Source of the DNA: a virus | Taxonomy: Duplodnaviria > Caudoviricetes | DNA length: 64,000 bases | Strand: one strand, 5' to 3' | IMG/VR virus record: IMGVR_UViG_3300026176_000228 | Coordinates: 40,756-104,755 of that record | Shown here: in pieces, positions 1 through 64,000 of the stretch | How the letters are laid out: every line of letters begins with the position of its first letter | Position numbering within the stretch: position 1 is the stretch's first letter | Notes under the pieces: generated by a model | Told to the model about the DNA's origin: nothing | The model's input: only the letters and a program-made list of their open reading frames with translations | Databases searched by the model: none | Program-made: the position numbers and the translations under genes

Positions 1-395
1 AGGTCTAATGCGGTAAATTGACCGAGTTGCTTCCAGAAGTAGTCTAGCAGCACTTGCCCGCGCGTGCGTTCACCAGGCGTCAGGGTGATGTTGATACGCG
101 TGAGTTCACTCATGCCTGCCGCGTAAAGCATGTTGAGATTACGCAGCCAGTCACGCGCCGCGGTGCCTTCCGCGACCGGTACATCATAACCCTTACTGCT
201 TAGAGTGCTTTCGATAATACCACAGCCTGAAGATAAATAGCTGTTGACATTAGCCAGGGTAGGCGAAGTGGATGTGCCGAAACCCGTCGCGGGGCCAAGT
301 AAATTGCGGCACATCCCTGCGATATCGGAAGCCGCGGCGTAGGCTTCCCCAGGACTGACAAAGGCTGAACCAGTGGTTGAAAAGGTATTAGTCAT
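1..395 (-). CDS. Head-tail adaptor/connector-like virion protein (runs off window edge)
   Basis: Not in ORF track. My translation from ATG 395: MTNTFSTTGSAFVSPGEAYAAASDIAGMCRNLL...YLSSGCGIIESTLSSKGYDVPV...WLRNLNMLYAA. AYA..SD and GY.VPV pattern resembles phage head-tail connectors; lies downstream of capsid genes. Confidence 0.55.
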   Translation of the reverse strand, partial: MTNTFSTTGSAFVSPGEAYAAASDIAGMCRNLLGPATGFGTSTSPTLANVNSYLSSGCGIIESTLSSKGYDVPVAEGTAARDWLRNLNMLYAAGMSELTRINITLTPGERTRGQVLLDYFWKQLGQFTALD

Positions 396-407
396 TTAGA
401 AATATTC

Positions 408-1085
408 CTATAAATCCGTGACCGTAATGCTTTGCGGGTTAGACCAATTCGCCCCGCCCTGCCGCCACACATAGTACGCCCCAGGATCAAGATAGACTGT
501 CACGCGACCTAAAGTATTAGAATAAAGTGTACCGGCTTTGATGCTGCTGCCCGCGAGGTCATCTGTGACCCACACCGCGACACCTTCTAAGGGTAATGAA
601 GACGCGTCTAGGCATTCGATAGTTACAGTTTCCGAACCGGCACCCGCGCTACTAGCAACCAAACGGTATACCGCGCCGTCCGGTTCCAGCGCCGTGTCGA
701 GCTTGTCCGTGACTGCCTTGACCGCCGCGACCTCAGAGAGCACGTCGAAAACCTCGGTGACAATGCTGACGCTGGTGTCCGCGGCCTGGCCTGCTAAGTA
801 GACCTTGACCACGTCGCCTGTTTCGACGGCCAGTGAGGTCGTCAGCACGGTCAGCGTCGTCACGCCGTTCGCCAGGGGCACTAGCGCCGAGGGCGACTGG
901 TAGGCCGCGCCTGTTCCGCCAATCTGCCGCGTCAGGCACGCGCCGTAGGAGCCGTTCCCGGCCAGCCCGCTAGCCGACACCTGTACCAGAAGTTCGCGGT
1001 CGGCGTCCGCGGTGTAGGTATAGGTCAGCAGCGGATTGCCGCTGATGTTCTGTGCCGTCAAGGTGGAGATGGCGATTCTGTTCAT
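408..1085 (-). CDS. Putative virion-associated protein (chimeric, GC-rich N-terminal part)
   Basis: Likely start MNRIAIS at 1085, directly after the upstream stop; beta-rich; carboxypeptidase-regulatory-like C-terminus (PLEGVAVWV...GAYYVW). Confidence 0.5.
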   Translation of the reverse strand: MNRIAISTLTAQNISGNPLLTYTYTADADRELLVQVSASGLAGNGSYGACLTRQIGGTGAAYQSPSALVPLANGVTTLTVLTTSLAVETGDVVKVYLAGQAADTSVSIVTEVFDVLSEVAAVKAVTDKLDTALEPDGAVYRLVASSAGAGSETVTIECLDASSLPLEGVAVWVTDDLAGSSIKAGTLYSNTLGRVTVYLDPGAYYVWRQGGANWSNPQSITVTDL

Positions 1086-1087
1086 AT

Positions 1088-1834
1088 CTAGCTCACATAC
1101 CACTGGCCGAAGGCCGTCAGCGCGCCGCTGATAATGAGGCGCGTGTCTGCGCCGGTTGTCGAGTACGAATCGTTGTCTGCATACCACGCATAGCCTGCGA
1201 TGTTGGGATTGCCGTCCGCATACACCCGGAATATCTCAGCTTGCGCCACCGTGGGTACGCTCCACTCCGTGACCCAGACCTTGTTGATGCCGATGGACTG
1301 GCCGTAGGCGATGAACTGCTCGACCTTGGCGATAGCTGCCGCCGCGTCGCTTGCGTAGGAGTGGCAGCATATCCCGCCGTCCCATCTGGGATAGCCGCCG
1401 TAACGCGTGTTGTACTCCGTGCGCATGTTCGCCAGCCAGGTTGTGCCGAACTGCGGGGAGGGCGAGATCAGCGGCTTGTCAGGGAACGTCGGCTCGACAA
1501 AGTTGTGCCAGTGAATCGCGCCCTCGGCAGCGGTCATGTTCGCCTGCCCGGAGGCTTCGGGTTCGTTGTAGCCAAAGACCGCCACGCCATCAGTGGCCCA
1601 CTGCCAGTTTTCAGGCTGCGTGTTATCGTCGTAAATCATCAAGTACGCTGGCACGCCAGTGCCCTGGATGGGGTTCCACCACCAGTTGTAGTGCCAGTTG
1701 GGCTTGAGCAGGGCGATGCTGGCGGCTGGCGTTGCGCCCACAGTGCCCAGGCCCTGCTTGGGATGGCGCGGGTTTTGCAGGCCCTGCCGCCCCGGCCTGA
1801 CCCTCACCCGTCCGCCTACGAAGCCGCCCATCAT
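1088..1834 (-). CDS. Glycosyl hydrolase, GH128/Asl1-like catalytic core
   Basis: Motifs WHYNW, FGYNEPE, CHSY, VWVTEW, GYAWY, LTAFGQWY. Confidence 0.7.
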   Translation of the reverse strand: MMGGFVGGRVRVRPGRQGLQNPRHPKQGLGTVGATPAASIALLKPNWHYNWWWNPIQGTGVPAYLMIYDDNTQPENWQWATDGVAVFGYNEPEASGQANMTAAEGAIHWHNFVEPTFPDKPLISPSPQFGTTWLANMRTEYNTRYGGYPRWDGGICCHSYASDAAAAIAKVEQFIAYGQSIGINKVWVTEWSVPTVAQAEIFRVYADGNPNIAGYAWYADNDSYSTTGADTRLIISGALTAFGQWYVS

Positions 1835-2337
1835 GGCAGCACCAGACTTTCGGCGTCCGCCACCGTTTGCGGGAAGGCTGTCGTCCCGTCGAACTTGTCC
1901 GCCGTGATGACGCCGTCCGCCATAGCTGTGACGTTGACATCCACAGTCGCCCCGTCAACCAGGCTGTTATTGAGTGCCGCCGCCCGGAAGCCGATCACCG
2001 GCCCGCGCCAGGGCAGCACGCCCGTCGCCACACCCGTAAACCAGCCGAACCCCTCGGTATCGTTGTTGACGGACGCGCCGCCGGAGGCGGGTATCTCGAT
2101 GGTGTACAGCCCGCCGTCCTGGTGCGCCCAGTCATACGCGCCGCCCGCAGTAGGTGTGACGACGGTGGCCGTGGTCGCGCCTGCGGTCGTGGTGAAGTGC
2201 CAGATAAGTTCCAGGCCAGCCGCGTTGTAAGCCACAGACTCCTCGCGCGTCTTGAAATCCGTGTCGTCCAGCAGCGGCAAGATGTTCACCGGCACCTCCG
2301 AAAGCGCCGCATCCACATCCATCCACAGGTCAGGCAT
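1831..2337 (-). CDS. Hypothetical phage virion protein
   Basis: Likely start MPDLWMD after AAGGAG RBS; Thr/Ala/Gly-rich. Confidence 0.55.
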   Translation of the reverse strand: MPDLWMDVDAALSEVPVNILPLLDDTDFKTREESVAYNAAGLELIWHFTTTAGATTATVVTPTAGGAYDWAHQDGGLYTIEIPASGGASVNNDTEGFGWFTGVATGVLPWRGPVIGFRAAALNNSLVDGATVDVNVTAMADGVITADKFDGTTAFPQTVADAESLVLP

Positions 2338-2348
2338 GATTTTGCTCC

Positions 2349-3020
2349 TTATTGCTGTGCGTAGGCGTAAGCGGGTTTGCCGCTGCCGCCGCCGAGTGTA
2401 TAGGTAATCACCAGCCGGGGCCGGTTGCCAGTCGTGGCACCATCCGAGGACGTGAACCGCTTGCGGCAGTTCATCGTCCCCTCGTCCGCGCAAATCAGCC
2501 ACCAGCCATAGTTGGTGTATGTGCCAGCATAAAACGCTTGACAGTCGGCCAGTACGTCCCAGCCATAGGCTGTTGCCGGGTCTGTGACCGTCACGGTATC
2601 CGTCGGCGTAGCGACAAACTCCGTGCCTGCCGCGCCGCCTGCTCCGCCTGCCCAGGCTACCGAGCCGTTGGCATTGCGATAGTTATACGTGCTGGCGTTT
2701 TCGCCAGTAGGCAGCTCGGCGTTCCCAATGCCCTCGTACCATTCCACTAACCCGCGATGCACGCCGAAAACCCGGTCAGAGGTATCCGCTTCTGACTCGC
2801 AGTAAAGCGTCAACGTGGCTGCGGTCAGCGTGGCCCCGGCAGGCAAGCCGGAGAGGTCAAACTGGAACAGGCCGCGGGAGATATTCGGCGGTGCAGCGCC
2901 GATATCCCCGATGTAGAGCGGCGATGTCTTGCCATAATTTGTTGTTGGCGACTGGCTCTGAATCAGCGTGTCCTTCGCCGTATTGACATCGCCGCCGTAG
3001 CCGTCCGTGTAAGTTGGCAT
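2349..3020 (-). CDS. DNRLRE-domain (carbohydrate-binding-like) protein
   Basis: DTLIQSQSPTTNYG, RGLFQFDLSGLP, ATLTLY, FTSSD...RPRLVITY motifs; GGAGG RBS. Confidence 0.7.
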   Translation of the reverse strand: MPTYTDGYGGDVNTAKDTLIQSQSPTTNYGKTSPLYIGDIGAAPPNISRGLFQFDLSGLPAGATLTAATLTLYCESEADTSDRVFGVHRGLVEWYEGIGNAELPTGENASTYNYRNANGSVAWAGGAGGAAGTEFVATPTDTVTVTDPATAYGWDVLADCQAFYAGTYTNYGWWLICADEGTMNCRKRFTSSDGATTGNRPRLVITYTLGGGSGKPAYAYAQQ

Positions 3021-3032
3021 GATAATCCTCCC

Positions 3033-3299
3033 TTACGTGGCGGCCAGCGCCGTGGCGAGATTGGCTATATAGAACATATCCCCCCGCGCGAAAGCCGCCA
3101 CGTCAAGGTACTTGATGAGTTCCGCCTGCGAAGCCTGCTGAATCCAGGCTTTAGCCGTGAACAACGCCCGCACGTTATAGAGCGTGTCGTGCGTGCCCTC
3201 GTTGCGCGTCGCCTCGTACTTGCTCACGAACCAGCCCGGAGCCACGCGCTCGTACAACCCTATCGTGTCCTGCATCAGCGGCAGGGCGTTGGTCCGCAA
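3033..3299 (-). pseudogene. C-terminal fragment of a captured gene
   Basis: No RBS; begins at a GC-content junction; ends YLDVAAFARGDMFYIANLATALAA. Confidence 0.4.
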
Positions 3300-3561
3300 G
3301 TATAACCGGAACGGTATAACCCTTGCTTTGTAGCGTGCTTTCTAGGATGCCGCAACCCGATGAAAGATAAGAATTTACTGCGGCCTGCGTGGGCACAGTA
3401 GACGCGGTGAAGGTAGAACTGGACGCCAAGAGATTGCGGCACATATTAGCTACATCTGAACCCGTCGCGTAAGCTTCGACCCAGCCTTCACCATCTAACA
3501 AAACCCCAAAATCATATTGAGGCGTAAAATCGCGTAAGCCAGCTACAACTTGTTTAGGCAT
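3175..3561 (-). pseudogene. Truncated paralogue of the 1..395 head-tail adaptor
   Basis: EAYATGSDVANMCRNLL...VNSYLSSGCGILESTLQSKGYTVPV aligns with 1..395; similarity stops at ~3300 where GC-rich DNA begins. Confidence 0.6.
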
Positions 3562-3572
3562 AACAACCTCAA

Positions 3573-3705
3573 CTTAGTGTGTCTTTGAGAAAGACACTTT
3601 GGCGATCAGGAATCGATGCCGCGGTCAGGTTAATGATCTGCCCACAAGCACTGATTGTAAAGTATTGGCTCCAGTGTAAACATGAGTTGTAATAGTCGCA
3701 GCCAT
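3573..3705 (-). pseudogene. Short, apparently frameshifted gene remnant
   Basis: Strong RBS AAAAGGAG and ATG at 3705 give only 26 codons; a second frame stays open to just before the next gene. Confidence 0.3.
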
Positions 3706-3761
3706 GGAAATCTCCTTTTAGCAAAATTAACTTTTGCGTAAATTTATTGCTCTGTTCTGTT

Positions 3762-4364
3762 CTACGCGGGTGTCACGCCTGTGATCGGGCTGGCACTGGA
3801 TGAGCTGGTCAAGGTAGCTTCCCAAGCTTTAGCCAGGTCATCTTCCTTAGTCACGGTCATGGTTGTGCCAGAAACCGACCACTTATTGCGCAGGAAACGC
3901 AGGGCGTTTAGCGCTGACCGAGCAGCCTCGTCTGTCACTTGTGTCCAATCACGCTTGAGCAAGGCGTCGGCGTTTTCGACAGCGGTAGGCACGTCGGCAA
4001 TATCCGCACTCACCGATGCGCCCGCCGGTGCGCCCAGCCGCGCATAGCTGTCGCCCGTCTGGTTGATGGACGCCTCGGTAAACACCTGCAATTGGTCAAG
4101 TACCACGCCCGACGTGGCCGACTTCGGCGCGAAAATCAGAACCTCGCCGTTCGTCTCCGCCTGCGTCAGATCGAACACATACCAGCCGGGCATGTTGGTC
4201 GCGTCCAACTCGGTCGGGTTCACGTCATCCAACTGGTCAGCCGCCGCAAAGCCGATGGACTCATAGCAGGTGATATTGGCCGCGTCGCCCGTCTTGGCCG
4301 CGCCCGTGGAGGCGGTGTAGGCAAACACCGCAATCTTCTGACTGGCCGTGTTTTTGTAGAGCAT
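3762..4364 (-). CDS. Hypothetical virion-associated protein
   Basis: 200 aa, GGGGAG RBS, co-oriented with structural genes. Confidence 0.6.
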   Translation of the reverse strand: MLYKNTASQKIAVFAYTASTGAAKTGDAANITCYESIGFAAADQLDDVNPTELDATNMPGWYVFDLTQAETNGEVLIFAPKSATSGVVLDQLQVFTEASINQTGDSYARLGAPAGASVSADIADVPTAVENADALLKRDWTQVTDEAARSALNALRFLRNKWSVSGTTMTVTKEDDLAKAWEATLTSSSSASPITGVTPA

Positions 4365-4365
4365 C

Positions 4366-5466
4366 CTATCTCCCCATCAACCGCGCTACGCGCCGGATCA
4401 CGCCCCCCGCCCCGGCCTGCACCGCACCCTTATCCGCTTTCGGCGCTGTACTCGCCAGCCCCAGGAACGTCAGTGGGAAGGCGTCTTCTGTCACCCCCGC
4501 GACCGCGCCGTTGATGTCAAAATCCCCGTTCGCCGCGTCCACAAACGGCGCGCCCGCCAGCGTATCATTGTTGATAGACTCGACAATCGTCTCTAGCGTG
4601 AGCGAGTAATTCGTCGCGTTGTTATAGGCGGCATTGGCGAGCAGCAGCATCGCGTTTTTATCTACGGTTGAGACTCCCTTACCAGAGTTGCCAGAGAACC
4701 CCTGCACGATATTGTTGAGGTTGAGGCTGTTGACCTTGAGAAACAGCCCCGTACCTGTAGACGCTCCGTCTGACACTATCGTGTTGTGCAGCGCCAGCGC
4801 GCCCGCGCCGCGCACTCCGTCAATGTTGCCGGAACGCAGCCGGATGACATTGTGCGCCAGCACTGCAGCCACACCGTCCAGCAGCACCACGGCGGCGGCG
4901 GGCGTCACGCTGCCGGTGTCGATGTAACAACCCACTATGATGGACGGTTGGCTGGAGTAGAGCGCATAGTTGCCGGCTAGGTCGTGCAGGTGGCAGCCTA
5001 CCACGCGCGTCGTGCCGGATAACAGAACGCCATTGGTGCCTGTGTTGCCGTAGACCTCGCAGCGGAACAACAAGCAGTAATTACGCAGCCCCGACATGAC
5101 CACATTCGCGCCACAGTTGCCCATTTTCAAGTCGATGAAATGCACGTAATCCGTGTTACTGGTGGTCCAAATCGAGTAGGTCGCATTGCCGCTGATTTCG
5201 CCAATGCCGCCGTCATTGGCCGTGGACTTATAGCCGCGGAACAGCAGTGGAGCTGCCGCGGTGGGCGTGCCGTAGGTGGCGATGGACAATGGCGCAGCCA
5301 GCACGTCCGCCGCGCCCGCCTGGACATTGACTTGATCGCCATCCGTGGCATTGCGCGTAATCGTGTTCAGCGCGTGTTGCGTCGTCGCCCACGGTGTACC
5401 AATCGACCCGTTGCCCGTCGTGTCGTTGCCGCTGGCCGGACTGACGTAATAGTGCGTGCGTGCCAT
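4366..5466 (-). CDS. Right-handed parallel beta-helix (pectin lyase-like) protein
   Basis: N-terminal YYVSPASGNDTTGNGSIGTPWAT, HN/NN repeats, C-terminal PFVDAANGDF...DKGAVQ. Confidence 0.7.
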   Translation of the reverse strand: MARTHYYVSPASGNDTTGNGSIGTPWATTQHALNTITRNATDGDQVNVQAGAADVLAAPLSIATYGTPTAAAPLLFRGYKSTANDGGIGEISGNATYSIWTTSNTDYVHFIDLKMGNCGANVVMSGLRNYCLLFRCEVYGNTGTNGVLLSGTTRVVGCHLHDLAGNYALYSSQPSIIVGCYIDTGSVTPAAAVVLLDGVAAVLAHNVIRLRSGNIDGVRGAGALALHNTIVSDGASTGTGLFLKVNSLNLNNIVQGFSGNSGKGVSTVDKNAMLLLANAAYNNATNYSLTLETIVESINNDTLAGAPFVDAANGDFDINGAVAGVTEDAFPLTFLGLASTAPKADKGAVQAGAGGVIRRVARLMGR

Positions 5467-5477
5467 GCCCTACCGCC

Positions 5478-5846
5478 TTAGATGTTCGTCGGCCCCGCCA
5501 ACTGGACGCCATACCCGTCCACTGTCTCTTTGTCCGGCCACACGACCGCAGACGCCCCGCCGTTGTCGCCGTAGACGGCAGCAACGAGGTTGACGCTCCA
5601 CGCAAACTTGTCCGTGAAATCCGCCTTCGTCATGGTCAGGTCCGCGCCCGCCAGTCCGCTGCCGTCCTCGATCACATCAGCGTCCGCAATCGTGGCCCAC
5701 AGCGGCGCAATGGTCTGCGTGTACGCTTGCACGAGCAACTGCTGTTGTCGCAGCCCGCGCACCACATCGGCCATCGCCGCCCGGTAGTCCCTGAGAAACT
5801 CGTTGACCTGTTGTCGCTGAGTCGGTGTCAAGTCAGTCAGTGCCAT
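5478..5846 (-). CDS. Hypothetical protein
   Basis: 122 aa, GGAG RBS. Confidence 0.6.
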   Translation of the reverse strand: MALTDLTPTQRQQVNEFLRDYRAAMADVVRGLRQQQLLVQAYTQTIAPLWATIADADVIEDGSGLAGADLTMTKADFTDKFAWSVNLVAAVYGDNGGASAVVWPDKETVDGYGVQLAGPTNI

Positions 5847-6012
5847 GTTGTAAGTCTCCCGTTACCAAAGGTTCTAGCTCGGCCATGATTTGATCGAGTC
5901 CACAGTTGCAATTCACTGGGTGTTCACACGTCTCTTTGTGCTGGATGTAACCGCCATCCAGCAGCTTCCCGATCAAGTCGCGAAACACTGCAATGGTTTC
6001 CGTGTCGTCCAT
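5833..6012 (-). CDS. Small hypothetical protein (H..C...CxC motif)
   Basis: My translation MDDTETIAVFRDLIG...HKETCEHPVNCNCGLDQ..., 59 aa, GGAGG RBS. Confidence 0.5.
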   Translation of the reverse strand: MDDTETIAVFRDLIGKLLDGGYIQHKETCEHPVNCNCGLDQIMAELEPLVTGDLQHGTD

Positions 6013-6072
6013 GAGTCCTCCTGGTTGTTGGTTTCCCTAACAACAGCTTATACTTCGCAAGTTCATGCATTC

Positions 6073-6984
6073 TCATCGTCTTCCCATAGTATACCACAAA
6101 CCAAAGGCAGTCAGGTAGCCTGATTGGTCAAATAAACTGGTATCACACTGCACCGGTTGAAAAGCCCACCATTCTTCATTACGAATATAATCCGCGAACC
6201 ACGCGTGACCTAGAACCTGTGGATCAGCCTCAAAAACCTGGCGTAGTTTATCAGCTTCTACTAGAGCCGCATTGATAGAGGGTTGACCCAAGACGTTCAT
6301 AGTAGTACGCGGACACGGTAAGATGGCCCATTCAGTAATCCAGACCCCCGGTGCGTTTAGTTGTTGCGCCATCTGCTTATACCATTCCAGTTCAGCTAAG
6401 CACTCTGCCGCGGTGGGGAAATAGCAGTGCATCGCCAAACCCTTATCGAAGCGCGGGTTAGTATGGTACAGGCGTTGATATTCTGCGACCATATTGCTGA
6501 GCCATGCACGGCCCCATGGTGAAGGCGCAGGCGCGATTAATTTATGTTCAGGATAAGCTTGTTCAATGCGCCGCCAGAGAGTCGCGTACTTTTGCGGCGA
6601 GACATTGCATTGTTGCGGTAAGTCACATTCATTGCCACCCATGACGCCTTCAACATACCAGGGTATTGCGGGTAACTCGCCTTCGTCATACCAACCCCAC
6701 AGCATCGCGAACGCGCGCACTTCCCCATAACATTGACCAGGCTTGGCTGACCAATCGTAATACCAGTAAGCACTGCTCTGTAAAATAGTGTTACAGTTGC
6801 TGTAAGGCGAACTAATGCCCTGCTTGGGTAACTGCAAAGGCATGTTGACCATGGGCCAGTAATAAGTATAAAAGTTCTTAGCCTCAACTATAGGTATGTA
6901 GATTGTGGTATCAGCCTGCACAGTACCGGGTAACAGAAACCACAGACATATAATCATCAAAAAGATGACAGTTTTTACCACCAC
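6073..6984 (-). CDS. Secreted GH128/Asl1-like glycosyl hydrolase
   Basis: Signal peptide, then WYYDW, GGNECD, MHCY, VWITEW, LTAFGLWY. Confidence 0.7.
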   Translation of the reverse strand: MVVKTVIFLMIICLWFLLPGTVQADTTIYIPIVEAKNFYTYYWPMVNMPLQLPKQGISSPYSNCNTILQSSAYWYYDWSAKPGQCYGEVRAFAMLWGWYDEGELPAIPWYVEGVMGGNECDLPQQCNVSPQKYATLWRRIEQAYPEHKLIAPAPSPWGRAWLSNMVAEYQRLYHTNPRFDKGLAMHCYFPTAAECLAELEWYKQMAQQLNAPGVWITEWAILPCPRTTMNVLGQPSINAALVEADKLRQVFEADPQVLGHAWFADYIRNEEWWAFQPVQCDTSLFDQSGYLTAFGLWYTMGRR

Positions 6985-7028
6985 GCTACCTGATTTCTAA
7001 GCACAAGATTGCTTGACATGTTTTGTGA

Positions 7029-7367
7029 CTAGATTGGTCGGAGGTCAAAATGGGCGCGAAAGAGCGATGCGGCCTCGGCTCCCATCGACGCGGAAACTTT
7101 GACCGCGTTGCCATAAAGTTCCAGGCTAAAGACAGACGCGACTGAAGCCGCGATAGGATACAGAGCTTCGTAATCCCAATGCGCGCCGTAGTCACTGGAT
7201 TGGCGAATACGGATCGCGGACGCGGTGCCTGAAGCATTAGAGTACAACAGGCCAACCAGTTTAGCGTAGCCGTGACAGATCGCGCTGCCAGTAACAGTGC
7301 CATTGGCCGCGAGAGAGGCACCAGTACTCAGAACTTCCGTGGTAGCTTGCGCGTATAAACGAGCCAT
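7029..7367 (-). CDS. Putative virion protein
   Basis: AGGAG RBS, Ala/Ser-rich, downstream of capsid gene. Confidence 0.55.
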   Translation of the reverse strand: MARLYAQATTEVLSTGASLAANGTVTGSAICHGYAKLVGLLYSNASGTASAIRIRQSSDYGAHWDYEALYPIAASVASVFSLELYGNAVKVSASMGAEAASLFRAHFDLRPI

Positions 7368-7488
7368 AAGTGGACTCCTAAAAAATAACCCAACACACGC
7401 GTATTGGGTTAGAGAGTTAGACTGTCAGCCGCGGGTGTGTACGCGCGCCATCTAATTAAGACAGTCTATTAATTAATGGTTAATTAAG

Positions 7489-8145
7489 TTATTGATAGAG
7501 CAAAAACCGGCGTTGGTTCGCGACTTCAGATAAAATGATTTTGTAACGCTTTTCAGCAGTCCAGATCAGAGCTTCATCATCCACGAATTCGTCCGCTTCC
7601 TTGATAAAAGGCGGGCGGAAGGGACGGAGTGGATATGTGACCGCACAGTTGTCACCGAGATGACGTAGCCATTCTAAAGTGCCGGTATGCATCGCCGTGT
7701 GTTCCAGGACATCTAAAGCCAGAGCTAGACTGTGGCGTTGCACCGCGTGGCCATAAGGAATAAAGGCAGTATTGAGATGGTAACGCGCGCTATGATCGAG
7801 AATAAAGTCCTGGCCGATGCCGGGAAAGTCATAGAACGTCACTAGCTGCGTGGGACGCAGATGCGCGAGGGTTAGACCCGTGAGTCCGGTCGCGCAACCT
7901 ACATCAATATAGCTGGTATCGTCCGCGGACATCTCATGGATGATTTTGATAAAGTGCTGGACGTTCGGATCAAGATGCCATTCAGTCGTATAGTATTGAT
8001 ACCACGGTGACTTAGTATAGAAAGCTTCGTCGGGACCGTACGCGGTGCCTTGCTCGAACTCAACTACTTCGGGATAGTTTTGACCCAGGAGCCAGGTACG
8101 AAGGTCCGCGCGTAGCTCCTGAGTAATAGTCGCGATGGCACTCAA
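7489..8145 (-). CDS. Class I SAM-dependent methyltransferase
   Basis: YIDVGCATG motif I; LDVLEH motif. Confidence 0.7.
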   Translation of the reverse strand: MSAIATITQELRADLRTWLLGQNYPEVVEFEQGTAYGPDEAFYTKSPWYQYYTTEWHLDPNVQHFIKIIHEMSADDTSYIDVGCATGLTGLTLAHLRPTQLVTFYDFPGIGQDFILDHSARYHLNTAFIPYGHAVQRHSLALALDVLEHTAMHTGTLEWLRHLGDNCAVTYPLRPFRPPFIKEADEFVDDEALIWTAEKRYKIILSEVANQRRFLLYQ

Positions 8146-8472
8146 TTAGAGCGCCAGGTAGATGTAAGAAAGCGTCACGGTGGACGCGGCGGTAGCACCG
8201 AGCGACATGAAGCTTAGCGATGCGGTATTGGTAGCGATAGGGCAAACCGCAGTTAGCTGCAAGCCCGAACCACCGCTATTGAGTTGCATGAACACGGTAC
8301 CGGAGGCCGCTAGACCTGTAATTAGTGCCGAACCGGTGCCCAGGGTCGAAGCACCCATTGCAGGCACGCAGGCCGCAACAGTGCCGGTCAGGATTTTATC
8401 AATTGTAGTGCCGTTACCGACATTCAAACCACCCATCGCGAGCAGTGGTCGGCGGACACGGAATGAAGGCAT
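8146..8472 (-). CDS. Putative head decoration/fibre protein
   Basis: Gly/Ala/Thr-rich 108 aa, immediately downstream of the MCP gene. Confidence 0.5.
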   Translation of the reverse strand: MPSFRVRRPLLAMGGLNVGNGTTIDKILTGTVAACVPAMGASTLGTGSALITGLAASGTVFMQLNSGGSGLQLTAVCPIATNTASLSFMSLGATAASTVTLSYIYLAL

Positions 8473-8521
8473 TTGATTTTCTCCTATAGAAGCAGGCTAT
8501 AGCATCTGCTCAAGCAGGTTG

Positions 8522-8566
8522 TTACTAAACCTCTGTAGATATGACTAAGTACAGAGGTTTAGTAAT
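8522..8566 (-). terminator. Hairpin downstream of major capsid gene
   Basis: 16-bp inverted repeat TTACTAAACCTCTGTA/TACAGAGGTTTAGTAA. Confidence 0.55.
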
Positions 8567-8584
8567 AGTAGACATTGTAACAGC

Positions 8585-9229
8585 TTAAACTGCCGAGAAG
8601 ATCACACTTCCCGCGTCGCTGGCTGTGATTTTTTCCACCACTGAATGACTGGCCTCAATCTTGTCCGTGTATTCCTCTTCCCTGCGGAAGCGGCGCACCT
8701 GACGACCATTCCATTCGAGCAGGTAGCCTGCCGCGGGCGTCAGCAGCGCGGGCGCGGATGGGACATAGCCCAGCCACATACCGTCACCCCAGATATACTG
8801 CGGGCTACCGGTTTGGCCTTCCAGCGCCGGGTCAAACAGCGACATGCCGATCAGAAACTTCTCGAAGCCGAACCACTCGCCAAAGTCACTGGTCATGACG
8901 CGCGCGTTCGGGCGAGTGTATTTTACGCGGTCCAGCAGATCGGGATGCTGGCGCAGATGCCGCCACACGTCCCAACTAATGACCGCCACATTGGGCATGC
9001 GCCCGATAGTCGAGACGACGCCGTTGATCGCATCTTCGATGTCACCGTAGGGGTCAGATGTGTCGCTGGACCACTGGGTCGTGGGTGAAGCCGCGTAAGC
9101 CCACAGCGCAGAGCCACCCGTGGTTAGGTCAGCAATCCGTTTTTCCTGTGCGCGCAGGAGTTGGTCCATGACGAATTCAACGGCTTCCGCGTCAGGTCGC
9201 AGCGGACTGTCTGCGTTTTGTCGAACTTC
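8585..9229 (-). CDS. Major capsid protein, exon 2
   Basis: Joins exon 1 in frame (LVPD|EVRQNADSPL) to give ~306 aa; PN.AVIS..VW..LRQHP, YIWG and P.AGY motifs of phage capsid-E-like proteins. Confidence 0.8.
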   Translation of the reverse strand, partial: EVRQNADSPLRPDAEAVEFVMDQLLRAQEKRIADLTTGGSALWAYAASPTTQWSSDTSDPYGDIEDAINGVVSTIGRMPNVAVISWDVWRHLRQHPDLLDRVKYTRPNARVMTSDFGEWFGFEKFLIGMSLFDPALEGQTGSPQYIWGDGMWLGYVPSAPALLTPAAGYLLEWNGRQVRRFRREEEYTDKIEASHSVVEKITASDAGSVIFSAV

Positions 9230-9368
9230 CACTTTTGTTACTACTTACTTGCGTAAGCGGGTAGATCATTTCTGTCTACCTCTACGGGTTCACTTCCCCG
9301 TAGGTCGGAGCACATCATCATCCCAGTAGGATGTTGGCTCTATGCTCTCTACACATTTCAATTCGCAT

Positions 9369-9397
9369 TTGTACTTTGCTAATGCGTATGATATAAT
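9369..9397 (+). promoter_or_regulatory. Sigma70-type promoter for the intron HNH gene
   Basis: TTGTAC-N17-TATAAT followed by AGAAAGGTGG RBS. Confidence 0.55.
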
Positions 9398-9417
9398 GGC
9401 ATTAGAAAGGTGGTTTT

Positions 9418-10047
9418 ATGGATTCTAATACATACAAGAAACTTTGGAAGGCTAAGCGCATCGCTGAAGGTCTATGTTATCGCTGCGGTAAACCTCGCAC
9501 TGACGACCGTAAAATTTGCGCTGCTTGTAACAAGAAGTCTAACCGCAGGGCTGCTGCTTGGCGAGAACGGGTTTTGATTGAACGTCGCTGTACTAGTTGT
9601 GGTGAACCATTAGCAGAGAATGAAACTCGACTCACTTGTTCGACCTGTGCCGCTAAAAACTCTAAGGCTACCCGTGAAAAGCAGAAACAAGCAATCGCTA
9701 ATGGCCTGTGTGAAGCATGTCAGAAAAACCCTATTGGCTCTCGCTCTTCTGTTTGTTGTGATGCGTGTTATGAAAAACGCTTGGTATCACATCGTAAGAT
9801 TCATAGTAGAATCAACTTTGGCGGTTTACGTGAAGCCGCCCTAGAGCGAGATAACCATGTCTGCCGCGCTTGTGGGTCAAGCACTAAACTTGAAGTTCAT
9901 CACCTAGATGGCAATCGTCAGCATAACGAGTTATCTAATTTCATAACCCTTTGTCATAATTGCCATGTGCTTTTGACCCGTATGATCGAAGCGCCTAATC
10001 TTCCGTTTCTGTATGAACTTGTAAAGGTGCAAATGCGAATTGTTTAG
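9418..10047 (+). CDS. HNH homing endonuclease, antisense to its intron
   Basis: Multiple CxxC repeats then LERDNHVCRACG...EVHHLDGNRQHNELSNFITLCHNCH. Confidence 0.85.
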   Translation: MDSNTYKKLWKAKRIAEGLCYRCGKPRTDDRKICAACNKKSNRRAAAWRERVLIERRCTSCGEPLAENETRLTCSTCAAKNSKATREKQKQAIANGLCEACQKNPIGSRSSVCCDACYEKRLVSHRKIHSRINFGGLREAALERDNHVCRACGSSTKLEVHHLDGNRQHNELSNFITLCHNCHVLLTRMIEAPNLPFLYELVKVQMRIV

Positions 10048-10125
10048 CTCGGTATTGGCATCTCAGCTTCCACCGAATTAGGCCAATTTTCACCGTCACA
10101 TTGCTATGGCGGGGGACAAAAGTTT

Positions 10126-10401
10126 ATCCGGAACTAATTTTGAGATTGCCCACGTTGGGGTGTAGTAACTGGCTGTCGTTAGATCGTAATCTGCCTCAGC
10201 CGACCGCGCACCCGGTGCCCGCTTTTGCACGTCAATGCGTTGCCAAGCCTGCCGGGGAAATTCCCAGATGTAGTCCGTCTGCTTCTGGACTGGCACGCGC
10301 GGAAAGATTTGATCGCCAATGTAAAGTTGATTCTTGTACGCCAGGCTGAGCGAGGTCAGCGCGGCGTCAAGATGGACATCTCGCACAGAGGGTAGAGCCA
10401 T
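10126..10401 (-). CDS. Major capsid protein, exon 1
   Basis: 92 codons, DAALTSLSLAYKN...IFPRVPVQKQ...RAPGA; AGGAG RBS. Confidence 0.8.
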
Positions 10402-10416
10402 CGTATTATACTCCTA

Positions 10417-10821
10417 TCAATCCGCCCACTTCTGGGGGCCGGTGAGAAAGATCGTCGCGTTCATGCCACAACCACTCGCGATGGATTCCTGCGCGATGCC
10501 CAAGCGGGTCGCGGACGCCGCAGGATTGAGCGCGCCACAAGCGCGGCCATCCGAAGCGGTCTTGACCCACTGACCGAATACCAGCGGCGAGGCTGCGGAT
10601 TCGCAGTTGACTTCCACCTTGGTGAAGCCGAACACGCGCACGGTCGCCATTTCCCCAGCCTTGGGATCATTCTGCAAGACACCTAGTGGTGAACCTGCGA
10701 CGACATTGGATAGCGAGACTTCGCCAGCTACCGAACCAGCCTTGACGAAGTGGTACTGCGAAGCGGAGAGATCAATGGCCGCGATGTAGGTGTGATCAAT
10801 GCCCCAATATTGGACTGCCAT
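10417..10821 (-). CDS. Capsid cement/decoration protein
   Basis: DLSASQYHFVK, LGVLQNDP.AGE, G.TKV, DGRA motifs; directly upstream of MCP. Confidence 0.7.
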   Translation of the reverse strand: MAVQYWGIDHTYIAAIDLSASQYHFVKAGSVAGEVSLSNVVAGSPLGVLQNDPKAGEMATVRVFGFTKVEVNCESAASPLVFGQWVKTASDGRACGALNPAASATRLGIAQESIASGCGMNATIFLTGPQKWAD

Positions 10822-11706
10822 TTAGCCCTCCTGCGCGGACTTGGCCCGCGAGCGCACGCTGCGTAGGTAGGCTTCGGCGTCTTTCTTGGACAGCTTGAGA
10901 ATTTCAGCCTTGGGGTCATCCGACTTGGCAATGACCGCGAGGGCATCCGGCTGTTCCGGCGTAAAGGCCGTGCCTTTTTCAATGAAGAGTTCCGCGTCAG
11001 CGGCCATGGCATCCACGGACTTCAGTAGATCAGTCCAGAATGACAGGCGCTTGGCATCCCACTTCGCCAGGGCGTGCAGTTGTTCACCGAGTTCGACAGG
11101 AGCGACAGGAATGGCCGCGAAGCTATTCGCCTTGGCGATATAAGTCTCGCGATCACGCTCTTCGCGCGCCTTTTCGACCTCGGCAACCAGGGCTGCATTC
11201 GCTTTTTCAAGTTCCGTGAGACGGCTTTCGAGGGCCGCTTTCTCGACGGTGTCTTCCATGGTTGCCTCCGGGTTTGAGGTTTGAGGCTCACTGGCCTCGG
11301 ATTCGGGTTTAGGTGTGGTCATGGATTCTAGTTCTGAAACTTTTTCGAGTTGCTTGGCCTCGACTACCGTCTCGGCAGGTATAACTTCAGAAGCAGCTTC
11401 AGGTTCTGGCTCAGGTTCTGGTTCAAGTGTAACTTCAGCTACAGGTTCGACTTCAGTTTCAGCTTTGACTAGTTCGGCCATCTCTGTATCTACGGTTTTC
11501 TGGAAGAGTTTGAGGAAACGCGTCCAGAGATTAGTTTCAGGAGTGGCCGCAGCCGTAATATCGCCCGCTACAGTAGCTACATCATTAGTATCAGACTTGA
11601 GCAAGAAGAATTCCTCGCGATTCGCCCCTTGAGTGACCAGCCCAAGAGTCTCGACTTGGACATCGCTGAGTTCAGTGATGATGGTGTTGTGGTCGTTATC
11701 AGGCAT
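10822..11706 (-). CDS. Head scaffold-like protein
   Basis: N-terminal LGLVTQGAN..FFLLKS, acidic EP-rich linker, coiled coil; upstream of cement and MCP. Confidence 0.6.
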   Translation of the reverse strand: MPDNDHNTIITELSDVQVETLGLVTQGANREEFFLLKSDTNDVATVAGDITAAATPETNLWTRFLKLFQKTVDTEMAELVKAETEVEPVAEVTLEPEPEPEPEAASEVIPAETVVEAKQLEKVSELESMTTPKPESEASEPQTSNPEATMEDTVEKAALESRLTELEKANAALVAEVEKAREERDRETYIAKANSFAAIPVAPVELGEQLHALAKWDAKRLSFWTDLLKSVDAMAADAELFIEKGTAFTPEQPDALAVIAKSDDPKAEILKLSKKDAEAYLRSVRSRAKSAQEG

Positions 11707-11762
11707 TTAGCCTACCTCCCGACGCGTATGAACGCGTTCTCTGGGCGCTCCAACCCGCGGAA

Positions 11763-11993
11763 TTAACCAAGTAACAGGCGGGAGAGCACACTGGGGCGCT
11801 TTTCCCCGTAGGTGCGGATGGTCGGTTGCTGCATTTCAACATAGAGTTGGACCAGCTTGGCAATAGTGGAGAGTCCGACGACTAGAAGTGGAACCCAAGG
11901 TTCTTGCACCCAGCTTTCCAACCAACCCGACAAGGCACCTGTCAGCAAAGTAATGAGCGCAGCCCATGCCGCGCCCGGAAGCTGTACCCGCAT
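11763..11993 (-). CDS. Holin-like membrane protein
   Basis: 76 aa, two hydrophobic helices, basic C-terminus. Confidence 0.5.
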   Translation of the reverse strand: MRVQLPGAAWAALITLLTGALSGWLESWVQEPWVPLLVVGLSTIAKLVQLYVEMQQPTIRTYGEKRPSVLSRLLLG

Positions 11994-12022
11994 ATGTAGA
12001 CCCTTTCTGTATGATGTGCGCT

Positions 12023-12067
12023 AATAAAAAAATCAGGCGGGAAACTACAAGAGGTTCCCGCCTGATT
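12023..12067 (-). terminator. Intrinsic terminator upstream of holin/head operon
   Basis: AATCAGGCGGGAA/TTCCCGCCTGATT stem followed by T-run on the minus strand. Confidence 0.65.
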
Positions 12068-12180
12068 CCACTACATGTTTGACTGGAAGTGACTGCTCCC
12101 TTGGGTTTACCCAAGAGCTTCTATGGATTTTCACCAATTCTCACCAGCCCGTGAGAAATAGAGCGCATCAACCATAAACA

Positions 12181-12209
12181 AGCATAGCATATGGTGCATG
12201 CTTTGTCAA
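12181..12209 (-). promoter_or_regulatory. Sigma70-type promoter
   Basis: TTGACA-N17-TATGCT. Confidence 0.55.
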
Positions 12210-12325
12210 GATGCTGTTTCAAGTTATTTTTAAATAATTTACAACGTTAGTACAACGTTAGATCGAAGTAAAACAATTTAGTGGTTATTAAAATATAGTC
12301 TAGGGTTTGTGACACTCCGCATGGG

Positions 12326-13468
12326 CTAAAGCCCAACGGCTTCTTGGGGCACGCACGCCGCAACCGGCCACGTTACGCCCCAGGCTCGCTGTCCGCGGGC
12401 CAGCAGATTACGTGCAGCGTTCTCATCTCGATCCATAGATAAGCCACACGCGCACCGCACCCAGCGATCTGCTAACGTTAGGTGCTCAAATATAGAACCG
12501 CATTGTGAGCAGGTTTTAGATGAATAAGCGGGATTGACTGCCACAATTAACTTCCCGGCCCATGCTGCCTTGAAAACTAATTGACTACGGAAGTAACCCC
12601 ACGAAGCATCTAGAATGCTCTTTGATAAATGATGGTTCTTTACCATATTGGTGATTTGTAAATCTTCAATCGCAATACGGTCATAATGTGATACTAAATT
12701 ATGGACTGTTTTTTTGATGAAATCAGTACGTCGATTAGCGATACGCCGATGGTGTAACTGCACCGCGCGCTTGGCCCTACCCCGACCTCGACTACCATTC
12801 TTGCGACGCGACATACGCCGCTGTAAGACGCGAAATTTAGCTTGCTCAGTACGATACCATTTCGGGTTTTCGATATGTTCACCGTTTGATATGGTGAGTA
12901 ATGAGCTAATACCCACATCAATTCCAGCTTCTTGACCAGTTAGCCCAAGTGGTTGTGGGTCTATCTCACAAGCAAAGCAAACATACCATTTATTCGCTTG
13001 TCTACGGATGCGTATGGTTTTGATTCTACCCTCTATGGGACGATGCCAGCGAACCGCGACGCGTCCAATACCCGATAGTTTCAAACGCCGACCGTCAATC
13101 TTGAAACCGTTGTTTAGTTCTTTAAAACCAAAAGAATCATAACGGCCACGTTCACGAAAGCGTGGATAACCCGGTGTCTCGCCTGCCTTAACCCGGCGAA
13201 AAAACGCCTGAAACGCTTTATCCAAATCAGTCGTGACGACTTGCAAGACATGACTGTGAATCTGTCCAGCGAAGGAGTTTGCCCTGCGGTAGTTCTTAAC
13301 GTTTGCTAATTGCTCAAACTTGCCAACACTGCGTTTTTCTCCTTCCCACGCATCTCTGCGTTCCGCAAGACAAGTATTGTACCAGTGACGACAAGTTTCA
13401 AGCGTTTGATTTAGTAGACGCGCTTGATTCTTGCTTGGATACAAACGGTATTTGTAGGTAATCAGCAT
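12326..13468 (-). CDS. tnpB: RNA-guided endonuclease TnpB
   Basis: YKYRLYP HTH; RuvC GIDVG, IEDL, DRDENAARN; zinc ribbon CSQC..CAC. Confidence 0.92.
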   Translation of the reverse strand: MLITYKYRLYPSKNQARLLNQTLETCRHWYNTCLAERRDAWEGEKRSVGKFEQLANVKNYRRANSFAGQIHSHVLQVVTTDLDKAFQAFFRRVKAGETPGYPRFRERGRYDSFGFKELNNGFKIDGRRLKLSGIGRVAVRWHRPIEGRIKTIRIRRQANKWYVCFACEIDPQPLGLTGQEAGIDVGISSLLTISNGEHIENPKWYRTEQAKFRVLQRRMSRRKNGSRGRGRAKRAVQLHHRRIANRRTDFIKKTVHNLVSHYDRIAIEDLQITNMVKNHHLSKSILDASWGYFRSQLVFKAAWAGKLIVAVNPAYSSKTCSQCGSIFEHLTLADRWVRCACGLSMDRDENAARNLLARGQRAWGVTWPVAACVPQEAVGL

Positions 13469-13589
13469 CAGCTAGAACTCTCAATGCTAAACGAATTGCA
13501 GATGAATCAGTATCTACGCCATAGCGTTCGCGAATCCGTCGAATGGCCTCGCGATCAGTATCACCTAAATGAATTGTAGTGCGTTTCAT
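13398..13589 (-). CDS. Ribbon-helix-helix (CopG-like) protein, probably leaderless
   Basis: MKRTTIHL...SSAIRLAL; TTGACA-N17-TATACT (13624-13596) ends 6 nt before the ATG. Confidence 0.6.
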   Translation of the reverse strand: MKRTTIHLGDTDREAIRRIRERYGVDTDSSAIRLALRVLADADYLQIPFVSKQESSASTKSNA

Positions 13590-13797
13590 ACTTGGAGTAT
13601 ATCATTACGATACACATCTGTCAAATTCGATTGAGAGCAAGTCATCTGCGATAAATCTGCGATAAAGTTGGCAAAGAAAAACAGCCGATGCGAGGGTACA
13701 TCGACTGTTCTCCTACTACCTTCCACCATCATCCCCAACAGAGGTCTGTTTGACTGAACTCAACCAACCTTAGGATAACACAGGTGTCATAGGTTTG

Positions 13798-14382
13798 TCA
13801 AGGGGTTGGCACACCCCAATGCGCGATAAGCTTGCGTAGACTCAACGCAATATCTTCGGTAGCCGCGACTTCGCGTTGCCAGAGGTCTAGAGTGTCTACA
13901 TCAGGAATGTCAGGGTCGCCGTCGTCATCGGGTGGACTGTCAAGTAGACGCTCCTGGAAAGTCGCGCGGTAGGAGACATGCCGGTTCCAGGGTAGACCTA
14001 GCCCACCTACGATATCGGAGATGATGGTATTGTTTTCGCGAATACAGAGCGCGAGGGGGCCGAGGTTAGGCGGCGCGTAGCTGTTCGTAATCATGTGCTG
14101 GTTATTGGGATTGCCAGGTAACGCGAAGTTAGCCAGGTCGGGATAAGGCCACGCGAGCGAGACAGGCTGCGCGATTTGAATGCCTTCCGCGGTGAGGACG
14201 GCGCAAGTCGCGACCGTATTGCCTTGCGCGGAGGGTTCATCAATCAGTTCCACGCGAATGAGTTCATAGCGCGCGGTAGGTTGTAAGACAACTTGCAGTT
14301 CGACGCCCGTGATTTGCCCTTGCGCGTTTTGGGTGAGAGCGCGACAGTTAGGGGCGCGTGGGTCGGTATAAGCTAGAGACAT
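13798..14382 (-). CDS. Hypothetical protein (lysis-module neighbour)
   Basis: AAGGAG RBS; GLGLPWNRHVSY motif. Confidence 0.6.
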   Translation of the reverse strand: MSLAYTDPRAPNCRALTQNAQGQITGVELQVVLQPTARYELIRVELIDEPSAQGNTVATCAVLTAEGIQIAQPVSLAWPYPDLANFALPGNPNNQHMITNSYAPPNLGPLALCIRENNTIISDIVGGLGLPWNRHVSYRATFQERLLDSPPDDDGDPDIPDVDTLDLWQREVAATEDIALSLRKLIAHWGVPTP

Positions 14383-14411
14383 TGAGGCTCCTTCTATTAT
14401 ATATTAATTAA

Positions 14412-14741
14412 TTAAGCTTGTAAGGGCTTAGTGATACTTAAATAAGCATTACTACACCAACCGGTTAGATAGGGTGGAACTTGAGTTTGCACCCAGTACC
14501 AGTTGTTAGCTATAGACCAGACATCTACCTTGGTATGCAGGGCTAGTTTATCGATGATGGGAGCCGTGAGCGCAGGTTGCAAGCGGAGATTGAGCGTAGT
14601 CGCGGTGACAGTAGCTTGACCAAGACAACAGACAGACTGATTATTAATTGGAAGCTGGCTTACCAAAAACTTTTTCGGATTGTCTAAACGGCTGCTACGC
14701 ACCGTTTGTATCTCGCGTTTCAGTCTCTGCCGCACGGACAT
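14412..14741 (-). CDS. Bacterial SH3-domain protein
   Basis: ATTLNLRLQP...WYWV...GWCSNAYL. Confidence 0.6.
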   Translation of the reverse strand: MSVRQRLKREIQTVRSSRLDNPKKFLVSQLPINNQSVCCLGQATVTATTLNLRLQPALTAPIIDKLALHTKVDVWSIANNWYWVQTQVPPYLTGWCSNAYLSITKPLQA

Positions 14742-14752
14742 GTCTAATGGCC

Positions 14753-15664
14753 TCAGGTACAGGGCTTGCTGGTCATGACGCGATTAGGTAAAGGTACTTG
14801 AGTGGGTAGTAGAGTTTGCAGTTCCTGCCATAAGGCATTGGGAATGGGTAGCGCGGACCAGGCTTGATTCTGCGCGACTTCGTTACTGTTGGACATGCCG
14901 ACAATGACTTGCGTGACTGCGGGATGCGCGAGGCAGAATTGTAACGCGACCGCACCGAGAGGCACTTGATAACGCGTACAGAGTTCTTGCAGGGTTTGCA
15001 CGCGGGCCGTGATAGATTCGGGTGTGCCATCGTATTCGTAGAAGCCCGCGATGGGGTCGGCTAAAATGCCGCCCGCGTAGATGGTGCCAAGTTGGACTTG
15101 GATATGACTTTTGCAGCAGTAGTCGAGTAAGGGTAAGGCGGCTTGACTGAGTAGATTATAGTCTGCCGCGATTAGGATACAATCGGGTTGATAGGTTTTG
15201 ACCAGCTTGGTCAGGGTCTGCCAGTGGTGGTACTGGCCGAAGCCGATGCGCTGGACTAAACCTTGCGCCTTGAGGTCTTGTAAGACTGGATAGAGGTCAG
15301 GTACGGCAGTGCGGTAGTCGTAAGGGTCGTGCAGCAGTAATTGGTCAGCATGGGTAAGTTGCAGCCGTGCAAGACTCGCGCGCAGGCCGGTGCATAAGCC
15401 TTCGGGTGTCAGTGCGGGTCGCACGCCCTGATATAAGGAAAGGACTTTAGTTTGCAGCGTGAAGGACTGGCGTGGCAGAGTGGACAGGACTTGACCTAAG
15501 CGGATTTCCGACAGACCATCGCCATACTTGGGCGCGGTATCGAAGAAGGTAATGCCCGCTTCATGCGCGCGCCGAATCGCGGCGGCGGCCACTTCATCGG
15601 ATTGACTATGGGACGCGAAACAGTCCATACCAAGAGGCGCGGCACCGAAGGCGAGTTGCGTCAT
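14753..15664 (-). CDS. Aldo/keto reductase
   Basis: GITFFDTAPKYGDGLSE, TK, LLHDP, ALQFCLAHPAV..VIVG. Confidence 0.85.
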   Translation of the reverse strand: MTQLAFGAAPLGMDCFASHSQSDEVAAAAIRRAHEAGITFFDTAPKYGDGLSEIRLGQVLSTLPRQSFTLQTKVLSLYQGVRPALTPEGLCTGLRASLARLQLTHADQLLLHDPYDYRTAVPDLYPVLQDLKAQGLVQRIGFGQYHHWQTLTKLVKTYQPDCILIAADYNLLSQAALPLLDYCCKSHIQVQLGTIYAGGILADPIAGFYEYDGTPESITARVQTLQELCTRYQVPLGAVALQFCLAHPAVTQVIVGMSNSNEVAQNQAWSALPIPNALWQELQTLLPTQVPLPNRVMTSKPCT

Positions 15665-16467
15665 TGGGCTACCTGTTTAACTTTGCGGATGCCTTTGCCA
15701 CGGATGCTGTAAGCTTTGAGCAGACCGGATTTCACGCGCGGCCAGAGCGTCGGGCCGAATTTAGTCGCGACCACCCAGGAGCCTTTAGTGACGAACTTAG
15801 TAGAGCCATCGGGCAAGGGCCAGTTGATATCAATCGGCGCGATGAAGGATTCTACGATATGAGCTTCGGATTTCGCGACATCTAGGATTTGATGCTGGAT
15901 ATCATAGTTTTGCGAATTAGACATCCAAGCATGGGCCATTTTTTCGATTTCTGGAATTTCCATGCGGTCATTTTGTGAATCGACCCAATCCTCTGATGTC
16001 GCAGGATAAACTATTGCATAGCCTACTTGTTCCTCATCGGCGGACTTGGCAAACATAGTAGCCTGCACGGTGTTAGTTTGCGGCCAAGGATTAACGGCGC
16101 GTAGGTGCGGTAGCTCGGCGTCAATGATTTCATTGAAAGTACCTAGAGCTTCACCAATCGCATGGGATAGTAAAATGCGTTCGTCTTGACCATAGACGCC
16201 ATCACCGTACATCAGATCAGCCTGGACGGTAAACTCGCGATGCACGCTGGCGATCAGTCGGTCAATCACGTTGACGGCTTTTTCGACCTCAACTATAGGT
16301 TCAGATTTAGTGACCGGCTTAGTTTTGTCACCACCTAATTCACCAAGCATATCCTCTACAGTTTGGCGTAACAGACGCAGGAACTCAGCTTCAGTCATAG
16401 GCGCGGTTTTAGCAGGCTTAGATAGCGCGTTAGGTTGATGCACTTGCGAAACAGTTGGTGTCGGCAT
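15661..16467 (-). CDS. XkdF-like putative prohead serine protease
   Basis: DSQND, IEKMAHAWM, DIQH, IVESFIAP, GSWV, W..VKSG...YSI.G. Confidence 0.75.
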   Translation of the reverse strand: MPTPTVSQVHQPNALSKPAKTAPMTEAEFLRLLRQTVEDMLGELGGDKTKPVTKSEPIVEVEKAVNVIDRLIASVHREFTVQADLMYGDGVYGQDERILLSHAIGEALGTFNEIIDAELPHLRAVNPWPQTNTVQATMFAKSADEEQVGYAIVYPATSEDWVDSQNDRMEIPEIEKMAHAWMSNSQNYDIQHQILDVAKSEAHIVESFIAPIDINWPLPDGSTKFVTKGSWVVATKFGPTLWPRVKSGLLKAYSIRGKGIRKVKQVAQ

Positions 16468-16533
16468 AAGATTGCTCCGTACTATGATAATTATACAAGT
16501 ATCATAGCACAGAGTCGTAGGTCTGTCTATAAC

Positions 16534-16812
16534 CTATTCTTGTAATTCAAGCATTATAGGTGCCAAGTCAACATCAGCATCGCGCAACACCTGAAACAAG
16601 CCTGCTTCTAGACCCATAATCTGTTGTTCAGTCAAATCTAACTTTAGATGTCGATTCAAGGCTTCGATAATTTCATGCAATAAAGTTGACATCTGTTGTT
16701 GAGGCACAAGACGTTTATCGATTTTGATGCGTAAAGACGCGGATTGCATTTCACCCATACAATCCAAGAATGGATCGGTAATTAGTTTATAATCATAACC
16801 AAGTATGCGCAT
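16534..16812 (-). CDS. Small metallopeptidase-like phage protein
   Basis: TLLHEIIEA motif. Confidence 0.5.
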   Translation of the reverse strand: MRILGYDYKLITDPFLDCMGEMQSASLRIKIDKRLVPQQQMSTLLHEIIEALNRHLKLDLTEQQIMGLEAGLFQVLRDADVDLAPIMLELQE

Positions 16813-16980
16813 TTATTTGATATCGATCCTGATGTAATAGCTGTCACCAGATGGTACGCGATACGCGGTAATAGTATAGCTGGCGATATTAGTTTCCATC
16901 TTAGTCGTACGCTGCATCCGAATCTCATCTATGGCATAGGCAATCCACTCCGGTATGTTCATTTGCAACCTCGTTTCTGG

Positions 16981-17190
16981 TTACTTATGTCTTTCTTCAA
17001 GTTCCACCGCGCGTATCCCAATACAAGCCAGGACTTCCAGGGCGGTATCGCGCCCCATGCCGCGATAGCCTTGTTTGACCATCTTATCAGCCATGCGCGA
17101 GATAATGGCGCGGTCCTCTGGACTCAGGTTTTTGAAGGCAGCTTTCGCGGCAGGCACGACCTGCTTGCGTTGGGTATCATCTAGATTCAC
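16981..17190 (-). CDS. Hypothetical protein
   Basis: AGGAG RBS and GTG start. Confidence 0.55.
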   Translation of the reverse strand: MNLDDTQRKQVVPAAKAAFKNLSPEDRAIISRMADKMVKQGYRGMGRDTALEVLACIGIRAVELEERHK

Positions 17191-17233
17191 GGAGACTCCT
17201 AAGAATTTTCTAAGAATTATTCAATTTCTTTAG

Positions 17234-17650
17234 CTATCGTATTGCGTGTGTTTCAGCAAATTGAATCATACCACGGCTATGCTCATCCGACACAGAAGTT
17301 ACACCTTTTTCAACGAGCCAGGCTGGAATAGGTTTACTGCTCCACCAAACGGTCTGTGACAACAAATCAGATATCTCATTATCGTTACTGCGCCAGTAAG
17401 CCGCGCGAGTGCCATCTGGTAAATCAAAATTACTGACAACACCATAATCAATATCAAGGCCGTTCCAGCGTTCCAGTAACCACCCAAAACCATTATCAAT
17501 ATGCCCCTCGCGAGTCCATACCCACGCCTGATCCTTACTTGTTCCCGCTTCCCAAGTCGCAACCTTCTTCGTAGTACACAAGATGACTGAATGATATGGC
17601 ATTTTATGAATATCGGGTTGTGGTCCACGTTTAATTAAGTATAGATTCAC
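17234..17650 (-). CDS. Hypothetical Trp-rich protein
   Basis: AGGAG RBS and GTG at 17650; preceded by a palindrome copy at ~17664. Confidence 0.55.
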   Translation of the reverse strand: MNLYLIKRGPQPDIHKMPYHSVILCTTKKVATWEAGTSKDQAWVWTREGHIDNGFGWLLERWNGLDIDYGVVSNFDLPDGTRAAYWRSNDNEISDLLSQTVWWSSKPIPAWLVEKGVTSVSDEHSRGMIQFAETHAIR

Positions 17651-17836
17651 GGAGACTCCTAAAATTGGCATATGCTAAATCTATATTATTAGTATACCAG
17701 AAGGAGTCTGTCTACCACAAGCGCACAAGCAAGTTACGGGTATGAATCTAGTATGAATCTTGGTTTGAGGTTGCTTCTCTCCTGCCTCTGTGGTTCAGAG
17801 GTTAGTTTGGCGGTCATTTAGTGGGCTAAAGTCAGG

Positions 17837-18769
17837 TCAGTTACACAAATTTGGTGGTATAGCGGCTAAATAACCCCTGCTAACTGCTTTAGGAGCCATT
17901 AATTTGCGATAAGCTAACCAACTTGCGCTAATACTAGTGGTATCTATAGAAAATGTTTGCTTGTGGAGTATCTTACGAGCTTTGAGCTTACGTTCCGCGA
18001 TGATGCGGAAGAAGATTTGTTGGATGGTCTGCTGATAGCTGACATGTTCTTCGACAGTGGTAGGAATCAGGTTGATAGTTTCAGCCACAACTTGCAGATT
18101 GATATCCTCGATGACTTCATCAGTAATCGGTTGATCGTTCTCGTCAGTGATAAAAGCATCTTCGATATCTACCACCACGCCTTCAACCTTGGGCTTGCTG
18201 GGCTTGGCTCCCAAGTTACCGGAAAGCTTAGCCCCATGACCGTCACGGCGCTCGTAGGGTGTATCCATGATTGTCGCGATGTCATAGGTGATAATATCGT
18301 CTGTAGTAACCGTTTCTAATTGGGGCGTGCTAAGCGGTGCGGTGCTAACAAAGAAAACAATGGCTGTGTCATCGGTTTGAGGAATCCGCAGATAATCACT
18401 TTTACCCGCAATACCCTGGGCTTTGATAAAGGTTTTCCACTCAGCCAGGGGTACCCGCATACGATAGAGGGGTAACGCGCGCTTGTTGGCCGCAGCCATG
18501 ACCCGCATGAGTGTTTCGCGACCCTCTTGCAGACGTAGATTGTTACAAAACTCGCACTCACGGTCATGGCAGTAGAAGGGGCGCATGGCGTAGGAGCCAG
18601 TGGCATCATGATAGCAGGCATGTCGCACACCACAGTCGCGCATGCGTTGCTGGCGTTTTTCTTCGCTGTTGCTACCAGACATAGACTTGAAAGCTTCCGG
18701 GTCTTCATCGAGAATAAACTTATGGTCGGTAGCGATAGTTGTAGCTGGCTCTGGGTTCCAGTCAAACAT
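17837..18769 (-). CDS. Hypothetical protein with Cys cluster (possibly Rep-like)
   Basis: 310 aa; CG...FYCHDRECEFC; function not established. Confidence 0.5.
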   Translation of the reverse strand: MFDWNPEPATTIATDHKFILDEDPEAFKSMSGSNSEEKRQQRMRDCGVRHACYHDATGSYAMRPFYCHDRECEFCNNLRLQEGRETLMRVMAAANKRALPLYRMRVPLAEWKTFIKAQGIAGKSDYLRIPQTDDTAIVFFVSTAPLSTPQLETVTTDDIITYDIATIMDTPYERRDGHGAKLSGNLGAKPSKPKVEGVVVDIEDAFITDENDQPITDEVIEDINLQVVAETINLIPTTVEEHVSYQQTIQQIFFRIIAERKLKARKILHKQTFSIDTTSISASWLAYRKLMAPKAVSRGYLAAIPPNLCN

Positions 18770-18881
18770 AGATTATAACCTCATATGGATTGTTGTATGA
18801 CATTGGAAAGTTATCTCGTAGTATCATGTATTATACTCGCTGTTAGGGCTTCTCGTCAATAGCTTTCTTGTTCCAAAAAGG

Positions 18882-18980
18882 AGTATACCACAACAGTAAA
18901 TGCATGTCAAGTACTCAATATACAGAAAAACTCAACCCCTTTTATAGCATTTGACATGTGATTTATAATAATGATATGAT
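18882..18980. promoter_or_regulatory. Divergent sigma70-type promoters
   Basis: Minus: TTGACA(18910)-N17-TATACT; plus: TTGACA(18951)-N18-TATGAT. Confidence 0.55.
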
Positions 18981-19035
18981 GTGTACATACACAGGTACAT
19001 AGAAATGTACACAACCCAATCTATGAGGTAAATAT

Positions 19036-19269
19036 ATGGCTCGTAGAACAGAAGGCATTCGGCAAGTCAATTTCTGGATACCGGAGAGTTTATGGGAGAA
19101 ATTCTATCAGAGCTATCGGATGACTTCGCACAAATCATTACGGAGCCTGTTCGAGATGATACTGCAACAGTGGGTGGATGGGCCTGGGGCAACTATCCCC
19201 AACCAGAAACCGCTATTTCCTACTCCATCACAGGGTACGCCAACCCAGAGTGGCGCACCAGAAAGCTGA
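19036..19269 (+). CDS. Ribbon-helix-helix-like regulator
   Basis: RQVNFWIPESLWEKF...SLRSLFEMILQQWV; GAGG RBS. Confidence 0.55.
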   Translation: MARRTEGIRQVNFWIPESLWEKFYQSYRMTSHKSLRSLFEMILQQWVDGPGATIPNQKPLFPTPSQGTPTQSGAPES

Positions 19270-19274
19270 AGCGC

Positions 19275-19637
19275 GTGGGTAAACTCCTGATTGCGGCAGT
19301 CATGCTCGCGTTCATTATCTTTGGTTTCCTGACCGTCATTGAAGGGGAGCAGACCAAGCAGGCCACAGCGGAGATGCAAATCAAGCAGGCTGAGCAGCGC
19401 ATCGTAGAAGCCGAGAGCCGCGCGCGGGAAGCCGAAGCCCAGGCTAAGGTCGATACTGAAGTGGCACGTCAGGATGGTAAAACCGAACGCGCGCAGACTT
19501 ATTCTCTGGCGTTAGTCGCATTGAGTGCAGGTTTCAGTGGAACAGTAGATATGCTACTGTTTTTAGGCTTCATGTTCATTGCGGCGCTGGCGATTCCGGC
19601 TGAAATTATCTTCCTGAAGCGGAAAGGTTGGCTGTAG
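19275..19637 (+). CDS. Membrane protein with coiled coil (start uncertain)
   Basis: N- and C-terminal hydrophobic helices flanking a coiled coil. Confidence 0.5.
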   Translation: MGKLLIAAVMLAFIIFGFLTVIEGEQTKQATAEMQIKQAEQRIVEAESRAREAEAQAKVDTEVARQDGKTERAQTYSLALVALSAGFSGTVDMLLFLGFMFIAALAIPAEIIFLKRKGWL

Positions 19638-19760
19638 ATGGTTGAAATCGAGATTATCGCACTCTTGAAGTTCTTTGTCGCGAGTAGCCTGGCGAGTGTG
19701 GTTTTAGGTATACTGTTAGGTGTGGGGCTACTGTATTATAGTAAGAAAGTGAGTCAATAG

Positions 19761-20003
19761 ATGGCTGAAGTGATTTGGAATGTCGGAACGGAACCTAAAC
19801 CCGGTATAAATGTGGAAGAAACGATCAATCAACTAATACCAAGTGCGCTGGTACTGGTAGGAGTTGCACGCACCACGTATGAAATGACCGGTAAACTGAA
19901 TACCAGTGGTAAGCCCTTGCCAGCTTTACCGGAAGATTTGCGCAAAGAGATTACGCTGAATGTGTTGCAGATGTATACTGGAAAGGTACTGAAAGAAAGG
20001 TAG
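19761..20003 (+). CDS. Hypothetical protein
   Basis: ORF in a tightly packed operon. Confidence 0.5.
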   Translation: MAEVIWNVGTEPKPGINVEETINQLIPSALVLVGVARTTYEMTGKLNTSGKPLPALPEDLRKEITLNVLQMYTGKVLKER

Positions 20004-20006
20004 AGG

Positions 20007-20636
20007 ATGAACTTTTCGCGCGTGCTGAATCCTGATCGCCCTAAGCCGCAGCCGATAATTGCGCGCACTCCGCAGACCACGCCTAACACGCGCGCGCATG
20101 TCGAAACACCCTTAGCCTCAACCATCGTCACGGTAATCATCGTGATGGGTATTCCCGCCGCGCTAGTGGGCTTATGGCCGGTGCCGCCGAAATGGATTGT
20201 ACTGAGTATTATTACCTGGCTAGTGATGAACGCGGCTTGGTTCTGGCAGAGCAATCTATTTCGCGAAACTATGTGGAAGATTGAGGAAGCTACTGGCGCA
20301 GAGTTGACTGGCGATGCTATTCGCGGTAAGCCTTACGCGAGTGTGATGCACGGCAAGGGTGGTGCGCCCAGGCCGCTGACGCCGGAGCAAATTCTCAATA
20401 AACGCTTCAGTGACTTTTTGGATACCGTGTATCGCATTGAGAGCGCCGCGTATGCGCGTTTAGTCAAAGAAGGTTGGGAGAACAAAGATGAAATCAAACG
20501 CTTCAGGGACGCGGCGATTCAAGCGGGGATATTTATGCAGCATCCCGATGGACGAGTCGAAGCGTTAGTGACCAGGGAGCGCGCGAAACAGATTGAGAGT
20601 AATGTTAGGTGGAATGTCAGGGAAGGGGTGTATTAG
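20007..20636 (+). CDS. Membrane protein
   Basis: Two TM helices, GAGG RBS. Confidence 0.55.
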   Translation: MNFSRVLNPDRPKPQPIIARTPQTTPNTRAHVETPLASTIVTVIIVMGIPAALVGLWPVPPKWIVLSIITWLVMNAAWFWQSNLFRETMWKIEEATGAELTGDAIRGKPYASVMHGKGGAPRPLTPEQILNKRFSDFLDTVYRIESAAYARLVKEGWENKDEIKRFRDAAIQAGIFMQHPDGRVEALVTRERAKQIESNVRWNVREGVY

Positions 20637-20882
20637 ATGGGCTTAGAACTCTGGTTCAAGGAAGATATCAAGAATGTACTGTTGGGCTTAGCGGTGAACG
20701 CGCCGCGTATGGGGTTGGATTATAAAGATGAGGGCGAGGAATTTCAAGCCGGGTATAAAGCGGCACTAGAAGCTGTCGCGGTCAGCTTTGGGATTATGGA
20801 ACCCATGATGCAAGCGCGGCCACAGTATAGAATTGTGCCGCGCGAGGCACCGCGACTAACCAGTGGGAATGGCAGGTACTAA
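20637..20882 (+). CDS. Hypothetical protein
   Basis: Abuts the upstream stop; WFKEDIKNVL...GYKAALEAVAVSFG. Confidence 0.55.
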   Translation: MGLELWFKEDIKNVLLGLAVNAPRMGLDYKDEGEEFQAGYKAALEAVAVSFGIMEPMMQARPQYRIVPREAPRLTSGNGRY

Positions 20883-20883
20883 G

Positions 20884-21156
20884 ATGAATTGTGGTATTTG
20901 CGGTATGCCTATCGCGGAAGGTAAAGCTGATCCGCGACAGAAGAATCTGCATATATCCTGGACTGTTTGTGTAGATGTACTGTTAGCCGAAGTTACACGC
21001 TTGCGTGCTGAACTACAGGAGCATAAGGACAATCCAACGCAAGGACTGGCGCAGATTGGTTATCATGACGTAGAAGCATACTATAAAGAAGAAGAGACAG
21101 AGTTGAAGCCCTGCCCGATTTGCGAAGGGCGCGGTACGGTACCTTGGCTAGATTAA
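20884..21156 (+). CDS. Zinc-finger protein
   Basis: CGICG...H...C and CPICEGRG. Confidence 0.5.
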   Translation: MNCGICGMPIAEGKADPRQKNLHISWTVCVDVLLAEVTRLRAELQEHKDNPTQGLAQIGYHDVEAYYKEEETELKPCPICEGRGTVPWLD

Positions 21157-21178
21157 GATCGTGGTGATTGTAATATAA

Positions 21179-21208
21179 GAGGCTCCCAAAAGTGGGGGCT
21201 TCTTTTTT
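21179..21208 (+). terminator. Intrinsic terminator
   Basis: GAGGCTCCC-AAAAGT-GGGGGCTTC then T-run. Confidence 0.65.
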
Positions 21209-21846
21209 TATACCTGCCGTACCAATAAGAGGGCGGGGGGTCTATTGATTTGAGCCTTAGTGATTTATTGTACTTGTAGCACACAAGCCACTTGGCATAA
21301 CGTAATAAAGCAACCTTAGTCACAGTAAACATAATATTTTTAGATTTGATTTTATGTCAATTATTTTTGTAAAAAACGCGTCCGTCCGGTCCAGCCGTTA
21401 TACGTCTACGGCTCCAGAGATAGAGATAGGCAACAGGGCAGGGCAAGGGAGAACTAGAAACAGCCAGCTAAATTATAGAACTATTGGTCTATCTCTAATC
21501 CAACCCACTACTCGGAGCAGGTGAGTGTCAGCAGAAACCAGCCAACCTCACCAGTCGCCCACCACCCTACCCTACAGTCACTCCCCTACCATGACTATGC
21601 GAAATATCCCAAATGACGCTGCTATAAGAAGTGACAACTGTAATATAAGAGTAAGGGAAAAATTGAACTACCCTATAAACCAGTGCCCCCCATTCACAAA
21701 AACTTGCCCGCACAATTTTTCTTGACCAGTTTTATTGTGTCATCATGTCTTGATGCAAGCCAGGCTGTCAACAAGGATGGATGAGAGTAGGGGTAGTCAG
21801 CATATATAGATGCAGGGGCGGCTGTCAGCCAAGCTTGTTGCAGAGG

Positions 21847-22000
21847 ATGACTATGCGCAATGACTACACGCAAGGCAAGGTGTGACGCGTCTATCGCGCG
21901 CGTGACGTGCTGGCTACACGCAATGGCTACACGCAGGAGACTTGCAAGCTTTGCTGCATGTAGGCGTGGATAGGATGACTACACGCAATGACTACACGCA
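21847..22000 (+). repeat. Three tandem pairs of 13-bp ATGACTACACGCA-like repeats
   Basis: Pairs start at 21847, 21910 and 21975. Confidence 0.75.
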
Positions 22001-23162
22001 AGGGGTTGCACGGAGCGTGGTCAACGTTGGATGCAAGGTAGGGGCCAGGCTGCATGGGTCATGGTCTTATGACGTTGCATGGTAAGGTATAGTTTACATG
22101 CGCTATTGGCAACGTCGCCCTACAAGGTGGGCTGTATCTTGCACATGTCAATGGCGCATGAATACACAAGTGGGGTGCACTTGAACATCTGTGCTATGAT
22201 TCTTAAAACGATTCAACCTTAACAAGAAAATTGAATGCGTTTCGCATAGACCAACATGCTATGTTACGCGTAACACGGCATTGTAAGCTCATATCTACCA
22301 CAAGTCTTGTGATTGCACCATATTGCACTAGATAAAACGTTTTCCTTCGTGATAGCAGTCATCCAGGATTGACACAAAGAACGTGCGTTCTACAATGTCA
22401 TATGTACTTGCATCCTGGTATAGTGCAAGTCATGACGCATTGGCAATACAAGTGGGATTTAGCCGGTTTTAGCCGCGCGTCTAGGCGTGCGTCATGTAGG
22501 ATTGCAAGATGAACCTGGACTTGCAGCAACATTACGATGAACCTTAAAGTTTTGCAATCTAAAATATGTCATGGTAACAAACACATCAAACACGTTTATA
22601 CTACGTGCGCACGGGCAACCCGCGCAGTTCCACCGCACCTTGACAACGTGAGACGCGACCTAAGCACAGCGCAACGCGCCAAGGCAGCGGGTTGCGTCTC
22701 ACTACATCCCCAAGTCATAAAGGACGTGCTACCACTACGCAAGGGTAATCAGAGGTTATGGCATACATTCTCCGTATGCTGGCGCAATCGCTAACGTCGA
22801 TTCGCAGACGTAGGACAGATTGACGCTAACCTACCTTATCCCCATGCAAGCATAGCACGGAAATAATGCCGTAAGGCACACTAGCACGGCTTTAGCACAG
22901 CATAGGCTAGTGGACGTTAAAGGGATAGACTTCCTTATACTAGCACAGACGTGCAAGATTGTAGTTATACGCTGTGCATAGCTTAGGTGTAAGGAAGAGG
23001 TTGCATCACTTCCCGCGCTAGTATGCGCAAGGTTGTACAAAGTCTATACAAACATTGTGCATATGTGGCTGGCCGTCATAGACCACGCGGGATATTTGGC
23101 ATATGCCAAAAGGTTCAATCGCAACCTACAATGCGATATATAGCACAAGAGGAGATTCTATC

Positions 23163-24338
23163 ATGGCACGCACTAGCAAATCAACACAATCGAACGTGAA
23201 GCAGATGTCTGAAGCAATCGCAGAATTCGAAAAGGAGAATCCCATGTCAACGCAGACGGAAAAGGCGCCGCGTAAGCCGCGCGCCAAGTCCACTACTCCG
23301 AAAGCGGGTGAAGTCACTACACAGAAAATCGCAAGGGTAGACGCGAACGCAGTCGCGAACGCTGATAATGCGCCTATCGCAATGACCGGCAGTAAGGTTG
23401 ATCTTTCCGGTATGGCAGACATTCCGGGCTATGTGTCAGTCGGCCCGGTCGTGAAAGGTGGAGGTGGGAAAAAGCACGCACAGTATTTGGCAGACGCGCA
23501 AAAGTTGGCGGATGAACACTTGCCAGCTATCCGCACCTTGCTTGCCTCCGGTCGGTCAAACGATATCGTCCTGTGGAATCATATCGCGACTTTGAAGCAA
23601 GGCAAGGCGAATAAAATCGCAGAGGATGAACACGGGAAGTATCCGCCATTTTCCGATTGGTTGCGCGTTGCTGTGGGTATGTCTATTGAAGATTATCGCG
23701 CGATTAGCCCGTGCCTTGACGTTGTGCAATACACAGAATTAGTGAAAGCCTACAAGGGGGAAGACGGTAACGCGATTAGCAGACGCGCCGCGGCTGATAT
23801 CGCGAAGATGTGGCCCGATGTGGAGCACCGCGCAGCGACCAAAAACGCGCCAGAACGTACCGCAGTTGACAATCTGCCAGCGCGCGAATTCGCTATTCGC
23901 GTTGCTCAAACGTTGGGTCGCTACGCGTGGGATGCGTTTTTGGTAGGCGCGAAGATCGATCCCAATAAGCAAGGTTCAAAGGGTATGGATTTTCCCGAAT
24001 TGGAATCCTGGTACATGAAAAAGCATGTTGCGCTGGAAGATTGCAAAACCAAGGAACATGCGGATATGCTCAAGGATGAATTCCGGACGGAAGCCTTGCG
24101 CGAACTCATGACAGAGGATGATCCCCACGGGCCGGAGTTAGAAAAGCTTGGCAAGTTGGCAACCAGTATCGCGGCATCGATTGCAGGATTCACAGCCAAG
24201 CTTACGGAAGTGCAGGAGCAAATCGCCTATCTGGAGCAGGATAGGCGCGACAGGTTGGCGGCCAAGCTTGCAGAGGAGATGAACGCTAAAGAATCTAAGG
24301 CGCGCAAACGCCAATCACGCGCGCCTAAGTCTGCATAA
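23163..24338 (+). CDS. Hypothetical protein, basic N-terminus and C-terminal coiled coil
   Basis: AGGAG RBS and ATG at 23163; 391 aa. Confidence 0.7.
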   Translation: MARTSKSTQSNVKQMSEAIAEFEKENPMSTQTEKAPRKPRAKSTTPKAGEVTTQKIARVDANAVANADNAPIAMTGSKVDLSGMADIPGYVSVGPVVKGGGGKKHAQYLADAQKLADEHLPAIRTLLASGRSNDIVLWNHIATLKQGKANKIAEDEHGKYPPFSDWLRVAVGMSIEDYRAISPCLDVVQYTELVKAYKGEDGNAISRRAAADIAKMWPDVEHRAATKNAPERTAVDNLPAREFAIRVAQTLGRYAWDAFLVGAKIDPNKQGSKGMDFPELESWYMKKHVALEDCKTKEHADMLKDEFRTEALRELMTEDDPHGPELEKLGKLATSIAASIAGFTAKLTEVQEQIAYLEQDRRDRLAAKLAEEMNAKESKARKRQSRAPKSA

Positions 24339-24673
24339 CGATAGCACGTTTGGAGTACCAAACCACCTAGCCTAAATCCTATTAGCTAACCATGACTAGA
24401 CTAGTAGAATTTAGGCTAGGACGTTTGATAGCAAACATGCTGCTAGAATGCCCATAGATACCGTTTTAAAGCCCATAGGCGCGTTCTGTATAGGGTATAG
24501 GTATAAAATGACCTATACCCCATTTTTAGCCGTTTCTGGCGCGTTTTTGCTATCAACGCGATAGGTCATAGCACACTTGTTCGGAAATCAGCCGTTTCGT
24601 GCGTGCTATACCGCATACAGCCGTGTATGATTATGTCAATACAGTCATACATCGGGCGTTTTGGCATACATCT

Positions 24674-24862
24674 GATTTTTGGCATATGCTAGAATCTAAT
24701 TTATCTGAGTGGTCGATAATACGCGTGTAGACTATAGTGATTATCGACGCGCTAGTCCAAAAATGGTTTGACCATTCATCCTATATGGCGCTAGTCTACA
24801 GCGTCCTTATAGGTTCAATGTCACTAGTCTGGTAAATTAGATTCTAGCATATGCCAAAAATC
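24674..24862 (+). ncRNA. Putative structured RNA closed by a perfect 30-bp stem
   Basis: 24674-24703 is the exact reverse complement of 24833-24862; internal hairpins have complementary loops. Confidence 0.55.
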
Positions 24863-25182
24863 GGGTCATATGCCACTAGACTTGCCAAGCATCATAGACT
24901 ATGCCATATGTTATAGCATTTGACACAAGTCATGATGCTTGGCATTTTATATGGCCGGTGCATTTTTTTGACTTGCTTTATATAGTTATGTCAACGTAAC
25001 TGTAACCGTAACTGTACTCGAAATTGTTTTTACATTTTTGGCATATGCTAAATTTGAAAAAACAATTTACAACCGTAACTGTCAACTGTAAGAAAAACAA
25101 TTCATAAATTACTGTGCTAACTGTGGCGCAGTAAAAAACAATTCACATTTGGCATATGCCAAAAACGAAGGAGCGTGCAAAG

Positions 25183-25461
25183 ATGCTTAAGCTTGCGTAT
25201 GAGAACTATTGCCATCATATGTGGCAACTGTCTTATATCGGTGAACATTGGAAGGATTTTGTCGTCGCGTGCTACGACGTGCATTACGCCATGAACGGTA
25301 TTGAGCAAATGTTCTGGCAAGGTTCGGAATCCAATCTGAACCTGCGCGATACGCGACCTGTGTCTTGGGAAATGTTTGAATTCTGGACTGATGATCAAGC
25401 CGTGATTCTGGACTTTGCTATACGCGTAGCTGCGGTGCTTGAGACGGAACTGATATTGTAG
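25183..25461 (+). CDS. Array cassette: hypothetical protein
   Basis: Palindrome-RBS-ORF-palindrome layout. Confidence 0.6.
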   Translation: MLKLAYENYCHHMWQLSYIGEHWKDFVVACYDVHYAMNGIEQMFWQGSESNLNLRDTRPVSWEMFEFWTDDQAVILDFAIRVAAVLETELIL

Positions 25462-25500
25462 AATTTGGCATATGCCAAAAAAAACAAAGGAGTTTACCGT

Positions 25501-25707
25501 ATGCTCACCACTAAAACCGCCAAGCAAATGCTTCTGGATCGCGGCCAAGCCTTGCCGCGTGTAGGTTATGAAAGCATTGTAACTGAATTCAAACAGCCGT
25601 GCGGTTGCTTTGATCGCGTATGGCTAGTCAACCGTGCTGGCAAATACTCCACGCGTGTTGACTTTCATGCTTGTGATGCTTGTTGGTTCAAGTTGCCAAT
25701 TCGGTAA
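25501..25707 (+). CDS. Array cassette: small Cys-rich protein
   Basis: AAGGAG RBS; PCGC...ACDAC. Confidence 0.6.
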   Translation: MLTTKTAKQMLLDRGQALPRVGYESIVTEFKQPCGCFDRVWLVNRAGKYSTRVDFHACDACWFKLPIR

Positions 25708-25754
25708 ATTTGGCATATGCCAAATAAAACAATTTCACAACAAAGGAGTTTACC

Positions 25755-25853
25755 ATGTTCAAGCGTTTTCTGTTCATTCTGAAGTACGATGTGTTGTCCA
25801 AGGAATCCTTCCGCGCGACCATGTTCTACTTGGCCCATGGTTATTGGCGGTAA
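25755..25853 (+). CDS. Array cassette: 32-aa peptide
   Basis: Same CAAAGGAGTTTACC RBS as the previous gene; MFKRFLFILKYDVLSKESFRATMFYLAHGYWR. Confidence 0.45.
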   Translation: MFKRFLFILKYDVLSKESFRATMFYLAHGYWR

Positions 25854-25857
25854 TGTG

Positions 25858-26073
25858 ATGCTCAAGCTTCTGGTCATTGCGAAAATGCTGTGCTTCACGC
25901 TCGGCCTGACGCCCGCGGAATGGGCGTGCTATGAATCGGTTGCGGAATATCAACCACGCGAACAGTATACCCGCGCGTGTGTCTATGCTGAAGATATGGA
26001 TGAAACCACGCCGAATCTGGTTATTTACGAAACCTGGAACGGTGAAATCGGTATGATGTTCTTTGCCGGTTAG
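25858..26073 (+). CDS. Array cassette: hypothetical protein
   Basis: ORF ends shortly before palindrome 26095. Confidence 0.5.
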   Translation: MLKLLVIAKMLCFTLGLTPAEWACYESVAEYQPREQYTRACVYAEDMDETTPNLVIYETWNGEIGMMFFAG

Positions 26074-26179
26074 TGTATAACTGCCAATGGTAAATTTGGC
26101 ATATGCTAAATTCTGCCTAATCCAAAAAACAGAATTTGGCATATGCCAAAAAAACAATTCACAGAAAGGCTAAAATTCC

Positions 26180-26494
26180 ATGAAGACTATCGTGTACTTG
26201 AATCCCGACTATCAGGACGCGGAGATTCGCTATACGCATGATGTACCACTGGAAAGCGCGAAGGCTACTGAAGTGTTGGAAGTCTCTGACCTGCCGAAAC
26301 GGATTAGCGTTAAGGCTTTTCATCCCGATGATTTCATGGATTCGCATACCGCAGTTGACTTGCCCCGCGACGCGTTCGTGAATCTCTTGCGTTACTTGCA
26401 CGCTAACGACCGGCGTATCGAAGCCATTATGCTTGTCCGTAGTGTGACGCATTGGGGCCTATCGGACGCGAAGCATTTCGTGGAATCTCTCTAA
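26180..26494 (+). CDS. Array cassette: protein with ribosomal L7/L12 C-terminal-like motif
   Basis: IEAIMLVRSVTHWGLSDAKHFVESL. Confidence 0.55.
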   Translation: MKTIVYLNPDYQDAEIRYTHDVPLESAKATEVLEVSDLPKRISVKAFHPDDFMDSHTAVDLPRDAFVNLLRYLHANDRRIEAIMLVRSVTHWGLSDAKHFVESL

Positions 26495-26571
26495 CCCACC
26501 GGCATATGCCAGGTCAATAAAATGATTTTGGCATATGCCAAATTACTATTTCCAGAAAAGGAGTATTTTCA

Positions 26572-26826
26572 ATGCCTAGGCTCAATGTCAACCTCTCTGT
26601 TTCCGGTCGCGCTACCCCTAATTCATGGGATGCACCTCACGCGTATGGTGATACGGTTGCGTTTGATGTGGAAGCTGAAATTGATTTTCTGCGCCTGTCC
26701 AAACCGCAGATTGTCAAGATGCTGGAAAAGCATGTCGAGCAAGCTATCGTGAATTGGGAACGCGCGCAAGCTGAGGAACTGCGCAAACTGGCTGAAGCTG
26801 TGGCTGAAACTGATTCTGAATCATAA
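26572..26826 (+). CDS. Array cassette: hypothetical protein
   Basis: AAAGGGAG RBS. Confidence 0.6.
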   Translation: MPRLNVNLSVSGRATPNSWDAPHAYGDTVAFDVEAEIDFLRLSKPQIVKMLEKHVEQAIVNWERAQAEELRKLAEAVAETDSES

Positions 26827-26907
26827 ACTCAAGTTGAACTGGTTTGCCTGTTTCCTGCCATAAAACAGGTATTGTAAATTTGGCATATGCTAAAAAAGGA
26901 GTCTGTC

Positions 26908-27039
26908 ATGTACAAGCTTCTTACTCTGCTCGGCTTTCGTGTATGGGCATACACGAATGCCTGCATTATGTTGCAAAACGGACGCTTGCGGGTGAATGTC
27001 TATCCCAATCGTGTTTCTATCTATCGGTCTACGCTATGA
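26908..27039 (+). CDS. Array cassette: 43-aa protein
   Basis: AAGGAG RBS; ATGA overlap with the next gene. Confidence 0.5.
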   Translation: MYKLLTLLGFRVWAYTNACIMLQNGRLRVNVYPNRVSIYRSTL

Positions 27040-27338
27040 CCATACAAGTCGCGGTCAAACCTAAAGATGGCGATTTTGTGTATGGGCCATTTGAAGTGGC
27101 GACATTCCAGCGCGTGGGTGAGATTCTAGTTAAGATCGCGATTCAAAACCATGATCCTGAAATCTCTCGCCACGACCTATGGCTAATAGAAAATGGTAAA
27201 CTGACTGAACGGGCCTTCTATTTCCTACCCGATTATGTCAGTATCAGGAAAAAGAAAACGCGTACGCGTAAAGCCTATACACAGATATGGGCTTTCGATG
27301 CAAAACTGACAAGGTATATCCGACAGAAGTCGGAGTAA
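27036..27338 (+). CDS. Array cassette: hypothetical protein
   Basis: Translationally coupled start MTIQVAV. Confidence 0.55.
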   Translation: MTIQVAVKPKDGDFVYGPFEVATFQRVGEILVKIAIQNHDPEISRHDLWLIENGKLTERAFYFLPDYVSIRKKKTRTRKAYTQIWAFDAKLTRYIRQKSE

Positions 27339-27344
27339 CAAACC

Positions 27345-27411
27345 AGGCGCGTCGTCTAAGTAAGACAGAATCGCAAGATTCAAATTCAGGTATCAAATCC
27401 TGGCGCGCCTA
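27345..27411 (+). tRNA. tRNA-like element with a GCAA tetraloop in place of the anticodon loop
   Basis: Acceptor AGGCGCG/CGCGCCT, D stem GTCT/AGAC, GAATC-GCAA-GATTC, T arm TCAGG-TATCAAAT-CCTGG. Confidence 0.5.
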
Positions 27412-27413
27412 TT

Positions 27414-27488
27414 CCCGCTGGCTGGAAGCCCGTGTCATCGGCTGTACTAGATACTGATAATTGCCAGTTCGATTCTGGCGCGGCGGGC
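27414..27488 (+). tRNA. Second tRNA-like element (aberrant D and anticodon arms)
   Basis: Acceptor CCCGCTG/CGGCGGG, canonical T arm GCCAG-TTCGATT-CTGGC, ATCGG/CTGAT stem with 12-nt loop beginning CTGTA. Confidence 0.45.
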
Positions 27489-27540
27489 ATTTGGTAAATT
27501 TGGCATATGCCAAAATCTAACCCTCAAAGGAGTCTATTCC

Positions 27541-27783
27541 ATGAAACCGTGTATCATGTACATCATCTTTCCTGAAAACCCCCGGCAAACACCTTATTTA
27601 CGTGAGTTCAAAATCGCGGGCAATCCCAATACCCATACGCGTAACTATGAGCGCGCGCGTACTAAAAAGGCTGCGTTTCATAAGGCGCGTATCATGGCGC
27701 GCCAGATTCGTGGTGTAGTCGAAATCCAACGGTCTGTACCCGGCAAGAAATTGGCTAAGACTTGGCTGGTTTGGCAAATCTGA
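27541..27783 (+). CDS. Array cassette: basic hypothetical protein
   Basis: Flanked by palindromes, AAGGAG RBS. Confidence 0.6.
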   Translation: MKPCIMYIIFPENPRQTPYLREFKIAGNPNTHTRNYERARTKKAAFHKARIMARQIRGVVEIQRSVPGKKLAKTWLVWQI

Positions 27784-27828
27784 AAATTTGGCATATGCCA
27801 AAATCTGAAAACTGAAAGGAATCTAGTC

Positions 27829-28212
27829 ATGGCTACTTTGAATCTCGCTCGGCTTTTCGCGGACGCGCACGCGGCAGGCATGACCGCGGCTATGGAGCAC
27901 GCGCCAACGCCTATGTTGGTCGTAGAACACACGAATCCCCTGAACGATAACAGTCCTATCAAACGCGTCTATGCGCCGGTGATGGATGGCGTCTGCGGCT
28001 TCGCGTGGATTGTGATTAAGCCTGCCAACTGTGCCGCGGCTAAATACGCGAAGGAACACTTTGGCGCGCGTAAAGGTTACGAACCGGGTATCCATATTTG
28101 GGTACATCAATTCAATCAAAGTTATGAACGCAAAATGAAATACGCTGCCGCGTTTACAGAAGTGTTGCGCGGCGCGGGTATCAACGCTTATGCTGATGGG
28201 CGTTTGGATTGA
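27829..28212 (+). CDS. Array cassette: conserved-type phage protein
   Basis: GVCGFAW...QSYERKMKYA.AF..VL...GI.AY...RLD motif. Confidence 0.65.
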   Translation: MATLNLARLFADAHAAGMTAAMEHAPTPMLVVEHTNPLNDNSPIKRVYAPVMDGVCGFAWIVIKPANCAAAKYAKEHFGARKGYEPGIHIWVHQFNQSYERKMKYAAAFTEVLRGAGINAYADGRLD

Positions 28213-28248
28213 TGTTTTAGCATATGCCAAATCTAAAAGGAGTTCAAG

Positions 28249-28746
28249 ATGCCTACTGAAGTGCCTAAATCACCGTGGTTCGACCAAGAGTCACCTGCTA
28301 TCGCGATTCTGGAATTGATTGCTGAATGTGATGACTCAGAGCCTTACGAACTGAATGCGGGGGCGGTATTTCGCGCGGTCAATGGCAAATTCTTGGTCGT
28401 ATTTGTTTCGGGTTGTTCCTGTTGGCCCGACCGTGGCAGCACAACCCAAACTGTCTGCCATACACCAGTAGAAGTAGACCGCGCGTTAACTGGTTGGCAC
28501 ACGCTCAGGGACTATTGGCAAAACTGGCTCAGAAAGGATAACTTGAAAGTGAAGACTATCTATGAAACCGCCGATGGGCAACAGTTTACCGATTATTCTG
28601 CCGCCGAAGAACATGAGCGCACGTTGCGATTGGTGGACTGGCTTGACAGTCAATTGGGTAAAACTGGCATGTATAGCACCCGTGAATTCGCAGCCTTGTT
28701 CACGAATGAAACCGCGCGTGCGGAGTTTATGCGCTTGTTGAGCTAA
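28249..28746 (+). CDS. Array cassette: hypothetical protein (SGCSCW motif)
   Basis: Flanked by palindromes. Confidence 0.6.
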   Translation: MPTEVPKSPWFDQESPAIAILELIAECDDSEPYELNAGAVFRAVNGKFLVVFVSGCSCWPDRGSTTQTVCHTPVEVDRALTGWHTLRDYWQNWLRKDNLKVKTIYETADGQQFTDYSAAEEHERTLRLVDWLDSQLGKTGMYSTREFAALFTNETARAEFMRLLS

Positions 28747-28753
28747 AATCATT

Positions 28754-28915
28754 TTTAGCATATGCCAAATCTACAGTTCCGCGCGGCTCTCCACCGCGGC
28801 GCTAAATACTCAGTCCCTACTCAAGAATCGTCAATCGAAGAAAGCACACTGAGTCAAATCAGTCTCGTACTGCGCGCGTAAGAGTACCGGGATTGTAAAT
28901 TTGGCATATGCTAAA
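28754..28915 (+). ncRNA. Putative multi-stem RNA cassette closed by a 27-bp stem
   Basis: 28754-28780 pairs with 28889-28915 (1 mismatch, 2 G-U); internal stems CGCGG/CCGCG, ACTCAGT/ACTGAGT, GTACT/AGTAC; no ORF. Confidence 0.5.
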
Positions 28916-28928
28916 CTGGAGCAAAAAC

Positions 28929-29363
28929 ATGATTACGTCATTCCAGGGTGAACATAGATTTCTGTCAAATTTCAGTCCTTGCAATGTTGAATTTGAAGGT
29001 ATGGTTTTCCCGACCGTCGAACACGCGTATCAGGCGGCTAAAACGCTTGACCTAAGCTTGCGGCAACAGATTGCTGCTTTGCCTACTCCTGGTAAAGCCA
29101 AGCGTTTTGGGCGTCAACTGGAATTGCGTCCTGATTGGGACAGATTACGCGTGTCTATCATGTTGCAATTGCTCATAAGTAAATTCACGCACGAACCGTG
29201 GCGTGGTTTACTTATCGCCACGCGTGACGAAGAATTAATCGAAGGTAATACTTGGGGCGATAGATTCTGGGGCGCGGAATTAGTCAACGGTGTTTGGGTT
29301 GGTGAAAATAAGCTTGGTCGCTCATTGATGTTGGTGCGTGAAACGTTGCTTGAGGCTAAATAG
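28929..29363 (+). CDS. NADAR (YbiA-like) family protein
   Basis: FLSNF, FPTVEHAYQAAK, AKRFGR, KF, WGDRFWG, GENKLGRSLM. Confidence 0.9.
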   Translation: MITSFQGEHRFLSNFSPCNVEFEGMVFPTVEHAYQAAKTLDLSLRQQIAALPTPGKAKRFGRQLELRPDWDRLRVSIMLQLLISKFTHEPWRGLLIATRDEELIEGNTWGDRFWGAELVNGVWVGENKLGRSLMLVRETLLEAK

Positions 29364-29390
29364 ATTTGGCATATGCTAAATTCCAACCGT

Positions 29391-29428
29391 GAGACGGGCG
29401 ACTACTCAATAGTCGCCCGTCTCTTTTT
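29391..29428 (+). terminator. Intrinsic terminator
   Basis: 14-bp stem GAGACGGGCGACTA/TAGTCGCCCGTCTC then TTTTT. Confidence 0.8.
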
Positions 29429-29467
29429 GCGTTCAAAAATAAATCAATTTTAGAAAGGAATCAAACC

Positions 29468-29722
29468 GTGAAAACCATTGTGATAATCAATACTGATTAC
29501 GCGCGACAAGATGTAGAAGTGGAATTTCGTGAAGATGTCGCCAAAGGTGATGTGCGCTTTGAAACTCGTCCCGATATGTCTGATTTGCCTTGGGACGTAC
29601 GCGATGGCTTAAGGCAATTGGATAGAATTGGTGAATTCTAGCTGGCAGTTCCTATTGTACAACGTCTCTTGAACTGTACAGAGGATGAAGCTATGAGTGT
29701 GATGCATCAACTGTGTGACTGA
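29468..29722 (+). pseudogene. Paralogue of 26180..26494 with in-frame TAG at 29639
   Basis: MKTIVIINTDY...DLPWDVRDGLRQLDRIGEF*LAVPIVQRLL...; frame continues to a TGA next to palindrome 29724. Confidence 0.6.
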
Positions 29723-29765
29723 TTTTGGCATATGCCAAATCCTAAATCCTGAAAGGAGTAAACCA

Positions 29766-30008
29766 ATGAAAGTCTACTCCCTAGCGCAAGACTATCAGCA
29801 TCTCTCCAAGTTTCGTTGTCCTGACCCTCTGATGTGGCGTTCACATCGTCTACGGCGCAGACGTTGGGGTTGTCGGGCCAAGGAACTTCTGCATCGTAAC
29901 TTACGACGCGAAAAACGTCGCGAGATTAGGAGTCTGTATCATGGTGGAACATGCGAACCTGAGGTATCTCCAACGGGCGTTGCATTTTCCCGGTGTAGCC
30001 ATCAGTGA
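29766..30008 (+). CDS. Array cassette: Arg-rich protein
   Basis: AAAGGAG RBS. Confidence 0.5.
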   Translation: MKVYSLAQDYQHLSKFRCPDPLMWRSHRLRRRRWGCRAKELLHRNLRREKRREIRSLYHGGTCEPEVSPTGVAFSRCSHQ

Positions 30009-30198
30009 CATTATTGCTGCCGAACAACGCGCGGAAGCCAAGAAGTATAAGAACGTCGCGTTTGTCTTAGGGCAAAACGGGCAAGAATTGTTTTTGTCCA
30101 TCGTGCGCAGTCAGCAGACGCAAACTTGCATGACTACCAATCGGCAGGGTCTCTCGCCTAAACGGTTACGCGTAGATAAGGTGATTTACGCGTGTTAA
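29941..30198 (+). CDS. Array cassette: hypothetical protein
   Basis: AGGAG RBS; stop abuts palindrome 30199. Confidence 0.55.
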   Translation: MVEHANLRYLQRALHFPGVAISDIIAAEQRAEAKKYKNVAFVLGQNGQELFLSIVRSQQTQTCMTTNRQGLSPKRLRVDKVIYAC

Positions 30199-30246
30199 TT
30201 TGGCATATGCCAAATCAGAAAGGAATAACTTTTCTGATAGAAAGGT

Positions 30247-30732
30247 GTGATTAGCATGTTAGTAGATTATGAATTTGTCTTTCCCCTAGAACCGCAGCAC
30301 GTCGAAGCTGAACGTCCTACTGACCGACTCTGGGATGGCATTGATTTTGAAATGAGTTGTCCTGCACGCCTAGAGCAAGGTGTCTATTTCGTGCCGGAAG
30401 GTATTGATAACTGGTTACGTAATGAATTTGATGAAGATTGGCAACATTATCCCGCAGATTTGCCCACGCCTTTGTACTGCTATGGTGTATGCGACAGCGC
30501 GACACAATTTCGCGTATGCTGGTTGCCACTTCTACTCCAATCTAATCGCAAGTTTCTAGTTGTCTTGGGCCATTTACACAAGATTGACGAACCCGTACAG
30601 GGTGGCTGGCGTTGGCATAAGTGGGGGCCATACATTGGCACTAAGCAACCGCGTCATGAATATCTTTATGACGAAGGGCCGGAAATCACGCGTGTTTGCC
30701 TGTTTCAGATTTATGAGTATTTGAACGTGTAG
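30247..30732 (+). CDS. Array cassette: conserved-type phage protein
   Basis: YGVCDS...GGWRWHKWGPYIG...EYLYDE motif. Confidence 0.65.
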   Translation: MISMLVDYEFVFPLEPQHVEAERPTDRLWDGIDFEMSCPARLEQGVYFVPEGIDNWLRNEFDEDWQHYPADLPTPLYCYGVCDSATQFRVCWLPLLLQSNRKFLVVLGHLHKIDEPVQGGWRWHKWGPYIGTKQPRHEYLYDEGPEITRVCLFQIYEYLNV

Positions 30733-30764
30733 TTTTTAGCATATGCCAAAAAGGAGAATGAAAA

Positions 30765-31103
30765 ATGCTCAAGGTTGAATACTGTCCCGAAGGCTGGGCT
30801 GTGAGTGACTGGGAAGGCGCGGATTTTCTCTTGCGCGTACGCAATGCAACTGACAATTTCGATACCATTCAAGTCTCCACTTCTCTGCCTATCTATCTCC
30901 TGCAACGCGAAGTTGTACGCGGTAATCTCGCGCCCGAAGCCGTAGAAATCATCTATAACGGTCAAGCCTACCATATCAATGAGTATGGCGCGATTCCTGA
31001 CTGGCCTACGGGACTGGCTGATATTTCATGTCATATCGCGCAGGATATCTTGGAACACGCGATGGCAAAGCGCAAGGTACAGCGAGCCAAGCGCGGTTTT
31101 TAG
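30765..31103 (+). CDS. Array cassette: hypothetical protein
   Basis: Stop TAG lies inside palindrome 31099. Confidence 0.6.
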   Translation: MLKVEYCPEGWAVSDWEGADFLLRVRNATDNFDTIQVSTSLPIYLLQREVVRGNLAPEAVEIIYNGQAYHINEYGAIPDWPTGLADISCHIAQDILEHAMAKRKVQRAKRGF

Positions 31104-31128
31104 CATATGCCAAAAAGGAGTCGCTACC

Positions 31129-31311
31129 ATGCTAGATAAACTGTATCTAGAAATCACCTTAGGCTACGGTAAGTATCATTTCAACTATCATTTTCGCTGT
31201 TTCGGTAGTTGGTGTTGGCTACCCCAAAACAGAGTCAAGATAGAACCAGAATTCTGGGGTACAGATGCGTGGTGCTGGAAATGGGGTTATTTCTTTTTGT
31301 CTAAATACTAA
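31129..31311 (+). CDS. Array cassette: aromatic-rich small protein
   Basis: AAGGAG RBS. Confidence 0.5.
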   Translation: MLDKLYLEITLGYGKYHFNYHFRCFGSWCWLPQNRVKIEPEFWGTDAWCWKWGYFFLSKY

Positions 31312-31324
31312 AAGGAGTCACGAT

Positions 31325-31519
31325 ATGGAAGCAGGTAGTCGCGAAGCCATCAAATATGAACTCCAACACGGCACTATCTGGACGGTCATTGACGAACTGT
31401 TACACGCGCTCGACCACGTATGGGCGCGCCTACCTATTCTGGATAGTTTGCTCTATCGCTATTGTCAGTGGGCGCATCGCGCTGAAATCGAAGCTATTCA
31501 ACGCGAACCTGAAGATTGA
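31325..31519 (+). CDS. Array cassette: hypothetical protein
   Basis: AAGGAG RBS. Confidence 0.5.
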   Translation: MEAGSREAIKYELQHGTIWTVIDELLHALDHVWARLPILDSLLYRYCQWAHRAEIEAIQREPED

Positions 31520-31555
31520 TTTTTGGCATATGCCAAATCTGGAAGGAGAACTCCA

Positions 31556-31987
31556 ATGCGTTTCTATGTCATCTATTCATTCGACATACCGTATGAAGAT
31601 TCAGTCAAGCCCTGGACACCGCGTCGCGTGTTCAAGCTGCAAACTACAGAACGGCACGATGGCGCAGATGGTGACTATGACTATTTGGGCGATAACTGGA
31701 CTAAGAGCAAACATCGCAAGTATGTCGGCTTTCTGAGCAAAGCACAACTGCGGCAACTGTGTTGGGATATGGGTTTTCGGCCCGAAGAAACTGAAACCAT
31801 GGGTAGTCTGACTGAATACGGTTGGTTGCCCGCGATTAGCTTCAATGCGGAGACTGAATACTATGATGTTATCGGAAATATGTACGTGACGCCTATTCCT
31901 CAAAAACCTAACGGGGATGACTTTGAGGAAATGGATGAGCGCGATTGGGAACGCGTACGCGCCGCGGTTATTAGTTATTTTAGCTAA
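31556..31987 (+). CDS. Array cassette: hypothetical protein
   Basis: AAGGAG RBS; flanked by palindromes. Confidence 0.6.
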   Translation: MRFYVIYSFDIPYEDSVKPWTPRRVFKLQTTERHDGADGDYDYLGDNWTKSKHRKYVGFLSKAQLRQLCWDMGFRPEETETMGSLTEYGWLPAISFNAETEYYDVIGNMYVTPIPQKPNGDDFEEMDERDWERVRAAVISYFS

Positions 31988-32016
31988 TTTGGCATATGCC
32001 AAAAAGGAGCCAGGCA

Positions 32017-32250
32017 ATGATTCGCGTTATTCTGACATCGCGACCAGATTATAAGAAGCTGGCGGCTGATATTCTCTCGGTAGAAACCGTTTCATTTGAC
32101 ACGAATAATCTTGAGTTACTAGAAGAATTGGCAACCCAAGCCGAAGAAGCGGGTATTCCAATTGAATTCATGCTCAATGAAACCATGTTCACCGCGCGTG
32201 AAGTCCTGATTGCGCTAAGGGATGATATTGAAATCAGGCCGCGCGGATAA
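32017..32250 (+). CDS. Array cassette: hypothetical protein
   Basis: Flanked by palindromes. Confidence 0.55.
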   Translation: MIRVILTSRPDYKKLAADILSVETVSFDTNNLELLEELATQAEEAGIPIEFMLNETMFTAREVLIALRDDIEIRPRG

Positions 32251-32287
32251 TTTGGCATATGCCAAATCAAAGAAAGGAACCTAAGTC

Positions 32288-32776
32288 ATGAAGCACAAGC
32301 ACTGGGGCATAACTATAGACGATACTGAACCCACCACGGGTGTCTACAATGGCAATGATGTAAGTGGTTTTGTCTACGATAATCAAATTGACCCTAACGC
32401 ACAGCGCTTCTGTCCCTATTGCGGCAATGCAACTGTTATCACCTGCCCAAGCTGCGATAACTCCATTTGCTATACCTGCGTCAAAGAAATTGACTGGTCA
32501 ATGGTAGATGGTGAGACAACTGAATGGCTACTGGGCAGTTGGGTAGAGGAAAATGGTGAGTGGGCAGTCGATAAGACTGGTGGTGACTTCGCGGCCCTGT
32601 ATGACTCCAATATGAATGTGATTCAGGTAGTTTGGTCTAACAGTATTCGTTATGGCCGCATGTGTTCACCGTGCTATCCAGGACAAGTGGACGCGCGCGT
32701 AGATGACCCGGAGCAGCCCGATGAGGTTTGCTGGCAACCATATTACGCGTTGCCGGATGATTTGCTGACTGAATAA
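32288..32776 (+). CDS. Array cassette: zinc-ribbon protein (CSPCYPGQ)
   Basis: CPYC, CPSC, CYTC, CSPC. Confidence 0.6.
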   Translation: MKHKHWGITIDDTEPTTGVYNGNDVSGFVYDNQIDPNAQRFCPYCGNATVITCPSCDNSICYTCVKEIDWSMVDGETTEWLLGSWVEENGEWAVDKTGGDFAALYDSNMNVIQVVWSNSIRYGRMCSPCYPGQVDARVDDPEQPDEVCWQPYYALPDDLLTE

Positions 32777-32816
32777 TTTGGCATATGCCAAAAACTTACA
32801 CAAAGGAGAATTCTCA

Positions 32817-33050
32817 ATGCTTATCAAACTGCTCAATAAAAAGCTGGTCGAGTACGCGGGTTTCGATACCGCGCGTGTCAGTGTCCTAAACGATGGTTTT
32901 GTGACCGTCGAAGTGCCTTACACGGAACTAGCGCAAGCCTTTAGCGCAGATGCCGCCGCGACTTACTGTAAGAATCCTGATGGTTGGGTAACGCTGCGCT
33001 TCTTTGATACCTATACTGAGTTTGAAGATTGGCTTTGCGGAGACGAATAA
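32817..33050 (+). CDS. Array cassette: hypothetical protein
   Basis: AAGGAG RBS; C-terminus resembles that of 36203..36430 (F..Y..FEDWL). Confidence 0.55.
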   Translation: MLIKLLNKKLVEYAGFDTARVSVLNDGFVTVEVPYTELAQAFSADAAATYCKNPDGWVTLRFFDTYTEFEDWLCGDE

Positions 33051-33093
33051 AACAATTTAGAATATACCAAATCTAAAAAGAAAGGGTTTAATC

Positions 33094-33345
33094 ATGGAAA
33101 TTACATCTGAAGTTGTCTCACCGTGGAAGAAGGTCTACGAATTGGAAACGCGCCTCACTAAAGCACGGCGCGCGTTGGCCGAGAAGCGTAATGCTATCGC
33201 GTTCAAGGAACAGGAAATCGTGCGGCTCAAGAGTGAAATTGATAGCGCGAAGATTGACGAAACAACCATCAATCTTGAGCTTTACGCATTGACCAAAGAT
33301 TATGAAACTGCTTTGTTTGCCGCGACTTACGCTGAGAAGTATTAA
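33094..33345 (+). CDS. Array cassette: coiled-coil protein
   Basis: Heptad-like composition. Confidence 0.55.
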   Translation: MEITSEVVSPWKKVYELETRLTKARRALAEKRNAIAFKEQEIVRLKSEIDSAKIDETTINLELYALTKDYETALFAATYAEKY

Positions 33346-33384
33346 TACATTTTGGCATATGCCAAAAAGGAAAGGAATCTAAAT

Positions 33385-33606
33385 ATGTTATATCGTTCAG
33401 CTTGGATTTGGCATTGCACTGATGGCGGCTACATGGTGGATTTTGATCGTTGGTACCTTTACCCCAAACCGCCTGTTGGTCAACGCTATAAGAAAATGTC
33501 ACTGGCTTCCATTAACCGCTTGCTGAGTTGCAAATATAAATCCATGTATGCTCTAGCTATGCAGGATGACATTGTTATTGTTATTACATTTCCAGCAAGG
33601 GCATAA
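33385..33606 (+). CDS. Array cassette: hypothetical protein
   Basis: Flanked by palindromes. Confidence 0.5.
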   Translation: MLYRSAWIWHCTDGGYMVDFDRWYLYPKPPVGQRYKKMSLASINRLLSCKYKSMYALAMQDDIVIVITFPARA

Positions 33607-33661
33607 TTAATTTTTGGCATATGCCAAATCCTCTTTGTAAAAACAGAAAGGAATATAATCC

Positions 33662-34921
33662 GTGAACGCTTTACCAGAACTCGATCAATTGTTTGTCGTA
33701 GAATGGCCCGACATGGTAGACGAAGATGGTCAGGATAATGTTAAACTTGCTCTGCGCCGCATCTTGAGTAACGCTCCTGGTGCATTAACTTACTCCGAAA
33801 AACTCAATGGTCGTTCCTATGATTACTACAACATCTTGCCTAGGGATTGGAATTGGAATTGGGTTGTCAAGGGCAAGGGTGTCTATGTCGGTACGCTGCC
33901 CAAGCGTATCAGCAAGTATATTAAGACTACCTTTGATTACAACTTGACACCAGAACAGTTATCCGAAATCGGTAATATCGCGCGGCGCTATTCAGCCATC
34001 AGCACTAAGTTGCACGTGGATTTGACCGCGACTTTTGATTGGTATCGCGGTGATTTTGGTGATGATGGCTCTTGCTTTTGGGGTAGCAATGAGGGCGCGC
34101 GCGAGTTGCTTGAAGAACACGGCGCGTTGGCGATTCGACTTTACAAGGCTCCCGCGGAAGGCAGTGACACTTCTAAGCCGCGCGGTTGTGGGCGCGCGTG
34201 GATTCTGCCGCCTGACGCCCACGCGAAAGGTGATTTTTACATTGTTTTCAATGGTTATGGTGGCCCGACGCAGGAGAACGGGCATCATACCGAATACGAA
34301 ACTTTGGCCTACGCGCGGCTACTGGCTGATATTGTTAGCGCAACTTACAAGAAAATTGATTTCTACAATAACGGTGAATCCGATGGTTTACTGTATATCA
34401 ATGGTGGCCGCGCATACGCAGTAGGTGACGCGGAAACCCTGCGCAATATCGAGCAGGTCAATCTGCATTGGGAAACCTATGACTTGTGCTGTGAAAACTG
34501 CGGCGACAGGCTTAGTGAAGATGAAGTCTATTCCTACGACGGTGAATCCTACTGCGAATCCTGCTACGACGAAATGTTTAGGACTTGCGATGGTTGTGAA
34601 AGCACCTTCGCGCGTGATGATTTGACTTATGTTCCCGATACGGGTGATTACTGTGAAAATTGCTTGAATGACCGCTTCTATTCCTGTGATCGCTGTGGCC
34701 GTTACACGGATACAGATGAAACCGTAACCGTAAGAACTTACGCTTATTATAGTGCCTACAATGAGCAGGAATGGTGTCCGCGCTGCCAGGAAAACTACGC
34801 GACTTACTGCGAAACATGTGAAGTTTACTATGCAAACGACATGAATCATGAATGTGAAGACGAAACCGAAGCTGAAGCCGAAGCAGCCGAGCCAGAACAG
34901 GAGTTGACTTGTGAAAATTAA
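33662..34921 (+). CDS. Protein with C-terminal CxxC repeats
   Basis: DFGDDGSCFW, GRAW, then about 7 CxxC motifs. Confidence 0.65.
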   Translation: MNALPELDQLFVVEWPDMVDEDGQDNVKLALRRILSNAPGALTYSEKLNGRSYDYYNILPRDWNWNWVVKGKGVYVGTLPKRISKYIKTTFDYNLTPEQLSEIGNIARRYSAISTKLHVDLTATFDWYRGDFGDDGSCFWGSNEGARELLEEHGALAIRLYKAPAEGSDTSKPRGCGRAWILPPDAHAKGDFYIVFNGYGGPTQENGHHTEYETLAYARLLADIVSATYKKIDFYNNGESDGLLYINGGRAYAVGDAETLRNIEQVNLHWETYDLCCENCGDRLSEDEVYSYDGESYCESCYDEMFRTCDGCESTFARDDLTYVPDTGDYCENCLNDRFYSCDRCGRYTDTDETVTVRTYAYYSAYNEQEWCPRCQENYATYCETCEVYYANDMNHECEDETEAEAEAAEPEQELTCEN

Positions 34922-35846
34922 TCTAGATACCCTACGCGCGGTGTGCGCGGCTAACATTCATGATTTTGCCAAGTATGGCGACGTAGTTACCACCAAGCGC
35001 GGTATGTATATCTTTCAGGATAACGGAGCGGATGTGTTAGCGGTCGCGCATCTGGATACCGTACTGCCCTTCAAGCAGTTCAGTTTGCGCCAAGATAAAC
35101 ATGCCAAGTTCATCCTAACCCAAACTCTAGATGACCGTTTGGGAGCCTATTTGCTACTACATTACTTGAAGGCGACCTGTAAATACGATATTTTGCTAAC
35201 TGAAAACGAAGAACGCTGCATGTCTACCGCGCGCGACTTTACGCCGCCGCGCCAGTACAACTGGGCTTTTGAATTTGATAGGGCGGGTACAGATGTCGTA
35301 ATGTACCAGTATGAAAATGATACTATGACTGACGCGGTTGAGGACGCGGGTTTCAAAGTAGGCATTGGCTCGTATTCGGATATTGCAGATTTGGATATCA
35401 ACGCGGGAGCTTTCAATTTCGGTACGGGTTACTATGCCAATCACATGCCCCACGCGTACGCGAATTTGGCTGAAACTAAAGCTAACGCAGATAAATTCAG
35501 CCAGGTGTTTTATCCCAAATATAAAGAACAGCATTTTGAGTATACCGAAATTGATTTTACGATTCCCCATTTCTCAGCGCGCGCCGCGGGTGCCTTGCGC
35601 TGGCAACTGTGTGATGTGTGCGGCCAAATGGCGACCACGGACAGCTTTGGTATGTATCTGTGTGATAACTGTTTGCGTTACACGGATAATGATGGCGAGC
35701 AACCCTATGACTTAATGGAGTGCGAGTGGTGTAATGATTGGGTGACGCCTAATGAGCTTACGGCTATGGATTTTATGGGCGTGCATTATGTGTGTAATCA
35801 TTGCAAGACGTTGTTGCTGCGCGAGGGCGCGGAAGTCGTCGCGTAA
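34911..35846 (+). CDS. M28-like zinc peptidase-fold protein with zinc fingers
   Basis: VAHLDTV, LDDRLG, ENEE, EFDR.G, SYSDI, GYY..H. Confidence 0.7.
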   Translation: MKINLDTLRAVCAANIHDFAKYGDVVTTKRGMYIFQDNGADVLAVAHLDTVLPFKQFSLRQDKHAKFILTQTLDDRLGAYLLLHYLKATCKYDILLTENEERCMSTARDFTPPRQYNWAFEFDRAGTDVVMYQYENDTMTDAVEDAGFKVGIGSYSDIADLDINAGAFNFGTGYYANHMPHAYANLAETKANADKFSQVFYPKYKEQHFEYTEIDFTIPHFSARAAGALRWQLCDVCGQMATTDSFGMYLCDNCLRYTDNDGEQPYDLMECEWCNDWVTPNELTAMDFMGVHYVCNHCKTLLLREGAEVVA

Positions 35847-35892
35847 GATTTGGCATATGCCAAAATCAGAAAAGAAGAAAGGACTAAAACTA

Positions 35893-36135
35893 ATGGCTAA
35901 CCATACTTGCAACTACTTTGACAGACAATATAAATTCGCCGTTGATGACCCCCTGCGCGAACTTGTGCCGGATATGAAAGATTGTCCATTCTGTGGTGAA
36001 CACAATAAGTATGCTTTAGTGGTCTACATCAGTGACCACTATGCGCTTTATTGTGCTAAGTGCGACTGCGAGGGGCCATACTCTAATAGTGTTGAGGAAG
36101 CTTTTGAGTTGTGGAATCACAGGAGTTCACTATGA
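35893..36135 (+). CDS. Lar-family restriction-alleviation-like protein
   Basis: KDCPFCG...CAKCDCEGP...EEAFELWN.R. Confidence 0.65.
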   Translation: MANHTCNYFDRQYKFAVDDPLRELVPDMKDCPFCGEHNKYALVVYISDHYALYCAKCDCEGPYSNSVEEAFELWNHRSSL

Positions 36136-36202
36136 ATAACCGTATCTTCCACTCCGCTGAATTCCAAGCCAGTACACGCGTTTATCCAGAAAGGCTAATA
36201 CA

Positions 36203-36430
36203 ATGTCTACTCTCAAATCTGAAGTTCTCAAACGCCGTGCTTCACTAGCAGCTAAGGCGCGTTTTGAACATTTTGAAGATGGGCGCGTCAAGATGTATGT
36301 CACAATTCCTGATTGGTCTGCGGTAGATGACGACGCGACCAGTGCGCCTTTGCGTGAGATTTTGAATTATGATTTCGATTGTCAGGCACATTACGAAGAT
36401 TGGCTCAACGCGATTGATATTCCAGATTGA
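36203..36430 (+). CDS. Array cassette: hypothetical protein
   Basis: Ends just before palindrome 36433. Confidence 0.55.
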   Translation: MSTLKSEVLKRRASLAAKARFEHFEDGRVKMYVTIPDWSAVDDDATSAPLREILNYDFDCQAHYEDWLNAIDIPD

Positions 36431-36466
36431 AATTTGGCATATGCTAAATAAGAAAGGACTTCTAAA

Positions 36467-37465
36467 ATGAGTCAACACAGTGTCAATGTTGTACGTTTGG
36501 GTAATATTGCACCACATCCCAATGCTGATACTCTGGACACAACCACGGTCAATGGTTTCACCTGCGTGATTCGGCGCGGTGATTTTCAACCAGGCGACCT
36601 TGCACTTTACATCGAACCGGATTACGTTGTACCGCTGGATAATCCACTGTTTACCTTCCTACGACCTGAAAATCATCCTGAACGCATCGTGCAACGCATT
36701 GGTGTCAAGCGTCTGCGCGGTATCTATTCCATGGGCCTGCTGCTACCTGCACCCGCGGGCGCGCAAGAGGGTGATGATTTGATGGAAGCTCTGGGTATCA
36801 CGCGCTATGAGCCACCTGAACAAACTGATGCCAACACTGGCGGGGCAACCGAAGCCCCGCCTTATCGTCAGGTGATTCCAACTTATGACTTGGAAAACTT
36901 GCGCAAATGGCAGGCTAAAGTTGAAGGCCATCAAGTTATTATCACCGAAAAAGTCCACGGCACAAACGCCCGCTATGTCTGGTCAAGCGCATATGAGCGC
37001 ATGTTCTGTGGCTCACGGCGTGAATGGAAGAAGGAAGACGCGACTAATCTATGGTGGCGCGCGCTGGCGCAGAATCCGTGGATCGCAGAATGGTGCCAAA
37101 AGCATCCTGATGTAATTCTGTGGGGTGAAGTTTATGGTTGGGTACAAGATTTGCGTTATGGGGCCAAGCCGGGTGAATTTTTCTTCCGCGTGTTTGATAT
37201 CTATACCGTAGATAGTGCGACTTTCTGGTTGCCCGGCATGGCGCAGAGTATCTTTGGCGCACGCGCCATGCCAATTGTGTATCAGGGTATCTACCCTGGT
37301 TTCGCGGCAGTTGAACAAATGGCGGATGCTGATAGCGCATTGGCAAAGCATATCCGCGAAGGCGTAGTTATCGAAGTAACTGATATGCCAAATGAATGGG
37401 ATACTGATTTGCAAGCTTGGCGCATTAAGTTGAAGTTGCCCGGTAATAAATATCTCAGTCGTTGA
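36467..37465 (+). CDS. ATP-dependent RNA ligase, DRB0094/Rnl5-like
   Basis: N-terminal OB module HPNAD...LRGIYSMG; motif I TEKVHGTN; GEVYG, FDI, REGVV, KLK. Confidence 0.85.
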   Translation: MSQHSVNVVRLGNIAPHPNADTLDTTTVNGFTCVIRRGDFQPGDLALYIEPDYVVPLDNPLFTFLRPENHPERIVQRIGVKRLRGIYSMGLLLPAPAGAQEGDDLMEALGITRYEPPEQTDANTGGATEAPPYRQVIPTYDLENLRKWQAKVEGHQVIITEKVHGTNARYVWSSAYERMFCGSRREWKKEDATNLWWRALAQNPWIAEWCQKHPDVILWGEVYGWVQDLRYGAKPGEFFFRVFDIYTVDSATFWLPGMAQSIFGARAMPIVYQGIYPGFAAVEQMADADSALAKHIREGVVIEVTDMPNEWDTDLQAWRIKLKLPGNKYLSR

Positions 37466-37490
37466 AATTTGGCATATGCCAAAATGACTC

Positions 37491-37528
37491 ACTACCCTGG
37501 TCTAAAAAGCTAGGGTAGTTTTGTTTTT
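37491..37528 (+). terminator. Intrinsic terminator
   Basis: ACTACCCTGG/CTAGGGTAGT then T-rich tail. Confidence 0.65.
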
Positions 37529-37542
37529 AGAAGGGTTCTATC

Positions 37543-37671
37543 ATGAAACGTCTTGCTATCATTCTGCTGGCCTTGTTGATGCTGGTGCTCGCGTCTACCG
37601 CGTGCGGCTTGCCACCCTGTCCTGAGAACTACAGCGCGAGTGCAATGGTTGAATTCTGTGTCAGGTATTAA
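37543..37671 (+). CDS. 42-aa predicted lipoprotein
   Basis: MKRLAIILLALLMLVLASTA-CG lipobox; not in ORF track. Confidence 0.6.
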   Translation: MKRLAIILLALLMLVLASTACGLPPCPENYSASAMVEFCVRY

Positions 37672-37704
37672 ATTTGGCATATGCTAAAAGTTAGGAGTCC
37701 TAAA

Positions 37705-37881
37705 ATGCATTACACATTAAGCGAAATCAGACGCGGCATCGCAGTCCTGCGCGCGACCGTACCGTCTGATGATTATCTACTGAACTTTTTTATCAATTTT
37801 CTGCAAGCTAATGAAGATACTATGTATGACTGGCTCAACGCAGACACAGAAGAGGATGATTGGCAAGGAGATTTTGCGTGA
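37705..37881 (+). CDS. Array cassette: acidic small protein
   Basis: AGGAG RBS. Confidence 0.5.
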   Translation: MHYTLSEIRRGIAVLRATVPSDDYLLNFFINFLQANEDTMYDWLNADTEEDDWQGDFA

Positions 37882-38342
37882 ATAATCCCACTTGGTCTAA
37901 TCAAGACATTGACTTGGGTTTACCTTTTGAAATCCGCGACCACTTTCTAAAAAATGACCTAGTAGACAACGACATTTCCACGCATGATTGGTGTCCTCTT
38001 TGTGGCACTTACTGGTACGCGCACGCGGATGACTCCTGTGCAACTGAACGCTTACCCTACGCGTTGTTCAATGTCGGATTGGTCTATGTCCCGATTACTA
38101 TTACTGGTAAACCCCATGAAATCCTAGTCTGGTATATCCGCTATCAAATCTACTCGCGTTACGGTACTATCATTGGCGATTATCAGATGGACGGTGAATG
38201 TGAGGGTTTGACTAAGGGAGATGTGCTGTACCACGTGACTGATGTACTGGATGGCTTGAACGCGGAACTGTTGGAGATGCGCATCGCGGGTGATACCTCT
38301 ATCTTTTGGGATAGTACTTTGGAGTATGACAGTAAGTGGTAA
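37878..38342 (+). CDS. Array cassette: hypothetical protein
   Basis: GTGA overlap with the upstream gene. Confidence 0.55.
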   Translation: MNNPTWSNQDIDLGLPFEIRDHFLKNDLVDNDISTHDWCPLCGTYWYAHADDSCATERLPYALFNVGLVYVPITITGKPHEILVWYIRYQIYSRYGTIIGDYQMDGECEGLTKGDVLYHVTDVLDGLNAELLEMRIAGDTSIFWDSTLEYDSKW

Positions 38343-38381
38343 TTTGGCATATGCCAAAAATCTGAAAGGAATACACTCTAA

Positions 38382-38930
38382 ATGAACAGTACCTATTGTT
38401 TCATTGTTAATGGTAATGAAGTTGTAGAGGGCGATAACATCGAAACTTATGGCTCTCTCCCTCAGTTACGCGCGGGTAAATACGATAAATGGTATCTGGC
38501 ACCTGATGAAGATTATGCCACAAGCAAAGAAAAGGACTACTGGCAGGATATGGCCTGGCGTGACTCTGAAGAATTCGTCATGCTACTCGGTGGCGCAGAG
38601 GCAGTCATGGGCTACTGGCTGCGCGGTGAAACCGTTGAAGATGTGATTGACCAAATCATGTCTGAGCGTTGCGAATGGGGTGATGTGCATTATGTAGATA
38701 GCATGTCGGTTTATATTATGAAACAGCATCCTAATCTAAGTTGGGAAGATGTTTATATAGACGATAGTGACGAGCCAATTGAGGATGATGTGGTATGTCC
38801 CGATGATGCAGATGACGATATGATTGAACACATGGAAGATACTAACACAGCCCGCGCTCTCGCGCGTGGTTGGTGGGAACTGTGTCGGGACTTGGGTTAT
38901 GAACCCGAAGTCGCGTATCGCGCGAATTAA
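38382..38930 (+). CDS. Array cassette: highly acidic protein
   Basis: Asp/Glu-rich 182 aa. Confidence 0.6.
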   Translation: MNSTYCFIVNGNEVVEGDNIETYGSLPQLRAGKYDKWYLAPDEDYATSKEKDYWQDMAWRDSEEFVMLLGGAEAVMGYWLRGETVEDVIDQIMSERCEWGDVHYVDSMSVYIMKQHPNLSWEDVYIDDSDEPIEDDVVCPDDADDDMIEHMEDTNTARALARGWWELCRDLGYEPEVAYRAN

Positions 38931-38959
38931 TTAATTAATACTTAATTAAGGAGTGAGTT

Positions 38960-39487
38960 ATGGATAACTTTACTAAGGTTATTCGCCCTGGCACAACCAC
39001 CACTTGGAATGGTCGTCGCATGAGTGTCTTTTGCACTATCGAATATCAAGACGGTAGGTTATCTATTACCGGTGTCGAAGGGCCATTGTCTAGCGGTAAT
39101 TGTCTAGGTAGCTGTGGGCAGATTGAAACGAGTATGGATTTGACATACCTAGCCTGCTTTCACTTTGCGCCACATTGGAACAGGGATATGTTGAATGAAT
39201 TTCTGTCTATCTGGCGCAGATGGCATCTAAATGATATGCGCGCGGGTACACCAGAACAAATGGCCTGCCTGGAAACGCATATCTATCAGCACTCTTATGG
39301 CGACCATTATCTGTGGGCGAAAAACATTTTGGCATATGCTAAATTAGACCCGGTAACGCTACCTGATGGGACAGAGTATTACTATGGCACGCGCTGGTTG
39401 TTTGAGCCTGTGCCAGAAGATGTACTGGCATTTCTGGTAAACCTGCCGGATGCGGATAAGAACTTGCCTGCGACTTGGAGGGATTGA
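38960..39487 (+). CDS. Conserved-type phage protein
   Basis: GSCGQI, WRRWHLNDMRAG, YGTRWL motifs; contains an internal palindrome at 39328. Confidence 0.65.
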   Translation: MDNFTKVIRPGTTTTWNGRRMSVFCTIEYQDGRLSITGVEGPLSSGNCLGSCGQIETSMDLTYLACFHFAPHWNRDMLNEFLSIWRRWHLNDMRAGTPEQMACLETHIYQHSYGDHYLWAKNILAYAKLDPVTLPDGTEYYYGTRWLFEPVPEDVLAFLVNLPDADKNLPATWRD

Positions 39488-39954
39488 TGAAAAGCTACGC
39501 CAAGACTTTCTATGATGTGGAAATCGAAACCTACAGTGAATGGGGTGACACAGCCGAATACCCTAGTATTGATGTGCGCTGCCCTAATCTACGCGATTAT
39601 TACAATGAAATTGATATCGCGTTGTTCTTAGAGACGCGCGTATCAGAGATTGATGCCGTTGCTGATGCAGTTTTCGACTATGAAGTAGCTCGTTTTTGGG
39701 AACACGCTCAAGTCATAGCTTGGGACATCTTTGGCCCTAATGTAGAAGTGCTTGCGCGCGGTCGCTCAGGCAGACATCTTTGTATCAGTGGTCTGCCTGA
39801 AATCTTTTTGTGGAAGAAACGGCAAACCGCGAAATGGCAGAAGTTTGTCAAGATAATTGAAAATATCATTAATAGTTATACTGAATTAGAGGAAGCCGCA
39901 CAGTTGGTCGCGGCTTATCTGGAGACTAAAGCACTGGAGAAAGTGAAGGTCTAA
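39487..39954 (+). CDS. Hypothetical protein (GRSGR motif)
   Basis: TGATG coupling with the upstream gene. Confidence 0.55.
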   Translation: MKSYAKTFYDVEIETYSEWGDTAEYPSIDVRCPNLRDYYNEIDIALFLETRVSEIDAVADAVFDYEVARFWEHAQVIAWDIFGPNVEVLARGRSGRHLCISGLPEIFLWKKRQTAKWQKFVKIIENIINSYTELEEAAQLVAAYLETKALEKVKV

Positions 39955-39955
39955 C

Positions 39956-40624
39956 ATGCCTACTACCTACAAGGAACTTGCCGCATATCTCGGCAATAAG
40001 TCCGAACGACCCTACGGCAACAATACGCGTATCAGGCGCGACGACGATGCTATTGTCATTCGTTTGCACGCCACGGATATCTTGACCTGGACTCCTGAAA
40101 GCGTCACGCTCAATAACGGCGGCTGGTATTCTAACACCACTAAGGCGCGCATGCAGGACTCCTTGCCTCCTAGCTGGCGACTGTATCAAGAGTCAGGAAG
40201 TTGGTCACTATTGAATCATGCTAACGGTGAGACATACGCGTATATCAATGGCATGACCATCAATCTTGGCTCAGAAGTGGATACCGTGGATTATCATGGC
40301 GCAGAACCACCCATGACAAAAGAAACGGTCAAAAAGTTGACCAAGCAAATCAACGCGTACGCGCAGGGTTACGCGGAAGCTCTCGCGCGCGGTGAAGTAC
40401 CCGCACCTGACGAGGGTGACTGTCTCGCGTGTGCCTTTCATTGGGAGGGCACTGACCATCTATTGTCGCACATGGAAGAGAACTACTATGTGCCTGGTCT
40501 ACTGAATAACGCGTGGAACTTCTATGATAATCAGGGCTTGTCTGATTGGCAAGCTGATATTCTCACACGCGATGTCTCTAAGCTTCTGCGCAAGTATCTG
40601 CGCCAGCAATTGGGCTTGGCTTGA
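39956..40624 (+). CDS. Conserved-type phage protein
   Basis: NNT, LH.TDI, GGWYSNTTKARM. Confidence 0.6.
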   Translation: MPTTYKELAAYLGNKSERPYGNNTRIRRDDDAIVIRLHATDILTWTPESVTLNNGGWYSNTTKARMQDSLPPSWRLYQESGSWSLLNHANGETYAYINGMTINLGSEVDTVDYHGAEPPMTKETVKKLTKQINAYAQGYAEALARGEVPAPDEGDCLACAFHWEGTDHLLSHMEENYYVPGLLNNAWNFYDNQGLSDWQADILTRDVSKLLRKYLRQQLGLA

Positions 40625-40794
40625 ATTTGGCATATGCCAAATTAGCAAAAGGAGTTCTATGGCTGATATCTACTACTTCCTAATCGGTATTGCGCGCCAG
40701 GGCGCGCAAGTCCTGGTTTTAGATGACCAAGAATTAGCTTTTGATTTACTCGCCGCGGGTCGCGTTGGGCGACTCGCTTTCATCTGGAGTTATC

Positions 40795-41214
40795 ATGCGC
40801 AAACTACTCATTGTCTGGTGGACTATCTGGCTCGTTTTCTTTTCCGCCATGCCCGTTGGGGTGGTGGACGCGGCCCCTATCTTGGAGCCAAATAACAGTC
40901 CGGTTATCGGCGGTGGAGGCGTTGACTCAAAAGGTCAAATGTGGGTCAACGTAACGGCACCCAATGGTGGACCCCTCAAGGGCACGCAAATGGCTAACTT
41001 GCTCGCGTATTTTCGCGGCAAGGGTTTTCAACCGACTAGTTGGCGACCGACCTATGACCAATCTAGAGGCATTTGGGTTATGGTCTTTGTGACTATCAAG
41101 GCGACGGGTGTGCCGCAGATTGTTTGTAAATGGGATGCCGCGAGTAACTGTCTGCGGCGAGTTGATAATTGGAAACCTTGTTCTAAGCAGACTATTTGTA
41201 TAGAGCGCGGTTAA
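40795..41214 (+). CDS. Secreted protein
   Basis: Signal peptide MRKLLIVWW...VDA. Confidence 0.5.
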   Translation: MRKLLIVWWTIWLVFFSAMPVGVVDAAPILEPNNSPVIGGGGVDSKGQMWVNVTAPNGGPLKGTQMANLLAYFRGKGFQPTSWRPTYDQSRGIWVMVFVTIKATGVPQIVCKWDAASNCLRRVDNWKPCSKQTICIERG

Positions 41215-41216
41215 TT

Positions 41217-41260
41217 AGTAGACCAGGGTTAATTAACTTAATTAACCCTGGTCTACTTTT
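41217..41260 (+). terminator. Long perfect hairpin/terminator fused to a palindrome copy
   Basis: AGTAGACCAGGGTTAATTAA-C-TTAATTAACCCTGGTCTACT then TTT. Confidence 0.7.
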
Positions 41261-41306
41261 TGGCATATGCCAAATTTTGAAATTGTTTTTAGAAAGGAAG
41301 TGACAC

Positions 41307-42968
41307 ATGGCAAACAAAGTCATCTGTCCTGAATGCGGTCGCGACATGCGACTTATCGGTGGCAAGAATGGCGATTTCTACGGCTGCACGGGTTATCCCG
41401 ATAAGTGTCGCAAGACGCTCTCGCGCGATATGGCTCGCGCGTATACACAGATTGACCCACAAGAACTCGAAAGCATGAAAACCAGTTTTCGACCTTCGCA
41501 TTATCAACAAGCTCTCTTTGATGCGATTGAAGGCATTGATCAACGTCCTAAGCGTCATATTGTGATTGACGCTAAAGCAGGCAGTGGCAAAACGACTTCC
41601 ATCGTGCAGGGTGTCTTGCGTATTCCCAATCGCGCACAGCAAAAAGTTGCCTTTGTCGCGTTCAATAATAACGTCGTAGATACCTTGCGCGACCGCTTGC
41701 CACCAGATTGCGATATTTCCACAACCCACAGTGCCGCCTTCAAGGATGTACAGCGCCATCTTGGTTTTGTGCCTAAAATTGACAGATATAAAGTCAATGC
41801 TATTGCAGAGCGTTTTCTGCCTAAGCACCTAACCAATGTGGCTGCGGAGCTAGTGGATAAAGTTAAGAATACTCTCGCGCCAACCGACGAATTAACCCTG
41901 GAAGCTGTCTGCGACAAATACGACTTGGACATTACTAAAGAGATGTCTGAGGATGCCAGTGAAGCCGAAATTGCTGAAGCCAAGGCGCGTGTTTACGCGG
42001 CTGTACCGCGAATTTTAGAAATCAACGCCGCAGAAACTTCTACGGTGGATTTCACGGATATGCTTTGGTTGCCAGTTTACAATAACTGGCCGATTCGTAA
42101 ATTAGACTGGCTCTTGGCTGACGAAGTGCAAGATTGGAATCGTGGTCAAATCGAGTGGGGCTTGCGCGCGGGTAGTAGTGGTCATCTGGTAGCCGTGGGC
42201 GATCCAGACCAGTCCATCTACGGCTGGCGTGGCGCAGACACCAGCGCGATGGATAATCTAACGCGCAGTCTGGATGCTGATGTTTTACCATTGTCAATTT
42301 GTTATCGTTGCCCGACGTCACATATCGAACTGGCACAGCAAATTGTACCTGAAATCGAAGCTGCGCCTAACGCTAAGCCAGGTGTTCTAGGCTGGATGGG
42401 AATGCATGAATTGACTTACCATCCCCAACATCCCGTACCGGGTGACTTGATTCTCTGTCGTGTCAATGCGCCATTGATCAAGTATGCATACGCGTTTCTA
42501 CGTGAGAATCTACCAGTTACAATTCGAGGCCGCGATATCGGAGAGGGTCTACTGGCTCTTATCAAAAAACTCAAGGCTGATTCGCTAGACGAACTAGCAT
42601 TCAAGGCGCGCGCGTATTACGAAAAAGAATATGCTAAATTAATGAAAAATGATAAAGAAGGTCGCGCTAATGCCTTGACTGACCGCATTGATACTCTACT
42701 GGCTTTGATTGAAGGCGTTGATAGTCTGCATCAACTGATTTATCGGATTGATACTCTGTTTCCGCGACAAAAGGATTCTCAGAGTATCGTCTTATCTACG
42801 GTACATCGCGCGAAAGGTGACGAAGCACGTCGCGTGTTTATCCTGCGTCCTGATTTGATTCCCCATCCGCGCGCGCATACCGAAGATCAGATTCGCGGCG
42901 AAAAATGTGTCAAATATGTCGCACTCACCAGGGCTAAAGAAGAACTCTGGTTTGTAGAAAGGTCGTAA
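41307..42968 (+). CDS. UvrD/REP-like SF1 helicase with N-terminal topoisomerase-type Zn ribbon
   Basis: CPECG..FYGCTGYP; AGSGKT, DEVQD, VGDPDQSIYGWRGA, STVHRAKG, YVALTRA. Confidence 0.9.
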   Translation: MANKVICPECGRDMRLIGGKNGDFYGCTGYPDKCRKTLSRDMARAYTQIDPQELESMKTSFRPSHYQQALFDAIEGIDQRPKRHIVIDAKAGSGKTTSIVQGVLRIPNRAQQKVAFVAFNNNVVDTLRDRLPPDCDISTTHSAAFKDVQRHLGFVPKIDRYKVNAIAERFLPKHLTNVAAELVDKVKNTLAPTDELTLEAVCDKYDLDITKEMSEDASEAEIAEAKARVYAAVPRILEINAAETSTVDFTDMLWLPVYNNWPIRKLDWLLADEVQDWNRGQIEWGLRAGSSGHLVAVGDPDQSIYGWRGADTSAMDNLTRSLDADVLPLSICYRCPTSHIELAQQIVPEIEAAPNAKPGVLGWMGMHELTYHPQHPVPGDLILCRVNAPLIKYAYAFLRENLPVTIRGRDIGEGLLALIKKLKADSLDELAFKARAYYEKEYAKLMKNDKEGRANALTDRIDTLLALIEGVDSLHQLIYRIDTLFPRQKDSQSIVLSTVHRAKGDEARRVFILRPDLIPHPRAHTEDQIRGEKCVKYVALTRAKEELWFVERS

Positions 42969-42988
42969 AAACGTAAGGAAGGTGATTT

Positions 42989-43195
42989 ATGACTATTATC
43001 TTTAACGAAGATCATGTCAAGCACGCACTCGAACTACTGACCCACATGGGTGGTGGTATCACATTCTGTGATTTTCCTACCAAGCACAGGGATTATCAGG
43101 TCAGTTTTGAGGATACTGATACAGATCAAGAACTGGTTATCTGTGCTAAGTGCTTGGAATGGCAATTGAAACAAGTGGTAATTGGAGAAAGTTGA
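42989..43195 (+). CDS. Small hypothetical protein
   Basis: GGAAGG RBS. Confidence 0.5.
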   Translation: MTIIFNEDHVKHALELLTHMGGGITFCDFPTKHRDYQVSFEDTDTDQELVICAKCLEWQLKQVVIGES

Positions 43196-43235
43196 TCGAA
43201 GCTATTTAGTATATGCCAAATTAGAAAGGACAACT

Positions 43236-43616
43236 ATGCGCCCAATAACCCATCTCTTACCTCTGATTGGCGTTATCGCGCGCGACCGCGACCACCGTCC
43301 GACCAAGCTGCATGTACCAGGCTCAGATGGCAAACACTATGATGTCCTGGTACGTCGTTCGCGTAAATTATACGAAGTTGAATGTCTCTTATCCGTCACT
43401 GGTACTTCACAGGAATCCTGTCCTGGCAATCTACACGGCATCTGTTATCACACACGCGCCGCGGTTGCTAAATGCGCGCTGGAACAGGGCTACAAGCATG
43501 TGTCCTTTTGTAGAACAGAACAGGACGCGCAGCGGATTCAGAACCTCACCCATGGCCGCGTAACGCGGGTTGCCTCGCGCCAATCAGGTGTGGTAATGTG
43601 GTTAGTGTACAGATGA
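43236..43616 (+). CDS. SWIM-like zinc-finger protein
   Basis: C...CPG...CYH. Confidence 0.5.
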   Translation: MRPITHLLPLIGVIARDRDHRPTKLHVPGSDGKHYDVLVRRSRKLYEVECLLSVTGTSQESCPGNLHGICYHTRAAVAKCALEQGYKHVSFCRTEQDAQRIQNLTHGRVTRVASRQSGVVMWLVYR

Positions 43617-43644
43617 TAATTGTTTTTTTAGAAAGGATTAACCA

Positions 43645-44466
43645 ATGGGTACTGTAATTTTGGACGACTTACCAGATACTTATGATTTCGATGTAGTCGA
43701 GCCGGTGGTACAACCGCCGACCATTTCCGACCTGCTCCTGCAAGAAGCCGCTCAAGCTGAGGATTGGCTGTTCCGCGGTGAGATTCTAACTCTTTACAAG
43801 TGGTATGACATTTTCAATACTGTGATGTTCACGGACGCACCGCTACCTCTACCCGTGATTGGTTTTGCGGGGATGAATAAGAAAACCCTCGCACGTTATA
43901 ACATCGCGCGTAATGAGATTGGGTTGCGGAATTACATTTCGTTCAATGAAAAACACTTTAATACCGCGGTGGGCGCGTGGGCTTACGGTCTGTGGAGCCA
44001 ACTCGAATCTCTGCTCCACGAAATGGTCCACGCGTGGCAGCAGACCTATGGCATAGATAAACTGGATGTGGCTAAGATTACGGCCCGTTATACTCACAAT
44101 CCAGAGTTCATCGCCAAGTGTGAATTCTTCGGCTTGCATCCGCGCCCGCGCGTCGGCTCGCATATGCGTGTTGCGGATGGTTGGTTTGCGGACCTGATGG
44201 CTGAGTATGGCATCCCTGCGCCAGAGGGTGTCCCGACTGAAGTTGTGGGTAAGCAGAACTGGTGGCAGATGGAAAAGTCCTGGAAAACTTCTAATCGCGC
44301 GCACAAGTGGCAGTGTCCTTGCGGGCAAATCGTACGCGTAACTAAGGCTGATTTTCCAGGCTGTATTTGTATATCTTGTGGCGAGGCTTTTGTAGATATG
44401 ACCGCGCTGGAGAGCGCAGAAAGCAGTTATGATGAACCAACCGAAGACACTCCTGACGGGAGTTAA
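43645..44466 (+). CDS. SprT-like zinc metalloprotease
   Basis: LLHEMVHAWQ, H.N.EF, C-terminal CPC..CISC. Confidence 0.75.
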   Translation: MGTVILDDLPDTYDFDVVEPVVQPPTISDLLLQEAAQAEDWLFRGEILTLYKWYDIFNTVMFTDAPLPLPVIGFAGMNKKTLARYNIARNEIGLRNYISFNEKHFNTAVGAWAYGLWSQLESLLHEMVHAWQQTYGIDKLDVAKITARYTHNPEFIAKCEFFGLHPRPRVGSHMRVADGWFADLMAEYGIPAPEGVPTEVVGKQNWWQMEKSWKTSNRAHKWQCPCGQIVRVTKADFPGCICISCGEAFVDMTALESAESSYDEPTEDTPDGS

Positions 44467-44701
44467 GTTTGAGACGCGTACTGAAGAACGCGTTGAGCGT
44501 GTCGTGGGTTTACGTTATCCTTATGGTGACGCGATTATGCGCGCGCGGATGACTGTCTATTTGCCACTCCTTCGTGGTAGAGTAGAAATTTGGGAGAATC
44601 ACGAATGGCGTTTGATTTCAGATAATTTCAATGGCAGTGGAAACAATGTCGAAGAAGTTTTCAACCAAATGCTCAAGGTCGCGACGGGCTTTTGTGGCTA
44701 G
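44429..44701 (+). CDS. Hypothetical protein
   Basis: Operon packing. Confidence 0.45.
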   Translation: MMNQPKTLLTGVKFETRTEERVERVVGLRYPYGDAIMRARMTVYLPLLRGRVEIWENHEWRLISDNFNGSGNNVEEVFNQMLKVATGFCG

Positions 44702-44760
44702 ATAAACTTTCTCTATTATAAGATTTGACTCTATATAGAAAAAGTTTACAGGGAGAGATT

Positions 44761-44985
44761 ATGACATATGGTTTAGTCTTTACTTTTCATACTGAATATC
44801 TCGCGATTACCTATCGCACCGCGACGGAAGCTGAGACTATTCGCGTGTCCTATGATGGCACAGGGATTGATGCCTCGACTGGCGCGAGTCTTTTCTGGAG
44901 CCTGAGCTTGTTATCACCGACGCTAACTGATGTAGTGCGCGATTATGATAACTGGCAAGTCAGGCTTTTTCCCTTGGAGCTATGA
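44761..44985 (+). CDS. Hypothetical protein
   Basis: GGGAG RBS. Confidence 0.45.
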   Translation: MTYGLVFTFHTEYLAITYRTATEAETIRVSYDGTGIDASTGASLFWSLSLLSPTLTDVVRDYDNWQVRLFPLEL

Positions 44986-45118
44986 TGTTAGTGGATTTTG
45001 TGATTAGTTGTATTGTGATATTGGTTATCATAGGGGCCGTACTGGGTTTGTTGAACGCTGTTCTGTCGATTCTGCTGGATATCTTAGATATCTTCAATCC
45101 TAAACTGTGAGGTTGCAC

Positions 45119-45364
45119 ATGGATGCTGCAAAACGCCGTGAAATCTCATCTCTAGGTGGTCAAGCCGTAGTCGAAAAATACGGTAAAGCTTATATGGCCG
45201 AACTAGGCCGCAGAGGTTTAGAAGGCTTAGCTGAGAAGTATTTTCAGGGCAATCGAGAAGCCGCGCTGGAATGGTTAGGTCAATGTGGCGCATACGCGTA
45301 TGACACACAATTTCGGGAACGCGGCTGGGGCGTGATGCCCCAACCGCCTAAATTGAAAGGTTAG
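45119..45364 (+). CDS. KGG-repeat (general-stress-like) protein
   Basis: KRREISSLGG...YMAELGRRG. Confidence 0.55.
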   Translation: MDAAKRREISSLGGQAVVEKYGKAYMAELGRRGLEGLAEKYFQGNREAALEWLGQCGAYAYDTQFRERGWGVMPQPPKLKG

Positions 45365-45368
45365 GAAA

Positions 45369-45614
45369 ATGTTTCATAACGAATCAGCCAAACGAGCCAA
45401 TAGTATCGGTGAGCAGTTGAAGAATATTATTGACGGGATTAATGCAGGTAATAAGTTAGACGAATCTCTGGTTGCACTAACACTAATGATTACGCGCTTG
45501 GCGTTGAGTATAATGGCAGAAGAACTGGAATCCGCGACTCACTGCCCTGCTTGTCATGCAGAACTCCATCGCGCGTGTTCTAACTGTGATACTTGGGACT
45601 TCAATCGTGAGTGA
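45369..45614 (+). CDS. Zinc-ribbon protein
   Basis: CPAC...CSNC. Confidence 0.5.
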   Translation: MFHNESAKRANSIGEQLKNIIDGINAGNKLDESLVALTLMITRLALSIMAEELESATHCPACHAELHRACSNCDTWDFNRE

Positions 45615-45915
45615 TAGACTGGCGGATACTATTGCCCGCTTGAAGGCTGAGGGTCTACCCCGCGCGGTGGACTTCAAGCCCTCTTCGCCACAGCTGACTG
45701 AATTTCGCGAAGTCTTACATGGACAGATTACCAATCTGCCCTTTGGCAGTCTGGTAACGCGACAAACGTTGCGCGCGCTATCTATGGTCAGTGCAGGTGT
45801 CTTGCGCGAACTGCTACAGTGGGCAGTTAGTGAGGACTGGAGCGCCAAGCCACAACACAAGACGATTGTCAGGGAGAAGCTGTGGCGCGCGTATATGAAA
45901 GGACTGTATCGCTGA
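45607..45915 (+). CDS. Hypothetical protein
   Basis: Coupled GTG start. Confidence 0.45.
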   Translation: MSDRLADTIARLKAEGLPRAVDFKPSSPQLTEFREVLHGQITNLPFGSLVTRQTLRALSMVSAGVLRELLQWAVSEDWSAKPQHKTIVREKLWRAYMKGLYR

Positions 45916-46115
45916 TGAATCCTAATGCCTATATCTGGCGCGACGCTCACGACCGCAGTATATTGCATATTGCCGATAGTAATATATCGGTCTGGTTCAG
46001 TTTACCCGAAGAAGGTATCTGGTCACTCTTTGGTCAAGAGCTTTATAAACGCGCGCGCGAGGCTGTCACGACTGAACCCATGCCAGTTTATCTACAGTTG
46101 GTCTTGACGCAATAA
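45915..46115 (+). CDS. Hypothetical protein
   Basis: TGATG coupling; ends before palindrome 46121. Confidence 0.45.
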   Translation: MNPNAYIWRDAHDRSILHIADSNISVWFSLPEEGIWSLFGQELYKRAREAVTTEPMPVYLQLVLTQ

Positions 46116-46159
46116 TTGTTTTTGGCATATGCCAAATCAAGAAAGGTAAATCAAATAAC

Positions 46160-46339
46160 ATGATTACACATTGTGATTGTCACAACGCTTTTCAGGACGC
46201 GCGTTACGGTACAGGTATGCGCGTGCATAATTGGGCACCCAAAGCTCTAGGTGGCGCGGGTGGCTACCGCTGTACGGTCTGCCAGAAAATCAAAGCTGGC
46301 CCTAAGCCAGCTACTGAAGTTACCAAAGCGAAGAAATAG
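46160..46339 (+). CDS. Last array cassette: 59-aa Zn-binding protein
   Basis: My translation MITHCDCHNAFQDARYGTGMRVHN...YRCTVC; GAAAGG RBS. Confidence 0.6.
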   Translation: MITHCDCHNAFQDARYGTGMRVHNWAPKALGGAGGYRCTVCQKIKAGPKPATEVTKAKK

Positions 46340-46340
46340 T

Positions 46341-49172
46341 TTACTGTTTCCAGCGTGAAGTTCTAGGTGGCCTGCTAACTGTCCAGCGTGACTTAGCCAG
46401 GCCACCTTCCGCTTCTGTCTGCCCCAAGCGTTTGAGTTCATACATAGACTCATCTTCTAGCGCGCCAGTGGGCAGAGCAAAGGTCATCGCGAGACTATCC
46501 GCGGTATCTGGTGAACGCCCTAAACGCGCGCGAATATCATCCTTACTCTCTAGCAGAATCCGGCCATACATATCTGGCGCAAACTTGGGCATAATCAAAT
46601 CAGCTTGTAGACGCGGGTCATTCGGGATGGCAAGCTTGCCTTCGCGCAGTAGTTCACGTACTTTCCACCAACACTCCGCGCGCAGATTGGCAAAACGCTT
46701 CTTCTGTACGGCTGAGCGCGCGAAGTTGACCGCCACAACTGGTAAACCCATGACTCTGGCTCTGTCGGTTGCTCCCGCGCCTGATCCCACGTCATCAATA
46801 TAGACTTTACTGGCATGAAACTCACGCGTCTGCAACGCTAACCACTCAGTAATCTGCTGCGTATCCTGGCCGCGTAGCCGCGTGAGATGCGTCACCTGCA
46901 TACCCTGACGCACACATAATGAGTTATCATCGCCGTTGCGTGGCGCAGGGTCCAGGCCAATGACGACTTCACTGCCGCGTTCGTTTAGCACGCGTTCCTG
47001 TGCGGCAAGCACCCAACTGAGTTTGATAAGCTGGTCCTCAGCCTGCTCAGGTGGGATACCCAAAACCTTAGCCTGGAAGATGGGCATCGGTTCGTAATAT
47101 TTATCAATCCAGGGCAGATGCACCGCGTTGGGTGTACCCGGCGCAACTTCAGTCGCCCATTCCTTAGCGCGTTCTTCCACCCAAGAGCGCGTGACCGCAC
47201 CAGGAATAACCTCGTGCCCCTCTTTGACATTGGGATGGTCAAAAGCGGAGATACGAATATGGTGCCAGGATGGATTCAGGGTCGCGTCATAAAATGGCCC
47301 CGCTTGTTCAACGGGGTTGCCAATCGCGAGGATGCGGCACTGGTCGCCTACTGCGAGGCCATTGACGCTATCCCAAATGGCTTTTGGTAAACCCGCAGCT
47401 TCATCCATAATGACCAGCATACGCGGGCCGTGGAAGCCTTGTAGAGTTGAGATAGTATCGCCATCGCGTCCGGTGTCTTTTTTAGGTGAAAGACCAATGG
47501 CATAATGGTCGGAAGCGATTTCCCAACGGGGTGTCTCAAAGACTTGACCGGGTAAGTTAGCCTTACGCGCCGCGGTACGCATATACCGCCAGATGATGTT
47601 GGCAACCTGATTGAAGGTATTGCCACTCCAGATGTATTTGCCATTACGCCTGACTAACACGATACCAGATGGCACTGAAACACAGTATACGTAACCGGAA
47701 TATGGTTGCTTGTACCAACCAGGACATAAATTAGTTCTATTTTGATGCTTTATCCGATTTATGGCAACTGGAAATTCACCACGTTTTTTCCAGAAACCAA
47801 CTTGGTACATGTCTTGATTTTTATAGACATGCCCATTGACTGCTGTATCAAGTACAGTATGATTCACATTGGCTATGATGCCACATTTCAAAGCCAATAC
47901 CTGTAAATCACCAGCTAATTCACGGTTGCAGGAATAGAGACGCGTGCTGCCATTCTTATCCGTACCACCATCGCCCATTTCAAAACCGCGCAAGAACGCT
48001 TTGATAATAGGCGTTTCAGCATTACTAATAATATCTGGCACGCGCTTGGTATGAGAGTTACCGTACACCACGAATTCGGTTGCCATTTCCAGGCTATTGA
48101 TAGTATAGTCATAGCAACCAGGATTTTGATGTTTTTCTTGCTTTTTAGCTCTTTTCTCCAATCCAACTCTCTCTAGTAAATCTTCGATGTATTGGGTATT
48201 TCTACCTGTTACCGTAACGCGATAATGCCTTCTAACTGGTTCTACCTGAGCATAACCTTCGGCAAACCAGAAACCTAAGAACTCAGCCCAATTTTCATCA
48301 ATACCAGTATCTTCACCTTGCCAACCAGCTATTTTTCTAAATCTACCGTTTTTGCCATAAATTTCACTGGCAGCATAAACATCATTTCTGAATTCTTTGC
48401 GCCAGATAGTTCTATCAAAGAGACAGCGATGGTTAGGCGTAACCAGGAAATCAACTAGCTGACTCTTGAATCCAATCATTTCTCCTTCATATGGAAATTC
48501 CACTATGCCAGTGGGCTGTACGTACTCTAGATTGTCATTATTTAGTTGCGCTACCTTATCAGTTATAGATAAATCTTTGAATAATTTCCAACCTGAATCG
48601 GTTAGAATTTCAGTTTGATCATCATAGCAAGGAGCAACCGTAATAACGATAGATGGACTATGAACCGTGAGAAACCAGCACGCGAGCGCACTAGCTGACA
48701 CGCTTTTACCCGTTCCGAAGGAACTCTCTACCACGGTGTTGTGGTTCTTCTCAACTGAGTGACAAATCTCAGCCAGTTTATCCCACATCGCATACCCCAG
48801 GGTATCGCGCATGAACTCAACCGGGTCAGTGGGAAAACCCTTACTTTCAGTCTGCTCTTGATAACCCGCGATACCCTGCTGCCAATCGGGAGTAGACTGT
48901 AATAGTTGCGCAATCGTCTCCGCGGGCAGAAAAGGCATGAGTTTGAGTAAATCTTCCTGCGAGGCATTTTTCTTCTTGTTACGACCCGCGTTAGTCGCGA
49001 CCTTCTCCGTCACCGGCGCAGCCACATGCGCAGATACTTTCTGCGCTTCAGCGACTTGTGCCGCTTTAGCCGCGCGGACTTGATCGCGCGCGAGAGCTTT
49101 CTTTTCTAGCAGCGTAGGTAACGGGGTGCCATCCTCTGCTACAGTCTTACGGGGTGGACTAGCGCGTTTCAT
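46341..49172 (-). CDS. terL: Terminase large subunit containing an intein
   Basis: Walker A GTGKS, DEAAG, IGNP, GLDP, DD, SPD.AD; likely start MKRASPP. Confidence 0.9.
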   Translation of the reverse strand: MKRASPPRKTVAEDGTPLPTLLEKKALARDQVRAAKAAQVAEAQKVSAHVAAPVTEKVATNAGRNKKKNASQEDLLKLMPFLPAETIAQLLQSTPDWQQGIAGYQEQTESKGFPTDPVEFMRDTLGYAMWDKLAEICHSVEKNHNTVVESSFGTGKSVSASALACWFLTVHSPSIVITVAPCYDDQTEILTDSGWKLFKDLSITDKVAQLNNDNLEYVQPTGIVEFPYEGEMIGFKSQLVDFLVTPNHRCLFDRTIWRKEFRNDVYAASEIYGKNGRFRKIAGWQGEDTGIDENWAEFLGFWFAEGYAQVEPVRRHYRVTVTGRNTQYIEDLLERVGLEKRAKKQEKHQNPGCYDYTINSLEMATEFVVYGNSHTKRVPDIISNAETPIIKAFLRGFEMGDGGTDKNGSTRLYSCNRELAGDLQVLALKCGIIANVNHTVLDTAVNGHVYKNQDMYQVGFWKKRGEFPVAINRIKHQNRTNLCPGWYKQPYSGYVYCVSVPSGIVLVRRNGKYIWSGNTFNQVANIIWRYMRTAARKANLPGQVFETPRWEIASDHYAIGLSPKKDTGRDGDTISTLQGFHGPRMLVIMDEAAGLPKAIWDSVNGLAVGDQCRILAIGNPVEQAGPFYDATLNPSWHHIRISAFDHPNVKEGHEVIPGAVTRSWVEERAKEWATEVAPGTPNAVHLPWIDKYYEPMPIFQAKVLGIPPEQAEDQLIKLSWVLAAQERVLNERGSEVVIGLDPAPRNGDDNSLCVRQGMQVTHLTRLRGQDTQQITEWLALQTREFHASKVYIDDVGSGAGATDRARVMGLPVVAVNFARSAVQKKRFANLRAECWWKVRELLREGKLAIPNDPRLQADLIMPKFAPDMYGRILLESKDDIRARLGRSPDTADSLAMTFALPTGALEDESMYELKRLGQTEAEGGLAKSRWTVSRPPRTSRWKQ
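47619..48629 (-). mobile_element. Intein with LAGLIDADG homing endonuclease (337 aa)
   Basis: AP|CYDDQTEILT...VTPNH...FLGFWFAEG...FLRGFEMGDG...VRRNGKYIWSGN|T. Confidence 0.9.
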
Positions 49173-49767
49173 TAACCACCGTGTACTCACCCTCAATCGT
49201 CTCACTGTTTTGTAACAGACGTTTTTGGGTCATCAATTCAATGACTTGCAGGCGTTTGGCTTCCGGTAACGCAGCCAAGGCTTCTTGCACCTGCATCGCG
49301 GAGAGGTTGAAAATCTGTGGAATAGACTTAGCTTGCAGTTCTGACGCGATGCGCGCGAGGTTTGCAGCTTCGCCAGGTGAAAGTTCTAGGGCTTCATCAT
49401 CAATGTTGTCCAGGGCGCGGTTAGCCTTCTTACGTAACCGTGCACCGATTTCGTAATCCTGCTCACGCCATTCCCAATCACGCTCAGCCCAATTAACATA
49501 GCGACTTTTTAGTTCCGCAATATCTCTGGCTGCGGCGCGTTCAGCCCAGCGGTATTCATCGGCAGTGCGCGAGAAACTGGATGATACCTGCCCACCTTCA
49601 CGCGCGGTACCTTTAGTCCACTCACGCCAGGCTTTTCTGTAGGTGCGGTCGATGGGGCGTAAATTGGCATATACCAAAAACGCGGCATAGTCGCCCGCAG
49701 GTTCGCCTGCGGCCTCTTGCCATTCCCAAATCGGGTCGGTAAATTCAAGTTCTTCTCGTTGCGTCAT
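49159..49767 (-). CDS. Terminase small subunit-like protein
   Basis: WE...GE...Y.AF..Y, W.ERA.A.D; overlaps the terL start. Confidence 0.65.
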   Translation of the reverse strand: MTQREELEFTDPIWEWQEAAGEPAGDYAAFLVYANLRPIDRTYRKAWREWTKGTAREGGQVSSSFSRTADEYRWAERAAARDIAELKSRYVNWAERDWEWREQDYEIGARLRKKANRALDNIDDEALELSPGEAANLARIASELQAKSIPQIFNLSAMQVQEALAALPEAKRLQVIELMTQKRLLQNSETIEGEYTVVNETR

Positions 49768-50017
49768 TTCACTAATCTTATCTATAATCCTTTACAGGAG
49801 TTAGCAATGCTTTTTATTGTACGTCGCAAATCTATAGTTAAAGCCCTAGCTGCCTACTGTGGCGGTAACTGGACTTATGCGCCGGATATCCACCAATGGA
49901 TATGCGATGATGGTCGTTATGTTTGTCGCGTGGCTTGCTCGTTACACGATGACGTATGTAACTGTCAGCCGCGCTATTGTCTTTATAGTAATGACCAGAC
50001 CCCACAATGGATTTACT

Positions 50018-51088
50018 TTATTTTTGCGTGAGTCGTTCCATCACTTTCGCGGCCATCTCTAAATTATCGAAACCGGTCATGCTGTTTGTTTCAGCGTCGA
50101 AGATAATCGCAATCGCGGTACTGGTATTCGGTTTGGGATAACCGTTCTGGCGCGCATAACTGTCTACGCGCTTATAGGAACCACACAGACCCGCAATACC
50201 ATTACAGCCTGCCACGTTGAAGGTTCTGACGACGCCGCTGCGATGGGTATGCGCGCCCACACCCCACACAAAGTCCTGGTCAAAGCGCGCAGCCTTCTCA
50301 ATGCCATGGGTGTCATTGATTTCCGACCGCCCGCGCCAATTATGCCGCAAACGGCCTGCAAAATCAACCCCCTTGACGCGTAAGGTTACGCGACAGTCAT
50401 ACGCGTCATGCAGGATGGTCGGTGTAATGTCCTTGATGAGTTCGCGCTGCCAATTCATGCCCGTCATCAACATCGTCCAGAGGTCATGATTGCCATCCAC
50501 GGCTAACCGCCACTTAGGAGCCAATCTCTGCATGTACTGTTTGCCGAGAATGATTTCTTCTTGAATTGACATGGGGGTGTCAAAGCGAATGGCGCGCATC
50601 TTCTCCAGAATGAAATTGTCAAACATATCACCTACGGTCGCGACGATGGTCTGCGGCATCTCTGCGATAATATCCGCTTCCGTAAACGCGCGGGCTACAT
50701 CGGTGCCTGCGTTGCCAAAATGTTGGTCTGCAACATACACCACACAGGCGGGTGAAAAATCCAGAGTTACAATCTGGTCATGCCTGCGCGCGTCTAACTG
50801 ATTACTATACCGATACGCGCTGAGAGCCTTATCTAAAATAGCCTGTTCGTCCAAGGGTTCGTTGAGTGTCACCCCCTGGATACTAATATCTGGCGCAACC
50901 TCTTGAGTGACCTGTTGTGCCAGATAGGTATCGCGCGCCTGTTGCGCTTCCTCTAAGGTTTTATAAGTACCAAGATGGCGTCTATTGATGCGCAGACGAT
51001 AATTACCACTATCACGTCGTTCGATATGCCTAAGCGGTGCGTCCTGTAGGCCGCTGGCCGGTGCCATTGGTTGGGCTGGACTGGACAT
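50018..51088 (-). CDS. AP2-like DNA-binding domain fused to a calcineurin-like metallophosphoesterase
   Basis: HLGTYKTLEEAQQARD; DQH.G, GDMFD, GNHD, H, AHTH. Confidence 0.75.
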   Translation of the reverse strand: MSSPAQPMAPASGLQDAPLRHIERRDSGNYRLRINRRHLGTYKTLEEAQQARDTYLAQQVTQEVAPDISIQGVTLNEPLDEQAILDKALSAYRYSNQLDARRHDQIVTLDFSPACVVYVADQHFGNAGTDVARAFTEADIIAEMPQTIVATVGDMFDNFILEKMRAIRFDTPMSIQEEIILGKQYMQRLAPKWRLAVDGNHDLWTMLMTGMNWQRELIKDITPTILHDAYDCRVTLRVKGVDFAGRLRHNWRGRSEINDTHGIEKAARFDQDFVWGVGAHTHRSGVVRTFNVAGCNGIAGLCGSYKRVDSYARQNGYPKPNTSTAIAIIFDAETNSMTGFDNLEMAAKVMERLTQK

Positions 51089-52820
51089 TAGAATTAGACC
51101 TCGATGCAGCCGCGGTGCTCTGCGGGTTGATGGGTTGGTCAATAATAGTTTGGGCAGTCGGAAGATTAATTTCCGTGCCGGTTTCAGCCTCAATCGCGAG
51201 TTCCAATTGTTCAATTAGGGGGCCAAGGAATGCGACGAGTTGTTCATCAGTCATGGTTTCGTAGGTAGGCAATTCTTTAATCGCGAGCAGGACACGGCGC
51301 AGGACTAAGGCTGTGTCCATCGCGCTACGTACCGGGGCTTTGACTTTCTCGCCTTCTGGTTCTTTGTGTTCTGGTAGACGCGCCATTTGGCGCAGGTGGC
51401 GTTCCAGTTCAGGATCAGGGCTGATGACTTCGCGGCCCACCAACTGATTGACGAAGGTTGCGATAGTCGCGAGGTCAGGAATCCCTACTTCGGAGGGCTG
51501 GACTTTGGGCAGACCTGTGATATCAGGAAAAACGTTGTAGCGTAAGAGGCGTGGAATCGCGATGCGATTGATGACATCCGCGATCTTCTGGAGCCACGCG
51601 ATAATCGCGAGGACAAATAAATCATTTTGACTTCTGGCTAACGCATAACTACCAATGCGATCCATGCCGAGCATGATGAATTGCGCGAGCACTGAAAGAG
51701 CTTTACGTCGATCCAGACGTTCGATAATCGCACCGACATCATGCGCGCGAGCGCCCCCTGCGGAAAGGAGTTCAATGAGCATACCTTGACCTTCCGCGGC
51801 ATGGCCCATCTTAGGATGTGGCACGACGATCCCGGCCTGTTCATCGTTGCGCAGGTTGACAACTAAATCCTTAGCCAGTTCAAAGTCGGAGTTAGGGCCG
51901 GATGTGGTGCAGTCGTTACCGAGATAAACGACAGGGATACCCGCGAGGTCGCGTTCAACGCCAATACCTTCGATTTCCTGAAAATTCTTAGTAAAATAAT
52001 ATGCGGTGTACATGGCCCGATGGACTGGACGACCCCACGGCGTTCCAGCGGGAACGACTGTAGTACGAAAGATGAGTAAGCGTTCAATGGGAATAAATTG
52101 GGGACCATCGTCGGTCCATTGATTGATACCTTCAATGCCGCCTTGTTTATCGAGTACAAATTCATCACCGGAGACTAAGGTTTCCACGGGCCGCGGTGCC
52201 CACTTACGCCAACCAATGCGTCCGTCACTGTAATCTGAAGGACTGGCCCCTGGTACATCGGGTGGCTTGGGGCCAAGGCGTCGTTTGTAGACAATTTCCA
52301 GGGCCGTGACGCCTTGTTCCAGCATCAGTAGAATGTGGTCAAGCACATCGACCCACGGGCTGGACATATCAAAGAGTGCTTCCTGGACGAATTTGGCACA
52401 TGCCAAATCTGCTTCACTTTCGCTGACAGGCGCGACCCGCCAAGTAGCCTGCTTCAAAGAGTTCTCAATAGCAAAGAAGGTCGCGGCAATCACCGGATCA
52501 TTCAGGCGCATCTCGCGCAAGATTTTCCAACGTGAGCTAGAACCAATCGCGAGTTCGCGCAACGGTTCTTCATCATCTTGCAGCCAACGCGAATAACCGC
52601 TTTGACCTAACTCATTGAAATGCGGACGCTCGACCGGCGCAGTCGCGGCAGGCTGTGTTAGCATAGACTCAATGGCTTTGCGATCATAGCGGCGTTGATT
52701 GCCAGGGGTGCGCGCGGGCTTGAGTTTGCCATCGTTTTCCCAGCGCAAGAGACTACCGCGCGAGAAACCATAGAGTTGTTCGACTTGCGAGGCGGTGAGT
52801 AATTGTTCGGGTACAGGCAT
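51030..52820 (-). CDS. Portal protein (DUF935/Mu gp29-like) with N-terminal MerR-type HTH
   Basis: LLRWENDGKLKPARTPGNQRRY HTH; DGRIGWRK, GIGVERDLAGIP, LAQFIMLG...GSYAL portal motifs. Confidence 0.85.
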   Translation of the reverse strand: MPVPEQLLTASQVEQLYGFSRGSLLRWENDGKLKPARTPGNQRRYDRKAIESMLTQPAATAPVERPHFNELGQSGYSRWLQDDEEPLRELAIGSSSRWKILREMRLNDPVIAATFFAIENSLKQATWRVAPVSESEADLACAKFVQEALFDMSSPWVDVLDHILLMLEQGVTALEIVYKRRLGPKPPDVPGASPSDYSDGRIGWRKWAPRPVETLVSGDEFVLDKQGGIEGINQWTDDGPQFIPIERLLIFRTTVVPAGTPWGRPVHRAMYTAYYFTKNFQEIEGIGVERDLAGIPVVYLGNDCTTSGPNSDFELAKDLVVNLRNDEQAGIVVPHPKMGHAAEGQGMLIELLSAGGARAHDVGAIIERLDRRKALSVLAQFIMLGMDRIGSYALARSQNDLFVLAIIAWLQKIADVINRIAIPRLLRYNVFPDITGLPKVQPSEVGIPDLATIATFVNQLVGREVISPDPELERHLRQMARLPEHKEPEGEKVKAPVRSAMDTALVLRRVLLAIKELPTYETMTDEQLVAFLGPLIEQLELAIEAETGTEINLPTAQTIIDQPINPQSTAAASRSNSNVQSSPTNGTGQRPTGRTA

Positions 52821-52830
52821 GTGACCTCAT

Positions 52831-52865
52831 AACAAAAGCGGGAGAGGCATGACAACCTCTCCCGC
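52831..52865 (-). terminator. Terminator-like hairpin immediately upstream of the portal RBS
   Basis: GCGGGAGAGG/CCTCTCCCGC then TTTTGTT. Confidence 0.6.
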
Positions 52866-53032
52866 GGCAGACTAATCAGATGCGCTCAGATGTAAAATAG
52901 ATTGGGTCAGTTCCACTCTCCTTTCACTAGATCAACAGCGCAACGAAAGCAATTTGGTTTCAGATGCACCTCCTTAGTTAGCGGATAGCTCCATCAAGGT
53001 GGATGATTGAGCAAAGTGTACTATCCTGCTGT

Positions 53033-53062
53033 AGTATACTGTACGATTGCATGATTTGTCAA
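53033..53062 (-). promoter_or_regulatory. Sigma70-type promoter for the packaging operon
   Basis: TTGACA-N18-TATACT. Confidence 0.55.
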
Positions 53063-53096
53063 GAGGCTTTTAGGCTTGATTTAGAAAGGATTTACG

Positions 53097-53888
53097 ATGC
53101 GCCATACGCAGATGCATGACTGTGATTTATATGAAGCTAATTGTTTAGACCTGATGGCGACTATGGCAGACGAAAGTGTAGACTTGGCAGTAACCTCGCC
53201 GCCCTACTGGAATCAACGCAAGTACTCATACTGGCCGACTTACGCGGATTACATGACTGATGTGAAATTATGGGTCACTGAAGTTGCGCGGGTGCTGAAA
53301 CCAGGGCGACATTGTTTTTGGGTTATACCAGATAAACTGCCGTGGCCCCCGAAGGAGAATGGAACTGATGAAAGATTGTATCTGCCGATTTACGCGGACA
53401 CGGAGAGAATAACCGCGGAAGCTGGACTGGTATGTAAGTTTCCGATTGTGTGGTTGAAGTATCAAGCCGCGCAACGCATGTTTGGTTCTTATCCTTACCC
53501 ACCTACAATTATCCCTACACCCATGACAGAACGCATTTGTGTATGGCGTAAGCCCGGTAAACCAAATCTTACTCAAAAATCAAAAGAGAGTCGTATTTCA
53601 CTGGACGACTGGAAATTGCTTAGCAAGGATGTATGGCAATTTCGTGCGCCAGATAACAAAATTCATCCTGGCGAGTATCCAATTGAACTACCACGAAATT
53701 GTATCAAACTATGGTCATTTGTCGATGACCTTATCTTTGACCCTTTTATGGGTTCCGCGACTACCGCCCTAGCCTGCGCTGAACTAGGCCGCAGATTTAT
53801 CGGCAGTGAGTTGAGTACTGAATATTATGACATGGCTTGTAAAAGAGTCAAGTCGTATTACGATAATCAATTTGAACCATTGTTTTGA
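53097..53888 (+). CDS. DNA amino-methyltransferase (beta class, probably N4-C)
   Basis: TSPPY precedes DPFMGS; HP..YP. Confidence 0.88.
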   Translation: MRHTQMHDCDLYEANCLDLMATMADESVDLAVTSPPYWNQRKYSYWPTYADYMTDVKLWVTEVARVLKPGRHCFWVIPDKLPWPPKENGTDERLYLPIYADTERITAEAGLVCKFPIVWLKYQAAQRMFGSYPYPPTIIPTPMTERICVWRKPGKPNLTQKSKESRISLDDWKLLSKDVWQFRAPDNKIHPGEYPIELPRNCIKLWSFVDDLIFDPFMGSATTALACAELGRRFIGSELSTEYYDMACKRVKSYYDNQFEPLF

Positions 53889-53903
53889 GAAAGGATTTAT
53901 GCA

Positions 53904-54248
53904 ATGATTCACTTGCTATGCCCTAAAGATAAGGGTCTTCTTGGTCTTGTACCGACACCGGATGATGTGATTAGTTTGGGTTATCATTACTATGCGTGTG
54001 CAGAATGCGAAACAATCTATGCTGTCAATGAAAAGAGTTTGCGAATTTACAAGCAGCTTCCTAAACGCGCGATCTGGTATGAATTGTTTTATTATCAATG
54101 CCCTAACTGCTATCGCGTGTATCCAGAACGCCAAGCGCGCTATACGCCTAAGCCAGAAGATAAAGCCACGCGCGAACACTGGTTGATGGATGATATACCC
54201 TGCGCTAGTTGTGGTGGCGACGATGAAAGTTGGGTTCATTTACGATGA
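53904..54248 (+). CDS. Zinc-finger protein
   Basis: CAEC, CPNC, CASC. Confidence 0.55.
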   Translation: MIHLLCPKDKGLLGLVPTPDDVISLGYHYYACAECETIYAVNEKSLRIYKQLPKRAIWYELFYYQCPNCYRVYPERQARYTPKPEDKATREHWLMDDIPCASCGGDDESWVHLR

Positions 54249-54631
54249 ATGATTTTACCACTCTTCTACCGCGCCATCTCCAACTCGCGCAATGGGTTAG
54301 TTGTAAGTCCAACTATAAAATTCAAGTTGGCGCGGTCATCGTCAAGCACAGCAAGCCTGTCGCGGTGGGTTGGAATACCGTCATGTCGCATCCGCGCTGG
54401 GTTACTGAAAAGTGCGCTACGCGGCATGCCGAAATTGCCGCGTTTGTCTCAACTGAAACTTCTCTGAAAGGAGCCACTGTCTATGTGTATCGCGCACATC
54501 GCGATGGCACACCCGCTTTAGCGCGACCTTGTGCTAACTGCCAAGCTGTCCTCGCGCACGCGGGTGTGAGAAGTATGGTTTATTCGATAACTGAATATCC
54601 TTATTTTAGAAAGGAATTGTTGGATGGCTGA
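54245..54631 (+). CDS. Cytidine/dCMP deaminase-like protein
   Basis: HAE and RPCANC zinc motifs. Confidence 0.8.
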   Translation: MNDFTTLLPRHLQLAQWVSCKSNYKIQVGAVIVKHSKPVAVGWNTVMSHPRWVTEKCATRHAEIAAFVSTETSLKGATVYVYRAHRDGTPALARPCANCQAVLAHAGVRSMVYSITEYPYFRKELLDG

Positions 54632-54899
54632 AGTTTACAATATTCCGCTACGCTGTCCAGTCTGTGGCGCAGATGCACACGGGCAAGGTGTAGATGAAGA
54701 TAATCGCTTCATCTCTGAAACCGCTAACTGTCCTGTCAAGCATTGGGGCATTGATTTTACACCGGGCAACTACCGCGTCTGTGTCAGTAGTCAGACCTGG
54801 ACCTGGAATCACCAGACTTACCGCGAAGATTGTCGTAGGATTCAGAACGAGATAGCCGACGCGATTGGTCAACTTAGAAAGGAGTTAGGTTATGACTGA
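54624..54899 (+). CDS. Zn-ribbon paralogue 1
   Basis: CPVC...CPVKHW. Confidence 0.6.
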   Translation: MAEVYNIPLRCPVCGADAHGQGVDEDNRFISETANCPVKHWGIDFTPGNYRVCVSSQTWTWNHQTYREDCRRIQNEIADAIGQLRKELGYD

Positions 54900-55140
54900 T
54901 TACACCCTGCACTGTCCGGTTTGCAATCAACAGCTTACCGGGCAGATTGATGCTGAAACCGAGGAAGCCCGCTGTCCTGAGGGGCATTGGGGTTTTGAAT
55001 ATGACCACGGTGTGTTCTTTGAGTTTGTTGGAGAACAGCAGTGGCACTGGTCTAAGGATACGCCTTACGATGAAGTTGACCTGATTGACAGTCAAATCAA
55101 CACAGCTATTCTAAACCTACAGGAGCAGTTAGATGCCTAA
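54892..55140 (+). CDS. Zn-ribbon paralogue 2
   Basis: CPVC...CPEGHWGFEYDHG. Confidence 0.6.
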   Translation: MTDYTLHCPVCNQQLTGQIDAETEEARCPEGHWGFEYDHGVFFEFVGEQQWHWSKDTPYDEVDLIDSQINTAILNLQEQLDA

Positions 55141-55402
55141 CCTACCTGATACTACTTGGGTGATGGCTTGTCCGGTCTGTGACGAGGAAGTTATCGGCAG
55201 AACTTGGCTGGAAGATAATAGTTCTGTTATAGAAAAAGTTTCCTGCACGACGGGGCATTGGAGTTTTGATTACGACCACGGTAATTTTACTGAACGCGTA
55301 GGCGAGCGCGTATGGCATTGGACAGACGACATATTGGATGCTGAATTAGTCGTGTTGGAAGATGAAATTGATGTCGCAATCTTGGCTCTCCAGCATGCCT
55401 GA
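55133..55402 (+). CDS. Zn-ribbon paralogue 3
   Basis: CPVC...CTTGHWSFDYDHG. Confidence 0.6.
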   Translation: MPNLPDTTWVMACPVCDEEVIGRTWLEDNSSVIEKVSCTTGHWSFDYDHGNFTERVGERVWHWTDDILDAELVVLEDEIDVAILALQHA

Positions 55403-55403
55403 T

Positions 55404-55481
55404 TTGGGATAAACCTTGTGATAAATTGGCATAAACTTGGGGATAAAATGCTTGACAAAGCCCATCCCAACCTGCTATAAT
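55404..55481 (+). promoter_or_regulatory. Four TTG(G)GATAAA-like direct repeats followed by a sigma70 promoter
   Basis: Repeats at 55404, 55416, 55426, 55438; TTGACA(55452)-N18-TATAAT. Confidence 0.65.
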
Positions 55482-55759
55482 AATAACAATAATATAATTG
55501 ACTGAAAGCTCAACCATGCTACCACGACCACTTAGTAATCTCGAAACGCCACATCAATTCGCAGGCTGGCTCCCACGTGTGGGCCGCGCCGAAGATGATA
55601 TCTGGTGCGGCTACTTAGAATTGGCTTGCGCCTCCATTGCCGCTTCCACGGTTGACGACCCTCTGGTGGGAGAGGTACAATGGATGGACCACTTTTTAGA
55701 TGCTGTCACAGAAACACCTGATTTTAGCGCGTGTTTCTTGGCGAAATGGAGGGAGACTC

Positions 55760-56023
55760 ATGTCACCACCGCGCCGCCCCGTGCGGCAAATGGCGAACAA
55801 GCTTCGCTATTTCAGGAAGGCTAAGGGTTGGTCGCAAACCAAACTGAGCCTGGAGAGCAATGTCGGACAAGACACGATCAGTCGGATCGAGAAACAAAAC
55901 TGGCTACCGGTAACTGTAACCTGTGAACGTTTAGCAGATGCCTTGGGTAAAAATGTACAGGACATTTGGCCGGAAATCCCACAACCCCAATTAGAGATGG
56001 AGTACACCAATGGACTGGTATAA
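55760..56023 (+). CDS. XRE-family HTH regulator
   Basis: LRYFRKAKGWSQTKLS...TISRIE...LADALG. Confidence 0.85.
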   Translation: MSPPRRPVRQMANKLRYFRKAKGWSQTKLSLESNVGQDTISRIEKQNWLPVTVTCERLADALGKNVQDIWPEIPQPQLEMEYTNGLV

Positions 56024-56226
56024 GCAATCAGACGAGGCTCTGGAAGCTGATGACTATGGCGTGGATTATCGCATGTTTGAGATGGATGTGAATACCTACG
56101 CGGCGGATGTTGCGCTGGATAGCCTAGAAGCTATCGCGGATGCAACTGGTGATACTGAACTCAATGGTCAAGTTTACCTCTCGCGAATTCAACTAACCCT
56201 CAATTCATAACAGGAGTTTTTCTATA

Positions 56227-57492
56227 ATGAGTGCTAAGTTTGTCCTAAACGAAGATTTCGTTCCTGACGCCATGCCGGAAGCCTTGCCCCAATCGCCGTG
56301 GGGTATCATCGGTCAATTTCACATGGCTCCCATGTGGCGGCTCCAGTGCAATCTAACTGCCGCACAGCGTGAGGCTTACCGGGCCGCGTTGAATGCGGGT
56401 CAACTGCCGAAGCCAGATGATGCACTGCTCCCACCTGTCAAACCGAGCCGCAAAAATCCTGAGGTTGAGCAGTCATGGTGTTCGTTCTACTACCGCAGCA
56501 AGGCTAACGCGGATAAGCTGGCGGCATGGATCAATGAGAACACTGAACTGGTCACTTTCATGGGTAAGGACAAGGAAGGCAACGACGAAGAGCGCAAGAT
56601 TGAAAACAAGCCTGTCCGTGTCCAGCGCCGCGTGGTAGACATCGAAACCATTTTGGATGAGGACCAGCGTGAACGGACCCAGAAGCGCGCGGGTGAAGGC
56701 AGCAAGTACTTCGGTTGGGATACCTTCGTGCAAGCTCCTGACTGGAAGTCCAATCGCCGCTACGTAAGTCAGATGATTGACCTGCCTGCGTTTGTCGCTG
56801 CGGCTGCTAAGTTTATGGATTATCCGGGTGAGTTCGACCTGTCACCCCTACTGGAACGGGTTGAGGATGACCGCGATCCTTACACTAAGGATTACGAAGT
56901 CGCGCTGCTAGGTGACTTAAATCAAGCCAACATGGACTGGAATGGTGTACTCGGTCAGCAACGCCGCAAGCTATGGGAAACCTTGGGTGAAAAGGAATTC
57001 GGCCACTACGAGTTGGCTGGCACGGTCAATGCGCAGGGCAAGCCAAGCAAGTATGCCGCGAATCCCGGTGGGAAACTGAATAACTGTCTGCGGGCTTACT
57101 GGTTGGGAACGAAAGAGCCAGTGTGGCTGGAACTGGCAGAAGTCAATGACCCGCGCGTGGATGCACAGCGCGAAGGTACTTCCGGTGATGGCACGTCGCG
57201 TATGTATCGCGATAAGATTGCAGTCGTAGCACGGTTCTTCGATGACCAAGCTGCGGCGCAGAAGGTGGTGGATGCCCGTACTTCGGAGCGCGGTGAGGAA
57301 GCTGAGACTGAAGCACCTGTCAACAACGTGCCGGATTATCCTGCTGAGATTGCTAAGACTGGACCGATTTACAAGAAGCTGCAAGCCCGATGGGATAAGG
57401 AAGCTCAGGCTATGACTGATGAGCAGTTGACTGAAGAATTCGGTGTGAGCGCAGAAGAGTTGGGGATTTGGCGCACGTACTGGAATAGCTAA
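56227..57492 (+). CDS. Hypothetical protein in the replication/recombination module
   Basis: 421 aa, AGGAG RBS; function not recognised. Confidence 0.65.
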   Translation: MSAKFVLNEDFVPDAMPEALPQSPWGIIGQFHMAPMWRLQCNLTAAQREAYRAALNAGQLPKPDDALLPPVKPSRKNPEVEQSWCSFYYRSKANADKLAAWINENTELVTFMGKDKEGNDEERKIENKPVRVQRRVVDIETILDEDQRERTQKRAGEGSKYFGWDTFVQAPDWKSNRRYVSQMIDLPAFVAAAAKFMDYPGEFDLSPLLERVEDDRDPYTKDYEVALLGDLNQANMDWNGVLGQQRRKLWETLGEKEFGHYELAGTVNAQGKPSKYAANPGGKLNNCLRAYWLGTKEPVWLELAEVNDPRVDAQREGTSGDGTSRMYRDKIAVVARFFDDQAAAQKVVDARTSERGEEAETEAPVNNVPDYPAEIAKTGPIYKKLQARWDKEAQAMTDEQLTEEFGVSAEELGIWRTYWNS

Positions 57493-57581
57493 GCGATTGG
57501 GTTGATGTTGACTGATTGATGGGTTGAGTTGAGGGGCTGCATTAGAAATAGTGTGGCCCCTTGTTTTTAGAAAGGTCTAAC

Positions 57582-57962
57582 ATGAGCACTAAACTAGAGG
57601 CTCTGCTACAACAACTAGCTGAACTGGAAGATGATTTATACGGCTATCAGCAAGACCGCCAAGGTACGATTCAAGCTATCATGGCTCCGGTACAAAAGGC
57701 CATTGATGAGGTCAATGCCGCGTATACGCCTAAACTCGCGGAACTGGAAACTGCCTGTGCCGCTATTCGCGCTGAAGTCGAAGCTGAAGTCTTGGCACAG
57801 CAAGCCACTTACAAGGGTACGCACTGGCAGGTAGTCTACAGCAAACCCGCGGTCACATGGGATGGTAAGAAACTGGAAGGCATGATGCTGATGATTCCGC
57901 AACTGGAAGGCGCACGTAAGGTCGGTCAACCTAAAGTATCCTGGCGACAGGTTAAGTCATGA
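57582..57962 (+). CDS. Gam/Gp157-like coiled-coil protein
   Basis: Coiled coil then V.WD.K.L.G...RK.G.P. Confidence 0.5.
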   Translation: MSTKLEALLQQLAELEDDLYGYQQDRQGTIQAIMAPVQKAIDEVNAAYTPKLAELETACAAIRAEVEAEVLAQQATYKGTHWQVVYSKPAVTWDGKKLEGMMLMIPQLEGARKVGQPKVSWRQVKS

Positions 57963-58222
57963 CGATTTATAACCATAACCAACGCATTCACGTCGAAGGT
58001 AAGCAGAAGAATATTCCAGGCTTTCGGAAAACCGAAGTTCAGGCTTGTTTTACCTGTAAATGGATGGATTTAGAAGAGTCGTTCTGCACTAAGTTCAAAC
58101 TGGAATTCGAGTCCGAAGATGACGCGGTAACAGTTGAGAATCTGTATGAATATGTCTGCAATCAGTGGCGCGATGTGTTTACCGCATCGGTCACACTGGA
58201 TGACCCTGATAGGTTGAACTGA
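57959..58222 (+). CDS. Small Cys-containing protein
   Basis: CFTC...C...C. Confidence 0.5.
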   Translation: MTIYNHNQRIHVEGKQKNIPGFRKTEVQACFTCKWMDLEESFCTKFKLEFESEDDAVTVENLYEYVCNQWRDVFTASVTLDDPDRLN

Positions 58223-59145
58223 TGCTCTACTATGACCCAACCGAAGGTGATACTGATACTAGAGTAGGTAAGTTACTGCTCAGGGCCGCACGCGCGCTCA
58301 CGGGTCTGGAAGAATTGACCGGCGCAGACTGGCTGATTACACCTACCACGGAAAATGTTTTGGAGCGCGCGAAATTACCGGCTGAAAAAGCTGAATTAGC
58401 TATCCAGTGTCAGGCGGGGATTCTGATTCAGCGTAAGGCCGGTAATGACGCGCTACAGAGTATCCCTGAATGGACCAGGATACTACACAAGATGTGTTCA
58501 TGGACTACACGACCCTGGCTGGTGACGATAGGCTGCTATGAACGCACAACAGGTGTACCGGCTAAGGTGGTAGTAGATAATAAGGTTTCGGGTTGGGACT
58601 GGAACGCGTGGCTTGGTGCGCTGACGCACTGGCAGTACCGTGGACTCAACGGCACCAGCGGGTACTATCTCAATCTACCGACCGATAGCGCGTTTACCGA
58701 TTGGTGTCTGTGGCAGGATAAACAAACACCGGATGACTTAGCGGATATCGCGTATGTCCCGCGGCATCCCCAACAGAAGATTGTCTTGCCTGATGAGAGC
58801 GTGGAGTATCATGACGCGCTTAGATTTCTGTTGCAGATTCCGGGCATTGGCTTGGAGTCCGCATTGAAACTATGGAAGTACTGTGGCTCACTGAAACTGC
58901 TGGTCATGCTATTGTCGGACCCCATCACCTTTAAGCAATTGAAGAAAGCTGACCAGAAGGGCGATAAGTTGCTCGCGGGTGTGGGACCAGATGTGGTGAC
59001 TAAATTCAGAACTGTCATGGGCTTAGGAGAACGCACGGTAGATGAGGTCATGCAGTATGAGACATTAGTGCCTACATTTGACGCGCGAGCTTTCAAGGTG
59101 ACAGAAGTTATCGTGGAGAACGAGGCTTCCGCAACACCTTTTTAG
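58222..59145 (+). CDS. ERCC4-like nuclease with helix-hairpin-helix
   Basis: GAD, IQRK..D, IPGIG and GVG HhH motifs. Confidence 0.6.
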   Translation: MLYYDPTEGDTDTRVGKLLLRAARALTGLEELTGADWLITPTTENVLERAKLPAEKAELAIQCQAGILIQRKAGNDALQSIPEWTRILHKMCSWTTRPWLVTIGCYERTTGVPAKVVVDNKVSGWDWNAWLGALTHWQYRGLNGTSGYYLNLPTDSAFTDWCLWQDKQTPDDLADIAYVPRHPQQKIVLPDESVEYHDALRFLLQIPGIGLESALKLWKYCGSLKLLVMLLSDPITFKQLKKADQKGDKLLAGVGPDVVTKFRTVMGLGERTVDEVMQYETLVPTFDARAFKVTEVIVENEASATPF

Positions 59146-59258
59146 GAGTGTAAAAATGTCCTATGCTTTATGGGGCTTGATTTTTGTGGTCGGTAGTGGA
59201 CTGGCAATAACTTTGTTCGTGCTGGCCGCGCTACGTATAACTGTAGATATCGAGGAAG

Positions 59259-60353
59259 ATGATGGCAACCAAAACACAGAGTAATCCAACTGGACCGGCT
59301 AAACCGGTATCCATTCTACGACCGGAATTCAACGGCAGTATGTTTATCGGTGGTAAGCGCGGTATGGGTAAGACCTATCTCGCGGCGCAAGCTGAGAATC
59401 CCGCGTTGACCGTGTTCTTTGACTTTGATGAGCAAAAGGGTGAAGGTCTGCATAAGCAACTAGGCTTTGGCAGATATTATCCCATGACTTCACTGGCCGC
59501 GAATAAGGGTGCGGTGGCGCTCTGGAATCTGTTTGAAGAAAAAATCAAGGAACTGCCGGAAGGCGAGTTTACGACCGCGATTATCGACAATGTTTCACCG
59601 CTGGAATCCGCGATGAACGCAGAAGTCCTGCGTGACCCTGGTTTCTACGCCAAGCGTTACGGCATGGTGCAGAAGAATATCGTGGATGGCGCGTTTGGCG
59701 GTTCTAAGGGCGCGGTGAATTATATGATTTCTGACCGCATCTCTGCCGCGTTGCACGCTAAGGGGATTCGGCTGATTATCGTCACCGCACATGTCAAGGA
59801 TGACTTTCAGAAACGCGGTAAAAAGAATCTCAAGGGCGCGGATAGATGGCATGAGATTGGGATTCTGACCCTGATTCTGATTCCCAATCGCACCGCACCT
59901 TTCCCGCCTGCGGCACTGGTGGTGAAAGAGCAGTTGGGTTCAATGGCTTTCGATGCGGCAACGGGTGAGTTTACCGTGGTGCGCAGGTTGCCGCAGCGGT
60001 TGCCGGTCGCGACTTTCAAAAACATTCGGGATTATCTGGACAATCCAGTAGACCTAGCTAGTCCTGATCCCGAAGAAGTACCCACGACAGAAGAATCCAA
60101 TCCTTACGATGATGAATTGAGCAAGGAACAGATTGCCCTGATGCGCGCGGAAGCTGAACTCTCATTGGTTGAGAGACAGCAGCAAGTCTTGGTGATGGAA
60201 CGCGAGAACGCGGAGTTGAGTAATAATCCCTTCGCGCGCAAGCCTAATCCAGAGGATGTCGCCAAGCAGATGCTCGCGGATGGCAAGAGTGATACGGAGA
60301 TTATCGCGGAGACAGGTGTGAGTAAAGTCGTTTTGCGGGCGTTGAAAGGTTAG
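59259..60353 (+). CDS. AAA-24/Sak4-like ATPase
   Basis: GKRGMGKT, IIDN, IIVTAH. Confidence 0.7.
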   Translation: MMATKTQSNPTGPAKPVSILRPEFNGSMFIGGKRGMGKTYLAAQAENPALTVFFDFDEQKGEGLHKQLGFGRYYPMTSLAANKGAVALWNLFEEKIKELPEGEFTTAIIDNVSPLESAMNAEVLRDPGFYAKRYGMVQKNIVDGAFGGSKGAVNYMISDRISAALHAKGIRLIIVTAHVKDDFQKRGKKNLKGADRWHEIGILTLILIPNRTAPFPPAALVVKEQLGSMAFDAATGEFTVVRRLPQRLPVATFKNIRDYLDNPVDLASPDPEEVPTTEESNPYDDELSKEQIALMRAEAELSLVERQQQVLVMERENAELSNNPFARKPNPEDVAKQMLADGKSDTEIIAETGVSKVVLRALKG

Positions 60354-60364
60354 GTTTTTAGCAT

Positions 60365-61546
60365 ATGCCAAAATTGCTGGAAGTTGACGCGCGCACATTG
60401 TATAACTGGTTAGCCAGTGGCGCGCGGGTAATTTCTGGCGCAGGCGAGGGCATCTGGCAGATGGCTCTAGTGGAGTATCTGCCAGATGCTTTGCGCTTGA
60501 CGACCAGTAATAATAGTGTGCAGTTGCAATTGGTGACACCCATTGATGGTGTACACCGAGAAGCGGTAAGTTTCTGCTTGCCCATGACGCAGCCTAAACC
60601 CTTCCCGAATGATAAATTAGGTAAGTGGCTGGATTACGTCACGGGACCAGTAGTGTTGAGTTGGGATGCCAAGAGTCTGGTGCTGACCTTGAGCGCGGCG
60701 AAGAATAAGATGACGCTGCATTGTCAAGCCGCGGAAGATTATCCTACTTGGGCCGCATGGGAACGCGCGGCTGAGGCTGAGGTTACAGTTAGCGGTGAAG
60801 CTCTAACAACCCTGGTCAAGCGCACGGTCTTCGCGGTCGCTGATGAAAACACATCAGTGAGTAGGCCCGGTCTGGAAGGCGTATGGCTTAGACCAGACTT
60901 GGGTTGTGCCGTGTCTAGTGATGGTAATAGTGTAGTATTCGCGGGTGATTATCAGAATTTAGCTAACGCGGTAGACCAGGGCGCAGTCATTCCCAAGACG
61001 ACCTGGAATCTGGTCAAGAACATCTTCGGCGCGGCTGAGACAGTCGCGTATGAGAGCAGTCCGCGCGGCGTGCGTTTTGAGGCGCAGATGGGTACGGAAA
61101 GCTTGCGCTTGATTGGACAGCGCCTGGCGGTGCCTTTTCCGAATATGTTTAGCTTGATGCAGAACTCGTTAGCGAAACGCGTCGCGGAACAGACCCTGAC
61201 AACGGGAATACTCAAGGCTAATGAATTAGCTAAAGGTTTGAGTGCGGCTCTGACTTTCTCGACCAGCAATAGCTTTGGCAAGATTGGTCTACGACCGACT
61301 GAAGATACGCTGTGGTTGAGTGGGGTGGATGCCGAGACTGGCGCGGTGGAGATCGCGGTCGCGGGTGAATTTACGGGTAAGCTAACACCCATTTTTATCA
61401 GTGGTAAATATCTTCAGGAAGGCTTGAAGCCTTTGGGGGATAGCCTGATTGTGTTGCAGTTTGGCAACGCGAAACAAGCGTTGACTTTTGAGCCGCAGGA
61501 AAAGCAGGATTATCTGTATCTCGCGGCACCCATGACGGGGAGCTAA
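60365..61546 (+). CDS. DNA sliding clamp (beta subunit-like)
   Basis: AEDYP, RTVFAVA...RP.LEGV, SDG, FPN, YL.E.L, YLAAPM; three-domain length. Confidence 0.8.
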   Translation: MPKLLEVDARTLYNWLASGARVISGAGEGIWQMALVEYLPDALRLTTSNNSVQLQLVTPIDGVHREAVSFCLPMTQPKPFPNDKLGKWLDYVTGPVVLSWDAKSLVLTLSAAKNKMTLHCQAAEDYPTWAAWERAAEAEVTVSGEALTTLVKRTVFAVADENTSVSRPGLEGVWLRPDLGCAVSSDGNSVVFAGDYQNLANAVDQGAVIPKTTWNLVKNIFGAAETVAYESSPRGVRFEAQMGTESLRLIGQRLAVPFPNMFSLMQNSLAKRVAEQTLTTGILKANELAKGLSAALTFSTSNSFGKIGLRPTEDTLWLSGVDAETGAVEIAVAGEFTGKLTPIFISGKYLQEGLKPLGDSLIVLQFGNAKQALTFEPQEKQDYLYLAAPMTGS

Positions 61547-61548
61547 AG

Positions 61549-61794
61549 ATGACACATATACCACGTTTGGCAACGGACAAAGAAATCATACGCGACGCGA
61601 TTATTCGCTGGCTACTAATTGGTGCCCTGCCTGGACTGCCCGTAATGGGATTAGGCTGGCATTGGCTAGGCGACGGCTGGACTTTCAACGCAACTGTAGC
61701 CATGGGTTTTCTGATGTTTGTGTTAGGCGGAGCCTGGGCAGGTGCATGGCTATTGACCTTTATCAAGGCTACGCATGATTATCTACAAGGATGA
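61549..61794 (+). CDS. Membrane protein
   Basis: Two TM segments. Confidence 0.5.
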   Translation: MTHIPRLATDKEIIRDAIIRWLLIGALPGLPVMGLGWHWLGDGWTFNATVAMGFLMFVLGGAWAGAWLLTFIKATHDYLQG

Positions 61795-61797
61795 ACG

Positions 61798-62115
61798 ATG
61801 ACTACCGCACGTAAGATTATCATTGGCTTGCTAGTATTGAGTTTCCTGTTGGCAGTTGGCTTTACTCTGGCTGAGAGTGCGCACGCGGCTCCCTTAGTAG
61901 GTGGGGCTGTGGCGGGTTTTACTGACGCACCCGCCACTATTACTAGTATCAGGTATGGTCCATTTTATAGTACTGTGACGGTCAAGATTGAAGGCTCCAG
62001 CGTGCAGGGCATGCGGAATGTCGCGAATATCGGTCATTGGATCAAGGGCGAGCGCGTATACGTGACCGGCATTGCCAATTATGGCTGGTTGCAGTGGTTT
62101 AGCATGCATCGGTAG
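61798..62115 (+). CDS. Secreted protein
   Basis: Signal peptide ending AHA. Confidence 0.5.
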   Translation: MTTARKIIIGLLVLSFLLAVGFTLAESAHAAPLVGGAVAGFTDAPATITSIRYGPFYSTVTVKIEGSSVQGMRNVANIGHWIKGERVYVTGIANYGWLQWFSMHR

Positions 62116-62159
62116 GAGTAGACTGAACAATGGAGTTCAGTCGGAGAAAGGAACATTGG

Positions 62160-62369
62160 ATGCCTAAGACTATATATATTCCCAAGGATGCCAAGAGTGA
62201 CGGTGTTGATATTACCTGGACGCCTTCAGCGCAGCGTCTGGATATTGGTGGCTGGTATGACTCATTTGTTGGCATAGGACATGAATCTATGACTCTGCGT
62301 GAGTTCTTTGAGCGTCTTGGTATCACCGAAAAGGATTGCCAAAAAGCTTTCAGAAAGACTAGAGTCTAA
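62160..62369 (+). CDS. Hypothetical protein
   Basis: Operon packing, RBS. Confidence 0.45.
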   Translation: MPKTIYIPKDAKSDGVDITWTPSAQRLDIGGWYDSFVGIGHESMTLREFFERLGITEKDCQKAFRKTRV

Positions 62370-62602
62370 TGGACGCTAAAAAATACATTGGTAAGCTGGT
62401 GGTAGTCGCGCACTGGGATGATTTTGATTACCCGATGGACCCTGTGCAATTGGGTATCCTGGAGCGCATTGAAGATGAACGTTTCTATATCATGGGTAGT
62501 AAACGCGGGTGGCAGCATTGTCGTCCTGTAAGTCGCAGACATTTAAAAATCGAGAGTAAACCTAATACCGATTCTAGTAGAAATGAAAACGAGGCAACGT
62601 AA
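62369..62602 (+). CDS. Hypothetical protein
   Basis: TAATG coupling. Confidence 0.45.
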   Translation: MDAKKYIGKLVVVAHWDDFDYPMDPVQLGILERIEDERFYIMGSKRGWQHCRPVSRRHLKIESKPNTDSSRNENEAT

Positions 62603-62916
62603 TGACCGAAGAACCCCTGGATACATTCAGTCCTATCAGTGAATGGTTTGAACTGTCCTATGCGCAATACCTGACTGTCCCGCGCCTAGTCATGGAATCC
62701 ATGCCTAAAGCTTGGCAGGAACAGATGGCTAAACTACTCCAAGAAATGGATGATACTTTTGATTGGCGACCGACAGAGGGTCGCTACTGGGTGCGACTCA
62801 GGGATGCCAAAGGTAGGTTTAGTGATGCACCCTTGCATGATTATCGGCACGGGAATATTGAACATCTACGTTGGTCTAATATGAAAGCTGTGTCTGAGAA
62901 TGATAGTAAAACCTAA
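62602..62916 (+). CDS. Conserved-type phage protein
   Basis: WFELSYAQYLTVPR..MESMP..WQ...DYRHG. Confidence 0.55.
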   Translation: MTEEPLDTFSPISEWFELSYAQYLTVPRLVMESMPKAWQEQMAKLLQEMDDTFDWRPTEGRYWVRLRDAKGRFSDAPLHDYRHGNIEHLRWSNMKAVSENDSKT

Positions 62917-63124
62917 GGACTTACGTAAAAAACCACGTTGGCTTCAAAAATGGTATGCTAACCTACGAGGTTACTTTTGGTTGCCTTGTCCATTGTGCGG
63001 AGAATACTTTGGTGGACATGAATGGCGTACAGGCGATTACCTATTTTATAGTGATAGAAATGCTTCAGGTGTTTGTCCTAACTGCGGTGAAAAAGCTAAA
63101 CAATTGAGCAAAGAATATCAATGA
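62900..63124 (+). CDS. Zn-ribbon protein
   Basis: GYFWLPCPLCG..FGGHE...CPNC. Confidence 0.5.
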   Translation: MIVKPKDLRKKPRWLQKWYANLRGYFWLPCPLCGEYFGGHEWRTGDYLFYSDRNASGVCPNCGEKAKQLSKEYQ

Positions 63125-63678
63125 CTAATCTAAATCAACCCGAACCCACGCCTACACCCAATCAACTGCCTGCCATGTGGCCGCTGGTGATTGCGGATAT
63201 GCAAGCCAGAGACGCTGAAGGCAGACAACACTACGGTACACCCTTACAACCCTTCAATAAGCGCAATCCTGCGGTGGATAAGTATCAGGAAGCCTTGGAT
63301 TTGGTCGTCTATTTCAGGCAGCAACTGTTCGAGGACGCGCTTTCAGAGAGACAGGCGATCAAGGCTCTATTAACAGATATCATAAACGCGCCAGTTTTGT
63401 CAAGGACTTGGGGGGATGAGTTTTGTCCAGTCTGTGAAAAGCCTACACTAACTGATGATGATTGTGAGGACTTGGATCGCTTTATAGAGATGTACGGTAT
63501 AGATAGCCCTGAATATCAAGAGAAACTACAACAGTCTTGCGATGGACGCTGTTACGAGGACCGGCGTCTAATCTGGTATGCACTCTGTGGGCTAAGGACG
63601 AAATACGAAGTCTTGCAGCGCGCGCTCAAGGACGCGGTACTACAAGAAATCGCGCAGATGGAGTTAGAGGATGGGTGA
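63121..63678 (+). CDS. Phage protein with all-alpha NTP-PPase-like N-terminus
   Basis: RDAEG..HYGTPLQ.FN.R....YQEALD..VY. Confidence 0.45.
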   Translation: MTNLNQPEPTPTPNQLPAMWPLVIADMQARDAEGRQHYGTPLQPFNKRNPAVDKYQEALDLVVYFRQQLFEDALSERQAIKALLTDIINAPVLSRTWGDEFCPVCEKPTLTDDDCEDLDRFIEMYGIDSPEYQEKLQQSCDGRCYEDRRLIWYALCGLRTKYEVLQRALKDAVLQEIAQMELEDG

Positions 63679-63916
63679 GATTAGATGTAAGCACTGTGGA
63701 CAAGTCAATATCTTAGAGGGCTTAGTGACCCTGCCAGCATCGGAGCCGTGGACCTGCTCTAACTGTGGTAAGGAGTTGTATAAGATGGAACTGATTGATT
63801 ATGTGAATCTAGTCGAGCGCATTGTGGAGATTGTGCAGGATGCGAGTTTGTCAACTCAGGATTCGTTTGATGAGATTTGGCAACTGTTGAAGGATAGAGG
63901 ATTGTTGGACGCCTAA
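63671..63916 (+). CDS. Zn-ribbon protein
   Basis: CKHC...CSNC. Confidence 0.5.
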   Translation: MGEIRCKHCGQVNILEGLVTLPASEPWTCSNCGKELYKMELIDYVNLVERIVEIVQDASLSTQDSFDEIWQLLKDRGLLDA

Positions 63917-64000
63917 CGACCCTTAGGGGAGGTATGCTATGCCGGTGTTTTGGGATGTTGAAGCCTCTGTTTTCTGTGATAAGACCGGCTGCAAGGCCCG

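Follow-up and report, generated by a model that had tools for sequence, protein, structure and literature searches.

A 16-bp palindrome repeated through an early-type gene array of a Caudoviricetes phage is a candidate binding site for a phage-encoded dimeric regulator

The window, i.e. the whole 64,000-nt stretch of DNA analysed here from an uncultured phage, carries an early-type gene array (23095..46339) of about 50 small ORFs, mostly unknown, and several non-coding units. All array genes lie on one strand, as the initial annotation had stated; this is the plus strand, on which the array features below are given. Recognisable genes include a NADAR gene cassette (28929..29363), a Lar-like restriction alleviation gene (35893..36135), an RNA ligase gene (36467..37465) and a gene for a UvrD-like helicase with an N-terminal zinc ribbon (41307..42968). 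A further cassette (30215..30734) and a pair of cassettes (32793..33350) are considered below with the relatives. Next to the array is a 2-kb non-coding region in which short direct repeats occur.

The array is punctuated by a perfect 16-bp palindrome, TTTRGCATATGCYAAA, with 38 copies across 23095-46136, against about 39 at first count. Taking any match with ≤3 mismatches as a copy, the window holds 42, compared with a mean of 0.37 and a maximum of 3 in 100 shuffles; the copies beyond the array lie at 17664, 49663, 52392 and 60357. Eight more occur in the record outside the window, some preceding a ribosome-binding site (RBS) on the minus strand, giving about 50 in the 105-kb phage genome. The centre is invariant and the site symmetric, with no asymmetric, transcription-oriented core. 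Both variants named initially exist, A at position 4 (A4) in 7 copies and T at position 13 (T13) in 9; the close relative L061 has A4 in 8 and T13 in 4. The usual order is stop codon, palindrome, RBS, an arrangement that is typical, as had been claimed, but not universal: 24/38 array copies lie -5 to 12 nt from a stop codon, 29/38 have a start codon ≤50 nt away and 31 of the 48 array gene junctions (65 %) carry a copy. Among the outlying copies, a variant (49663..49678) sits inside a terminase small subunit-like gene, that at 52392 within the portal gene and that at 60357 at a gene junction. An ATG within the palindrome was considered as the start of the next gene and rejected, as in-frame bias was absent (about a quarter of 31).

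The non-coding structured units and the near-empty unit (26095-26150) reported initially are real. A 30-bp stem closes the structured unit at 24678..24858, and two variant copies complementary to each other form part of this stem; L061 lacks the unit and retains one copy. In the unit at 28754..28915, which is kept in L061, the flanking copies (A4 and T13) and their inner flanks form a 27-28-bp stem. Two tandem tRNA-like folds (27345..27490) show an acceptor-like stem and a T-arm, and between the two sequences available, ours and that of L061, both partners differ in 6 pairs and one partner in 4, with no pair broken. ARAGORN made no tRNA call at these folds, and Rfam returned no match at the gathering threshold or with a credible E-value, the folds included.

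Promoter-like boxes are overlapped or followed by copies at 23095 (four genomes), at 17664 (two genomes) and at genome position 40431. At the first copy (23095..23132), the right half occupies the -35 position of a sigma70-type promoter with TACAAT 17-18 nt on, a layout that three relatives share, their copies having either a 1-bp insertion or a single change. Copies also occur on minus-strand units, so that units of both strands carry the palindrome; that at 17664..17679 (minus strand) lies between an extended -10-like box (TGG-TATACT) and the RBS, is kept in L061 and, judged by this layout, is in the position of a putative operator. Promoter boxes are absent near most copies, and promoter-like sites number 35 vs 32 expected.

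Across 15 orthologous copies in L061, we found no change at 14 positions and 6 changes at the symmetric positions 4 and 13, while the flanks of these copies diverge by 14 %, which argues for sequence-specific selection on each copy rather than homogenisation; the orthologous copies were chosen by motif match, so the conservation figure is inflated, and the first copy does vary. A distant syntenic phage (G001) carries this array too, punctuated by a palindrome of its own, TTTGGATWATCCAAA, which has TTGG/CCAA arms and a different spacer length. The site studied here is missing from 400/401 genomes of the likeliest host class, the class itself being a guess. Together with the different palindrome of G001, this suggests that the reader of the site is phage-encoded. 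CRISPR spacers in the 401 genomes gave no match to the phage, and the single match bearing on the host is a portal relative (41 %) in an Anaerolineae MAG. Scans of viral and metagenome contigs for motif plus RBS returned single matches at chance level only.

The first array gene (23163..24338) encodes a 391-aa protein with a predicted disordered basic N-terminus, a helical domain and a C-terminal coiled coil. Fold searches with the helical domain returned ParB-parS (Z 6.0, rmsd 4.5, 122 aligned), Spo0J (Z 5.9, rmsd 3.8, 111 aligned) and KorB-operator (Z 5.0, rmsd 3.7, 112 of 114 aligned) at ranks 2, 3 and 9 of 48,161, weak matches in that Z is under 8, a designed protein tied at rank 1 and the model has a pTM of 0.56. 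Modelled as a homodimer, the product scored 0.52 vs 0.01 for the best control (pLDDT 83+; 97 % of contacts shared between runs), a mark reached by 20/30 solved homodimers and 1/23 monomers; the modelled interface is largely generic coiled coil. Pfam, PHROGs and PDB sequence searches were empty, whole-protein fold searches returned coiled coils only and an HMM search of 1.84 billion representatives added nothing to three known clusters. The first genes of both phages match DUF3102 clusters in the Atlas (0.91), which are leads only, and the G001 first gene could not be aligned to the product (hhalign 0.3 %). ParB-family homology is thus a weak structural hint from a predicted model, and we put the chance that this protein binds the palindrome a little short of even. 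Other DNA binders of the phage are an XRE HTH protein (55760-56023), a weak RHH protein (genome 861-1058) and a MerR-type HTH on the portal.

Taken together, we favour, with a probability of about 0.55, a reading in which a phage homodimer binds the palindrome as double-stranded DNA and turns the array down, the copies doubling as recombination joints. The operator or stoperator of a dimeric protein was one of three models offered by the initial annotation and fits best of the three. The reader would be encoded by the phage itself, with the ParB/KorB-like protein from the first array gene as the likeliest candidate. Host RNA polymerase would transcribe the array early in infection; as the regulator builds up, it would occupy the copy that overlaps its own promoter, together with the ~37 that lie between a stop codon and an RBS, acting as operator plus roadblock in a stoperator-like manner. 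Whole gene units would be deleted, inserted or replaced at copies by short-homology recombination, as with T4 PeSLs, probably via the phage's own annealing protein. In this scheme, we infer repression rather than activation, the timing and the recombination enzyme. Why a phage without an integrase should have ~40 repressor sites is not obvious.

The same ParB-like dimer could instead use the copies as parS-like sites to coat, condense, tether or pull in first-entering or origin-proximal DNA. The ParB-family fold hint, the repeat-bearing 2-kb region beside the array and the scarcity of promoter boxes at copies are all in keeping with this. However, neither genome encodes a ParB N-terminal CTPase domain (ParB_N), no ParA was seen among the proteins scanned, and partition needs no tight coupling to RBSs, which is seen on minus-strand units too. 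We consider this reading unlikely.

Gain and loss at the motif, one element of the proposed integron-like shuffling system, is borne out by the relatives. The NADAR cassette is absent from L061 exactly between the copies at 28900 and 29365, and the cassette at 30215..30734 and the pair at 32793..33350 are likewise missing copy to copy; L061 shows four such differences in all, and contigs of four studies several more. Breakpoints fall ≤5 nt from a copy in 10/22 (6.4 % by chance) and 10/36 (4.7 %) cases, an enrichment that partly reflects indels simply respecting gene ends, since copies occupy 65 % of junctions. A dedicated recombinase cutting the palindrome could excise or insert units in this way, and a backward joint seen in a single run (28208 to 27494) would suit it; long-range joints with 21-23-nt sides were discarded, as the palindrome there maps to another copy. 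Against such a system, a symmetric, invariant centre predicts inversions, yet array order is colinear in L061 and the long contigs, with no inversion or reordering seen in these assemblies; some joints are motif-free, e.g. that of 17234-17650, with a 21-bp RBS/start repeat at its borders; and the relative's spacer length differs. The initial annotation saw no integrase in the window, and this extends to the whole record: searches for tyrosine and serine recombinases were empty at E≤1 in the phage studied (69 % complete by CheckV) and in G001 (84 %). Where either record stops, the other genome runs on uninterrupted; a host enzyme or an unrecognisable one may still act. A 356-aa gene beside the portal has an integrase-like N-terminus but is a phosphoesterase. 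Colinearity, lack of inversion, motif-free joints and lack of a detectable recombinase point to short-homology recombination rather than an integron, which we rate as improbable. An identical 16-mer with a similar RBS leader at most junctions would favour such recombination there. The AAA_24 ATPase at 59259..60353 (plus strand), with an orthologue in G001, is presumably a Sak4-type annealing recombinase and a candidate enzyme for these exchanges. It is a long shot that a CTPase-less ParB/KorB-derived regulator also bridges pairs of palindromes, giving recombinase-free exchange of gene and structured-RNA cassettes, with protein and site co-changing between lineages.

RNA processing, the remaining initial model, holds that RNase III or a phage nuclease cleaves hairpins or copy-to-copy duplexes, freeing per-gene mRNAs and small RNAs. 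The stop-motif-RBS anatomy, the RNA ligase gene within the array and the 27-30-bp stems closing two non-coding units, with pair-preserving changes in L061, would accord with this. As a general role it is disfavoured and has a low probability. With the common A4 variant the RNA hairpin is lost (-0.3 vs -6.1 kcal/mol), and this hairpin-destroying variant is as frequent as the G.U variant, T13 (7 vs 9); the two are equivalent on double-stranded DNA only. Neighbouring copies show no excess complementarity over shuffled order (p 0.61, 0.56 and 0.55 in three genomes), G001 copies mostly yield an A.A central mismatch and no phage RNase III was found in either genome. Tolerated hairpin loss and the lack of overall co-variation between neighbours thus indicate a double-stranded DNA site rather than an RNA hairpin; conservation at the RNA level fails for copies generally, with the two stem-closed units as exceptions.

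Finally, a positive role for the palindrome, as a promoter particular to the phage or an activator site through which every gene is started separately, would agree with the single copy per gene and with a right half 17 nt before the -10 box at two good promoters, but it is doubtful: no phage sigma factor (sigma70 region 2) was found in either genome and no RNA polymerase was seen, copy-to-RBS distance varies (0-19 nt) with unconserved flanks, -10 boxes at the required spacing are overall no commoner than chance, and intrinsic-terminator-like hairpins separate copy and RBS after the copies at 29365 (hairpin 29391..29430, kept in L061) and 37468 (37491-37525), so that the former copy, at least, is not a stand-alone promoter.

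For ten years, no reader has been known for the multi-copy palindromes of phage early genes (Cluster O, ESAS). In the present phage, which belongs to an unstudied group occurring in anaerobic digesters and wastewater, we have a site, a candidate reader adjacent to it, a relative whose site differs and natural indel alleles. If the regulator reading is true, a ParB-type domain has been put to new use as an early-gene switch acting phage-wide, and each unit behind a copy becomes a lead in the search for host-takeover genes and small RNAs.

The closest precedent is that of the Cluster O mycobacteriophages, in which ~34 copies of a 17-bp palindrome (TGTTCGG-N3-CCGAACA) occur among small non-structural genes; these were proposed as sites for a dimeric protein, deletions occur between copies, the host lacks them and their function is unknown (PMC4351075). 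The initial description of an undescribed system was therefore overstated. In both phage types, small genes are interspersed with 30 or more conserved palindromes that the host class (here guessed) lacks, and deletions run between copies. Unlike Cluster O, where 14/34 copies are intergenic with no tie to start sites, 29/38 here lie just before an RBS; the sequences are unrelated, our centre does not vary and we can name a candidate reader. The T4-type PeSLs, ~100-bp units of sigma70 promoter plus terminator (PMC2839356, PMC4122927), are likewise repeated intergenic elements of a hyperplastic region with ORFans gained, lost or replaced between them, whereas the shared unit here is a bare 16-bp palindrome, mostly without promoter boxes. 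Cluster A stoperators (L5, TipsytheTRex) also exceed 20 sites in promoters and short intergenic spaces, but are asymmetric 13-mers read by a monomer to maintain lysogeny (PMC9283540), while our site is symmetric and no integrase was found. SPbeta has about ten SPBRE copies, in promoters, for MrpR (PMC10516654), again many repressor sites across a phage genome, the regulatory role being putative in our case. The Cluster K SAS is asymmetric and includes the RBS, and ESAS has 17-bp arms with a variable spacer (PMC3203893); like our palindrome, these are tied to translation starts of non-structural genes and their consensus varies between subclusters, as ours does between lineages. Lastly, KorB of plasmid RK2 is a global repressor with a ParB-family DNA-binding domain and dispersed OB palindromes (PMC13768133, PMC11790492). 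We found no counterpart in this phage of its CTPase clamp domain or its ParA partner, and the 12 OB sites have a 1-bp centre as opposed to 4 bp here, but the OB half-site TTTAGC (PMC13768133) agrees with the TTTRGC of the phage palindrome.

The palindrome array is real and under strong selection. The motif occurs 42 times in the window against 0.37 expected, with 38 copies between 23095 and 46339, in line with the approximately 39 reported in the initial annotation, and a further eight lie elsewhere in the genome. Its placement close to stop codons and ahead of the next gene was likewise borne out, as 24/38 array copies are positioned −5 to 12 nt from a stop, 29/38 have a start no more than 50 nt away, and a copy is found at 31 of the 48 gene junctions. 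Copies also precede minus-strand RBSs at window position 17664 and genome position 28309, so the association with gene starts extends beyond the array. Recognised cargo comprises NADAR, Lar-like, RNA ligase, peptidase, UvrD-like helicase and SprT-like genes; the majority of array genes have no family.

Flanked by the terminase and by a non-coding region of 2 kb, the array belongs to a 104,755-bp virus record in which plus-strand replication genes follow minus-strand genes for the portal (51030–52820), an intein-containing terminase (46341–49205) and the capsid (below 17000). The non-coding region (21200–23100) is AT-rich and repeat-bearing, with short direct repeats near 21850–21990, and could be an origin or a genome end. 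Metagenomes from wastewater and anaerobic digesters contain relatives, and the sole host hint is a portal relative (41 %) in an Anaerolineae MAG. An HNH gene on the opposite strand (9418–10047) interrupts the major capsid gene (8585–10401) and leaves it in two parts, probably as an intron with a homing endonuclease; the capsid gene is unbroken in G001, a distantly related syntenic phage of 117 kb (portal 55 %). In both phages the portal has a MerR-type HTH at its N-terminus, and G001 additionally encodes a stand-alone 66-aa MerR-type HTH. A phosphoesterase with an AP2/HNH-like N-terminus (50018–51088; 50 % identity to its G001 counterpart) lies between portal and terminase. Sugar-nucleotide pathway genes (cytidylyltransferase, aminotransferase, synthase-like) follow the tail genes at L002:2595–11968 and are common to G001, several DNA methyltransferases are encoded elsewhere, and TnpB-like genes are present here (12326–13468) and twice in G001.

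Frequent variation within the motif is confined to positions 4 (G/A) and 13 (C/T), and the flanks show no conserved signal except A/T adjoining the site. Across 15 orthologous copy pairs, which were selected by motif match and omit the first copy (which does vary), 14 motif positions are unchanged, against six changes at positions 4/13 and a flank divergence of 14 %. Homogenisation would also have levelled positions 4/13, which indicates that every copy is read in a sequence-specific manner. The A4 and T13 variants are mirror images in double-stranded DNA but not in RNA. Copies occupy operator positions in three places: one covers the first array gene's −35 region (four genomes), one at 17664 comes directly behind an extended −10 box (two genomes), and one at genome position 40431 lies where the −35 element belonging to a perfect TATAAT would be. 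Together with the symmetric variants and a modelled dimer from the first array gene, these positions make the proposed operator for a dimeric protein the most likely reading. At roughly 55 % probability, the palindromes are operator and roadblock sites of a phage dimer that would autoregulate its own gene and afterwards damp the early array, while the identical 16-mers would double as passive crossover points in short-homology recombination, perhaps performed by an AAA_24 protein that is presumably Sak4-type.

The candidate reader is encoded by the first array gene (23163–24338), which has four relatives (42–78 % identity); in 3/3 of the relatives' loci fetched, a copy of the same site lies over the first-gene promoter. 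A KorB-like domain was suspected from sequence prior to folding. Modelled alone (pLDDT 72) and compared with 48,161 chains, it matched ParB on parS (rank 2, Z 6.0, rmsd 4.5, 122 residues), Spo0J (rank 3, Z 5.9, rmsd 3.8, 111 residues) and KorB on its operator (rank 9, Z 5.0, rmsd 3.7, 112/114 residues), and the top TM-score in a viral library was 0.39 (Spo0J-like protein, E 0.97). These scores fall below the level that proves kinship, and the evidence is the convergence on ParB/Spo0J/KorB. The KorB operator, TTTAGC(G/C)GCTAAA (PMC13768133), has a half-site identical to that of the palindrome but a shorter centre. No CTPase domain was found in either genome, and we consider a parS-like organisation of the DNA unlikely. 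The homodimer model scored 0.52 (best control 0.01; 97 % contact agreement between runs; pLDDT at least 83), a mark reached by 20/30 solved homodimers and 1/23 monomers, supporting a predicted homodimer formed chiefly via a coiled coil. Alternative candidates are XRE HTH, weak RHH and MerR-type HTH proteins. At L001:810–1058, a small RHH-like ORF, for which no counterpart was found in G001, lies behind a near-consensus sigma70 promoter, and its 3′ end contains a variant palindrome.

The equivalent array of G001 sits behind the same divergent gene and has only one array gene in common. A Cys-rich gene without known family (17837–18769) is divergent from the array and occupies the corresponding place in G001, where a second paralogue is present. 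G001 has its own site, TTTGGATWATCCAAA (20 copies, 15/20 within 50 nt of a start), with related arms and a spacer one base shorter. This, and the absence of the palindrome from 400/401 genomes of the candidate host class (suggested by the portal relative only), indicates that the reader is probably phage-encoded and changed together with its site. The first gene of G001 is helical with an AT-hook-like tail, and no alignment with the first array gene was obtained.

Integron-like shuffling, the second model of the initial annotation, was upheld in that units differ at copies. In the close relative's locus L061, which has the same motif and array (70–95 % nucleotide identity over shared blocks), four differences span exactly copy to copy: unit 24678–24858, and the NADAR cassette, 30215–30734 and 32793–33350, in each of which the flank on either side fits the copy on that side. 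Replacements at 25165–25707, 27548–28744 and 31559–31988 end on the right at a copy and on the left at a copy or its RBS/ATG, and contigs from four studies add differences at 27491–27785, 33344–33612, 26152–26556, 29449–29724 and 35865–36181. Breakpoints fell within 5 nt of a copy in 10/22 (chance 6.4 %, P 4e-7) and 10/36 cases (chance 4.7 %, P 4e-6) in two sets that partly share ancestry; because 65 % of junctions hold a copy, part of this enrichment reflects indels that only respect gene ends. However, dedicated recombination at the palindrome is distinctly improbable: unit order is colinear, no unit is inverted among the relatives compared, joints at 17234–17650 (bounded by a 21-bp RBS/start repeat), 26163–26821, 39870–39955 and 43628–43699 are motif-free, an insert at L061:8612–9060 has a copy at one side only, and a search of both genomes returned no tyrosine or serine recombinase. 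A backward contig joint (28208 to 27494; one run only) could be reordering, a circle or plain motif mis-mapping. An IS200/IS605-type element (L061:10508–11790) is inserted immediately 3′ of a cassette's RBS.

The proposal that the copies are RNA processing sites is similarly doubtful. The hairpin (−6.1 kcal/mol; −3.8 with T13) is nearly abolished by A4 (−0.3), yet the two variants are equally common (A4 versus T13, 7 versus 9 here and 8 versus 4 in L061), and the complementarity of neighbouring copies does not exceed that seen when their order is shuffled (p 0.55–0.61, three genomes). What survives is a plausible RNA-level role at two non-coding units, the only ones whose long closing stems include copies. 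In a tandem pair of tRNA-like folds (27345–27490) the anticodon arms are short or odd, and the stems show compensatory changes in L061; the pair may represent tRNA decoys or processing signals. We give little credence to an activator or promoter element, as copies at 29365 and 37468 are separated from the RBS by a terminator and a search for a phage sigma factor found none.

Among known systems, the array works like the Cluster O repeats, which comprise 34 palindromes with deletions between copies and whose reader is not known (PMC4351075). It resembles PeSLs (PMC2839356) in its evolution, and stoperators (PMC9283540), SPBRE/MrpR (PMC10516654) and KorB in its proposed regulation, but it does not qualify as an integron, a PeSL proper or a stoperator proper. 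The array is a variant of a kind already known but unexplained, and its value lies in a named candidate reader, an alternative site in a relative and RNA cassettes.

Follow-up and report, generated by a model that had tools for sequence, protein, structure and literature searches.

A probable structured RNA carried as an accessory unit of a palindrome-punctuated gene array in a Caudoviricetes phage

An uncultured Caudoviricetes phage carries a gene-free unit of 165 bases that most likely gives rise to a folded RNA; in the one related copy found, the stems and the loop-loop contact have been preserved through matched changes. The window analyzed here is a stretch of 64,000 nucleotides comprising bases 40756-104755 of the linear, 104,755-bp, ~69% complete IMG/VR record IMGVR_UViG_3300026176_000228. 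The element (24674-24862 of the window) lies in an 817-bp gap without a convincing gene (24339-25155), at the front end of a 23-kb array, with a 411-aa ORF on one side of the gap and a long block of small plus-strand genes on the other. It is real, conserved, and structured and matched no described RNA family; its support is deep but narrow, coming from two sequences. On balance, we think that it represents a plus-strand non-coding RNA unit of a palindrome-punctuated early array, which would be excised at its long stem and play an accessory role in trans. This assessment applies to the picture as a whole, and our confidence in any single inferred step is much lower.

The window encodes a Mu-like portal, an RNA ligase, a UvrD-type helicase, a sliding clamp, an XkdF-type protease, and TnpB. 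The portal shares no more than 39.5% identity with any other among 50,697 phage records, a collection in which the phage has no close relative. Outside the array, a 954-aa ORF on the minus strand (46341-49205) has a LAGLIDADG domain (residues 401-450), suggestive of an intein or of fusion to a homing endonuclease. The first part of the window (1-6000) has a G+C content of ~60%, compared with 45-52% in the rest, and carries pectate-lyase/CBM96-like and glycosyl-hydrolase-like genes, perhaps tail-fiber or depolymerase modules acquired from elsewhere.

The original prediction, made from the letters of this stretch, had described a 30-bp closing stem, two hairpins, and a small AATGGT/ACCATT stem; the sequence and a repeat finder located each of them within the element, and the loops GTAGACT and AGTCTAC, claimed to be exactly complementary, are so. 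The closing duplex (P1) is perfect over 30 bp (24674-24703 with 24833-24862) and extends to 32 pairs with one U.G and one C-G pair, or to 40 nt at 90% complementarity. Its 5' arm (24674-24705, plus strand as for all parts that follow) consists of the left array palindrome (core GCATATGC at 24682-24689) and a 16-nt private extension, TAGAATCTAATTTATC; its 3' arm (24831-24862) consists of the private extension and the right array palindrome (core 24847-24854). The unpaired J1/2 (TGAGTG, 24706-24711), unchanged in the homologue described below, leads to P2 (GTCGATAAT/ATTATCGAC, 24712-24748), a hairpin of 9 bp (24712-24720 with 24740-24748) with a 19-nt loop, L2, that contains the kissing segment GTAGACT (24727-24733). 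A sixth helix that the original prediction had missed, P3, is formed by GCTAGT (24751-24756) and ACTAGT (24823-24828) and encloses P4 and P5. P4 is the small hairpin AATGGT-TTG-ACCATT (24762-24776; 24762-24767 with 24771-24776), with AACG/CGTT in the homologue, and P5 is a two-part hairpin (CCTATA/TATAGG and GGCGCT/AGCGTC, 24780-24813) with a 7-nt loop, L5 (AGTCTAC, 24793-24799), the exact reverse complement of GTAGACT. The unpaired J5/3 (24814-24822) reads TTCAATGTC here and TTCAATATC in the homologue.

The element RNA folds at -84 kcal/mol, compared with -39.9 +/- 4.1 in shuffles (z = -10.7), and both strands fold well (z = -10.7 and -11.6). A 7-nt complement of L2 and L5 arose by chance in 385 of 200,000 shuffles of loop 2 (~2/1000). 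Conserved unpaired bases surround the junctions (UGAGUG, YCAAA, CAU, and UUCAAURUC). RNAalifold predicts that J1/2 (AGUG) may pair alternatively with the P3 5' arm (CGCU), the bases involved being invariant, and the pairing between L2 and L5 could form between molecules rather than within one.

Relatives were sought with three neighboring proteins as anchors and by an IMG/VR profile search, which together yielded seven related contigs; with the 411-aa protein as the anchor, seven relatives were found among 5.8 billion proteins, and their contigs were fetched. A homologous element is present in only one of the seven (L025). A further copy (L022) comes from the same phage in another sample, leaving two independent copies. 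The L025 homologue (L025:6393-6581) is a diverged sequence of 189 nt at the same site, with a 75-aa gene unit downstream, and it has the same architecture (-87.4 kcal/mol, z = -10.6). In a plain MAFFT alignment unfitted to structure (A7), 60 pairs were scored, 99.2% of the cells are paired, and 20 pairs changed on both sides, a number reached by none of 500 shuffles; in the alignment fitted to model R1 (A4), the respective values are 72 pairs, 97.9%, 24, and none of 500, and slid controls gave 0-3 for both alignments.

The changes are spread over the helices. Ten of the 16 positions of the private P1 extension differ from L025, nine pairs having changed on both sides, and all remain paired. 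Two pairs of P2 changed on both sides and two on one side (to U.G), all of them still pairing, and P3 shows one swap from U-A to G-C along with a conserved G.U. The kissing loops are GTAGACT/AGTCTAC here and ACAAGCT/AGCTTGT in L025, so that pairing persists at all seven positions although four of the pairs were exchanged on both sides; the 7-nt complement in L025 arose by chance in 197 of 200,000 shuffles. The kissing helix had been left out of the model used for alignment fitting, so its retention in L025 is an out-of-sample test that the contact passed. Homologue covariation had been named in the original prediction as a check, and loss of the loop complementarity in homologues as the outcome that would count against it; L025, the only diverged homologue found, retains the complementarity. 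Judging from this comparison, the fold and the loop-loop contact are maintained by compensatory change. Such changes occur in every helix, and the call of an unannotated structured RNA with kissing loops is upheld; no evidence emerged for the ribozyme-like label attached to it, and the pRNA-like one is unlikely. Compared with L025, 35/44 unpaired bases are unchanged, as are 53/98 of the paired ones that lie outside the palindrome, 25 of 27 positions in the six junction segments, and 6 of 14 in the loop sequences. The covariation is a single pairwise comparison, and with only two independent copies, R-scape-type significance is not assignable to it.

Several features point to an RNA read from the plus strand. 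The model structure contains seven G.U and no A.C pairs on this strand, so that the other strand would have seven mismatches; the core of the L025 homologue folds at -39.6 kcal/mol on the plus strand and -25.3 kcal/mol on the minus strand; and the genes around the element are on the plus strand. All six reading frames contain several stops in each of the two copies. A small protein gene was therefore rejected, no frame being open in both.

Searches against known families bore out the claim that the element is unannotated. In Rfam 15, only plant miRNA-precursor models matched the long hairpin, below threshold (35 bits, compared with a gathering threshold of 70), and the L025 homologue had no match even at E <= 10; ribozyme and riboswitch models likewise gave no match at this cutoff to the element alone. 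ARAGORN detected no tRNA or tmRNA in the window, and a tRNA-like reading was rejected on this ground; the junction motifs GGUUCAAU and AGUGG are reminiscent of tRNA T- and D-loops, and a T-arm cannot be drawn in both copies. A retron was rejected, given that the record (~69% complete) contains no RVT_1 match, and so was a bacterial Y RNA (YrlA), with no TROVE/Ro match, no Rfam match, and no tRNA-like part according to ARAGORN.

In both arms of the closing stem, the outermost 16 nt are not private sequence but a copy of a palindrome that pervades the array, so that P1 is built from two adjacent array palindromes and a private 16-bp extension. The original prediction had seen neither this nor that the element is a presence/absence unit of the array. 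The motif TTGGCATATGC occurs 80 times in the window on the two strands, compared with 1.6 expected, which corresponds to ~40 copies of the 16-bp palindrome TTTGGCATATGCCAAA. This palindrome precedes nearly every small gene in the array: between 23.1 and 46.1 kb, almost every copy is followed, at a distance of 5-30 nt, by an AAAGGAG ribosome-binding site and a start codon, and the copies nearly always fall between a stop codon and the following AAAGGAG on the plus strand. The copies span 23096-46136, with further ones at 17665 and 60358 and eight in the part of the record before the window. A scan of IMG/VR for the palindrome elsewhere gave single chance copies only, and a literature search returned unrelated primers only. 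The palindrome carries TTGGCA, without a correctly spaced -10 box and without a U-tract, as judged by a sigma-70 criterion that may not be that of the host; a promoter search at the element identified none with confidence. Neither a T7-type RNA polymerase nor sigma-70 region 2 was found in the ~69% complete record.

Paired from their centers, neighboring palindromes of the array usually complement each other over 8 nt, compared with 30 nt at the element and 20 nt at 28762-28907. The two palindromes of the closing stem deviate from the consensus in their inner halves (GCTAGA and TCTAGC, compared with GCCAAA and TTTGGC), and these deviations are complementary. The second extended pair closes another gene-free unit (28754-28915; -59.5 kcal/mol, z = -4.7) that is ~95% identical to L020:10008-10192, with three stem changes that are all wobble compatible on the plus strand; this is probably another RNA cargo unit, with a sequence unrelated to the first. 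Units of the array are also exchanged as genes at the palindromes. The first array gene differs among phages, and the second (25501-25707, 68 aa) is 97% identical to L024:6937-7140, whereas the adjoining 411-aa proteins are 44% identical, which indicates a recent exchange of a single palindrome-bounded unit. Within the array, two overlapping plus-strand frames (26887-27039 and 26943-27338) are both conserved in L020 (74% and 65% identity, respectively) and L025, with a ribosome-binding site that serves the short frame; the arrangement may reflect either a frameshift or two genes that overlap.

The gap and the palindrome are common to all the fetched relatives; L020, for example, contains 17 palindrome copies compared with 0.5 expected. 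Two lineages represented by three contigs (L020/L021 and L024), whose neighboring proteins are 73% (tblastn) and 44% identical to those of this phage, respectively, have one palindrome at the place of the element and the same right flank: the empty site reads ...catacatctggcaTTTGGCATATGCCAAAA... straight into the shared right flank, the single-palindrome sequence ...GTCATACATCTGGCATTTGGCATATGCCAAAA... running into the same flank that follows the element in this phage. In L026, a half-palindrome is fused to the right half-palindrome, with a gene directly after, which looks like a loss through recombination between TTGGCAT repeats. A solitary half-palindrome (TTTTGGCAT, 24659-24667, plus strand), probably a recombination scar, lies immediately to the left of the unit here and in L025, and it is this one that is fused to the right half in L026. 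The unit missing in the single-palindrome relatives spans 165 bp from palindrome to palindrome (24690-24854, plus strand). The single or fused palindrome in relatives shows that the element is discrete and dispensable, that is, an accessory unit bounded by array palindromes.

The lineage appears rare. Exact and gapped pattern scans of IMG/VR recovered no further homologue; a JGI metagenome scan gave one chance match in AT-rich coding DNA without palindromes, and a GTDB genome scan gave one Mycobacterium match that the RNA model rejected. Apart from these two chance matches, the three scans revealed no dispersed copies of the MITE type. There was no blastn match in the phage collection, no third copy detectable with covariance model R1 in the window or in any fetched locus, and no second copy in the 105-kb record.

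The remainder of the gap is rich in structure of its own. The upstream part (24339-24673) is hairpin dense (z = -7.4) and conserved in five phages, among which GCTAGAATG does not vary and 22 pairs show a compensatory change according to RNAalifold; this part may function as a leader RNA or as a control region. Downstream, 20 nt from the unit, a long plus-strand hairpin (24883-24944) followed by TTTT (to 24948) is conserved in five sequences and shows U.G/U-A/C-G variation at two pairs that is readable on the plus strand only; possibly, it marks the end of a non-coding transcript. Between this terminator-like hairpin and the first array gene (24990-25147), iterons of the GTAACTGT type (24992-25015 and 25071-25082) and AAAAACAATT repeats (25057, 25092, and 25133, with an inverted one at 25022) enclose two copies of the palindrome, whose mutual pairing extends over 24 nt; the layout resembles that of an origin or of a promoter-operator region. 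Five of the 31 TAGACT copies in the window cluster in the 817-bp gap (24397, 24728, 24793 on the minus strand, 24877, and 24895). A reading of the kissing loops as copies of this DNA motif was rejected: the two downstream copies, in the conserved flank, are unchanged in L025, where the loops have changed.

In the scenario that we favor, the product would be an RNA of ~125 nt built from two domains, one being hairpin P2 and the other comprising P3 with P4 and P5 inside it. Pairing of L5 with seven bases of L2 would lock the two domains side by side, and this contact would shape the conserved junction into a binding or catalytic surface, with the two array palindromes and the 16 private base pairs closing the fold as a perfect duplex of 30-32 bp. 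The unit would be transcribed within an early plus-strand transcript, or as part of a leader RNA ending at the 24883-24948 hairpin. Because bacterial RNase III acts on perfect duplexes that extend for at least about two helical turns, the host enzyme may cut the long duplex and release a stable RNA of ~125-165 nt, in the manner of rRNA excision from its precursor. An RNase III gene of the phage itself was not found in the record (~69% complete). Once free, the RNA would serve as a trans-acting accessory factor, such as a decoy or a protein-binding scaffold. Because the unit is accessory and sited among small orphan early genes, our best guess is a role in host take-over or counter-defense. The unit would move between phages by recombination in the flanking palindromes, following the precedent of the PeSL cassettes discussed below.

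An improbable alternative is an RNA that acts in cis or processes itself, be it a ribozyme cutting a polycistronic transcript, a leader governing read-through into the array, or a self/non-self "lock and key" based on pairing of L2 in one molecule with L5 in another. Small ribozymes and riboswitch aptamers likewise have several helices folded compactly, conserved bases left unpaired, and a tertiary contact, and the element is followed by a terminator-like hairpin here and directly by a gene in L025. This downstream neighbor, however, differs between the two phages, being a non-coding hairpin in one and a 75-aa gene in the other, which speaks against a cis target of its own. Riboswitches do not typically have a closing stem of 30 bp, and ribozyme and riboswitch models failed to match, as noted above. 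The loops of the two phages differ strongly (6 of 14 bases identical), which counts for this alternative; they have diverged no more than ordinary stems, however, where 53 of 98 paired bases are identical.

Still less probable, in our view, is that the structure operates at the DNA level, as a cruciform or a folded single strand in replication, recombination, or packaging, or is a by-product of unit insertion at the palindromes, without any functional RNA. The setting lends itself to this interpretation: the gap is rich in inverted repeats and in the iterons GTAACTGT and AAAAACAATT, as an origin or control region would be, the element ends in copies of the DNA palindrome found at unit borders, and both strands fold well, the same helices being possible in principle in single-stranded DNA. 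Yet a loop contact with four double changes and junctions more conserved than the stems are marks of a three-dimensional fold that duplex DNA does not need, and all seven wobbles are G.T on the plus strand and A.C on the other. Relatives without the element imply, moreover, that it is not an essential origin or packaging site.

It is very improbable that the unit is a MITE that inserted into the palindrome, duplicated the GCATATGC core, and has merely incidental internal hairpins: 157 bp of private sequence with inverted ends (TAGAATCTAATTTA...), GCATATGC on both flanks and once at the empty site, the empty site itself, and a TnpB gene 11 kb away (12326-13468) are compatible with such an insertion, but the inverted ends differ at 10 of 16 private positions between the homologues while staying complementary, whereas a transposase would need conserved ends, the conserved part is the interior junctions, no further copy exists in the 105-kb record or any scanned collection, IS200/IS605 elements have no inverted ends, and GCATATGC stands at every unit border of the array, so that its flanking copies need not be a target-site duplication.

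More tentatively, the element might found a class of phage RNA that has not been described before, in which a kissing-loop fold travels as exchangeable cargo, the palindromes double as recombination site and processing duplex, and the RNA is a new catalytic or counter-defense molecule. Prediction of a tertiary contact from one sequence, followed by its confirmation through covariation in an independent homologue, is support of a kind rarely obtained. A function is known for few of the structured RNAs that phages encode, and new folds whose tertiary contact has been verified provide a starting point for finding ribozymes, decoys, and protein partners. Phages that naturally carry or lack the element, which was gained and lost among relatives, constitute a natural experiment. 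Should the palindromes function in exchange as well as in the release of RNA, a single short motif could allow phages to shuffle RNA and protein cargo in the same array, and the 28754-28915 unit hints at more than one such RNA in this phage.

Among known RNAs, purine and lysine riboswitch aptamers and natural hammerhead ribozymes resemble the element in that junction hairpins are held side by side by loop-loop Watson-Crick pairs, with conserved junction bases; unlike them, the element has a much longer closing stem and no fixed downstream gene, and there is no match in sequence or structure. In phi29 pRNA, the loops pair between molecules to form a ring on the portal, and this RNA is essential and conserved in every phi29-like phage. 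The element shares with it the nature of a phage RNA of similar size and two complementary loops that change together between related phages. It differs in coming from a 105-kb virus with a Mu-like portal, in having no match to the Rfam pRNA, and in being missing from close relatives (L020/L021, L024, and L026), which makes a phi29-type packaging RNA unlikely; the pRNA-like reading in the original prediction was accordingly dropped. A flanking duplex of ~30 bp that encloses a structured RNA is also a feature of RNase III processing stems in rRNA precursors and T7 early mRNA, compared here from sequence alone.

At the level of the array, the closest parallels are two systems of exchangeable units. 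Like integron gene cassettes with their attC sites, the array is a one-strand series of promoterless exchangeable units with palindromic separators (imperfect ones in the case of attC). In contrast to integrons, the site here is a fixed 16-bp palindrome, not a 57-141-nt attC, and each unit brings its own ribosome-binding site; no integrase or recombinase was seen when the larger ORFs, a part of those in the window, were scanned with Pfam. In the PeSL (promoter-early stem-loop) cassettes of T4-type phages, a motif recurs between small non-essential genes of a plastic early region, and insertions, deletions, and replacements between related phages break in this motif (Arbiol et al. 2010, PMC2839356; Comeau et al. 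2014, PMC4122927). The same holds for the array described here, where the breakpoints of indels and replacements, for gene units as well as for the RNA unit, fall in the repeated motif; the likeness is known from these sequence breakpoints, mini-circles being a feature of the PeSL side. The sigma-70-like early promoter and terminator stem-loop of PeSL have no recognizable counterpart, the motif here being a perfect 16-bp palindrome without a sigma-70 promoter or a U-tract terminator, a comparison in which the promoter half is weakly tested and the host promoter type may differ. Unlike in PeSL, too, the cargo of the unit would be an RNA rather than a gene, with the flanking motifs co-opted as its closing stem.
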